Shown here: positions 1 through 46,341 of the stretch, piece after piece | Layout: each line of letters starts with the position of its first letter | Numbering within the stretch: the stretch's first letter is position 1 | Assembly: GCA_050298055.1 (NCBI GenBank) | Contig: JBNKTL010000040.1 | Coordinates: forward strand, 1 to 46,341 | Direction: 5' to 3' | DNA from: Spirochaetota bacterium | GTDB taxonomy: Bacteria > Spirochaetota > UBA4802 > UBA5550 | Length of the DNA: 46,341 nucleotides | Program-made: the position numbers and the translations under genes | The notes under the pieces: generated by a model | Databases searched by the model: none | The model's input: only the letters and a program-made list of their open reading frames with translations | What the model was told of the DNA's origin: nothing

Positions 1-2
1 CC

Positions 3-170
3 CTCGATGCAATTTGCCGCTCCTTATAAAGAGCATAAAGCACTGTATTAATAAAGCGGCAAATCACTCGGGGAACACCAGGTGCTCATCGAGTGATCCT
101 GCAATTCAACATACCGTTTCAATAAACGGATAGCAGGATCGTATCGAGATGAGCTACGTTCGCTATGACA
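3..170. other. Highly structured element (four-way junction); candidate ncRNA/leader or nested palindromic repeat, truncated by the window edge
   Basis: Abutting helices 3-10:141-148, 12-21:55-64, 65-70:90-95, 95-102:133-140 (inner 114-119:124-129). Confidence 0.5.
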
Positions 171-272
171 GTGATTTAAAATTATAAAAATTTTAGTAAT
201 AAATAGCGATATTTTTTTGAAACAGGGAAAATTATTCTTGCCTAAAGAGGACATAAAATTTTTTTAATAGCT

Positions 273-3008
273 ATGTTTTTAAAATCCATGGAAATGTACG
301 GATTCAAGTCTTTCGCGGAAAAGACCCTGGTGAAGTTTGAGCCGGGGATAACGGCAATTATCGGTCCAAACGGCTGCGGCAAGTCCAATGTTGTTGATGC
401 CATTAAGTGGGTGCTGGGAGAGAAACAGGCAAAAAATATTCGGGGCAGTAAAATGGAGGAGTTGATCTTCTCCGGGACCGAACAGCGAAAACCCCTTTCC
501 CTTGCGGAAGTTTCGGTGACCATCGACAATGCAAACAGGATCCTTGATATTGATTCGGAAGCGGTAACAATCGGAAGGCGGATATACCGGGACGGTGAAT
601 CGGAATACCTGATCAACAAGACAACCGCCAGGCTCAAGGACATTGAAAAGCTCCTCATGGACACCGGTATCGGAAAATCCTCCTACTCGGTTATGGAACA
701 GGGAAAGATGGACCTGATCCTCTCAACAAAGGCCGAGGACAGAAGATACATCTTTGAAGAAGCCGCGGGCATTTCACGGTATAAGCTCCAGAAGAGAGAG
801 TCCCTCAAAAAGCTCCAGGACACGGGGGACAACCTTCACAGGATCAATGACATCATTAAGGAGATCGAAAGAGAGAAAGACCTCAAGCAGAAACAGTCGG
901 AGAAGACAAGAGAATACCTCGCCCTGATGAAGCAGTACACGGAACTGGATATTAACATAAACGGGATCAAGCTTTTTGATCTCCAGAAAAAACAGGAAAA
1001 ACTCCAGTCTGATGTGAACAGGCTGAAAGGGGAGAGGGAGAAGGTCTCCGCGAAAATATCAGCCACCTCCGCTGAAAATGAAAAGGACGAGAAGGAGAAG
1101 AACGATATTCAGCACAGGATCTGGGAGCTTGACAAAGAGCTCAGTACTTACAGGTTCAGGCTTGAGGATATTGACATCAAAACAGACCGCAACCGGGAAC
1201 TGATCCGGGAACAGGAGAAACAGAAAGAGAGCATAGAGGACAAGGTCAGGGAGCGGAATGAAAATTTAAACGCCCTTCGGCAGGAGAGGGAAAAGGCCGA
1301 GAAATCGGGAGAAGAGATAAAGCGGAAGATCAAGGAAGAGAGTGAAACGCTCAGGGAACTGGGGAGTAAAGCGGGTAAAATCTCCGAATCCATAAAGGAC
1401 GCCCGGAAGAAGATCCAGGACAACAGCAGGGAGATCAAGAACAGGGACCGGCAGCAGAAAAAGCTCCGGGAAGACCTTGAGGTTGTCATCAAAAAACTCA
1501 TTGATGAAATCGATAAAAGAAAAGCCGAGCTTGCCGGTTCCGAAGCGGAGAGGCAGGCTGTGAGGGAATATATCTCTCAATCTGTGGAAGGCATTAAGGA
1601 GAACATCAGGAAGGCCAGGGAAAGCCTGGAAAACGGAGAGGGGAACAGGGCCCTGGATATTCTCCGGTCAATAAATATCGATGAGCTCTGGAACAGTATT
1701 ATAAAATTTGAAGGTTTTGAAGACGGCTTCAGGTCAATACTCTTTGATAAGACAGGCATCCATGCCCGAAAAGAGGAGATCGACAGAAAAATCGCCGCAG
1801 AGATGGAAGCAATAGATGAGCTGACTTCGGAAAATATCCTTCTGGACAAAAAGATCCAGGAGGACCAGTCCGAACTTGAGAATACGAACAGGTCAATATC
1901 AAAGGCGGAGATTAATCTTTCCACATTTGAAACCGACAGGGACTGGATCGAGAGGAGCCTCGATTCGCTCGATTACCGGATAAAGGACGTCAGGAAGCAG
2001 ATAGAAAATCACCGGGTTGACCTGGAAAGGTCCGATTCAATGATTCTCAATCTCAAGAAGGAGATAGAAAACTGGGAAAAGGACCTCATCGATTTTAATG
2101 AAAAAAGCAGTGTTCTCGTTGATAACATCAGGGAGCTGACAGAAAGAAGGGAAGAGATAGAAAAGAGGATTATTGAGAGGAAGAACGTTTCCCTTAAAGA
2201 AAGGGAGGAGATTGAGCGGCTCGATAACAGGATCTCGTCCACGGAGAAGAACCTTGTTGAGATAATGTTCAGGAAAAATACTCTTGAGGAATATCTCTGG
2301 ACAGAACATGAAAAAAATCTTTCCGATTTTAACGGGAAGCAGGTAGACAACACCCTGCTTGGCAGCCTTCAGGATGAAATGGGGGAACTGAAAAAAAAGA
2401 TAAATGACCTTGGCCCCATCAACAACCTGGCAATAGAAGAGTATAACGACCTGAAAAAGCGCTTCCAGTACTACCTTGACCAGAAAAGTGACATTGAGAA
2501 GGCCAGGGAGGATATTCTCTCGGTAATAGACGATATCAACAAATCATCTGTTGAGATGTTCACCGAGACCTTCGGTGAAATTAAAAAGAACTTTTCCGCC
2601 ATATTCAGGCAGCTCTTTGAAGGGGGGGAGGCAACGGTTAATCTCACCGATCCGGAGAATGTGCTTGAATCGGGCATTGATATCATGGTGAGGCCTCCCG
2701 GGAAAAAGAGCAAGAACATCAACCTCCTCTCCGGGGGCGAGAGGGCGATGACGGCGATCGCGCTCCTTTTTGCCACCTATATGGCCAAGCCGTCACCCTT
2801 CTGTTTCCTTGATGAGATTGACGCGCCCCTTGATGATGAGAACGTCAGAAGATTTATTAAAATGCTCCGTGAATTTTCCCGGAAAACACAGTTTGTCATC
2901 GTGACCCACAACAAGAAGACAATAAGTACCGGCGAATCTATCTATGGCGTCACTATGGAGGAGCCGGGCATTTCCAAAGTTGTCTCGCTTTCCATGAAGA
3001 AAAACTGA
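273..3008 (+). CDS. smc: Chromosome segregation ATPase SMC (short form, no recognisable hinge)
   Basis: GFKSF, Walker A GPNGCGKSN, signature LSGGE, Walker B FLDEIDAPLD, long coiled coil; only 911 aa. Confidence 0.93.
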   Translation: MFLKSMEMYGFKSFAEKTLVKFEPGITAIIGPNGCGKSNVVDAIKWVLGEKQAKNIRGSKMEELIFSGTEQRKPLSLAEVSVTIDNANRILDIDSEAVTIGRRIYRDGESEYLINKTTARLKDIEKLLMDTGIGKSSYSVMEQGKMDLILSTKAEDRRYIFEEAAGISRYKLQKRESLKKLQDTGDNLHRINDIIKEIEREKDLKQKQSEKTREYLALMKQYTELDININGIKLFDLQKKQEKLQSDVNRLKGEREKVSAKISATSAENEKDEKEKNDIQHRIWELDKELSTYRFRLEDIDIKTDRNRELIREQEKQKESIEDKVRERNENLNALRQEREKAEKSGEEIKRKIKEESETLRELGSKAGKISESIKDARKKIQDNSREIKNRDRQQKKLREDLEVVIKKLIDEIDKRKAELAGSEAERQAVREYISQSVEGIKENIRKARESLENGEGNRALDILRSINIDELWNSIIKFEGFEDGFRSILFDKTGIHARKEEIDRKIAAEMEAIDELTSENILLDKKIQEDQSELENTNRSISKAEINLSTFETDRDWIERSLDSLDYRIKDVRKQIENHRVDLERSDSMILNLKKEIENWEKDLIDFNEKSSVLVDNIRELTERREEIEKRIIERKNVSLKEREEIERLDNRISSTEKNLVEIMFRKNTLEEYLWTEHEKNLSDFNGKQVDNTLLGSLQDEMGELKKKINDLGPINNLAIEEYNDLKKRFQYYLDQKSDIEKAREDILSVIDDINKSSVEMFTETFGEIKKNFSAIFRQLFEGGEATVNLTDPENVLESGIDIMVRPPGKKSKNINLLSGGERAMTAIALLFATYMAKPSPFCFLDEIDAPLDDENVRRFIKMLREFSRKTQFVIVTHNKKTISTGESIYGVTMEEPGISKVVSLSMKKN

Positions 3009-3113
3009 AACATCTCTCAATTTTTACTCTTTTGCTTGCCTGATTGCAATTAATTTTAGTATATTCTTCAGGTAGGTATTTTGTTACTGCCCGGCTGTGT
3101 ATAAAAAGAGACT

Positions 3114-4319
3114 ATGAATAAATTATTTTTCCTTTTACTCTTAATATCCTCATCCTTCTTTTTTTCCTGCAGTTACCTGGATGAGGGGAGCCGCAGGGAG
3201 GGAGATGAATTTAAGATCCCCGAAATTTACCATGATCCGGATGAGATCGAACTCTTTCTCAAGCAGGTGAGCAGCGCGTATCCCGCCATCACAAAGCTTG
3301 AAACCGTGGGGACCGGTGTGTCCGGGAGGAGCATCTATTCCCTTATTATATCGGACAATCCCGGCGCATTGGAAGTGGATGAGCCCAGGGTCAGGTTGAC
3401 AGGCTCAATACACGGCAATGAGTATATTTCCGGTGAGATACTCATAAAATATATCGAATACCTCACAACAAACTATAATGAAGATACATCTCTCACGGAT
3501 CTTGTGAACTCCCGGTATATTGTCATTATCCCGGCCCTGAATCCCGACGGTCTCGGAGCAAGTACCCGGTATAACGAAAACGGCATTGACCTGAACCGGA
3601 ACTTCAGCTGGGCATTTGCTGCCGGGGGAAGTCACGGTTCGGCACCCTTTTCCGAACCGGAATCACGCGCTTTCAGGGACTATTCCCTCTCTCGCGTCTT
3701 TCACCTCTCCGCCACATTTCATTCCGGCGCTGTGGTGGTGAACATGCCCTTTGATTACGGGAAAGAGAGCGAGGGTGTGTTCCCGGTTGAGAACGACCTG
3801 GTGAAATTTATGGGGAAAGAGGTCTACAGTACCTCGGGGGATTTTCTTCTCACTCCCAATCTCATGACCGGGACCTATACGGACAGCGGGACCATAAACG
3901 GCGGTGACTGGTATGTGGCATACGGGACACTCCAGGACTGGAGCTACAGGGAAGCAGGCTGCCTTGACCTCACGGTGGAAGTGGCACGGAGCAGCCCCCT
4001 GGACTCAGCGGGAATTGAAGAGTACTTCGGGTATAACAGGGAATCAATAACGGCATATATCAATGCCGCGGGGACCGGCGTCTACGGGGTGGTAACGGAT
4101 GGCACTGATCCTGTTGCGGGTGCCGGCGTGTGGGTGGACGACGGGGACCTGGTCACTTACACTGATTCTAACGGATATTATTATAAGATACTGAAACCCG
4201 GTTCATATACGCTGAAGGTCTCAAAAGACGGTTACTCTCCATCTCCTTACTCCCAGGCGATTACTATCAGCGCACTCAATGATGCTCAGCAGCTCCCGGA
4301 CGTAACACTGACTCCCTGA
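3114..4319 (+). CDS. M14 zinc carboxypeptidase lipoprotein with C-terminal carboxypeptidase-regulatory-like domain
   Basis: Lipobox-like FFFSC, IHGNE, NPDG, DLNRNF, TFHSG, catalytic TVE; C-terminal GVYGVVTD...GSYTLKVSKDGY. Confidence 0.88.
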   Translation: MNKLFFLLLLISSSFFFSCSYLDEGSRREGDEFKIPEIYHDPDEIELFLKQVSSAYPAITKLETVGTGVSGRSIYSLIISDNPGALEVDEPRVRLTGSIHGNEYISGEILIKYIEYLTTNYNEDTSLTDLVNSRYIVIIPALNPDGLGASTRYNENGIDLNRNFSWAFAAGGSHGSAPFSEPESRAFRDYSLSRVFHLSATFHSGAVVVNMPFDYGKESEGVFPVENDLVKFMGKEVYSTSGDFLLTPNLMTGTYTDSGTINGGDWYVAYGTLQDWSYREAGCLDLTVEVARSSPLDSAGIEEYFGYNRESITAYINAAGTGVYGVVTDGTDPVAGAGVWVDDGDLVTYTDSNGYYYKILKPGSYTLKVSKDGYSPSPYSQAITISALNDAQQLPDVTLTP

Positions 4320-4506
4320 ATGCTCTTCCAGCCCGGCAGCAAAAAAAAACTCAATTAAGAAATTTTATCGCCGCAGCTATTGACGTATGGGAAAAATATT
4401 GTTAGCTTAATTAATACATATAAGACTCTCATGTACATGGAGGTTCTTTCAGCCATAGGGAAGACTGCTCGGAGGAAAGCTGGTATCAGGGCAGGAGGTC
4501 GGGATT

Positions 4507-6099
4507 ATGGCAAAGGGTGTACATGTTACTATCGTTCTTTTTATTTTCTTCGTTCTTTTTATCGCCTGCGGCGGCAGGGTTGAAAATCCGCTTACATCGG
4601 GAAGCGCAACGAATATACCTTCAACAAACAATGTTGTTGTTGACCTGGGTGACGGTCTTCTTGTAGCTGAAAATGGTATTCCCCAGGGTACGGATACCTT
4701 TACGGTTGCCCTCAATATGCAGCCCGATTATGAGATAACAATCGGGACAATAGCAAGTCTGGACACGGGAGAGGTAACTGTTTCTCCGAATATTCTGACA
4801 TTTACTTCAGATAACTGGGCCGTTCCGCAGACCGTTACGGTGACCGGTGTTGATGACGCTCTGGCCGACGGGATCCAGCCGGTCTATATTGACCTGGGCC
4901 GGATAAACTGTTCGGCGTGCAGGGGAGATTCCGCGGGGACTGTTATCGTGTTTAATACCGATGACGAATCGGTAAGCAATTTTCCCGCTGTTCTTTTTAC
5001 GGAGCCCGACGATGGGATCATCGATTTTCCCGTTGATAAAAGTCTCTTTCTCACCTTTAACAAGTCCATGGACCCTGCGACCATCACCACAAATGTTTCG
5101 AATACCGCATGTTCGGGAACAGTGCAGGTCTCCTCAGACGGCTTCGCGAGCTGTGTTCAGATGAGTTCGGCGCCAATCACCACTCACAGTGACATGACAT
5201 TTGAGATCATCCCATCGGCTCCTCTCAGCCTCTCAACTGTCTACCGGGTAAGAGTAACCGTCGGTGTACAGGACAGTATAGGAAACAACATGCAGATGGA
5301 ATACACAATGCCCGCGGGTTTTACTACTGGCGCTGTTGCCGATATCATACCCCCTGAAATTTTCATCGTGCAGCCGGACAATGGCGCCACTGATATTTTC
5401 GTCAGTGATCCTGTTGCCATAACCTTCAATGAAAGCATGAACCCGGCCACAATAACCACAAATGGAGGCGCCACAACATGCAACAGCAGTTTATATACAA
5501 TACAGATCTCTACCACTAATACCTTTACCACATCTGATATCTGTGAGGCTGTTTTTGCCGCTCCCGAAGTGACAAATAACGATTATACCTACATTGTACA
5601 GCCCGTTAATAACCTTTTGACCAACACCGTTTACTATATAAGAATTTCCAATACTGCGGGGGCCCGGGACGCTGCGGGTAACCTGCTGGTTAACGGTTTG
5701 ACCACAAGCTTTACAACGGCAATATCCGCCGATTCACTCAGGCCGTCGGTGAGTACTATTTCACCGGCTGACGGAGAAACCGGCGTTCCGGTAAACAGTG
5801 ATATTGCTGTTCTTTTCAGTGAACAGATGGAAGTGAGCACCGTAACGGTCAATACGGCAAATACAACATGTAATGCCGGTATCTATGCCATTGAGGTCTC
5901 TTCGGACGGTTTCAGTAATTGTGTCAGGATGGACAGCATAACTCCCAGTATAGCGAATAAAAAATATACAATGACAACAACTTCAATGCCTTCAAGCGGT
6001 ACTAATTACCAGGTCCGCATAAATGACAGTGTTGCCCAGGACAGGGCAGGGAATGGGGCGGTCTACTATATACAGCCCGGCGGTTTTACCGTCCCGTGA
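4507..6099 (+). CDS. Surface lipoprotein with three bacterial Ig-like (Big_5/SbsA-type) domains
   Basis: Lipobox FIAC; LTFTSDNWAVPQTVTVTGVDD module; three repeats of PxDG...V....I...F(N/S)xxMxxxT..D..GN. Confidence 0.8.
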   Translation: MAKGVHVTIVLFIFFVLFIACGGRVENPLTSGSATNIPSTNNVVVDLGDGLLVAENGIPQGTDTFTVALNMQPDYEITIGTIASLDTGEVTVSPNILTFTSDNWAVPQTVTVTGVDDALADGIQPVYIDLGRINCSACRGDSAGTVIVFNTDDESVSNFPAVLFTEPDDGIIDFPVDKSLFLTFNKSMDPATITTNVSNTACSGTVQVSSDGFASCVQMSSAPITTHSDMTFEIIPSAPLSLSTVYRVRVTVGVQDSIGNNMQMEYTMPAGFTTGAVADIIPPEIFIVQPDNGATDIFVSDPVAITFNESMNPATITTNGGATTCNSSLYTIQISTTNTFTTSDICEAVFAAPEVTNNDYTYIVQPVNNLLTNTVYYIRISNTAGARDAAGNLLVNGLTTSFTTAISADSLRPSVSTISPADGETGVPVNSDIAVLFSEQMEVSTVTVNTANTTCNAGIYAIEVSSDGFSNCVRMDSITPSIANKKYTMTTTSMPSSGTNYQVRINDSVAQDRAGNGAVYYIQPGGFTVP

Positions 6100-6110
6100 T
6101 GTTCCCAATA

Positions 6111-6132
6111 GCCCCAGGTTTAAACCTGGGGC
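6111..6132. repeat. Perfect 22-bp palindrome (REP-like or terminator)
   Basis: GCCCCAGGTTT|AAACCTGGGGC just downstream of the stop codon. Confidence 0.6.
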
Positions 6133-6163
6133 GACGGGGGCCACGGGAGACGATTTTTAATCA

Positions 6164-6192
6164 TTGACAAAAAACGAAAGAATTTTTATATT
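6164..6192 (+). promoter_or_regulatory. Sigma70-type promoter
   Basis: TTGACA-N17-TATATT; RBS AAGGAGG at 6217-6223. Confidence 0.7.
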
Positions 6193-6230
6193 AATAAATC
6201 AATTCTGATAAGCACAAAGGAGGGTGTAAA

Positions 6231-6797
6231 ATGAAAGTGTCAATAGATGGCATACTTGGTTCGGCGAAAAAAATAAACAGCCAGAAACAGTTAGATGAAG
6301 AAAGCCTCAACAGGAAAAAGAAAGAGGTAAAATCCGATACCGTTGCCATAAGCAGAAAAGTCAATTCCCGCCTGGAAAACATAGAATCCGAATTTCGGGA
6401 GATTCAGTCATCTCTCACCAGGAACCAGATCATAAACCACGGGATCAAACAGCTGGCAGAGGATTCTTCCCGAGGCGGGAAAAACAGGGAAAATATACTC
6501 AACGATGTCTCCTTTGAAGGGAAAAACGTCCTGAAGCAGTTCGTGGGGGAAAGCTTTGACCCGGAACAGCTGGGGGCGAAAAGCGATACGGTGAATAACA
6601 TGATTGAGACCGATATCTCCCGCCTGAAGAAGCTGCAGGTTGAAGTGGACAACATACTGGCTTCGGACCTGGCGGGAGAAGGGAAGGCGGAAGGGATCCA
6701 GTCGAATATCGATTCCCTTTACACGGCCCTGGACTCAGGTAAGCTTGAAAGTCTCACCAACCTGAAGGTCGATTCGGTTATGAGGCTGATCAAGTAG
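6231..6797 (+). CDS. Hypothetical helical protein
   Basis: 188-aa ORF with strong RBS, promoter and terminator; no recognised motif. Confidence 0.8.
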   Translation: MKVSIDGILGSAKKINSQKQLDEESLNRKKKEVKSDTVAISRKVNSRLENIESEFREIQSSLTRNQIINHGIKQLAEDSSRGGKNRENILNDVSFEGKNVLKQFVGESFDPEQLGAKSDTVNNMIETDISRLKKLQVEVDNILASDLAGEGKAEGIQSNIDSLYTALDSGKLESLTNLKVDSVMRLIK

Positions 6798-6835
6798 GGT
6801 ATGGTGAGTTTATCAATAATGGCCGGTATTGCGGC

Positions 6836-6872
6836 AGCGCCGGTTTTTGGACCGGCGTTTCACATTTTTTTT
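6836..6872 (+). terminator. Intrinsic terminator
   Basis: AGCGCCGGTT-TTTG-GACCGGCGTT followed by a T-rich tract. Confidence 0.6.
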
Positions 6873-6900
6873 ATGGGGTTGTATATTTTCTGAGTAAAAG

Positions 6901-7181
6901 GCCCCCTGAATCCCCCAGAGGGGGGAGCCCCATAAACTCCCGGATGGGAGAGCCCCCTAAATCCCCCGGAGGGGGACTTAAGATTGCAATTGATAAATTA
7001 ACAACATTCTCTCAAGCAAAACCTGCAAATGTAATTGATGGAGGTATTCATAAAAACGGAACTGGCTTTGATGATCAGAAAGATGAATTTTAAAAATTCA
7101 GAAGTACAGTGATTGATAAAATATAAAGTATATTATAATAAAAAAAGTTTCAAAGTCCCCCTCCGGGGGATTTAGGGGGCT
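6901..7181. repeat. REP-like GCCCCCTAAATCCCCCGGAGGGGGA repeats: three tandem units plus one inverted unit
   Basis: Units at 6901-6926, 6927-6951, 6952-6979; 6951-6979 is the exact reverse complement of 7153-7181. Confidence 0.85.
6980..7126 (+). pseudogene. Decayed DUF559 (Vsr-like endonuclease) fragment
   Basis: Reads FSQAKPANVIDGGIHKNGTGFDDQKDEF*KFRSTVIDKI*, resembling DUF559 F..AKLxIExDGxxH...YD..RD..L; internal stop, no start. Confidence 0.6.
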
Positions 7182-7328
7182 TAACAGGGTAATGTTAATT
7201 CGTTCATTACAGTTCAAGTTGAACTTTTTGTATATAAACCCCCTCAGGGGGTGGCTCGTTTGAGTGTTGCAACAAGGTGAAGTTGCTTGAGACGGGGGCC
7301 TGAGTTATTTCCGGTTTATGAGAACTTG

Positions 7329-8087
7329 CTATTTCTTAACTCTATGGGCCCTTCTTCTGGGGACATAGATGGTGTCTTTTGTAAAATCGTCCTCGAACAC
7401 AATCTCCTTGTTGTTGTAAACTTTAACATCACCGATCTTTAAAAGAAGGTTTTTGCTGCTGAAGGCGATCTTTCCGCCATTTTCTTTCTCGGGCATTGTG
7501 TCGCTGAGGATTTTTTTCCCGTCTATACTAAGAATGGCATTATTACCAGCCAGTTGGATTTTTACTTTGTACTCTTTTCCATATTCAAGTTTAACATTCT
7601 TTGATGTAAGGACTTTTACGAAGGTATTATTTTTGGTGGCATACTTCTTCGTTTTGTCTATCCGGTCAGAGTGAATAAGGTTTATGGTATTGATCTCATC
7701 ACGGTCGCCGGTGAAGCGGATACCATAAAGGTGAAAGTTCCAGTTTTTATAAGGACTTGTGATATTAAATGATACCATGAATTCCGGGACCTTGTCCCGT
7801 GTCTTGATCTCTATGCCCGGTTTATTGACTGTAAATGAGAACTCAAGTAAATTGTAGTTTTCGAGTTTCTTCTTTGAAGTTACAGTATTGTAGTTAAGAA
7901 GTTCATAGAAGTGCCAGGGTGATGCCCAGGCCCTTAATTCGTGAAGGTAAGAATTCTTTATTGACCAATTACCGCTGAAACGCTGCCATTTATAAATATC
8001 GTCAGCCGGGGATTGCTTTACCCCGGCTGTAATTAATACTAAAATTGATAAAATATATATAATAATTTTAGATTGAATTTTTATCAT
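7329..8087 (-). CDS. Secreted hypothetical protein, possible concanavalin-A-like beta-sandwich
   Basis: Signal peptide; YKVKIQLAGNNAILSIDGK...GGKIAF...IGDVKVY pattern. Confidence 0.65.
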   Translation of the reverse strand: MIKIQSKIIIYILSILVLITAGVKQSPADDIYKWQRFSGNWSIKNSYLHELRAWASPWHFYELLNYNTVTSKKKLENYNLLEFSFTVNKPGIEIKTRDKVPEFMVSFNITSPYKNWNFHLYGIRFTGDRDEINTINLIHSDRIDKTKKYATKNNTFVKVLTSKNVKLEYGKEYKVKIQLAGNNAILSIDGKKILSDTMPEKENGGKIAFSSKNLLLKIGDVKVYNNKEIVFEDDFTKDTIYVPRRRAHRVKK

Positions 8088-8115
8088 ATATTAAATAATG
8101 CAGAGTTCAGATTTG

Positions 8116-8490
8116 TTATTTCTTTGCAGTTGCACTTGTGATGTCCCAGGTATTTGATGACCCATCAGAAACCGTAAGAGTCTGCTGCGTGGTCCCGTTG
8201 CCATCCGTATATTCAAGCTGGTATGTTGTTCCTCCGTCTCCCAGACATTCTGATTGGCCGGTGTCTTCGGTAATGGTCTGATATGCAGTTGAACTGCCGT
8301 TTGACAGTGTCCCTGACCATGTCTGATTCGTTGTTCCATTAGCAACCCATTTAATATCTTCAACTGTTGTTGTATCTGTCTGAGAATTTGTATACTTCAA
8401 CTGTGCCGATGAAAACTCATCATCACCCCCAAAACACCCCACAAAAAATGATCCTGCTATCATGATTAAAAGAACCACAAATTTCTTCAT
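8116..8490 (-). CDS. Small Thr-rich lipoprotein (start revised to MKKFVV)
   Basis: Lipobox FFVGC; RBS CAGGAG 9 nt upstream of ATG at 8490. Confidence 0.75.
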   Translation of the reverse strand: MKKFVVLLIMIAGSFFVGCFGGDDEFSSAQLKYTNSQTDTTTVEDIKWVANGTTNQTWSGTLSNGSSTAYQTITEDTGQSECLGDGGTTYQLEYTDGNGTTQQTLTVSDGSSNTWDITSATAKK

Positions 8491-8717
8491 AATTGTCATC
8501 TCCTGAATTTTTAAAAAGTTAATATGCGAAAATACCAAAAAGCTGTTAAGTAACAGCTTTATACTCTCCGGCATTTCCACGTCTTTCAAAACTATACCTT
8601 AATGTAGAGCAAAAAGTGCGGGGAGTCAACTATTTATCTCACTTTTTTTCACTTTCCTGCTTGACGGAGGAGGATTTATGGATTAATTATTTGTAGAGGT
8701 AGCATCGTGGAATAATG

Positions 8718-8748
8718 AACTTGTAACTTGTAACTTGTAACTCGGAAC
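8718..8748. repeat. Heptamer tandem repeat (AACTTGT)3-AACTCGG-AAC
   Basis: Directly visible. Confidence 0.8.
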
Positions 8749-8797
8749 AAAATATCGCTCCTCATGATGCCAGAGAGAAGACGACAGAAGTAAAAAA

Positions 8798-9412
8798 ATG
8801 ATAAAAAATACACTCATAACAGCAATCCTCCTCTCCCTCATGCCCCTGCATGCGTCTGAACGCTGTTCATCCAGGGTAAAGGTCTATAACCCGGGAAGCA
8901 CTAAATGGAAGAAATATGCTTCCGGGTGGGAGAGGATACTGAAAAGCCGTGAGATCTATAACTGGGGGAGAAGCAGGGGGGGGTATCTCATTGAGGACAG
9001 GGGGCCGGTTGTTGACGGGAGCGCCGCCTATGTCTCTTCGAGAGGATCGAAAATCGTTCTCACGGATATAAAACAGGGGTGCTTCTACAGGCTCTGGATT
9101 GATTTTGTGGGTTTCCGGTTCTCCGGGGAAAAAAATCCCCCGCAGGTGCTCAGGATCTCTATAGGGAGTGAAGAGAAAGGATACAGGCTTCTTAAAATCA
9201 TAAAGTTCGAAGATCTTAACAGGAAAAAAATGGAGTTTATTGATATACCCTACGGTATGACGGTCAATGACACCTTTGATATTGTTTTTGGGGATTACTC
9301 CACGGAAAACGGTTTCTGGGGTATCTGGGACATGGTCCTTACCACGGAAAGAGAAATACCTGTTTCCGGGACCCTGCAGGGGAAAGGGAAAAGCGGCGCG
9401 AAGAAAAAATAG
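8798..9412 (+). CDS. Secreted hypothetical protein
   Basis: Signal peptide ending LHA; 204 aa. Confidence 0.7.
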   Translation: MIKNTLITAILLSLMPLHASERCSSRVKVYNPGSTKWKKYASGWERILKSREIYNWGRSRGGYLIEDRGPVVDGSAAYVSSRGSKIVLTDIKQGCFYRLWIDFVGFRFSGEKNPPQVLRISIGSEEKGYRLLKIIKFEDLNRKKMEFIDIPYGMTVNDTFDIVFGDYSTENGFWGIWDMVLTTEREIPVSGTLQGKGKSGAKKK

Positions 9413-9665
9413 GTTTTTCCCTGTTTTTTTTTTGACAAAAAAAAGGGAGTTTTTTTATCTATCACAATATTCGTGGAAAACAGAATTGAGAGAGGACGAT
9501 TATCGGGCTTCAGCAGGCCGATTTATGTGGTGTTTTCCCGGAGTACGCGACACGGAAGAAAATGGAATTTTTAGATCTACCCGGAAATTTTTTTTGTAAA
9601 AATGTTTCCGTCAGATTAAATTTATATTATCTTATTGACAATATAAAGAGTAACAGGGTGGCCAT

Positions 9666-9947
9666 ATGACAAACGATTTTCAGGAAAAAGAGTTTGACGA
9701 TGAAGTTTACGAAGATGACTTCTATGATGATGAAGAAGAATTAGAGGATGAGGACACGTCTTCGTACAGCGATGATGATGACTCCGAAGGAGAGGAAGTC
9801 AAGGTGCATATGAGTTTTGCCTGTGAGGATTGTGATTACAGATGGGATGACATTGTCGTTAAGATCAAAGGCAATCTTGAAGACGAAGAGGAAGAGTTAG
9901 AGGTTATCTGCCCCATGTGTGGTTCTATGAACATTACACAGATATGA
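9666..9947 (+). CDS. Highly acidic small protein with zinc ribbon
   Basis: D/E-rich N-terminus; CEDC...CPMCGS; ATGA overlap with uvrA. Confidence 0.8.
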
Positions 9948-12751
9948 GTTCGCGAAATATTATTGTTAAAGGGGCGCGTGAACATAATCTCAAAAACATC
10001 TCACTGGAAATTCCCCGGGACAAACTTGTAGTCATTACCGGGCTTTCGGGGTCGGGAAAATCATCACTTGCATTTGATACCATTTACGCGGAAGGTCAGA
10101 GAAGATACGTAGAATCGCTCTCTGCCTACGCGCGGCAGTTCCTCGGTCTCATGGAGAAACCCGATGTGGATTTCATCGACGGTCTCTCCCCCGCCATATC
10201 AATCGAACAGAAAACAACCCACCGCAACCCCCGGTCCACTGTGGGGACGGTGACCGAAATATACGATTACTTCAGGCTGCTCTTTGCCCGGATAGGGGTC
10301 CCCTACTGTTACAAGTGCGGTAAAAGGATAACGTCCCAGTCCGTGGACCAGATCGTTGAGTCCATCATGACCTTTAAGACCGGGACAAAGATGCAGATAC
10401 TTGCCCCCGTGGTGAAAGGACGAAAGGGCGAGCATGTTGAGGAGCTTGAGTCCGCCCGGAAGAAGGGTTTCGTGAGGGTGAGGGTGGACGGCGAGATAAG
10501 GACCCTGGATGAAGATATCAGGCTGGAAAAAAACAAAAAGCACACCATCGAGGTGGTTGTTGACAGGCTGGTGAAAAAGGACGGCATCCGGCCGCGGCTG
10601 GCGGATTCCGTTGAAACGGCCATGGATATTTCCGACGGCCTGATCCTTGTCCTCATGGGCAGCGAGGAGAAGCTCTTCTCCTCAAAGCTCTCATGCCCCG
10701 ACTGCAATATCTCCATCCCCGAACTCTCCCCCCGGATGTTCTCCTTTAACAGCCCTTACGGCGCCTGCGAGAAGTGCAGCGGCCTGGGATTTATCATGAG
10801 GTTTGATCCCGAGAGGATCGTCTCCGACCCGGAAAAGTCCCTTAACGAGGGGGTCCTGGAGGTCTGGGGAAAAACCACAAGTTACTGGTACCTGGAACAG
10901 ATTGCCGCCCTGGAGAAGAGCCTCAGGTTCAATGCCGACACTCCCTGGAAGGACCTCCCCGAGAGGGTGAAAAACGTGATCCTCTACGGGTCCGGCGGAA
11001 ACAAAATGAACTACGATGTGAAACGGAGCGACGCGGAATACAGGTTCGCGAGAAAATTCGAGGGTGTTCTTCCCAACCTGGAAAGACGGTACAGGGAGAC
11101 CAAGTCCGAGAACATGCGGATCTGGATGGAAGGCTACATGTCAAACCAGGATTGTGACAGCTGCGGGGGCAGGAGGCTGCGTCCCGAAAGCCTGGCGGTG
11201 AAGGTCTCCGGCAGGTCCATCGACGAGATTACGGCCCTTTCCATAAAAGACGCGTATACGCATTTTGCGGAGATAAAACTCAATATGACCGAGGCCAAGA
11301 TAGCGAAACAGGTCCTCAAGGAGATAACATCAAGGCTCAAGTTCCTCAACGACGTGGGGATCGAGTACCTGACACTGGACAGGGCGGCGGGTACACTCTC
11401 CGGGGGAGAGTCCCAGAGGATCCGCCTGGCCACCCAGATCGGTTCGAGCCTCACCGGTGTCCTCTATGTCCTGGATGAACCGAGTATCGGCCTTCACCAG
11501 CGGGACAACGGCAAGCTCCTCAAGACACTCATGGAGATGAGGGACCTGGGGAATACGGTGATCGTTGTGGAACATGATGAAGAGACCATCAGGCTCGCGG
11601 ACTATGTCGTGGACCTTGGCCCCGGCGCCGGGCTCCACGGGGGATATGTTGTCTGTACCGGCGTCCCCCGGGAGATGGAGGGTTGTGACAAGTCAATAAC
11701 AGGGGACTTCCTGTCGGGAAGAAAGAAGATAGAGGTGCCGGATAAAAGACGGGAACCGGCGGCGCACATAGAAGTGAAGGGCGCGGCGGAGAACAATCTC
11801 AGGAACCTCAATGTCAAATTCCCCCTGGGGGTCTTTACCGCCGTCACCGGTGTTTCCGGTTCGGGAAAATCCACCCTTGTCATCGAGACCCTTTATAAAG
11901 CATTGTCTTCACTTCTCATGAGGTCCAAGGAGTACCCGGGGAAGTTCAAGGAAATCAGGGGACTGGAAAACGCGGACAAGGTGATCGATATCGACCAGTC
12001 TCCCATCGGCAGGACTCCCCGCTCCAACCCCGCCACCTATACCGGCCTTTTTACTCCTATCCGCGACCTCTTCGCCAAACTGCAGGAGTCGAAGATCAGG
12101 GGTTATGCCCCGGGAAGGTTCTCTTTCAATGTCCCGGGAGGAAGGTGCGAGTCGTGCCAGGGTGACGGGCTCAAAAAGATCGAGATGCACTTCCTCCCCG
12201 ACGTCTATGTGACCTGCGAGGTCTGCAAGGGGAAGAGATACAACCACGAGACCCTTGAGGTGAGGTACAAGGGGAAGAATATCCATGAAATCCTGGAGAT
12301 GACCGTTGAGGAGGCCCTTGAGTTTTTCGAGAGCATTCCTCCCGCCCGGTCGAGGCTTGAGACCCTGAACAACGTGGGCCTCGGGTATATCAGGCTGGGG
12401 CAGTCAGCCACAACCCTCTCGGGGGGCGAGGCCCAGCGGGTGAAGCTTGCAACGGAGCTTTCCAAGAGGGCCACGGGAAAGACCATCTACATCCTCGATG
12501 AGCCCACCACCGGGCTTCATTTCGCCGATATCAAGAGGCTGATCAGTGTCCTCAACTCTCTTGTGGAGAAGGGAAATTCCGTGATCGTTATAGAGCACAA
12601 CCTGGATGTGATAAAGACCGCGGACTGGGTCATCGACCTGGGCCCCGAAGGGGGAGACAGCGGGGGCACGGTTGTGGCGGAAGGTACTCCCGAGGATGTA
12701 GCGAAGGTCAGGTCATCTTACACCGGGCAGTATTTGAAAAAGATTCTTTGA
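9944..12751 (+). CDS. uvrA: Excinuclease ABC subunit A (start revised to 9944)
   Basis: GAREHNLKN, two ABC cassettes ([27 protein letters not shown]), zinc fingers. Confidence 0.98.
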
Positions 12752-13199
12752 TGCATGCTCCCTTCACTCAACAGGAGCTGACTTTTACCTGGTAATTCAG
12801 GATTTTTTTCACTCCAATTATTTTTTCCCAGACTCTCTCCTCAATTTTTGTGTAATCACTGAATTCATGATAGAGAAAAATCAACTTCTCTGAGTTCCCG
12901 GTTCCCGTGTAAAGGGGGAAATATAAAAAAAAATTTATCAAAAAAAAATAAAATATCAATTATTTTTTTGTACAAAAAAAAATAAAACTAAGTATATTAT
13001 AACAAGGGGATTGAAATCAACTGACAACTATTATGTTATCCCGTTCTGTCCGGGAGCCGGGTTTTTATAAAGGTTCTCTGTGCTCATGAGAGGTTCTTTT
13101 TTGAAGCGACTTTTCCGGATTTCAGCGCAACCGGGCGGGCTTAACAGGTTTTATTTGAAGAAATAAAAAATATAGCATGAGTAAAGATGAGATTCTATT

Positions 13200-14804
13200 A
13201 TGAAACATAAGAGTTCTTTTCAAAAGTTTTTTTATTTACTCTTGGTTTTACTATTCTCTGCCGGGGCATTAACAGGCTGTGACAGAGCTGAATTCTTCAA
13301 TTTTCCCTTGCATTCCGTCACCTACAATGGCAACGGCGCGGCAGGAGGGACAGTCCCCGTTGACACTACTTACTATGAAGAGGGCCAGTCCGTCACAATC
13401 CTGGGAAACACGGAAGGCCTGACCAGAACAGGCTACGGCTTTGCCGGGTGGAACACCGCGAAAGACGGCAGCGGTACAACATATACCGGAGGCAATAGCT
13501 TTTCCATGGGGAGCGAAAACGTGGTCCTCTATGCCAGGTGGACTGATGGATTTGCTACAACCTGGAAGACGGACAACCCCGGCGATTCAGACGATGACCA
13601 GATAACCATCCCAATATATTTCGGAACATATGATTACTCCGTAGACTGGGGAGACGGCAATACCGATACTAATATAACAACCGCGATAACCCATACCTAT
13701 GCTTCTCCCGGCACATATGTGGTAATTATCACCGGAACATTTCCGGCAATATACTTTAATGGTACCGGAGACAGGGAGAAAATTCTGACTATTGAGCATT
13801 GGGGAGCAATTGCATGGCAAAATATGCTTAATGCGTATTCCGGATGCAAAAACCTCACCTCTAACGCCGCCGATGCCCCTGATCTCACAAATGTCACAAG
13901 TATGCAGAATATGTTTTCTGGTGCTACTTCATTTAATGGAGACCTCAACAGTTGGGATGTGAGCAATGTCACAAATATGAGCTATATGTTTTATGGTGCC
14001 ACTTCTTTTAATGGAGATATCAGCAGTTGGGATGTGAGCAATGTCACAATTATGCCTGCTATGTTTCAGGGCGCTACTTCTTTTAATAGAGATCTCAGCA
14101 GCTGGGATGTGAGTAGTGTTACAGCTATGTATACTATGTTTCAGGGCGCTGCTTCTTTTAATGGAGATATGAGTGGCTGGAATGTGAGCAGTGTCACAAA
14201 TATGAGTAGTATGTTTTTGGGAGCCGCTTCTTTTAATCAAGATCTCAGTTCCTGGGGCCCGTATCTTGGCAGTGTCACAAATATGAGCAGTATGTTTTAT
14301 GGAGCCGCTTCTTTTAATCAAGACCTCAGTTCCTGGGGTCCGTATCTTGGCAGTGTCCAAAATATGAGCAATATGTATCGTGATGCAGCATCCTTTAATG
14401 GAGATCTCAACGGCTGGAATGTAAGCGGTGTCACAGATATGAGCTATATGTTTTATGGAGCCGCTTCTTTTAATCGAGACCTCAGTTCCTGGGGCCCGAA
14501 TCTTGGCAGTGTCACAACGATGCAATGTATGTTTTATGGTGCCGATTCCTTTAATGGAAGCCTCGCTAACTGGAATGTGAGCAGTGTCACAGATATGAGC
14601 TTTATGTTTTTTTATGCCGATTCTTTTAATGGAGATATGAGCGGCTGGACTTTAGGCAGTGTCACAAATATGAACTATATGTTTTACTACGCCTCTGTTT
14701 TTTCAGGACATGATCTCAGCGGCTGGGACGTGACCAGTAATCCCAGCCACTTAAATTTTTCAACAGGCTGGGGTGCAGGGAACACTGAACCAACCTGGCC
14801 ATAA
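13200..14804 (+). CDS. BspA-like/DUF285 repeat surface lipoprotein with InlB-B/Listeria-Bacteroides repeat and PKD-like domain
   Basis: Lipobox [13 protein letters not shown]...LYARW; VDWGDG...HTY; about 11 repeats of [20 protein letters not shown]. Confidence 0.9.
13920..14740 (+). repeat. Intragenic 75-bp and 81-bp tandem repeats (DUF285 units)
   Basis: Near-identical 81-bp units start at 14220, 14301 and 14457. Confidence 0.85.
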
Positions 14805-15085
14805 TTCCGGGAAAGGGTCCTGGCACAGGGCCGGGACCCGGAAGATGATATAACAGCGGAAATATAATGACTATGAAAGTGTATCCGCCGTAACACCAAT
14901 TCTGAATATGAAATTTTTCCGAACAATCCCTTTTTTTCCTTGATAAATATCCTATCGCCTGTGAGATTATGTCACATGATCCGATTGCCGGGGCTGGGGT
15001 GATTTATCAGCCGGTAAAAAATCGTATTTCGAGACATAATTTACGTCGATATTAAGAGTAAATATTCGTTCAGATCTTCATTAAT

Positions 15086-17179
15086 ATGAAAAAAATGGAT
15101 AAAAACCCGATTTTTCCCCTTCATAAATGTATAACAGCGTCTCTGCTGGTTTTCTCGATTTTATTTCCGGGAGAGATCTTCCCCGATTCACGGGACTTTG
15201 TTAAGTTTGAAATGGCAAAATCCTCATTCAGGAGGGGGATGAACTTCTTTAATAAAATGCAGTACCTTGCAGCGGTGGAATTTTTCAGAAAGGCCGTGAA
15301 AGAGTATCCCGATTATACCTCCGCCCGTGACTACCTGGCCCGGTCATACCTTCTCGCCGGTTTTACGGACGAATCTCTCAGGGAGCTTGAAAACTACTCT
15401 GAGCTTGTACCCGATGATGTCTCCATAAAGGGGCGGATCAATTCTCTCCGGTACAGGGAGGCGGGGATAGATACGGGCTTCAGGTATAATAATATCATTC
15501 TCAACGAAATCTATTATTCCAGCAGGCTGAAGATGTACGGCTTCAGCGGCCCCATTGACCTTACGGTGGACAGGGAGAAGAACATCTATATTACCTCGTT
15601 TGCTTCGGGGAAGGTGATCAAGATCGATTCCAACGGGGAGGGGATTGCAACCGTGAGGCCCGACCTGGACTCGCGGCTTTACGGTATTGACAACCATAAG
15701 GGAAAGCTTGCGGTGTCCGATTTTAAAAGAGACCTTGTCTATTTCATGGACCCGGAGGGGAGGGTCATCTCCTCCATGGGGGGCCCCGGAAAGGGCGAGG
15801 GCAGGTTCTATGGTCCCCAGGGTGTATGCTTCGATACACAGGGATACCTCTATGTTGTTGATTCGGGAAACAGCCGGGTCCAGAAGTTTGATAAAAAGGG
15901 ACGGTTTGTACTCCAGTTCGGGAAAAAAGGGGAGTATGAGGGCGAGCTTGATAATCCCACGGACATTGCGGTAAGCGGGTCCGGGGTTTATATTACCGAT
16001 ACAGGGAACAGGCGGCTTGCTCTTTTCGATGAATCGGGGAATTTCAGAGAAAACCGTGAGGTCAGGGGAATGGAATCTCCCCGGGGGATTACCGGCCACG
16101 GGAACAAGCTCCTCATATCCGACAGCAAAAACGGACTTATCATATATGACACAGAGAACAAAACATCCGCTCTCTTTAACGCGTGGGAGGGAGAGCTGGG
16201 GAAATTCGGCAGGTTGACCTCGGCCATTGTCGACAGGGACGGTTATATCTACAGCCTTGATAACCATTACGAGGCTGTTATGCTCTTTTCCCCTGTGGAG
16301 AAGGTCTACTCCAATATCGAACTGGAGATTACCTCTGTCGATACGTCAAATTTTCCCACGGTGGCCTTTTATCTCAATGTCAGGGGGAAGGACGGGCGCC
16401 CCGTCTATAACCTCGATTCCCGGAATTTCAGGATCACCGAGGACAAGGCCCGGATAACCCGCTTTGAAACAGATTATTTGAAAAACATGGCCAGGTCGGC
16501 CTCCATCATACTCTGCGTGGACAGATCGGAGGAGGCCAGGGGATTTCATAACGAGATTCCCTGGGTCTCGGACTTCATTCTGAAAAAGATGAAGAAAAAC
16601 GACAGCATCAAGCTGATAAATTTCAACAGCGATTACCGGGAGGTCACCGGGTTTGACTGGAGCCGGAGGAGGACCCTCAGGGCCCTCAGGAGGCGTAATG
16701 AAAAAAGTGACAGAGAGGGAAAGAAAATCTCCATCTATAAAAGCGGAAAGAATGTTGGGGCAACCCTCTACAATGCCCTGTCGCAGCTCCTGGGAAGGCT
16801 CAACAGGAGAGGGATCGTCCTGGTCACAGACGGTTCGGTATCGGAAGATTCTTATACCAGGTATACCGAGAGAAATATTATTAATTACGCGAAGACGCAT
16901 TACATACCGGTTTACATAATATCTTTCAGAGAGCCCCACTCTTCCCTGGTAAGAATTGCCCGGGAAACCGGGGGATTTACCGCCCGGCCCAGCCAGTTGA
17001 ACAGCCTCAGAAAGATCTATGACAGGATAAAGGGGAACGAGGAGTACAGGTATGTACTTGTCTACTCCACCTATAAGCCTGCCTCTTTTACAGGGTGGTG
17101 GTCAAACGTGAAGCTTGAAGTTAAATACAAGAACCGGCAGGGGCTTATCTGGGGAGGTTATTTTGTACCAGGGCAGTAA
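15086..17179 (+). CDS. TPR + NHL beta-propeller + vWA-like domain protein
   Basis: N-terminal TPR; FYGPQGV...YVVDSGNSRVQKFD NHL repeats; ILCVDRS...IVLVTDG...IARETGG. Confidence 0.85.
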   Translation: MKKMDKNPIFPLHKCITASLLVFSILFPGEIFPDSRDFVKFEMAKSSFRRGMNFFNKMQYLAAVEFFRKAVKEYPDYTSARDYLARSYLLAGFTDESLRELENYSELVPDDVSIKGRINSLRYREAGIDTGFRYNNIILNEIYYSSRLKMYGFSGPIDLTVDREKNIYITSFASGKVIKIDSNGEGIATVRPDLDSRLYGIDNHKGKLAVSDFKRDLVYFMDPEGRVISSMGGPGKGEGRFYGPQGVCFDTQGYLYVVDSGNSRVQKFDKKGRFVLQFGKKGEYEGELDNPTDIAVSGSGVYITDTGNRRLALFDESGNFRENREVRGMESPRGITGHGNKLLISDSKNGLIIYDTENKTSALFNAWEGELGKFGRLTSAIVDRDGYIYSLDNHYEAVMLFSPVEKVYSNIELEITSVDTSNFPTVAFYLNVRGKDGRPVYNLDSRNFRITEDKARITRFETDYLKNMARSASIILCVDRSEEARGFHNEIPWVSDFILKKMKKNDSIKLINFNSDYREVTGFDWSRRRTLRALRRRNEKSDREGKKISIYKSGKNVGATLYNALSQLLGRLNRRGIVLVTDGSVSEDSYTRYTERNIINYAKTHYIPVYIISFREPHSSLVRIARETGGFTARPSQLNSLRKIYDRIKGNEEYRYVLVYSTYKPASFTGWWSNVKLEVKYKNRQGLIWGGYFVPGQ

Positions 17180-17182
17180 TCT

Positions 17183-17834
17183 ATGGAACGGAACGACGGA
17201 AAAAAGTTCTCTGAAATATATCAGGGAATCCTTCGCCGCGTCTCTTTCCGGTTCGGGAGTGAGTTCTCCCCGGGTCCTGGAGATGATGAGAAGAGTTCCC
17301 CGGCACCGCTTTGTGTCGGAGGCCCTGCGCTACAATGCGTATAAGGACGTCTCCCTGCCGATCGGTTTCGGTCAGACAGTGTCACGGCCATCAGTGATCG
17401 CAAGGATGGTAGAGGCCCTGGACCTCAAAGGACGGGAAAGGGTCCTTGAGATCGGGACCGGTTCCGGTTATCAATCGGCCATACTGGCGGGTTTGTGCGG
17501 TTACCTTGTTACCGTTGAGAGGATAGGGGAGCTCAAGAGGAGGGCCGAACGCCTGCTGAATTCCCTGAACTATAGGAATATCGGCTTTATCCACTCGGAT
17601 GATTTTAACGCGGCAAGGGGCGCTTTTGACTCAATTATCGTGGCCGCGGGGGCCGATATTCTCCCGGAGGATATCCTCAATAAGCTGGAGGATGGGGGCA
17701 GGCTTGTCATCCCGGTGAGCAACGGTTCCGGCCATACGATCAGAAAAATCATCAAGGTGAGGGGCTATGAGACAACTACGGAGGATATCGGAGAGGCCAC
17801 ATTCGTCCCCTATATCACCGGGGAGCCTCTTTAG
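17183..17834 (+). CDS. pcm: Protein-L-isoaspartate O-methyltransferase (start uncertain; possible frameshift near 17200)
   Basis: VPRHRF, AYKDVSLPIGFGQTVSRP, VLEIGTGSGYQ, FDSIIV, GGRLVIPV, FVP. Confidence 0.88.
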
Positions 17835-17887
17835 TACTTCGACTGCGTGATTTTTAACTCATCATGTTTGTTAAAAATCACGCGGGC

Positions 17888-18823
17888 TCAGCACGAGGAG
17901 AGAATTTTATCTCCGAGCCATTTCATTGATTTTCTAAACTGTTCGCTTCCCCCCGCGTCGTTTCCTTCTTCGGGATAGACCTCAATTGTCTTTTCACATT
18001 CAAGGTGATTAAAAAGGGCAAAGACACACTCAGGGGGAGAAATCGTGTCCTTGAGGCCCACTGTCACAAGAACCGGCTGTTTTACCCTGTCACTGAAATT
18101 GATGGCATCGAAGTAGGTCAGGTTGTCCTTGATAACTTTTTTATTCCCCTTTCGGGAAGTTATGAACTCGTTTATCTCCCCGGTAGCATCACTGGTGGAG
18201 ATGTTCTGTCCCAGGGGAAGATAGCTGAATGAGGGCGTTTCCAGTACAAGGGCTTTCACCCGGTCTGAAAATGCCGCGGTAAAAAGCGCGGCAGCTGCCC
18301 CGAATCCCTTTCCCATGAGGCCTATTGAGCTGCAGTCAAGATCCTTGTTCAGCCGGAGTACATCAATAGACCTGTAAACATCAAGGAAGGCGGCTTTCAC
18401 ATAGTAGGTATTGATATCAAGGATATGTTCGATCATGAAACCGGGGGTTTTCGGTTCGCCCTCCTTCCGGGTGTGGAGCCGGTCATGCCCCCGCAGCCTC
18501 AGGAACAGGTATGCGAACCTGTTGTCCAGTTTGTCTCTTCTGAACCGCGTATTACTGTTATAATCATGAATGTCAATGATGACTCTCGGTTTTTTCTTTT
18601 TTGAAGGAACAAGGAGCTCACCGGTAATACCGGTTTTGAGAAAACCGCTGTAAGTGACCCTGTAAGACAGAAAACGATCTTCAGGTTTTTTCTCCTTCTG
18701 GAAGTCAGGATTTATGGGATTTTTTTTAAAATCAGCAAGGGACCTGTCCCAGAATTTAAAAAAGTTACCGGCCCTGTCAAAGGGAGGAAGATGCAGAAAG
18801 TATTTATCGAAGGTGGCCGCCAT
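17888..18823 (-). CDS. Acetylxylan esterase/cephalosporin deacetylase (CE7)-like alpha/beta hydrolase, apparently non-catalytic
   Basis: FFKFW, LRGH, YYVKAAFLDVYR, LTYFDAINF, GLKDTISPP; nucleophile elbow reads GKGFG. Confidence 0.8.
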   Translation of the reverse strand: MAATFDKYFLHLPPFDRAGNFFKFWDRSLADFKKNPINPDFQKEKKPEDRFLSYRVTYSGFLKTGITGELLVPSKKKKPRVIIDIHDYNSNTRFRRDKLDNRFAYLFLRLRGHDRLHTRKEGEPKTPGFMIEHILDINTYYVKAAFLDVYRSIDVLRLNKDLDCSSIGLMGKGFGAAAALFTAAFSDRVKALVLETPSFSYLPLGQNISTSDATGEINEFITSRKGNKKVIKDNLTYFDAINFSDRVKQPVLVTVGLKDTISPPECVFALFNHLECEKTIEVYPEEGNDAGGSEQFRKSMKWLGDKILSSC

Positions 18824-18824
18824 G

Positions 18825-19253
18825 TCAGATCTGGGTAAAAAGGTATATGCGGTAATAGTTGAAATTGAGGATCAGGGAGAGGAGAGTGATGACTATACCG
18901 CTTGTGATCAGGATAAGAAAAAATGTCAGTATCGCTCTTAATGGCCTCATGAGCAGATATTTTATGATCTGAGAAGTTGTAAAGCCGTCTCTGTGCATTC
19001 GAATGATTTTTAAAACAAGCATCAGGATAATAATAAAAAGAACAACAAATATTGAAACGTCCCTGACAATAAAGTTGAAAGCACTTTTCCGGTTTATCGC
19101 GAAGAGGCTGATCGGGAGAACCAGAAGGTCCATGATCACAATTGATATGAGAGCTGCAATTAATATAAACGCGGAGAGTGTAAATAGCTCTTTTAGTCTC
19201 CCCAGGTTGCTTTTCTGTTCATAGTGTGAGTGCTGGTTCATTGTTGTCACCAA
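18825..19253 (-). CDS. Hypothetical membrane protein (about 3 TM)
   Basis: Three hydrophobic segments; operonic spacing. Confidence 0.75.
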   Translation of the reverse strand: MVTTMNQHSHYEQKSNLGRLKELFTLSAFILIAALISIVIMDLLVLPISLFAINRKSAFNFIVRDVSIFVVLFIIILMLVLKIIRMHRDGFTTSQIIKYLLMRPLRAILTFFLILITSGIVITLLSLILNFNYYRIYLFTQI

Positions 19254-19281
19254 CAGGTCCGTCTTGATAAGAGTCGTAAAT

Positions 19282-20526
19282 CTACTTACTGTTTTTTATA
19301 CTCTTGATGTTTCTGCCGGCCTGTTCTTTATTCTGCTTCCGTTTAGTCCTGTTTCCCTCGATCTCTTTCAGGGCCTTTTCCGCTTCGGCCCTTACCTTTT
19401 TACTCGGATCATATTTTAATTTATATTTTAAAATGTCAACAGTTCTTTCATCATCGATTTCTTTAATAAGGGATATGGCTTTTAACCTGACAGCGGTATT
19501 GTCGCTTTTCAGCGCTTCCAGGAGCTTCTCAAAGGCACTTTTATCACCAAGCTTCACAAGTGCGGCAACTGAATAGATGCTGAGGTTGTAGTATCTCTTT
19601 TTTTTCTTAAAGGGGTAAGAATCAATCTCTTTGAGTACATCTTTTATGATCCCGGTTGATTCGGCAGCTCCGAGCTTCGAAAGTGAGTTTACCGCGTATG
19701 CCCGTATTACCAGGTCTTCCTCCGGGTCCTTGTAGAGCTCCGTGAGGATTCTTTTTGATTCCGGGGCTTCTATTCTGCCCAGGTAGAGCACAAAAGACTC
19801 TCTGACCAGTTTCGTCGTTTTCGGGTCCCTGATTTTCTCAATGGCAAATGTAATAAGTTCCTTTGCTTGAAAAGAGCCGAGGGTCTGTATGAGGGTTCCG
19901 GTGAGGTTGGAATCCTTTCTCAGGTCCTGTTTTTTCAGCTTCCCGATCAGTTTGTCCTTTCCCTGCACTCCATTCAGTTTCTTCAGGGCATATGCAGACG
20001 CGATTGCCACGTCCTCATCTTCGTTGTCTATATGAACGATGATCGGGTCTATGGCTTTGAGAATTTTCATATCTGCCGCCGTGTATATTGCCTTCTTGAG
20101 TACCTGGGGATTAATTTCTTTGCCGATAAGCTTTACCAGTTTATCCTCAAGACGAATCCGGAACTCATCCATCCTGATCATCTTGATCCTGTTCAGCGCT
20201 TCAAGCCTGTCCTTCTGGATACCGTAATCCAGGGTGTTTTCAATGTATTCGGTCCTCTTTTTCTCCTTTTCTCTTTTTGCCTTGAGTTTTTTCAGCTCCT
20301 TTTCACTCAACTGCGGTTTCTGTGTCCCGCTGGATTTTCCGGTTCCGGTCTTTTCGGAAGGGGAGGTCCCTGCTTTTTTGTTGGCGTTGATGCCGGGAGA
20401 TGACTTTTTTGCGGTCATCTCCTTTTTTTCTGCCGGATTTTGTTTGATGGTTTCCCGGGTGTATGCTACCCGGATATTGAAAAAAATAAGGAGAGTCGCG
20501 GATATGATGATAACGGTTGATCGCAT
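19282..20526 (-). CDS. Exported HEAT-repeat protein (start revised to MRSTVII)
   Basis: Signal peptide; D...VR..A...L repeats. Confidence 0.8.
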   Translation of the reverse strand: MRSTVIIISATLLIFFNIRVAYTRETIKQNPAEKKEMTAKKSSPGINANKKAGTSPSEKTGTGKSSGTQKPQLSEKELKKLKAKREKEKKRTEYIENTLDYGIQKDRLEALNRIKMIRMDEFRIRLEDKLVKLIGKEINPQVLKKAIYTAADMKILKAIDPIIVHIDNEDEDVAIASAYALKKLNGVQGKDKLIGKLKKQDLRKDSNLTGTLIQTLGSFQAKELITFAIEKIRDPKTTKLVRESFVLYLGRIEAPESKRILTELYKDPEEDLVIRAYAVNSLSKLGAAESTGIIKDVLKEIDSYPFKKKKRYYNLSIYSVAALVKLGDKSAFEKLLEALKSDNTAVRLKAISLIKEIDDERTVDILKYKLKYDPSKKVRAEAEKALKEIEGNRTKRKQNKEQAGRNIKSIKNSK

Positions 20527-20533
20527 CTTATTT

Positions 20534-21148
20534 TTACCTGTTGACCTTGTAGGCAACCCATTTTGTTCCCGCGGAGTCTTTCTTGTAGCTTATAAATTGT
20601 TCGTCAATAAGTTCATCAAGGAGAATAACAAGTTTCTCCGGCCTGATTGCAAATACGGATTTAAGGTTTTCCAGGAGAGAAGAAAACTCAAGGAGATACC
20701 AGCTTCCTGTTTTGTCCTTTTTCCCGCCGGTTATTATCTCCTTTAAAAGTTCAGTCTTTATCTTTTGAGACATGTTCTCTCTTGACAGGTTGATAAATTT
20801 ATCATTTATGTCCCTGAGACGTTTTGTTAAAAACTGGATAACACCTATTGCAAACTGGTGATTCTCCTTTATACTTGTATCAAATGATACCTTGTCCATC
20901 TCAATGAGCTGACAGTCATCCAGGGCCACGGCATCGGCTGACCGGGGAAGAGAATCGATGACAGCCATTTCGCCTACAAATTCACCCTCTCCCAGGACCT
21001 GCAGGGTCTTCTGGATATTCCCCGATTTTTTCTTTATTTCAACTTTACCTTTATGGATCATGTAAAGGACATCGGCATTATCACCCTCTTTAAAGATTAA
21101 TTCACCCTTTTGAATCTTTTTCCCATATATATCAAATAACCTGCTCAT
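20534..21148 (-). CDS. Cyclic-nucleotide-binding Crp/Fnr-family protein
   Basis: IFKEGD, GEFVGEMAVID, PRSADAVA. Confidence 0.88.
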   Translation of the reverse strand: MSRLFDIYGKKIQKGELIFKEGDNADVLYMIHKGKVEIKKKSGNIQKTLQVLGEGEFVGEMAVIDSLPRSADAVALDDCQLIEMDKVSFDTSIKENHQFAIGVIQFLTKRLRDINDKFINLSRENMSQKIKTELLKEIITGGKKDKTGSWYLLEFSSLLENLKSVFAIRPEKLVILLDELIDEQFISYKKDSAGTKWVAYKVNR

Positions 21149-21173
21149 TGTGCCTCCCTGATGTCCCTTAATA

Positions 21174-21315
21174 ATAACTACTCAGCTCTATGGCTAATAA
21201 TAACTGTTTTTATCTAAAATTTCAACAATATGTCCCCGCCGCCTTGGGCGGCGGGGACATATAAGTTATGCTTTATTATAAATAAGATTATTCTTATACA
21301 TAACTGAGTAATTAT
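21174..21315. mobile_element. MITE-like element, copy A
   Basis: TIR ATAACTACTCAG...CTGAGTAATTAT; central hairpin ATATGTCCCCGCCGCC-TTG-GGCGGCGGGGACATAT (21228-21262). Confidence 0.85.
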
Positions 21316-21413
21316 CATAATTATCGTTAAAATGCAATAGTTATGTTAATAAAATCTTATTTATTCATCAGATGATTATTTACTGATTTATAAATGTTGT
21401 CGATATAAATAAT

Positions 21414-21902
21414 ATGAAATTCATGAATAATTATCTCATCCCTTTAATCCTGCTGGTCTCTCTTCCCCTGGCAGCGCAGAATAACAATAAAGGTCTGAAC
21501 CTTGACCGGGTTGCCGACGATCTCAAGTACAGGAACGGCTACAGGTTTGTTGAACTGGGAAGATACAATAAGGCGCTTGAGGAGCTTAATGAATACCTGG
21601 AAATCTTTCTCTCGGGGACCCACAGGGACGAAGCCTATGACAATATCGCCCGGATATACTTTACCAGGCTTGACTACCAGAAGGCGGCCGGGATTTACAG
21701 GCGGCTTTTTGAGGAATTCAGCAATAGTGACAGCGGTATCGAAGGCTACTATAATATGGGCGTATGCTATCAGAAGATGGGATATAACAGTAAAGCTGCT
21801 GAGGTTTTCCGGGACATCGTCATGAATTACCCTGAATCCACAATGACCGGTAAAGCCAAAATCCAGGTTGATCTTCTTAAGATCCTGGAATCAGAAAATT
21901 AG
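21414..21902 (+). CDS. Exported TPR protein (CpoB/BamD-like repeats)
   Basis: Signal peptide; three TPRs; YPES motif. Confidence 0.8.
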   Translation: MKFMNNYLIPLILLVSLPLAAQNNNKGLNLDRVADDLKYRNGYRFVELGRYNKALEELNEYLEIFLSGTHRDEAYDNIARIYFTRLDYQKAAGIYRRLFEEFSNSDSGIEGYYNMGVCYQKMGYNSKAAEVFRDIVMNYPESTMTGKAKIQVDLLKILESEN

Positions 21903-21947
21903 TTGACCAAAAACACCCTTCCAATAAGTATGCCACTTTATTTTATG

Positions 21948-22089
21948 ATAATGACTTGGCACTATGGTTAAAAATTATTCATATTCAGTGAAATATTATT
22001 AAAATTTTCCCAATGCCTTTGGCAAAGGGGGGATATCACTCATATTTTTTCATTAACTGATAAAATTTCTCTTATAACCGGAAACTCAT
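21948..22089. mobile_element. MITE-like element, copy B (strongly decayed), upstream of fusA
   Basis: Colinear with consensus: ATAATGACTTGGCACTATGG...TTCCC-AATGCC-TTT-GGCAAA-GGGG...ATATCAC...TTCATTAAC; same length. Confidence 0.6.
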
Positions 22090-22116
22090 TAACACTATTT
22101 TGGAGATAAATACGAA

Positions 22117-24198
22117 ATGCCACTACAAAAGGTAAGAAACATCGGGATTGCCGCTCATATTGATGCCGGTAAGACCACAGTTACAGAGAGGATGCTCTAT
22201 TTCACCGGAATTACCCGGAAGCTTGGTGAGGTACATGACGGGCAGGCAACAATGGACTTCATGAAACAGGAACAGGAGAGGGGCATTACAATTGCTTCTG
22301 CCGCTATTTCATGTGAGTGGGAAGGACACCAGGTAAATATCATTGATACACCGGGACACGTTGATTTTACCGTTGAAGTAGAAAGATCCCTCAGGGTCAT
22401 AGACGGGATGGTGGCGCTTTTTTGCGCTGTCGCAGGTGTTGAGCCCCAGAGTGAAACTGTATGGAACCAGGCAGACAGGTACAAGGTGCCCAGGATTGCC
22501 TTTATAAATAAAATGGACAGAATTGGAGCTGATTTTGATGAAGCGGTTGGGCAGATGGACAAGTATCTCGATGCCAATCCTGTTCCTTTTCATGTCCCCA
22601 TCGGGAACGAGGATAATTTTACAGGCAGCATTGATGTTATCGATCAGAAGGCGTATGTTTTCACGGAGTTCGAACGAGAGGTCCTCGATATTCCCGAAGA
22701 ATACAGGGAGAAAGCTGCTGAAGCAAGAAACCTGCTTATTGAGAAGCTCGCGGATTTTGATGAAGAGATCATGGAACTTTTTCTTGAAGAGAAGGAGGTC
22801 CCTGCGGACATTCTTAAAAGGGCGGCAAGGGATGCTACCCTGCATATGCATATTACGCCCGTTTTTTGCGGATCGGCATACAAGAACAAGGGAGTAAGGC
22901 TTCTCCTGGACGCTGTCATCGATTACCTCCCGTCACCGGCTGATGTGGGCGCCATGGTGGGTATCGATATTGATGATCCGGAGAAGTCTCATAAAAGGGC
23001 CCCGTCAACACACGAGCCCTTTGCCGCCCTTGCTTTCAAACTTATCAACGACCCCTATGTGGGACAACAGACCTTCATCAGGGTCTATTCCGGTGAATTG
23101 AAGAGCGGAATGCAGGTCCTGAACTCAACAAAAGGAAAAAATGAAAGGATAGGACGTATCCTCCGGATCCATGCCAAGGAGAGGGAAGAGGTGGATGTGG
23201 CGGGCCCCGGAGACATTGTGGCCCTTATCGGAATGAAGTTCACCAAGACAGGGGACACGCTCTGTGACAGGGAGCACCCTCTTTTTCTGGAATCGATTTA
23301 TATTCCTCCTGCGGTCATTGAACTCAAGGTCACTCCTCCCACAAGAAAAGAGCAGGAAAAGATGGGTATCGCCCTCAACAAGCTTGCCAACGAAGACCCG
23401 TCATTCCAGACACGGTTTGATGACGAGACCAACGAGACAATTATTGCCGGGATGGGTGAACTCCACCTGGAGATCATTATCGACAGGCTCAAGCATGAAT
23501 TCAATGTTGAAGTTGAAGTGGGTGAACCGGCAGTTGCTTACAGGGAAACAATTACCCTTGAGGCTGACTGCGAGCACAAGTTCTCCAAGCAGACGGGAGG
23601 CAAGGGCCAGTTTGCCCATACTGTCATGAGGATAGAGCCCAACGAAGGGAAGGGTTTTGAGTTTGTTGACAAGATCAAGGGCGGGAACATCCCCACGGAA
23701 TTTATTCCCTCTGTACAAAAAGGAATTGAAGCCACAATGGATGGGGGTATCCTCACCGATTTCCCTGTTGTTGATGTTAAGGTTGTCCTCCTTGACGGAT
23801 CATTTCACGCGGTTGACTCCTCTGACATGGCTTTCCGAACATGCGCGTCGATCTGTTTCAAGGAAGGTTTTATGAAGGCAAAACCGGTACTCCTTGAGCC
23901 GATGATGAAGATCGAGGTGAATACACCGGATGATTATATCGGAGACGTTGTGGGTGACCTCAACAAGAGAAGAGGAAAAGTTGAATCCATGAGAAGGTAC
24001 AGGAAGGGAGCACAGAAGCTCAACGGGTTTGTGCCGCTTATGGAGATGTTCGGATACGCCACACAGCTCAGGTCGCTTTCAAGCGGAAGGGCCAACTATT
24101 CAATGGAGTTTTACCAGTATGTACCTCTTTCACAGTCAATACAGGAAGAGGTCCTCAGAAAATACAGGGAAGCAAAGGAAGCCAAGGCAAAGAAATAG
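22117..24198 (+). CDS. fusA: Elongation factor G (stand-alone copy outside the str operon)
   Basis: [49 protein letters not shown]. Confidence 0.95.
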
Positions 24199-24206
24199 AT
24201 AAAGAG

Positions 24207-24239
24207 AAAAAAGGCGGGGTTTTAAACCCCGCCTTTTTT
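24207..24239. terminator. Bidirectional intrinsic terminator
   Basis: AAAAAAGGCGGGGTTT-T-AAACCCCGCCTTTTTT between convergent genes. Confidence 0.9.
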
Positions 24240-24245
24240 ATATGC

Positions 24246-24719
24246 TCATTCGGTTTCAAGGATCCTGTCCAGTTTCTTTATCCACTCCTTTTTTCCCTTT
24301 TTTTCATTTTTATAGAATTCAAGGAACTTGTGGATGCGGTTGCATGCTTCGGTTGAAATATCGTGCTCAAGTTTGCAGGCCACGCTTTCCGCTTCATGAC
24401 TATTAAGCTTGAGGATCTCGCTGAAAAAATCGGTGAGGCAGTAATGTCTGTGGCAGATCTTGTCCGCTGTCTGCTTGCCCTTTCGGGTAAGTTCTATGTA
24501 TCCATATTTCTCATAGTCGATCAGTCCCAGCTCCTTGAGTTTATTCAATGCAGCGGTAACACTTGGCATTTTAATCTCAAGCCGTGATGCGATATCCTTT
24601 ACACGAACAATTTTGTTTTCATCAGCAAGCATTGATATTGTTTCAATATAGTCTTCCATGTTTGAAGAAAGCTGTGTGCTCATGTATCTTTCGTTCAGAT
24701 CAGATTTTTTCGTGGCCAT
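24246..24719 (-). CDS. DtxR/MntR-family metal-dependent transcriptional regulator
   Basis: MEDYIETI, VRVKDIA, PSVT, IELT..G, RH..L..F, ACKLEH. Confidence 0.9.
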   Translation of the reverse strand: MATKKSDLNERYMSTQLSSNMEDYIETISMLADENKIVRVKDIASRLEIKMPSVTAALNKLKELGLIDYEKYGYIELTRKGKQTADKICHRHYCLTDFFSEILKLNSHEAESVACKLEHDISTEACNRIHKFLEFYKNEKKGKKEWIKKLDRILETE

Positions 24720-24746
24720 TGGCTGTTCCCTGTTGATAGATTGCAT

Positions 24747-24856
24747 GTTATTGCTCAGTTATATCTGATTAAAATATCACCGGGATGTCTCCGCCGCCGA
24801 AGGCGGCGGAGACATCCCGGATTTGTGCTTGTTCTTTTAAACAGCTGAATAATTAC
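24747..24856. mobile_element. MITE-like element, copy C (shortened arms)
   Basis: 19-bp perfect stem CCGGGATGTCTCCGCCGCC-GAA-GGCGGCGGAGACATCCCGG (24780-24820); flanks GATTGCAT/GATTACAC. Confidence 0.8.
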
Positions 24857-24866
24857 GATTACACTA

Positions 24867-24895
24867 ATAAAATTAGTTTCTTCTAATAATGTCAA
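24867..24895 (-). promoter_or_regulatory. Promoter of the MntR-like gene with a candidate operator
   Basis: TTGACA-N17-TTTTAT on the minus strand; palindrome ATTAG-N6-CTAAT (24872-24887) overlapping the spacer. Confidence 0.5.
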
Positions 24896-24987
24896 ATAAA
24901 TAACAGGGAATACCGGAAAAAAAATTGACTAATGTATTTCTTTCAGTATAAATAAAAAGATTAACTGCAGAATTATGAATAATAATG

Positions 24988-25089
24988 GTAACTACTCAGC
25001 TCTATGATTAAAAATATGTATATTAACTAAAAACATCAGTTATATCTTTTTATCAATATGCCAATTTTTATACATAGCCGGGCAGTTAC
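24988..25089. mobile_element. MITE-like element, copy D (central hairpin deleted)
   Basis: GTAACTACTCAGCTCTATG...TATACATAGCCGGGCAGTTAC; flanks TAATAATG/TCATAACG. Confidence 0.8.
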
Positions 25090-25201
25090 TCATAACGATG
25101 CAATGAAAAATGAGACGGGTCATTCTTGCTGCAAAATTTAGTTGTTCAAAAAAAAGGTAGATCTATTGCCGGGTAAAAAATCGATTTTCTGAGAGGAGCC
25201 T

Positions 25202-26818
25202 ATGAGATCCAGGATACTTGTTTTCTTTTTGTTGGTATTTACAGCTGTTACACTTTTTGGAAAAGAACCGGAAAAGCAAGATAAAAAAATCCTTATTCTT
25301 CCCTTTGATAATTATTCCGGTTCCGGGTTAAAATATCTCTCAACCTATGTCCCGGAATTGATTAAAAAGTCCATTAAAGATCTGGAGGGTGTCAGAATTC
25401 TGGACGCGGAAGAATCAAAAACCCTCCTGGCTGAGAAAAACCTGAAAATCGAAATATCGTATGACAAAAAGACCGGACAAAAGGTCCTCTCGGGGACCGG
25501 CGCCTTTTCGGTTATCATGGGCCGCTATATCGTCCAGGGAAAATTTCTCAGAATGGATTACATGGCGCTTACAGCTCCCGGGGCAGCGGCCCTTGAGGGC
25601 GAAACGGAAGATATTCTCATGGATGATCTCTTTCTGTCGGCGCTTTCACGCTTCTCACATGTCATGGATACCTGGATAAAGACATATATCTTAAAGGAAG
25701 ATTATTTCAAGATATATGAAAAGGATGAGAATATATTCATCAGGTTACTCAACAGGGTAAGAAACTCTCAGATGGGCATCATTGTAAAGAACAGGTGGAT
25801 TTTTTCCGTCCTTATCCTCCTCTTCTTCTATTTCCTCTCAAAGATCGTTGCGCTCTTCTTTGAAAAGGTGTTGAAAAGGATCACGCGGAAGACAGCAATA
25901 TCCATGGATGAAGAGATCGTGGATATATCCATGAAACCCACAAAGTGGATCGTTCTCTTTTTTGGTCTGAAGATGGCAATCTTCTCCCTGAAACTTTCAC
26001 CGGCAATAAACCTTCAGTTTTCAAATATCACAACAGCGGTTATCATTATTCTGGTAACTTATATCGTTTCAAATGTCGTGGTCATTGTCATAAGATCCTG
26101 GGGGCACAAGGTCGCGTCGAAGCTGGATTCCCGCATTGATGATGATCTTGTTCCTCTCTTCGTAAAGGTCTCGCGGGTCATTGTTCTCTCCATAGGTATT
26201 ATCATGGTACTCTCCCGGTTTAACGTGGATATCGCGCCGCTTATCGCGTCCCTGGGGATCGCGGGTTTTGCCATAGGATTCGCGGTCAAGGACAGCCTGG
26301 CAAATATCATCGGGGGCATAGTCCTTATCCTTGATCAGTCATTCGCTGTTGGAGATAAAGTAACCATTGATGGAGATACCGGTGTCATAAAAGAGGTCGG
26401 CCTCAGGAACACAAAGATACAGACGTATGATAATGAGATAATCGTCATCCCAAACGGCGACCTGATGAACAAAAAATTCAAAAATTCGGTCCTTCCCGAT
26501 CCCATGATAAGGGTTGTAGTTGAGTTTACCGTTTCCTACGGGTCGGATGTTGACAAGGTTGAAAGAGTTGTGATCGATGCCTTGAAAACGATCCCGGATA
26601 TTGCCGAAGACCCGGCCCCGGCGGTTGTTTTCTACCAAATGGGTGATTTTGCCCTAAACTTTCAGGCCAAGTTCTGGGTCCCCGACTATGTGAACCAGTA
26701 TGGAAAGTGGATTGAAGCAACAAAGCTGGTTTATCAAACCCTGCAGAGAGAGGGGATCAGTATTCCTTTTCCTACACAGACAGTCTACCTGGAAAAGGGG
26801 GAGGGACAGCCCGGTTAG
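25202..26818 (+). CDS. mscS: MscS-family mechanosensitive channel with extra N-terminal exported domain
   Basis: ASLGIAGFAIGFAVKDSLAN, FAVGDKV, GLRNT, IPNG, GISIPFP. Confidence 0.9.
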   Translation: MRSRILVFFLLVFTAVTLFGKEPEKQDKKILILPFDNYSGSGLKYLSTYVPELIKKSIKDLEGVRILDAEESKTLLAEKNLKIEISYDKKTGQKVLSGTGAFSVIMGRYIVQGKFLRMDYMALTAPGAAALEGETEDILMDDLFLSALSRFSHVMDTWIKTYILKEDYFKIYEKDENIFIRLLNRVRNSQMGIIVKNRWIFSVLILLFFYFLSKIVALFFEKVLKRITRKTAISMDEEIVDISMKPTKWIVLFFGLKMAIFSLKLSPAINLQFSNITTAVIIILVTYIVSNVVVIVIRSWGHKVASKLDSRIDDDLVPLFVKVSRVIVLSIGIIMVLSRFNVDIAPLIASLGIAGFAIGFAVKDSLANIIGGIVLILDQSFAVGDKVTIDGDTGVIKEVGLRNTKIQTYDNEIIVIPNGDLMNKKFKNSVLPDPMIRVVVEFTVSYGSDVDKVERVVIDALKTIPDIAEDPAPAVVFYQMGDFALNFQAKFWVPDYVNQYGKWIEATKLVYQTLQREGISIPFPTQTVYLEKGEGQPG

Positions 26819-27675
26819 TTCCCGAGCCTGAAGTAGTTCTTCTCAATATACCGGAGGTCTTTTTTTACTCTGACGATAAGGGGGGACCTTTTAAAGACAG
26901 GGTCTCCCGAGTCGGCTTTTTTCAGGAACTTCCGGTAAATAGTCCTTACCATTTCCGGGTCTTTCAGGAGGGGGTCCTTTTCATAGATTTTACCCAGGAG
27001 ATAGTACGCATCATCGGCTGTTTCCCTGCTGCCGTAAAATTTCACAAGTTTAATTGCGGATTCAAGTGCCTGGTCCCCTTTCCTGTTCCTGAGGAATATT
27101 TTCCCCGAATAGAGGATTGCATTGTCTGCCAGCTGGTGGTCAGGGAAACGGGATGAAACCCTGTGAAAAAACTCAATAGCTTTGATCTCATTACCCTTCA
27201 CCATATGGCAGTACCCGGTATTATAGAGGGCCATGGGGTACTCCCCCGAATCACTCTTTATTTCCGAAAGCTCCTTTATGGCATTATCGTACCTGTATTT
27301 CTTAATAGAGATCCGGGAGAGCCATATCCGTGAGCTGTCAAGATAGGGACTTCGGGGATAATCTCTGGCCAGTTCCCTGAACTTATCTCCCGCGTGGTCA
27401 AGAAGATTGCTGTTATAGAGTTGTATCCCTGTCTTAAGTAGGATCTCATCGGGGGATGACATCCCGGCCGGCTTTTTATCCGCAGCCTCTTTTTCCTCCT
27501 CAACGGGTTCCTTCCCGGTCTTTTCAGCCGGGGCCGGAACTTTTACCGGGGCTTTTTCTGTTTCTTCCCGGTTTTTCAGCAGGGTGTTGATGATCTCTTC
27601 GGTTTTATTGAAATCCTTTGAGTAGAGAGGCACAACAAGGAACAGCACTGATAGTACAGATAGAATCTTTATCAT
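26815..27675 (-). CDS. Exported TPR protein
   Basis: Signal peptide; YPRSPY, FPDHQLADNA, ADDAYYLLG repeats. Confidence 0.8.
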   Translation of the reverse strand: MIKILSVLSVLFLVVPLYSKDFNKTEEIINTLLKNREETEKAPVKVPAPAEKTGKEPVEEEKEAADKKPAGMSSPDEILLKTGIQLYNSNLLDHAGDKFRELARDYPRSPYLDSSRIWLSRISIKKYRYDNAIKELSEIKSDSGEYPMALYNTGYCHMVKGNEIKAIEFFHRVSSRFPDHQLADNAILYSGKIFLRNRKGDQALESAIKLVKFYGSRETADDAYYLLGKIYEKDPLLKDPEMVRTIYRKFLKKADSGDPVFKRSPLIVRVKKDLRYIEKNYFRLGN

Positions 27676-28310
27676 TATTCAATTATCCCCTGGTCTTTAT
27701 TAATGGGAGAGGGTGTTCTCATATGATTTTCAGGACCCTTCATTTTCTCCTTTTTCTCTTCCCGGATACTTTTCACTGGAGTCTCTTTTTGCTTGATAAT
27801 TTCCGGTTCCTCGTGTTTGAGTTTTTTGTCAAGAGGAGAAACGCCAGGTTTTATTCTCCCTGTACTGTTGTAGTCACCTTCAACGATACTCCGTCCTTCA
27901 TAGGTTCCCGGTCCGCTCCGGTGTTTTATACTGCTTTCAGGTTCAATGATCCCCTCTTTCTTTTCAGGGACCATGTCGTTACGATTGGGAAATTCTATCT
28001 TTGCCCTGTCGCTGTATTTCATTTCGTTCAGCTGTTCTGATTCCAGCAGAGACCCGAACCTGGCTTCTTCTCTCTCCATCTTCCTGTCCAGCTGAAACAG
28101 GTCTCTGGTGTATTCCGCCAGGGGAGGGTTCTTGATCTGCGCGGCATCTCTGCCCGATGAGTAACCGATATAAACACCTATTGCGCAGAGTACAAAAATG
28201 ACCATAAAAAACATCTGCCGGATAAGGGTTACAGTCTTTGTATCAACACTGCCGATAAATCCGCTTACTGCGTTCAGAATAGGGGTGATTATTTTAGTAA
28301 CGGGATTCAT
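27675..28310 (-). CDS. Hypothetical single-TM protein
   Basis: One TM segment, charged C-terminus; operonic. Confidence 0.75.
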   Translation of the reverse strand: MNPVTKIITPILNAVSGFIGSVDTKTVTLIRQMFFMVIFVLCAIGVYIGYSSGRDAAQIKNPPLAEYTRDLFQLDRKMEREEARFGSLLESEQLNEMKYSDRAKIEFPNRNDMVPEKKEGIIEPESSIKHRSGPGTYEGRSIVEGDYNSTGRIKPGVSPLDKKLKHEEPEIIKQKETPVKSIREEKKEKMKGPENHMRTPSPINKDQGIIE

Positions 28311-28313
28311 ATT

Positions 28314-29153
28314 CTATTGCCTGTCTATTATAAAGATAACTCTGCAGTTCCTGAGGTTTTTCCTGGTTTCGGGACTGCTGAGAATTTTTCGAACGTCCCT
28401 GTTTGAGAGAACGGGGGACCCGTTCCTGCTTTTTATTGCCACAGCAAAGTAGGGTTTTTCCCCTGCCGCGCGGTCCTTCATGGCGGCATTATCGGTAAAG
28501 ACATATTTCACGGTTCCCCGCTTTGCAGCTTCCCCGATATTAATAAAATATCTTCCGAATATTTCAAGGCCTTCCTCGTTAAAAACGGAGGGAAGAAGCA
28601 TCGGTCTGATTCCAAGTTTTCGTGTGTCCACAACCAGGCTGCTGTATTCTGTGGGTATCGGGTTGTTGTGAATGACCGGCAGGGGGTCCTCGGGATAGGT
28701 GTAGGGAAGGGCGGCAAGGAGCATGCTCATCTTCATCTCGATTCGGCATCCCGAAGTAAAGAAGTCCACAGGGAACTGTTTGACTTTAACACCTTTATCA
28801 ATATACTCTGACAGCCTGGTTAGTGCCGACCGGTTATCCGTAAGCAGCTGCCCGAAGCTTGTTCTGTTGTCCACCTGGATATTCTTGATCAGTGAAATCA
28901 GGTTGATAATGGCGGTATCCTTTGCCCTTTCGTAACAGAATTTTCTCGCACTGTTCAGCGAGACAGGTCTGCCTTCATGGACATCAACAGGTTCGCCGCT
29001 GCTGTTGATTTTTACACGGGAGGATCCATATGAGATAATTGTTCCGCCTGTCCAGTCTATCCGATTCAGGTTCCCGGTAATACCGGAAGCAGTAAAAGGA
29101 AGGTATAAAATGAGCAGCAGAATAACTGATATTACTGATAGTCTTTTTTTCAT
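28314..29153 (-). CDS. Exported hypothetical protein (alternative TTG start at 29174)
   Basis: Signal peptide MKKRLS...ASG; IDW..G.I, YSSLVVD.R, RVIFIID. Confidence 0.75.
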   Translation of the reverse strand: MKKRLSVISVILLLILYLPFTASGITGNLNRIDWTGGTIISYGSSRVKINSSGEPVDVHEGRPVSLNSARKFCYERAKDTAIINLISLIKNIQVDNRTSFGQLLTDNRSALTRLSEYIDKGVKVKQFPVDFFTSGCRIEMKMSMLLAALPYTYPEDPLPVIHNNPIPTEYSSLVVDTRKLGIRPMLLPSVFNEEGLEIFGRYFINIGEAAKRGTVKYVFTDNAAMKDRAAGEKPYFAVAIKSRNGSPVLSNRDVRKILSSPETRKNLRNCRVIFIIDRQ

Positions 29154-29260
29154 AGGGGGTATAGCCTGTATCAAATATACTAATATATCGGTAATAATAA
29201 TATACTCATTTAGTATATATTGTCACCGGTTATTTTTAAATTATTGAGAAGAAGATTTCA

Positions 29261-29296
29261 CACAAAGCGCACGAAGCGCACGAAGCACACGAAGGA
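29261..29296 (+). repeat. Nonamer tandem repeat, four copies of CAC(G/A)AAGNN
   Basis: CACAAAGCG CACGAAGCG CACGAAGCA CACGAAGGA. Confidence 0.8.
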
Positions 29297-29323
29297 AGAG
29301 AAAAAGAATGTAAGAAAGGGGAT

Positions 29324-29365
29324 ATGGAGATAGATGAGATAAGCGGTTTAAAAATACTATCTTAA
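29324..29365 (+). pseudogene. Possible N-terminal remnant of a GxxExxY-family gene
   Basis: RBS AAAGGGG then MEIDEISGLKILS*, directly after the nonamer repeats. Confidence 0.4.
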
Positions 29366-29369
29366 AATG

Positions 29370-31085
29370 TTAAGGTAAATTTGAGAGGTTCTTGACTGCC
29401 CTTTTGATCAGGGGGACGAGTTTGTTGTGGGCCTGTATGATACTTTTGTAGAAGATATCTTCCGCTTCTTTTCCGCTGATATCCTGCCTCAATACATAGG
29501 TTTCACTTTTTCTCAAATAGGGATTCAGGAGCTGCATCAGGTCATATTTTTCAATCAGTCCCGGAAGAGGGGAAGAGCTATCCCCATTAAGCCCCTTTTC
29601 GGCGCCCTTTTTCAGTTCTGCAAGCTGCTTCAGGGTGTTTTCAAGTCTTTGAATCATCTTCCGGGGAGCTTGAGTGCCGGGATTCTGACTGCATTCAGCT
29701 ATTATTTCATCGGGTGTTTTTTCTTTCACCGGTGTCTCTCCGGCTATGGTAAGGAGTTCTTTTTCGACGGTATTTCTTATCCTGGCGCCCCCTTCAGTTG
29801 CATTAATGATCTCCTGACTGACTTTTTGGGCCGAATCTTCAAACCAGCTCCTGTAAAGGTCAAGGACAAAGTCTGATATTATTGTTCCCCTGCCTCCAAA
29901 GGCGTCCACATACTTGATCTTTCTTTTTCGGATGACCCTCTGGTTTATGGTATCGAGGTTCAGGAACCTGTTGATCTTCCGGAGCCAGTCATCATTATGG
30001 TGGGTCCCGCTGCAATGTATCTCCCTACCGGTATATGCCAGGTCCTGACCCACAAGAATTATCGGATTACACCCCAGGTTCATCATCAGGTCGAATGCAC
30101 TGGTGGCAACAGACCCCCCGGACTGAATGTCTCCGATTGGCTGAATAGATTTTTCAAGCCAGTCCATAACAGGGGTTGTCTCTCTTACGCTTTCGTTCCG
30201 GGTATTTGTATAGTATTTAGATGTGGTGCTGATAAATTTTTTCCCGCCGTATATCCTGAGTATCGCGGGAGAGCTGACTATATCTGCCAGAAGAGCCGGG
30301 GAATGGCTCTTCAGTCCGAGGAAATGCTTCACGCTGTGCTTCTGCGCGTCCAGGGTCATGATAAAGTGGGGGATGACTCCCTCCTTTTCAAGGGCTTTTG
30401 CGGCAGTGTCAACAGAGAGGACCAGCGCCCTGTCTCTTATACTGTTCAAAAGATGCGCGTTCTTTTTCAGGGAGGGACCGGCTGATACAATGATGCCCGT
30501 GTATCCTTTGAATTTTCCGAAAAGATCCGCGGCAAGGCCGGAACCGTAGACATGGTGAAGATTGGTAAAAATATTTTCCACCCATCTCTCCTCAAATTCA
30601 AACCGGGTCAGGAGGTCGCTGACTTTTGATGATATATACTGCTTTATGTTGAGAGCTATGCTGTCATAGAATTCCCTGTTGATCATGTATGAGGGTTTGT
30701 GGAAATAATGTGATATGCCGCGAAACTCTGACATGTTTAACTCTTCAAAGATCATGGGGAGATCAGCTTCGCTGTTTATCACCTGGATACCGCCCAGAAC
30801 CCCGGGATTGACATCGGCTGCAAGGGCGATGACCTCTTTCTCTTTTTCAATGACAATGATCTGTGCGTCGGAGAATCTCTTCCGGAGTGCGCCAATGTGA
30901 TAGGCAAGTCCAAGGCCCGACACCAGGACCAGGGACGACCTCCCCCGTTTAAAGGAAGATACAGCCCTCTCGGATTCCTTGACCGGGTCATATGCAGAGT
31001 GGATCTTTATCTCACGGTCTCCGGAATAGATAAGGGTTTTACTTCCGGCAGGTGTTTCTTTGAGAAAGTATTTACCCAATTTCAA
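29370..31085 (-). CDS. Motility-associated factor (Maf/DUF115) flagellin glycosyltransferase family
   Basis: IHSAYDP..E, GLGLAYH, SAGPSL, GGSV, ILVGQDLAY, INATEGGA. Confidence 0.88.
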   Translation of the reverse strand: MKLGKYFLKETPAGSKTLIYSGDREIKIHSAYDPVKESERAVSSFKRGRSSLVLVSGLGLAYHIGALRKRFSDAQIIVIEKEKEVIALAADVNPGVLGGIQVINSEADLPMIFEELNMSEFRGISHYFHKPSYMINREFYDSIALNIKQYISSKVSDLLTRFEFEERWVENIFTNLHHVYGSGLAADLFGKFKGYTGIIVSAGPSLKKNAHLLNSIRDRALVLSVDTAAKALEKEGVIPHFIMTLDAQKHSVKHFLGLKSHSPALLADIVSSPAILRIYGGKKFISTTSKYYTNTRNESVRETTPVMDWLEKSIQPIGDIQSGGSVATSAFDLMMNLGCNPIILVGQDLAYTGREIHCSGTHHNDDWLRKINRFLNLDTINQRVIRKRKIKYVDAFGGRGTIISDFVLDLYRSWFEDSAQKVSQEIINATEGGARIRNTVEKELLTIAGETPVKEKTPDEIIAECSQNPGTQAPRKMIQRLENTLKQLAELKKGAEKGLNGDSSSPLPGLIEKYDLMQLLNPYLRKSETYVLRQDISGKEAEDIFYKSIIQAHNKLVPLIKRAVKNLSNLP

Positions 31086-32578
31086 GCTTCCTGACAGGTC
31101 CGGTTCTGTTTATCGAATGCATTTCTCACTTTTTCAAGGTATTTATTCTGCAGATCGGGGTCAGTGAGGCCAAATTTCTCAAGTATCTCATTTTCTATAT
31201 ACATAAAGCTGTATTTATCAGACTCTATTCCTGTTAACATATTTGCCAGGTAAACAAGTGAAATAATGTCTTCATGTTTTTTTCCCGCGCTGAGGGGGGA
31301 GTGGTGATTTTCAATTGCCATAATGAGATATTCGGGGAAATTCCACTTCTCTGCTGTGAGCCTGCCAATGGTGGTATGGCTGATGCCAAGAGTTACTTCT
31401 TCCAGTATTGTCGTGGTTATGATTTCCCTGTTTTTGATGATTTCCGCGATCATTTCAACAAGTTCTTTTTCAGTAGAGAGGAGTACAATCTTCCCGATAT
31501 CGTGAAGAAGGCCGGATATAAAAACCGTGTCGGCCAGGGAAGAGAATCCCCTGTCAGTTGCTATGAACCTTGCATAGAAAGCCACCTTGTTGCAGTGGTC
31601 CCAGACCTGTTCAAATTTTTTAAACCTCTCATCGAGGATCTTTCTTGATGAAGCAACAAAGAGGAGTGACTTAATATTTTTGAGGCCGACTCTCATGATT
31701 GCTTCATTGATTGTCTCGATTCTTTTACCCCCGTAAAAATCAGCTGAATTTGCCAGTTTGAGAAGTTCAGCTGTCAGCGAAGGATCGACACTTATTTTTG
31801 AGGCTACCGTGTCAATTGAAACATTCCTCTCTGAACAGAGTTCCTGTATCTTCATTATGTTTTCCGGAAATGTTGGCAGGGAATCAACCTCCTCAATTAT
31901 TTTCCTTTTAATTTCTGATGTTACTTCATCCTTTCTCAGGTTATCGGGGATGAATATTGAAGTGGATATTATTTTTTCCGTTTTGTGTATCCTGAACATC
32001 CCGGGATCGATTCCCGCGTTTCGGAGCAGAAAAACCACGAGGATGAGACCCAGGCCGGCACCCTCTGCGGGGTCGTAGAAGGAAGCGTAGGCATCGGAAA
32101 AATTATCGTACTCTGAAGCTTTCTCCTTTCTCTTTCTTATCCTCTCAAATTCAACGGGAAGGATATTGCAGTTATTTGCAATCTTTATATATGTTCCCCT
32201 GTCCTTTCTATAGAGGTAAAAGTTTATATAATATTCACTGTTTATAAGGTCGTTTTTAAAATCACCGAGGTTCTTCATGACCATGACCATGAATCTTCCC
32301 ATTCCTTCCGAGTAATCTTCAGGATTGTTTATATTGAGATTCTGCTTCTTGAAATAAATTCTTTTAACATTTGCTTTGATTGCATTGACTGTAAGTTCAC
32401 GCATTATTGTTATTATTGAATCAAGAAGAAAAACCCTGTCCTGTCGGGAGAGAATTTTTGCAATCAGCGAGTTTATTTTAATGAGGGTCTTTTCAGTGGG
32501 AAATTTGAATGACATTTTGATCTTTTTCCCACTGTTGTAACCCGTTATTATTTCAGAAAAGTTGACAGGTTTGCTCAT
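31082..32578 (-). CDS. HDOD-domain signalling protein with N-terminal HATPase-like domain
   Basis: RELTVNAIKAN, EGAGLGL; LPTFP, DPSLTAELLKLANSA, GLLHDIGK, WNFP, HH. Confidence 0.9.
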   Translation of the reverse strand: MSKPVNFSEIITGYNSGKKIKMSFKFPTEKTLIKINSLIAKILSRQDRVFLLDSIITIMRELTVNAIKANVKRIYFKKQNLNINNPEDYSEGMGRFMVMVMKNLGDFKNDLINSEYYINFYLYRKDRGTYIKIANNCNILPVEFERIRKRKEKASEYDNFSDAYASFYDPAEGAGLGLILVVFLLRNAGIDPGMFRIHKTEKIISTSIFIPDNLRKDEVTSEIKRKIIEEVDSLPTFPENIMKIQELCSERNVSIDTVASKISVDPSLTAELLKLANSADFYGGKRIETINEAIMRVGLKNIKSLLFVASSRKILDERFKKFEQVWDHCNKVAFYARFIATDRGFSSLADTVFISGLLHDIGKIVLLSTEKELVEMIAEIIKNREIITTTILEEVTLGISHTTIGRLTAEKWNFPEYLIMAIENHHSPLSAGKKHEDIISLVYLANMLTGIESDKYSFMYIENEILEKFGLTDPDLQNKYLEKVRNAFDKQNRTCQEA

Positions 32579-32607
32579 TCCGGTTTTTATAAATACATTT
32601 TTTTGGA

Positions 32608-32749
32608 GTAACTACTTAGCTGTATAGCTAAAATATACATATTTAATAAAATAACAGCCATATGTTCCCGCCGCCTTCGGCGGCGGGAACATATCAGTTA
32701 TCTTTTATTCATTAACATATCCAATTTATATACATAGCTGAGTAGTAAC
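32608..32749. mobile_element. MITE-like element, copy E
   Basis: GTAACTACTTAGCT...AGCTGAGTAGTAAC; hairpin ATATGTTCCCGCCGCC-TTC-GGCGGCGGGAACATAT (32660-32694). Confidence 0.88.
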
Positions 32750-32764
32750 TATAAGGATTAATCT

Positions 32765-32793
32765 AGTATTTTTTAAAAGAGAAAAGTAGTCAA
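32765..32793 (-). promoter_or_regulatory. Sigma70-type promoter for the HDOD-maf operon
   Basis: TTGACT-N17-AATACT on the minus strand. Confidence 0.55.
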
Positions 32794-32837
32794 TATAAAT
32801 TAAAGATTTTTTACGGGATTAGGGGAGGGAATTTTTT

Positions 32838-34928
32838 TCATTCATTTTCAGAGATAAGTTTTGAAAATGCCGCAAGGGCCCCCGCATAGCCTGTTTCATC
32901 AACGTTTGTCCGGTTTTCTCTCAAAAGTTCACTATCACTCCTGATATCAACTATTTCTATTTTAATATTGTTTTTCTCCGCGAACCGGAAAAGCTGTTTT
33001 ACCGGATCTGAAAATTCGAACCGGGGAGAGATTATGCACCGGTTAACCTCCACTCTTCGCATAATATAGCAGTAGGAGCGGGCATTGTTAAAGTCGGGAT
33101 CGGTTATGATAAGGCTTATTCTTTCACTGCTCTGTTCATCTATCTTCCTGATAATGATCTGTGCTGTTTTGATATCGGGGATTTTGCCCATAAGGAACCT
33201 GCTGCTCCCGTTGTTTATGAGGAGTGATCTCTTCCCGCGACTTTCAAAGAGTGTAAATTTTCTTCTGCTGTCTGAATGTTCCCGGGAGAGATTGTACCAG
33301 ACCGAAAAAATACATATAACAAGAGGAATGGCGAACAGGTTCTTTCTCTTTACAAGGGGATAGAGAATCAAAGTCGTTATAATGCAGATAAGAAGCGGGA
33401 TGGTCTTTTCGGGTCCCGCAGCGAAGTTGCCGTTGAGATGGGAGATGAGATCAATAAACCCGTGAATGAGTGTATATATGCCGTCTGTCACCCTGCCCAG
33501 AAAAATCCCTGCATCCAGCGCTGCAAGTGAAGCAAGACCCGAGAGCAGGGACATAACCATGAGCAGTGAAACGGCAGGGATAACTGCAATATTGGAAAAT
33601 ATCCCCGTAAAATTTATATTTTCCATATGATACGCAACCAGCGGCAGGACAAATGCCTGGGCGGAGAGCGTAACGGAAACCGAGGCCCCGATGAAGCCGG
33701 GGAGAAATGAGAATATCTCCCTGAAGATTCTGTAAAAGATAATAATGCCGAGAGTTGCGCCGAAGCTCAGCTGAAAACCGGGAGTATAAAGCTCTTCCGG
33801 TGCCGCCACCACTACTGTCAATGCGGTAAGAAAGATGATATTTACCATGTTTTTCTCCAGACCGGAAAGAAAAAGCAGTGTGGTCATTGCGAACATTATT
33901 GAGGCCCTCAGCAGTGAGACAGGCATCCCGGTTATGAAGAGATAGAGTATCAGAAGCGCGGAGGTTGCGATGAATATTATCTTCCTGTGGACCCTGAATG
34001 CCCCCAGGAGAAGCAGGGGGATTGATGCCAGTATCCCCACATGAAGGCCGCTGGCAGCAAGTACGTGCAGGACTCCCGCTTTCATGAAGCTTTTTCCGGT
34101 TTTCCTGCTGATATGCTTTCTCTCTCCGAAGAAAAGCGCTTTTACCAGGGATGATGTTTTTCCCGGGAAGAGAAGGTCTATCCTCTTCGAAAGAAGTCCC
34201 CTGATGCGGGACCTTTTTCCGGGGGTTCCTGTTCCCTCTATTCTTGCCGTTCCGGTAACGGGGAGAAGCCTGTAATGAATTCCCTGCCTGAGTAGATTCA
34301 TCGTGGAGGAGGTCTCCCGGCCGGAACCGATTTTTTTTATCCTGCATTTCATTGTGATCCTTTCCCCTTCATTGAATTCAGGATTCTCCTGCAGGTAAAG
34401 ATGACCTTTTAAGAGCGGATTCTTCTCACCCCTTTCGGTCACACTGTTCAGGACCCTGAAATCCAGTCTTATCTCCGTGCCATACCTCTTCTCCTTCAAC
34501 TCTGTAATTTTTCCGCTTATTGTAAACAGGGAATTGTCCAGGGGGGAAACACAGAGGAGCTCACGTGACCTTTTTTCTATTCTGCTTATCATACCGGCCG
34601 CAATGATACAGGCCAGTATAATGAGTATTGCCAGCTTGATAACTGAAGTGTGTGGCAGCTTCTCTTTGCCGGTATCCTTTTGGGAGGGCCTGGTTCTGAT
34701 TCTGTTCCCGTATATAAAGGGAAGAAGAATCGCTGCCAAAGCAAAGAGGATTATTCCGGTTGATAAACCTGAAATTTTGAACAGATAAGACGGGTCCCTC
34801 ATGAAAGTATAATCGGAGTTTCTTCCGGTAAAGAGGGCAAACCCCAGATGGGCGGACGCTGCTGCCACCAGGAAAAGAAAAAGAGAGGGATTTAAGATTT
34901 TTCTGAGTGCTTTCCTATAATCTTCCAA
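32838..34928 (-). CDS. comEC: ComEC/Rec2 competence protein (start uncertain)
   Basis: AGVLHVLAASGLHVG, SLLRA, GFQLSF, multiple TM segments. Confidence 0.88.
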   Translation of the reverse strand: MEDYRKALRKILNPSLFLFLVAAASAHLGFALFTGRNSDYTFMRDPSYLFKISGLSTGIILFALAAILLPFIYGNRIRTRPSQKDTGKEKLPHTSVIKLAILIILACIIAAGMISRIEKRSRELLCVSPLDNSLFTISGKITELKEKRYGTEIRLDFRVLNSVTERGEKNPLLKGHLYLQENPEFNEGERITMKCRIKKIGSGRETSSTMNLLRQGIHYRLLPVTGTARIEGTGTPGKRSRIRGLLSKRIDLLFPGKTSSLVKALFFGERKHISRKTGKSFMKAGVLHVLAASGLHVGILASIPLLLLGAFRVHRKIIFIATSALLILYLFITGMPVSLLRASIMFAMTTLLFLSGLEKNMVNIIFLTALTVVVAAPEELYTPGFQLSFGATLGIIIFYRIFREIFSFLPGFIGASVSVTLSAQAFVLPLVAYHMENINFTGIFSNIAVIPAVSLLMVMSLLSGLASLAALDAGIFLGRVTDGIYTLIHGFIDLISHLNGNFAAGPEKTIPLLICIITTLILYPLVKRKNLFAIPLVICIFSVWYNLSREHSDSRRKFTLFESRGKRSLLINNGSSRFLMGKIPDIKTAQIIIRKIDEQSSERISLIITDPDFNNARSYCYIMRRVEVNRCIISPRFEFSDPVKQLFRFAEKNNIKIEIVDIRSDSELLRENRTNVDETGYAGALAAFSKLISENE

Positions 34929-35514
34929 CTTTAAATATGATCCCCAGTGATGCTCCATATGAGAGCTTTGTAGATTCCTCGCCTTTTCCGTAAGCTCCGT
35001 ATTTGCCTATAAAGTCAAAGAGAAGCTTTGTGTCAAAACCGAGGTTGAGGACCATGCCAAGGGGCAGCCAGAAACCGGGACTTCCATCGTATCCCCCTGT
35101 TGAAGGAGGGGAGTCGTAATAGAGTCCGGGTCCTGATGAGAGTGCGATCTTTGTATTTAATTGATAAACATATCTTCCTGCCATGGCAAGATAGAGATGC
35201 TGCAGATTTTCATTGTCATTCATGTTATAATGATACTGTAACCTGAAATCCCCTGCAATATTCTTTATATAAATGTTGAAAAGGAAACCTCCCGAAAAAT
35301 ATGATCCGGAGATATCCTCGCTTCCTTCTGAGCCGTTTATCCAGTCATTGTATGTTATTGAGTTCATGCCTCCGCTGACAATAAGCCCCAGGTACGTGTA
35401 ATAGAGTTCCGATGTTTTTTTATATGTCTGGGCATGGGCTGTGTTTGCCGCTGCGGAAAGCAGGCAGATAAAGCAAATGAGAGTGATAAATCTGTATTCG
35501 GCTCTTTTTTTCAT
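34915..35514 (-). CDS. Outer-membrane beta-barrel-like protein
   Basis: Signal peptide ending AHA; alternating amphipathic Gly/aromatic strands. Confidence 0.65.
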   Translation of the reverse strand: MKKRAEYRFITLICFICLLSAAANTAHAQTYKKTSELYYTYLGLIVSGGMNSITYNDWINGSEGSEDISGSYFSGGFLFNIYIKNIAGDFRLQYHYNMNDNENLQHLYLAMAGRYVYQLNTKIALSSGPGLYYDSPPSTGGYDGSPGFWLPLGMVLNLGFDTKLLFDFIGKYGAYGKGEESTKLSYGASLGIIFKVGRL

Positions 35515-35515
35515 A

Positions 35516-36124
35516 TTACCTGATATTCAACGGGTTATTGACAACCTGCGCATTTGGGGGTACTGTAAATTCGAACATGCTTTTCATCACACTTGCATGA
35601 GTGTCTATGTTTGAAAGCGAAAAGTTGATTGAGCCTCCGTCTTTATTCTTCATTATGATTTTTTTAAGAAAAAAGGTTGAGTCGAGCATCAGTGTAATCT
35701 GTGAATAACTCTTTTCGCTGCTTTTCAGTTTCAGGGTATACCCCTTGGAGCTCTGTGATGTAACAATGGCCATATATCCGTTTGTCAGGCCTGCAATTCC
35801 CCCTGAAAGGGATGAACCGAGTTCCTGTATTCCGCAAATATTGCTTCCCTTGTTATATGCCCAGAGTTTTTTCCCGTTTGTAATAATCAGTTTTCCCTTG
35901 GGGTTGCTGAATTTCATATAGATTTTACCGGGATTAAGGTATTTGAAGCTTGCGGTGCTTGCCTGTCCGTCGCCCGCAGACCAGGAAATGATCCCTGTCA
36001 TTTTGGATATCCCGAGCATCCTGCTCCTGAATCTCTGCAGTGCCTGTTCCCCGGTAATGGCATAGGAATATGTTGTGGTAAAGAACAGTGCCAGGGTAAT
36101 GTATATCTTTATTCTCTTTTTCAT
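35516..36124 (-). CDS. lolA: Outer-membrane lipoprotein carrier LolA-family protein
   Basis: Signal peptide; PGKIYMKFSNP...ITNGKKLWAY; FEFTVPPNAQVV. Confidence 0.75.
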   Translation of the reverse strand: MKKRIKIYITLALFFTTTYSYAITGEQALQRFRSRMLGISKMTGIISWSAGDGQASTASFKYLNPGKIYMKFSNPKGKLIITNGKKLWAYNKGSNICGIQELGSSLSGGIAGLTNGYMAIVTSQSSKGYTLKLKSSEKSYSQITLMLDSTFFLKKIIMKNKDGGSINFSLSNIDTHASVMKSMFEFTVPPNAQVVNNPLNIR

Positions 36125-36265
36125 TATATTCTACCTTATATTATTATACTCATGATATGTGCAAATTGTTAAAAGTTTTTTTTATTTTTTTCCATTTGCC
36201 GGTGATTTCAGCCAAAATATCTCATAGATTCAGGGTGTCAATTATTTTGAAACGGGAGGACCGTA

Positions 36266-37099
36266 TCATTTCCCCAGCTCCTTCCTGCAGGAAACATCCA
36301 CAAAGAGAGACGCAATCTGGTTCTCCCGGGGACAGTATGCCGATATCTCGAACCATTTCTTAAAGGGAGCCGCATAGTTCTCAAATCGAATACTCTCTCC
36401 GGAAAATGCCACATCCCTGAAAGTCGCAATCCAGTAATCTTCAATATCAGGAAGAACCTCTTTTAGTGTTTTCCCGATAATATTATTGCCAAGACCTGTG
36501 AGTTCCCCGAATGCCGGGTTGATTTCAAGAAACCTGAAGTCAACAGGATTACCCTTTTCATCCGGTATTATTTCAAACAGGGCATATCCGTCAATCATCA
36601 TATTGAAAATATTCTGGTATTTTTTTTCACTGTTTATAAGCTCATTTTGTGCGGTGAGCAGTTCCTTATTTTTAGCTTCAAGTTCCTTCAGTGCGCTCTT
36701 CAGTTTCTCCTCCATTTCATATTTGTGGAGGACAATATCAATTGTTGACCTGAGCTCGTTATAGTTAACAGGTTTCAGAATGTATCCGTGGGGTTCGGTC
36801 GCTTTAGCCCGTGAAAGTGTTTTCTCATCGGAGTGGGCGGTCATGTAGATGACCGGTATATTCCGGGTCTGCTTGATCTCAACAACCGCGTCGATCCCGT
36901 CAATTTCACCATCCAGGATAATATCGATCAGTATCAGGTCGGGATGCTTTTCCCCGGCAAATTTTACCGCTTCCTCCGCAGACGATGCGAGACCGCAGAT
37001 CTCGTATCCCAGGTTTTCCAGGAGGTTTCTGATGTTCATGGCAATAATGGCTTCGTCTTCAACAATCAGTATCTGTTTTTTCTTTATTATATTTACCAC
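36266..37099 (-). CDS. Response regulator receiver + PAS domain protein
   Basis: ILIVEDE, PDLILID, YMTA, GYILKP; DFRFLEINPAF PAS; no output domain. Confidence 0.85.
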   Translation of the reverse strand: MVNIIKKKQILIVEDEAIIAMNIRNLLENLGYEICGLASSAEEAVKFAGEKHPDLILIDIILDGEIDGIDAVVEIKQTRNIPVIYMTAHSDEKTLSRAKATEPHGYILKPVNYNELRSTIDIVLHKYEMEEKLKSALKELEAKNKELLTAQNELINSEKKYQNIFNMMIDGYALFEIIPDEKGNPVDFRFLEINPAFGELTGLGNNIIGKTLKEVLPDIEDYWIATFRDVAFSGESIRFENYAAPFKKWFEISAYCPRENQIASLFVDVSCRKELGK

Positions 37100-37321
37100 T
37101 TTTACATCTGCCGATGGGAAGATAATTAAATATGCTTTCTAAGGAATTCTTCTGGTCAAATTTATTATAGGGGGAAATCAGTAGTATGGCAAATAAAAAA
37201 AGTAGACTCTTTCCGGAAACTTGGGAAAAGATTTTTAGACAGGATTTACTGGATGGATAAAGAATTAAGAAGTTTAAAATCCCAACATTCCGGAATGAGG
37301 AAAAAATAAAAAGATAACTGA

Positions 37322-37348
37322 AAGGGGAGCGCTCCGGGCACTCCCCTT
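37322..37348 (-). terminator. Intrinsic terminator of the DUF1566 gene
   Basis: Minus strand AAGGGGAGTGC-CCGGA-GCGCTCCCCTT followed by a T-rich tract. Confidence 0.7.
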
Positions 37349-37397
37349 ATTGAAAATAATGATTTATCCGCTCCTACAGAAAAAATGAGCCGGTTAT

Positions 37398-38768
37398 CTA
37401 ATTGGCGTCCCGTACGCACCTCACATAGTTATAGCCTGCCCTGAGAATATCTCCCTGGGGGCCGGATGTGTATACATATGTATTTGTATTGCCAGGGGGG
37501 ATTAATGCACCAAAATCTGAATTTACATCTCCTGTAGTGTATGTAGTGGGAGAACTGGCGGTTTGTCCGGCCACAGTCTTATAGTCACTCCTCTGCGCTC
37601 CCGCGCCATGAACATCGTCGAAGCCGGTAATATATCCCATGCCCCTTCCGAAGGTGATATATGCCCCCTTTTTGCCGGTGCCAAGATAATTTAACAGGGC
37701 AGTGCTGCTCCAGTAGTATGCATAATCAGTATCACCGTTCTCATTGGTCAGGCTGGCAGTGTTAAAATAGCTTGCGTTGATTGCCGCGCTGGATGTTTCA
37801 CCCGGTGATTTTGTATAATCGATGATGCTCTGGAGCTCCTTAATATTGGGAAGCCTCCAGTCGGAATGGCCGCCGGTAGTGGTATCACTTTCACACTGGG
37901 AGATGGCGTCGGTGAAATCACTGGCGGCGCTGTCGTTTTGCCACCACATCAGGTTTGTTGCGCTGTCAGTTACCGTTGAATCTCCGTTATCGGTAAAGCT
38001 GTTTGTGCCGTAATCGGAGTTGTCCCTTACGCATCTCACATAGTAAGTCGCGCCGGTGACATCTGATTCATAGGACTTGAGGTGTCCGTCCACAAAGTTC
38101 AGTCCAAAGAACGCGTTTTCCAATGAATTTGTAATTCCTGACATTATCTGGGATGGATTCGTGGTAGTGGAGGCATACTGGCCGTCTATTATTCTTTCCC
38201 CGGCGTCAGTGTCACCGTAACCAACATCAAAATAATCGGTGTCTATAAAAGGATCATACCCGGTTGTGTCTACAGAGGTGCCGTTTGTTGTAGCCCCCGG
38301 GATGCCGCTTAAGTCCTGTCCGCTCATTAAATAAATGGAATAGAGTTCTTTTACTGAAGGAAGTCTCCAGTCGGAATATGTTCCATAGGTCAATTCATCG
38401 CAGTATGTTACCGCCTCGTCACGGGTCATTTTATCATCATCATTAAGTCCGTCAACACCGTCAGTGTCGCTGCTGGCCTGCCACATGAGCCCGGTGTTGT
38501 TGTCTACAACAACGGTCCCGCTGTTGCATGAGCTGTAGCTCGGCTGGTTCCCGCTGTATGCCCCATCCTGTCCTGTCCCCGAGCAGGTCACACTGCTTCC
38601 GGTAGTGGCATCATAACAGAGAGTCTGGTTTGTGTCCACTATTGTATAGGTATACGTGGGAGTCACTTCCACACAATCGGAGGTTTCTGTTGAACTGTCA
38701 TCTGAGCATCCTGTTCCTATTAAGAGTGCCATTGTAAGAGTAAAAATCGTTAATCGTAACATACTCAT
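37398..38768 (-). CDS. DUF1566 (Lcl C-terminal) double-domain lipoprotein
   Basis: Lipobox GTGC; two D..T.LMW...DWRLP..KEL...VRCVR domains. Confidence 0.9.
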   Translation of the reverse strand: MSMLRLTIFTLTMALLIGTGCSDDSSTETSDCVEVTPTYTYTIVDTNQTLCYDATTGSSVTCSGTGQDGAYSGNQPSYSSCNSGTVVVDNNTGLMWQASSDTDGVDGLNDDDKMTRDEAVTYCDELTYGTYSDWRLPSVKELYSIYLMSGQDLSGIPGATTNGTSVDTTGYDPFIDTDYFDVGYGDTDAGERIIDGQYASTTTNPSQIMSGITNSLENAFFGLNFVDGHLKSYESDVTGATYYVRCVRDNSDYGTNSFTDNGDSTVTDSATNLMWWQNDSAASDFTDAISQCESDTTTGGHSDWRLPNIKELQSIIDYTKSPGETSSAAINASYFNTASLTNENGDTDYAYYWSSTALLNYLGTGKKGAYITFGRGMGYITGFDDVHGAGAQRSDYKTVAGQTASSPTTYTTGDVNSDFGALIPPGNTNTYVYTSGPQGDILRAGYNYVRCVRDAN

Positions 38769-38900
38769 CCTTATAACTCCTGTTTCTCAATATTGAATAT
38801 AATAGATTAGATTAAAAAATTAATCAACTTCAACTACTTATTAACAATATAGGAGCATTTTGGGTCCCTGTCGACTCAACCGCTAAATCGATACGATTTT

Positions 38901-40043
38901 TTACAGGTTTTGTTGATTTTTAAATTCTGAAGGGGTCATTCCCGTGAATGTTTTAAACGCGCGGTTAAAGGTGGCTTTTGAGTTAAATCCTGCTTCTATG
39001 GACAATTGTAACAATGTGGCGTCAGAATATCTTTCACTTTTTAGCTTATCTTTTATATAATTTATTCGCCAGTTATTAATATAGGCGCAGAAATTAACTT
39101 TATAATGTTCATTAATAATCTGCGTAATATAGTGTCTTTTAATTCCCAGGGTCTTTGATAAATCAAAAATTGTCAGTTCACTGTCAAGGTAGGGCTTTTC
39201 CTGTTCCATATACTCCTCAATAGCGGAGAGCAAATCACCAACATCGTTCTCCTTAAGGCCTGATCGTGTATATTTTTTATTATCCGGCGCACTGGCGTTC
39301 TTTCCGGCTTGAGAGTGTGTTATCTCTTCAGAAAATACCCACGACTGGTTGTTTGAAAAAATACTAAAGACAAAAATAAATAATATCAGCCCGTAACTTT
39401 CAGCGATTCCCGGATTAATAATTGATGATTGTGGAGACAGAAAAATGAGTATTCCGATAAAAATATTTGTTCCCAGAAAAGCTATGGTGCTCAACCTGAG
39501 CCAATGGAGAGTGATCTTTGCCGGTTTACTGGAGAAGTAGTTATTGATATTCTGATTGTGCCGGTACAACCGGATTACAATAAAAATAGTATAAACAATA
39601 AATGAAATATTAACTGAAATGAATATAATGAGCCACTGAATATTGGGACTGTTTTCCTGAGATATATTCGGTGAAATTCTTCCATATGCCGGGGCTCCCG
39701 GCGGTGTTATATTCATACCGGCCAGTATCAGTATTGTAACCAGGAGAAAGGGGAGGAAATGAATAAACTTAATACTATTTAATGATTCTTTATCCTCAAT
39801 TATCAGGCAGGTATAAATATATAAAAAAGGCCCATAGGTAAAAGGTGTGGAATGAATAAAGGCAAAAAGAAGCCTGCTCGCATAGCCTGTCTGCAATTCA
39901 ATCAATTTTATTGTCATGGGCAGAGCAAGAAAGAGGATAAAGAGGCCTGCAACTTTTAACGCGTATGAACTCTGTTCCCGTAGATACGTGTAGAGGAACA
40001 TAAAGACCGATATGACACATCCAATTGTATATATATGAATCAT
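38901..40043 (-). CDS. Membrane-anchored AraC-family transcriptional regulator
   Basis: N-terminal TM segments (YGPFLYIY); KPYLDSELT, AGFNSKATFNRAFK..TGMTPSEF. Confidence 0.92.
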   Translation of the reverse strand: MIHIYTIGCVISVFMFLYTYLREQSSYALKVAGLFILFLALPMTIKLIELQTGYASRLLFAFIHSTPFTYGPFLYIYTCLIIEDKESLNSIKFIHFLPFLLVTILILAGMNITPPGAPAYGRISPNISQENSPNIQWLIIFISVNISFIVYTIFIVIRLYRHNQNINNYFSSKPAKITLHWLRLSTIAFLGTNIFIGILIFLSPQSSIINPGIAESYGLILFIFVFSIFSNNQSWVFSEEITHSQAGKNASAPDNKKYTRSGLKENDVGDLLSAIEEYMEQEKPYLDSELTIFDLSKTLGIKRHYITQIINEHYKVNFCAYINNWRINYIKDKLKSERYSDATLLQLSIEAGFNSKATFNRAFKTFTGMTPSEFKNQQNL

Positions 40044-40097
40044 GTTTGCTATTACTTTTATTTATCTTTTTAATAACAAGTAATTTATTAAAGATTT

Positions 40098-40238
40098 ATA
40101 ACTACTCAGCTATGTATAAGAACAGGCATATTCAATAAAAAAAATAACTGATGTGCCCCCGCTGCCGTAGGCGGCGGGGGCACATTGTTGATATTTCAGT
40201 AAAATATGTATATTTTCTCCATACAGCTGAGTTGTTAC
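40098..40238. mobile_element. MITE-like element, copy F (reverse orientation)
   Basis: ATAACTACTCAGCTATGTATA...CATACAGCTGAGTTGTTAC; hairpin ATGTGCCCCCGCTGCC-GTA-GGCGGCGGGGGCACAT (40151-40185). Confidence 0.88.
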
Positions 40239-40297
40239 AAATCTTTTTATTCGTCAAGTTATATATACAGCCTGGCAGGGAGGTTGCAGTTAATCTC

Positions 40298-41956
40298 TCA
40301 GTCGGTGGAAAGATACTTCTCAAGGTATTCGGTAAGATCGTTGATGTTTTTTCGTATCATCATTTTGAATTCCGGGGGGATGTTCTGACTCATCACAACC
40401 TTGTAATAGTCGATGGCCTCCCTGACCCGTCTCTTCTTTATCAGTTCACCGGCTTTTTCAAGCATGGGCTTGTACTTGTAGAATGAATATTCAAGGATGT
40501 TCTGTTCCCGTGAAAGGTGCATCTGTTCCGGCAGTTTGGAAAAATCAAAATTTACCTTCAGTATCGGGAGTTCTTTTTTCAGCTTTCTGTCTGTTTTTAC
40601 GAAGTTCCTGTAAAATTTTTCCTCTTCCCGTCTTTTCCGCTCCTCTTCCTTATTGAAGACGTCGTACTGGCTTTCATCCTCTCTCCTCTCTCCCATGATC
40701 TCGAAAGAATCTTCGTCATCTTTTTTTGACTTTTTATCGTCCCGGAGTATCTTTTCAAATATCTCTTCGTCGCTCAGTTCATCCTTCGTCTTTGGCTTTG
40801 TTATATCCTGCAAAAGGTCAAATTCGTTGAAGTCTTCATCCTCCTTTTCCCGGGTAATTTCGGTTTTGTCCTCAATTTTTTCAGAGACCTCAGGTTTCCC
40901 TGGTGTATCATATTGCCGGGAAGGTGCTTTCCCTTCCGCGATTTTATTTAAAAGGTCTGCTAAAGGCTCAGGATCAATTGCAACAGGTGATGGTTCTTTT
41001 TCTGATATTTCGTTGATCTTCCGGTCCAGGGCGCCAAGGTGTTCCATGAGTTCATCGAGTCTTCCGCCGGTATCGTCATCAGGATGACTCTCTGCGCCCC
41101 TGTCCAGGTCCGAGAGTTCATCCCTGAAGGATTCAACAATATCCTTTATATCCTCCAGTTCATCATTCAGTTCATCCAGGTCAGACTGCTTTGCCTTATC
41201 CTCCATATCGAGGTAATCATATTCCCTCTGGTCGAGTTTTTCATTCAGGTGGTCAAGACGGTCTTTGAGTTCGGAGATTTCCTTCTCCCGCAGATCATCA
41301 AGGCCGGGGGGCCTCATGTTTTCAAGTTCATCCTTAAGTTCCCTGCGAAGCCGGGCTTCCATCTCCTGTAAGGACTGTTTCGTAACGTCATCAAAAACCT
41401 CGATGTTGATCCTTTTCTGCTTGTTCCCGTCCACAGTGAATTTAAGGTCACCGCTTGTGACACTCTCCGGTAATGAGTCCCTTACAGCCCTGGACTTCTC
41501 CTCCTCTTTATGTTTTATATATTTCCTGAGGTATTCTATGTTTTCTTCAATTTTCTCTTTTGTTTTGATATCATTAATTCTGGCAGCAACACCTTCATAG
41601 AGGTTTATGGAGGTATCATAGTAACCCTTTTTCGCGTAAACTTCAGAGTTGAGAAGTGTCCTTCTGTAGACCCTGAACCGGGAGCTTTCCGGTATAATTT
41701 CATCGGTGAGGTAGGGGAGTTTGAACTCCTCGTCTGAAAGAACTTCATCATCTGAAGGGATTTTATCTGTTTTTCTCCTCTGCTGCCTGTCCTCTTCTTC
41801 GATCTGCTTGTCAGAGGCCCGCCTTCTCAGGGTCCGGTCTGGTAATTGGCCTTCCTCCTGTTTCCTGATTGCAGTTTCTTCCTCTTTGCCGCTTACAAAG
41901 AGCCAGACGATGATTCCCAGGATCAATAAACTTACAAGTACAAGTAGTATATTCAT
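40298..41956 (-). CDS. Membrane-anchored acidic coiled-coil hypothetical protein with TPR-like ends
   Basis: N-terminal TM, D/E-rich coiled coil, C-terminal helical hairpin. Confidence 0.8.
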   Translation of the reverse strand: MNILLVLVSLLILGIIVWLFVSGKEEETAIRKQEEGQLPDRTLRRRASDKQIEEEDRQQRRKTDKIPSDDEVLSDEEFKLPYLTDEIIPESSRFRVYRRTLLNSEVYAKKGYYDTSINLYEGVAARINDIKTKEKIEENIEYLRKYIKHKEEEKSRAVRDSLPESVTSGDLKFTVDGNKQKRINIEVFDDVTKQSLQEMEARLRRELKDELENMRPPGLDDLREKEISELKDRLDHLNEKLDQREYDYLDMEDKAKQSDLDELNDELEDIKDIVESFRDELSDLDRGAESHPDDDTGGRLDELMEHLGALDRKINEISEKEPSPVAIDPEPLADLLNKIAEGKAPSRQYDTPGKPEVSEKIEDKTEITREKEDEDFNEFDLLQDITKPKTKDELSDEEIFEKILRDDKKSKKDDEDSFEIMGERREDESQYDVFNKEEERKRREEEKFYRNFVKTDRKLKKELPILKVNFDFSKLPEQMHLSREQNILEYSFYKYKPMLEKAGELIKKRRVREAIDYYKVVMSQNIPPEFKMMIRKNINDLTEYLEKYLSTD

Positions 41957-41969
41957 GATATAATAAAGT

Positions 41970-42107
41970 TTAACTATTCAACTATATGAATAAAATTACA
42001 TATTTTCTAAAAGAGCAACGATATGTCCCCGCCGCCAAAGGCGGCGGGGACATATTAGTTATGTTTTTTTGTTGAATATATTTATTCTTATACATAGCTA
42101 TAGTTAC
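41970..42107. mobile_element. MITE-like element, copy G, with exact target-site duplication
   Basis: Hairpin ATATGTCCCCGCCGCC-AAA-GGCGGCGGGGACATAT (42021-42055); TAATAAAGT at 41961-41969 and 42108-42116. Confidence 0.9.
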
Positions 42108-42272
42108 TAATAAAGTAATAAAAAAAACTCTTAAGGGCAATGCAATGAGAGAGTCGGCAGTACATATTTACCCCTATGGTATATTATCGGAAAAATCCTT
42201 AAATAATTCAATATCTTGAAAAAAAAGTTATTACTCTATCCATGCAAATGGATTATTTATTTGAAAAACATT

Positions 42273-42411
42273 GTATCTACTTAACTGTATGGCTATAATT
42301 AACCTAATTTAATAAAATATTAACAATATGTTCCCGCCGCCTTCGGCGGCGGGAACATGCCAGTTCTCTTCTTTTATGAATTATTATTCTTATGCATATT
42401 TGAGTTGTTAT
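42273..42411. mobile_element. MITE-like element, copy H
   Basis: Hairpin ATGTTCCCGCCGCC-TTC-GGCGGCGGGAACAT (42328-42358); degenerate TIRs. Confidence 0.85.
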
Positions 42412-42416
42412 AATAG

Positions 42417-42470
42417 CATATTGTTGATATTTTTAATGAATATGAATATTTTATCCATATAACTGTGTTG
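42417..42470. mobile_element. Half copy (inverted arm) of the MITE-like element
   Basis: CATATTGTTGATATTTTTAATGAATATGAATATTTTATCCATATAACTGTGTTG aligns with 40181-40234. Confidence 0.65.
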
Positions 42471-42604
42471 AAAGAAAAAAATAATGATTTGACATATGTT
42501 TATACAAATATTAAAGACTTTTTTAATCATTTTTGTTACCAAATCACCCTAAATATTACATACTGGAGTGATAAAAGGTACCATATTACAATAAGGATGT
42601 ACAA

Positions 42605-42826
42605 ATGAGTGAACAAGAGACAAAAATAAGCAAAGATATGACCTTTGGTGAGCTGCTGAAACAGTTTCCCAAAGCGGCTCCCGTACTCATGGGGTATGGG
42701 CTCCACTGTATTGGATGTCATATCGGTGTAACTGAGACAATCGAAGAAGGAGCTCGTGCTCATGGGCTTGATGATGGTAAGATTGAGTCAATGATGAAGG
42801 AGCTTAATGAGCAGGCTGTGCAGTAA
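42605..42826 (+). CDS. DUF1858 domain protein (hybrid-cluster-associated redox disulfide domain)
   Basis: ISKDMTFGELL..FP...GLHCIGC....ETIEEGA..HG. Confidence 0.88.
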   Translation: MSEQETKISKDMTFGELLKQFPKAAPVLMGYGLHCIGCHIGVTETIEEGARAHGLDDGKIESMMKELNEQAVQ

Positions 42827-44954
42827 GCACAACTGTTGACATTTTTCTCACATAATACCTGTTCTCAGCGATTTCTTCTTCTTCCCCTGAGTCAAGGAGA
42901 TCCCGGGGTGATTTGCAAGATGTATCAATGATCCTTTTCCAGGGGGCAGTTGACGGCGCATGGGGAATTTCATATTGCCTGTTTATTTTTGATGCGTTGA
43001 ATATTATATAGATATCGGAATCTCTCTGATTATGGCTTTCCCGGGAATACTCCCCGTTTATAAGCAGGGCCAGGGAATGGCTTTTCCCGCTCCAGTCCGG
43101 TGCGTGAGGCCTGTGACCGTGCCAGGAGATATCGGGAGATGAATATCCTGCAACGTCTTTTCCGGTGAAGTGTGTTTTCTTCCTTAAAACAGGGTGTTCT
43201 TTTCTGAAACGGATCATCCCCGCAGTAAATCTCACAAGGTCCCTGTTCTTTTCAAGGAGGCTCCAGTCAATCCACGAAATATCATTATCGTGGCAGTATG
43301 CATTGTTGTTGCCTCTCTGAGTTCTTCTGAATTCATCACCTGCAAGAAACATGGGGATCCCCTGGGAGAGAAAAAGCGTTGCAATAAAATTTTTCATCTG
43401 CCTTAATCTTATCTGATCAATAAACTGTGTTACTTCATTTCCCTCAATTCCATAATTGTAGCTGATATTGTGATTGTCCCCGTCCAGATTTTTTTCACCG
43501 TTTTCATAATTATGTTTCATTTTAAAACTTACAAGATCGTTCAGGGTAAAGCCGTCGTGGGATGTTATAAAATTTATACTGTTGAGAGGCCCCCCCCTGT
43601 CGTGGCCATACAGGTCGGAACTTCCGGTAATCCTTGTGGCAAATTTTCCGGTGTAATCCGGATCGCCCCGCCAGAAGCTTCTTACGTCATCCCTGTATTT
43701 CCCGTTCCACTCGGCCCACCTTCCCGGGAAATTCCCTACCTGGTATGCTCCTGCCGCGTCCCAGGCTTCGGCAATGATTTTTGTATTCCTCAGGATAGGA
43801 TCTTCTTCAATCTTTTCAACGAGAGGGGGGTTGCTCAGGATGTTGCCCTTCCTGTCCCTTCCGAGAATTGACGCGAGATCAAATCTGAAACCGTCAATAT
43901 TCATCTCCACAACCCAGTACCTGAGACATTCCAGGATAAACTCCCTTATCAGGGGATGGTTGCAGTTCATGGTATTGCCGCAGCCGGAATAGTTCCTGTA
44001 GAACCTTTTGTCTTCATCAAGAATATAGTATATTGAATTATCGAATCCCCTGAATGATACAGTGGGGCCGTGTTCATCGCCCTCTGCCGTATGGTTGAAA
44101 ACCACATCGAGGATTACCTCGATACCGGCATCATGGAATGCTCTTACCATCTCCCTGAACTCTGTAACCTGGTGACCCGGTTCTCCGGTTACCGCATAGA
44201 GACCTTTGGGCGCGAAAAAAGCGAATGTGCTGTATCCCCAGAAATTTTTCAGCCTTTCTCCCGTGACAGGATTAGTGTTGATGTTCTCTTCAAAATCGAA
44301 TTCCTGTATGGGCAGGAGTTCAACGGAGGTTATCCCCAGTTCCCTGAGATAAGGAATTTTTTCTGTAAGTCCCCGGTAGGTCCCCCGGTGTTCCACACCT
44401 GATGACGGGTGCATGGTATATCCCCTGAGATGCATTTCATAGATAATCGTTTCATCTGACGGGATGTTGATGGGCCTGTCTCCGAAACTGCTGCTGCTGA
44501 TAACGATACTTCTGGGGACATGTTCCCTGTTATCAGTTTTGGAAAAGGAGAGGTCTTTCAGGGGAGAATCGGGATCGTAGCCTCTTGCCGTTTGCAGGTC
44601 CCATTTGAAGTTGTCGGTTACCGCCCGTGCATGAGGATCAACGAGGAGCTTGTTCCTGTTAAACCTGTGTCCCCGGAAGGGCTCATAAGGGCCGTTTACC
44701 CTGTAGCCGTAAAGCTGCCCGTGCCCGATCCCTTCGATCCAGATATGCCAGATATCACCTGTTTTATTTAACCGGGGATCAAGTTCTATCTCCGTATATT
44801 CCGATTCCCTGCGGTCGTCCTTGAAAAGAACAAGGGCCACAGAGAGTGCATCCCTGCTGAAAACAGAGAATTGCGTTCCCCTGTCTGTAACACGAGCTCC
44901 CAGGGGAAGAGGATTTCCCGGGTAGGTTTTAAATTTTATTTTTCCGTTTCTCAT
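42804..44954 (-). CDS. glgX: Glycogen debranching enzyme / isoamylase (GH13)
   Basis: GNPLPLGA, NFWGY, DVVFNHTAEG, DGFRFDLA, IAEAWD, HDGFTL, GNNNAYC. Confidence 0.96.
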   Translation of the reverse strand: MRNGKIKFKTYPGNPLPLGARVTDRGTQFSVFSRDALSVALVLFKDDRRESEYTEIELDPRLNKTGDIWHIWIEGIGHGQLYGYRVNGPYEPFRGHRFNRNKLLVDPHARAVTDNFKWDLQTARGYDPDSPLKDLSFSKTDNREHVPRSIVISSSSFGDRPINIPSDETIIYEMHLRGYTMHPSSGVEHRGTYRGLTEKIPYLRELGITSVELLPIQEFDFEENINTNPVTGERLKNFWGYSTFAFFAPKGLYAVTGEPGHQVTEFREMVRAFHDAGIEVILDVVFNHTAEGDEHGPTVSFRGFDNSIYYILDEDKRFYRNYSGCGNTMNCNHPLIREFILECLRYWVVEMNIDGFRFDLASILGRDRKGNILSNPPLVEKIEEDPILRNTKIIAEAWDAAGAYQVGNFPGRWAEWNGKYRDDVRSFWRGDPDYTGKFATRITGSSDLYGHDRGGPLNSINFITSHDGFTLNDLVSFKMKHNYENGEKNLDGDNHNISYNYGIEGNEVTQFIDQIRLRQMKNFIATLFLSQGIPMFLAGDEFRRTQRGNNNAYCHDNDISWIDWSLLEKNRDLVRFTAGMIRFRKEHPVLRKKTHFTGKDVAGYSSPDISWHGHRPHAPDWSGKSHSLALLINGEYSRESHNQRDSDIYIIFNASKINRQYEIPHAPSTAPWKRIIDTSCKSPRDLLDSGEEEEIAENRYYVRKMSTVVLTAQPAH

Positions 44955-45219
44955 ATTCGTGAGCAGCCGCAGGGTTTTTAATCTCTACTGCAAAATTCTA
45001 TCATCCCGCTTCGGGGATGTCAATATGATTTATATTTAATAATGTCAATAATTAATATACGCTGGAGGTTCAGGGAGAGAGTAAGGGTAAAAGAGATGTG
45101 GTGGTGAAAGAGAAAAGAAAAAATTCTTAAAAAACATTAATGCAATTTTCCGAAATACCCGAATATAATAAAGATTAATAATCAGATTATACTCCTATTT
45201 GTATGATTTACCAGGTTAT

Positions 45220-45257
45220 AGGCTTTTGCAACCACTTCTGATGCAAAAGCCTTTTTT
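45220..45257 (+). terminator. Orphan intrinsic terminator
   Basis: AGGCTTTTGCA-N11-TGCAAAAGCCT-TTTTT; no plus-strand gene upstream. Confidence 0.7.
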
Positions 45258-45400
45258 GTACCTGCTTGGCTGTATGGCTAAAATATTCATATTTATTAAA
45301 ATGTCAACAATGTGTTACCGATGTTAATACTTACAGGGGAACATCTCAGTTTTGTTGGATTAATGATTGTAATTTTTCTTTCACAGAGCTGAGTAGTAAC
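45258..45400. mobile_element. MITE-like element, copy I (hairpin decayed)
   Basis: GTACCTGCTTGGCTGTATGGCTAAAATATTCATATTT...GGGGAACATCTCAGTT...AGCTGAGTAGTAAC. Confidence 0.75.
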
Positions 45401-45440
45401 AAATAATTTTTAGAGAAGGTCCCTCATACAGGTAATTGAT

Positions 45441-46046
45441 ATGATTTTTGTCATAAACCAGGAAAATCCACAGAAAAGGCTTATTGATAAGGCTGTTGAA
45501 ATTCTTGTCCAGGGGGGGGTTATCGTCTATCCAACAGATACCGTCTATGCATACGGTTGTGATATTAATGACAAGAGGGCTGTAGAGAGGATATACAGGT
45601 TGAAAAAAATAGACAAAAGGAAACCGCTCAGCTTTATCTTTCCCGATATATCAAGTATTAATGACTATGTGAGAAATATTTCGGATACTGCCTTTAAAAT
45701 CATGAAAAAAGCGACACCCGGACCCTATACCTTTATTTACAATGCCAGCAGGCTGGTCCCAAACATTGTGATAACAAAACAGAAAACCATTGGAGTAAGA
45801 ATACCCGATAATAATATAGCCCTTGAACTGGTCCGAAAACTGGAAAGACCCATTCTCTCCGCAAGTATCAGTACCAGTAAAGGGGAGTATATTTTTTATC
45901 CCCAGGAAATGGAAAAATTCGTAAGAAATGAAGTTGACCTGATAATAGATGGTGGTCCAATTGTCCCCGAACCATCCACAGTTGTGGATTTTACCGGGAA
46001 CAGACCTGAGATCATCAGGGAAGGGAAGGGTGAGGTCTTCTTCTAG
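45441..46046 (+). CDS. Sua5/YciO/YrdC-family (L-threonylcarbamoyladenylate synthase-like) protein
   Basis: GGVIVYPTDTVY, PGPYTFI, IGVRIPD, PSTVVD, IIREGKG. Confidence 0.92.
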   Translation: MIFVINQENPQKRLIDKAVEILVQGGVIVYPTDTVYAYGCDINDKRAVERIYRLKKIDKRKPLSFIFPDISSINDYVRNISDTAFKIMKKATPGPYTFIYNASRLVPNIVITKQKTIGVRIPDNNIALELVRKLERPILSASISTSKGEYIFYPQEMEKFVRNEVDLIIDGGPIVPEPSTVVDFTGNRPEIIREGKGEVFF

Positions 46047-46103
46047 ACCCGAATGCGGATGATTGTCCGCTGAATAAATGATAGAGAGTTTGCAGAGGTA
46101 GTT

Positions 46104-46260
46104 ATGTCAGCAGGACTTGAACAGTTTTTAAAATCTCTCGTTGAGATCGTTGTTGTGCTTGCCATCGGGGCATTTGTCTCATTTATTTTTTATTCCCTGA
46201 AGAGAAGGGAACTCTTTGGCGGATATATCGGCGGGATGGTAATCGGTGTAATCGGCGCCG
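46104..46260 (+). CDS. Small membrane protein (GlsB/YeaQ/YmgE-like), partial
   Basis: RBS AGAGG; MSAGLEQ...LAIGAFVSFIFY...GGYIGGMVIGVIGA. Confidence 0.55.
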
Positions 46261-46341
46261 TCGAACACCAGCCGGTACAGCGTCTGCTGGAACCGGCGCG
46301 CCAGCTCGGTCCAGTCCGTGCGCACGGCTTCCAGGCCCTTG
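46239..46341 (-). other. polB: Fragment of a family-B DNA polymerase II gene; probable chimeric contig end
   Basis: Minus strand reads KGLEAVRTDWTELARRFQQTLYRLVFDGADYTDY; last 81 nt are 69% GC. Confidence 0.75.

Follow-up and report, generated by a model that had tools for sequence, protein, structure and literature searches.

Among the described bacterial repeats, Correia, ERIC and RUP elements duplicate TA. In the sections of two sources that deal with them, Correia/NEMIS, ERIC, RUP, Chunjie and QMITE2 are short, non-coding, intergenic elements bounded by TIRs and TSDs, which occur in hundreds of copies (up to 711 for ERIC in Photorhabdus) and fold into a long stem-loop (PMC3184786, PMC10969869). 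The repeats that we analysed in a window of 46,341 nucleotides from a Spirochaetota bacterium (contig JBNKTL010000040.1) share these features, and differ from those MITEs in their ends, their helper family, their 8-bp duplication and a hairpin common to other-ended families. The parallel with ERIC, Correia and RUP drawn in a preliminary description of this DNA thus holds for the architecture, but not for the 8-bp duplications and the IS66/ISBst12 ends. REP, REPIN and BIME repeats are likewise GC-rich hairpins, short and abundant, as far as the relevant section of the source goes (PMC3184786); unlike them, the MITE hairpin is not free-standing, is unlinked to the seven Y1 loci of the genome and is depleted between convergent genes. 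The same section describes ISs inserting into REPs, a nesting that is the reverse of a hairpin inside a MITE (PMC3184786). On the transposase side, ISDge4 of Deinococcus geothermalis (ISBst12 group) has, in the part of the report consulted, one 449-aa ORF and an 8-bp repeat, was seen to transpose, and carries ends about 1 base in 12 off those of the MITE, which has an 8-bp repeat as well (PMC12898284). Compared with IS66/ISBst12 elements, those of the window are 141 bp long and non-coding. We found no IS66-derived MITE in the literature searched, ISfinder being outside that search. Elements of this kind are well known and a MITE alone is ordinary, though this one lies near hundreds of gene starts; the unusual part, new here, is the hairpin common to MITE families with different ends.

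We consider it very probable that the repeats constitute a non-coding MITE family moved by an IS66 (ISBst12-group) transposase. The ends, the duplication length, the copy number and a cognate IS in the genome carry this reading, and from them we infer the IS66 enzyme as the mover. Searching the genome with a profile recovered all ten loci previously listed as nine copies and a half copy (E 1e-37 to 5e-4). Allowing at most two mismatches, the window contains 11 instances of the 12-mer end motif where 1.94 are expected, a count reached in 0 of 100 shuffles, and the nine window copies align with a mean column identity of 68%. The type example is the full-length copy at 32608..32749 (+ strand, 142 bp; nhmmer 125.4 bits, 32605-32752; flanks matching at 5/8; fold z -9.2). 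It has a left terminal inverted repeat of IS66/ISBst12 type at 32608..32621 (+), which matches the ends of single-ORF IS66 elements, a central GC hairpin at 32660..32694 with a 16-bp stem and a 3-nt loop (fold -20.4 kcal/mol), and a right terminal inverted repeat at 32736..32749 (-) found by end-motif and profile searches. Also full-length are the copies at 21174..21315 (+, 142 bp; 124.8 bits, 21173-21317; flanks 5/8), placed between divergent cNMP-binding and TPR genes (Pfam), at 40098..40238 (-, 141 bp; 130.8 bits, 40094-40242; flanks 6/8), at 42273..42411 (+, 139 bp, decayed; 96.5 bits, 42271-42413; flanks 4/8) and at 45258..45400 (+, 143 bp, hairpin decayed; 60.9 bits, 45252-45403; flanks 3/8). 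The copy at 41970..42107 (+; 110.9 bits, 41970-42106) is near full-length, with an exact flanking duplication. At 24747..24856 (+, 110 bp; 57.2 bits, 24745-24860; flanks 6/8) the element is internally shortened with its hairpin intact, and at 24988..25089 (+, 102 bp; 43.4 bits, 24986-25093; flanks 6/8) the hairpin falls in an alignment gap and the fold is -9.8 kcal/mol. A strongly decayed copy with an approximate right end, drawn from the alignment, lies at 21948..22090 (+; 34.1 bits, 21947-22076). It begins directly after a putative promoter-like motif outside the element (21903..21947, +), conserved in orthologous spacers of relatives and upstream of an EF-G-like gene, and is probably in the 5' leader of that gene. 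The half copy at 42417..42468 (-) comprises the left arm only (21.1 bits, E 5e-4, model 24-73). The GC hairpin of the proposed consensus is central in the family, but it is missing at 24988 and decayed at 21948 and 45258. Genome searches with the transposase domains PF01609, PF03050 and PF01797 gave no match on the contig of the window.

Target duplications of 8-9 bp had been proposed. The flanks support 8 bp, exact in 15 of 76 copies (0.15 expected), but not 9 bp (1/76 exact). Mean identity of the 8-bp flanks is 0.74 vs 0.39 and no other length stands out; at 2 bp, 11 exact pairs were seen vs 7.65 expected, so the signal sits at 8 bp. The duplication described as exact at 41970 does show a 9-mer on both sides, but it can also be read as an 8-bp duplication if the boundary moves by one base. 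The three decayed 8-bp pairs quoted earlier match at 6/8, 6/8 and 5/8, as described, and the remaining window copies at just 3-6/8. Random AT-rich flank pairs already agree at 39% of positions on average, so any one pair in the window is weak evidence.

Genome-wide abundance, suspected from the window, was borne out by 413 loci in the profile search vs 0 in a reversed-genome control. The length of about 140 bp is likewise general, with a mode of 139-142 bp and no transposase gene inside, and the column table gives terminal inverted repeats of about 14-16 bp. The MITE occupies about 1% of the genome (49,425 bp), and only 9 of the 413 copies lie mostly inside ORFs. Identity to the nearest copy has a median of 84%, and the expansion is old, with most copies decaying. 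As no pair is more than 95.7% identical, recent movement of the MITE is unsupported, although the IS looks recent. The family is patchy, its strict end-plus-hairpin pattern being present in 5 of 122 genomes of the order. The element gave 0 matches in Rfam and 0 in blastn of plasmid and phage DNA.

A non-autonomous element with a DDE helper acting in trans had been suggested, together with a search for the autonomous partner. Such a partner was found in a single-ORF IS66 of the ISBst12 group that ends in the same terminal repeats, and cognate IS66 ends exist in the same assembly, which points to a helper that would act in trans. Elements of 1520-1544 bp with these ends and one ORF of 479-482 aa occur in three relatives (G009, G019 and G027), with a broken one in a fourth (G034). 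The transposases of 3/3 relatives score 295-299 bits against NCBIfam IS66 (NF033517, cut-off 180), with the domains PF03050, DUF6444 and zf-IS66. In the source genome the helper is assembled only as two kinds of terminal piece at contig ends, with identical left IS ends at three contig breaks (C74, C75, C91), identical right ends at two (C43, C73) and open frames that share 66-76% identity with the protein of G019; no intact cognate IS was found within a contig among end pairs 250-4000 bp apart. The C75 and C43 flanks form an exact 8-bp duplication, and the helper is probably intact and multi-copy in this genome. Exact 8-bp duplications also surround two plasmid IS66 copies; in the B. thuringiensis plasmid IS66, which has such a duplication, both 12-bp ends are identical. 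None of the full IS copies of the relatives showed an exact duplication (0, 4 and 5 matching positions of 8; in one the locus end truncates the flank). MITE and IS have just about 16 terminal bases in common, so the MITE did not arise from the IS by simple deletion. Additionally, G034 contains hairpin-free MITEs of 62 and 72 bp with the same IS66 ends, 3 of the 4 seen having exact 8-bp duplications. The result links an abundant MITE with ISBst12, a group of IS66 that has received little study, and offers a minimal substrate for studies of IS66 transposition. Other assignments of the ends were rejected. The classical three-ORF IS66 at C87 and C91 has different ends. An IS4/ISPepr1 helper would have YT-AA ends according to the IS4-family end table (PMC2266710), but the MITE ends begin with GT and 0/3 PF01609 loci of the genome carry them. 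An attC reading of the TAAC...GTTA ends was discarded because the flanking genes are housekeeping ones in both orientations and IS66 explains the ends.

In the TPR-fusA orthologous spacer the family is absent from 25/25 relatives, all of other genera; 3 of them have a hairpin element in this spacer, at differing places, and 22 have none. No base-level empty site was found, the source genome being the sole member of its genus in the genome set. In sequencing contigs from three runs of one study, one of them possibly the source, none of the joints listed skips a copy; those joints link different copies. Motif matches in L649 were not confirmed as family members by the profile search.

We propose that a single-ORF IS66 DDE transposase, made elsewhere in the genome, would bind both ends of the MITE of about 141 bp and move it into AT-rich DNA, creating the 8-bp duplication. 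An old expansion would have left most copies, now decaying, and those that survive would be intergenic and near gene starts mainly since such DNA is AT-rich and tolerates insertion. Against this stands the under-use of convergent spacers, which persists when AT content is matched (11 vs 25.6 expected). The hairpin may have been captured early as a passenger. Template switching during replication (repairing the stem, flipping the loop), and not selection, would keep it in order, and recombination at the hairpin would swap it between co-resident MITE families. For this passenger role, with maintenance by template switching and exchange by recombination, we have a slight preference. Of 49 double changes in the hairpin 45 are compensatory, with 9.3 doubles expected and no such excess at the ends, and each of the two subfamilies contains the loop in either orientation (13/11 and 16/8), so that about half of the copies are flipped. 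Compensatory changes together with loop flips are the pattern expected from template switching. A test of the loop flips on the tree was weak, since a stem variant is likewise random on that tree (10 vs 10.9). Template-switch maintenance of hairpins, with compensatory stem changes and loop inversions arising without selection, is described in the part of PMC8794818 consulted, where the system consists of RNA genes with rare loop inversions, whereas about half of the MITE hairpins are flipped.

Could the element now be mainly a host regulatory module (part of a promoter, a terminator or an mRNA-stabilising hairpin) under selection near gene starts? Copies have a median distance of 60 bp to the nearest gene start, and 163 lie in divergent spacers vs 117.5 expected by length, but AT matching accounts for most of this bias (146 expected), and the two orientations relative to genes are about equally common (118/91). 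In the window, one copy directly follows the conserved promoter-like motif and MITE hairpins make up 4 of the 10 terminator-like matches in 39900-46341; against this, promoter-like matches are at chance level (14 vs 14.5), intact hairpins are as frequent near starts (0.41) as far from them (0.47), and G/C site conservation is barely higher in the hairpin (0.88) than at the ends (0.84). The hairpin elements in the TPR-fusA spacer of 3/25 relatives would fit a regulatory role, but their differing places and the 22 spacers lacking one do not, and we regard this role as very unlikely. We hold it extremely unlikely that an HUH (RAYT) enzyme moves the element as a REP/REPIN-type palindrome whose terminal repeats are incidental. 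A GC hairpin with a 3-nt loop in hundreds of intergenic copies and seven Y1-transposase loci in the genome would suit that view, but the hairpin lies within 1.5 kb of 0/7 of these loci, and only 15 of 272 hairpin matches fall outside the family, vs 18 in the control, mostly in GC-rich, apparently coding DNA. Furthermore, no HUH enzyme is needed for elements with exact IS66 ends and a sharply defined 8-bp duplication, and copies avoid convergent spacers, where P. syringae REPs are enriched according to the section consulted (PMC3184786).

Two other views of the hairpin are compatible with movement by IS66. The hairpin may aid the spread of a MITE under any transposase, for example through extrusion or bending that pairs ends 100-140 bp apart, which we find rather unlikely. 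Three families that differ in ends and target rules all have it at their centre, 95 of the 132 end pairs in the source genome bear it, and shortened copies have not expanded (13/135, with 12 different breakpoints). However, the hairpin-free MITEs of G034 carry exact duplications, other palindromic cores occur inside the same three end types, and a founder effect accounts equally well for its dominance. A wider form of this idea, also doubtful, is that the hairpin is a transposase-independent amplification core, which would make any MITE bearing it more mobile or better retained and would have passed between families served by IS66, IS5-like and 9-bp-duplicating enzymes in one bacterial order. 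MITEs would then evolve by combining exchangeable ends with a core under selection. One core in three such families offers a simple way to test what lets some MITEs amplify and whether their internal structure counts. We judge it unlikely that the hairpin is mobile by itself, as a very small unit put into the AT-rich middle of MITEs by some enzyme. The arms of the three families lack significant similarity, and a REP-type core, different from the hairpin, in family-A-like arms at five loci of the source genome shows that cores are replaceable; but the source genome has no free-standing hairpin family, copies that lack it resemble deletion products whose breakpoints mostly differ, although two pairs nearly coincide in theirs, and no candidate enzyme was found.

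Regarding the two further families of related bacteria with the same central hairpin and different ends, one makes 9-bp duplications and the other has TA flanks and an IS5-like helper; modal lengths of the three hairpin-bearing families are near 101, 121 and 141 bp. Two hybrids between hairpin-bearing families exist, in G012 (loci L384 and L385), and they occur where families co-occur. The 12 cross-family arm comparisons gave no significant similarity (best p 0.036), so common ancestry of the arms is unsupported by them. The 9-bp family may resemble ISMae2. Its helper was not found in 14 DDE loci, 30 end loci and the first 100 of 129 G011 ends, nor among the matches listed from 120 viral and 117 metagenome stretches. 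A viral scan for the TA-flanked family covered 14 stretches and gave no end pair. One arm of the TA-flanked family has a 10-base match with an IS66 end (p 0.036, uncorrected).

The ten loci between positions 21174 and 45400 of the window, put forward in the preliminary description as a MITE family, are genuine, since a profile search gives precisely those ten on this contig. The end motif occurs 11 times in the window against 1.94 expected by chance, nine of the copies align at 68% identity, and the flanking pairs quoted at first match the sequence as given. The copy at 24747 is shortened, the one at 24988 is shortened and lacks the hairpin, and those at 21948 and 45258 carry a decayed hairpin. 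The abundance proposed for the whole genome also holds: the profile search found 413 loci at E<0.01 with strands merged (380 at the stricter E 1e-5; 0 in the reversed genome used as control), 205 of them near full-length, and together they occupy 49,425 bp. When flanks of 76-77 copies with no more than 2 mismatches per end were compared at 2-12 bp, 8 bp alone stood out, being exact in 15 of 76 copies vs 0.15 expected (identity 0.74 vs 0.39); thus, of the 8-9 bp target duplication first suggested, the 8 bp stands and the 9 bp does not. By crude ORF calls, 9 of the 413 copies lie mostly within ORFs, and the 383 assigned to spacers comprise 209 tandem, 163 divergent and 11 convergent cases, against an AT-matched expectation of 212, 146 and 26, so most of the spacer-type bias is target composition, the target DNA being 77% AT. 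The arms fall into two subfamilies. For 120 copies, identity to the nearest neighbour is 83.6% at the median and 95.7% at most, which marks an old expansion.

We infer with high confidence that the MITE is moved by an ISBst12-type IS66 enzyme; IS4/ISPepr1, the initial guess for a helper, failed. A search of 41 genomes with the end motif gave in G034 a pair of ends 1544 bp apart with a broken IS66 gene between them, and pairs of MITE ends around an ORF, whose search had been recommended at the outset, enclose intact single-ORF IS66 elements in three genomes (G009, G019 and G027) of 1520-1543 bp and 479-482 aa, all three passing the NCBIfam IS66 cut-off. In the source genome, three identical left and two identical right IS66 ends lie at contig breaks, as would be left by a multi-copy IS that had collapsed in the assembly. 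Open frames at these ends share 66% and 76% identity with the G019 protein. The flanks on contigs C75 and C43 together give an exact 8-bp duplication, and for the remaining three ends there is no partner flank. On a B. thuringiensis plasmid, an IS66 copy matches the MITE at every base of its two 12-bp ends and has an exact 8-bp duplication. Similarly, PMC12898284 describes ISDge4, an ISBst12-group element with demonstrated transposition, as having one ORF, an 8-bp repeat and ends nearly those of the MITE. The sequence common to MITE and IS66 is limited to about 16 terminal bases, and the MITE interior therefore derives from elsewhere.

Other pieces bounded by IS66 ends were also observed. The source genome holds a 181-bp derivative of the cognate IS66, formed by internal deletion and still carrying the beginning of its transposase gene (C6:102525-102705), and minimal end pairs of 24-52 bp, one of them (C13:68578) with an exact 8-bp duplication. 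A further family there has these IS66 ends and arms that are in part those of the MITE, with a REP/REPIN-type palindromic core where the hairpin would be (C21:3486-3674, C28:39405-39570, C29:23416-23573, C58:26855-27047 and C66:5034-5306). In other genomes, such ends surround a 505-bp piece whose ORF resembles, by eye, a GxxExxY protein (L025, G004), a 204-bp palindromic unit (L028, G009) and a 526-bp deleted IS (L024, G021).

Within the order, the strict end-plus-hairpin pattern matched in 5 of 122 genomes, and G026 has one further copy that it missed; lengths there are 134-144 bp and 8-bp duplications are often exact. Thirty loci with the TPR gene were compared, and 26 of them, including that of the source genome, keep the TPR-fusA order. 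As to empty sites in relatives, another check proposed early on, the orthologous TPR-fusA spacer is without the MITE in 25 of 25 relatives, but these belong to other genera and so do not give base-level empty sites, and three sequencing runs from one study yielded none among the joints listed. A hairpin element lies elsewhere in this spacer in 3 of the 25, and relatives also conserve a promoter-like motif that directly precedes the 21948 copy.

DNA searches in relatives matched mostly the hairpin alone. Of 301 genomes searched across the phylum, 13 have the exact hairpin, and all 13 belong to the source's order (129 copies in G011, 94 in G004, 27 in G013 and 16 in G035). It is also central in two further families, one of 121 bp with ends unlike those of the IS66-type MITE and with duplications of 9 bp (exact in 21 of 47 cases vs 0.5 expected; the hairpin was part of the basis for choosing these cases, and one locus counts twice), and one of 101 bp (24 copies) with ends in TA context and no longer duplication. 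Arms are alike inside each family and not detectably so between the three. Ends of the TA family, many of whose matches are records titled uncultured spirochaetes, bound a 1029-bp element in a record from another phylum; its DDE_Tnp_4 protein is closest to IS5 and, at 119.7, falls below the NCBIfam cut-off of 140. No helper of the 9-bp family was found among the DDE loci, end loci, and viral and metagenome stretches listed. Nine DDE_Tnp_1 matches with a 464-aa frame in G011 (L126-L136 and L128) are unrelated to the hairpin families; two that were compared have 1503 identical bases in common and a matching 10-bp repeat flanking them.

The IS66-type family occurs together with the 9-bp type in G012 and with the TA type in G295. 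Among 20 G012 loci, partly selected on listed coordinates suggesting hybrids, two (L384 and L385), as judged by eye, have the left arm of the 9-bp family and the right arm of the IS66 family, with the hairpin as the junction. L384 retains its 9-bp duplication, and this favours conversion in place over misassembly; L385 has none. At L386 of the same genome one family is apparently nested inside the other. In G001 (L008, L169 and L179) there are tandem arrays whose unit is one end plus the hairpin, the matches being 70-180 bp apart on several contigs.

What keeps the core in these elements may be read in several ways, and we lean, with slightly better than even confidence, towards a passenger that template switching maintains and recombination exchanges. 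Among 84 of 115 aligned copies (31 with lost or decayed stems were left out), the stem has 49 double changes where 9.3 would be expected. Of these, 45 are compensatory and fall into 12 types, one variant making up 19 of the 45; the MITE ends have 43 doubles vs 34.4 expected, 18 of which pair. When the profile score is used to orient the elements (median margin 15 bits), both loop orientations are present in both arm subfamilies, and a derived loop variant is found both ways round (9 and 3). On the arm tree loop orientation is random (26 changes vs 26.5), a stem variant being random as well, which makes this a weak test. Exactly such stem compensation and loop flips have been attributed to template switching (PMC8794818), and the covariation is on that account no evidence for RNA function.

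Other GC-rich palindromes are also enclosed by all three end types. IS66 MITEs do not require the hairpin, G034 having hairpin-free ones of 62-72 bp; that the core aids mobility seems unlikely. Still less likely is a separate mobile unit, the source genome having neither a free-standing hairpin nor a link of the hairpin to Y1 transposases. Retention by host selection appears the least likely: conservation of G/C sites in the hairpin is barely above that of the MITE ends, and hairpin integrity is independent of gene context.

Abundant MITEs are on record in spirochaetes. Neither an IS66-derived MITE nor one core common to MITEs of different transposases came to light in a search with most subscription literature and ISfinder outside its scope, which is weak evidence of novelty in both cases. 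A 2024 MITE review nowhere mentions IS66, and the MITE catalogue of PMC11602168 could include this family.

Other features accompany the MITE in the window. A 552-aa acidic protein (40298-41956) without Pfam match has MITE copies on both sides. A 46-bp inverted match of 72% (5209-5254 and 25163-25208), with no other match in the genome, is probably due to chance, and a small dispersed repeat (37190-37265) has 9 further blast matches in the genome. The 75-bp direct repeats originate from the gene of a probable lipoprotein of 534 aa (13200-14804) with DUF285 repeats, a Listeria-Bacteroides repeat and a weak PKD match. Separate from the MITE, a REP-like doublet (6901-7181) contains a perfect 29-bp inverted repeat (6951-6979 and 7153-7181), and its motif has 21 copies in the genome.
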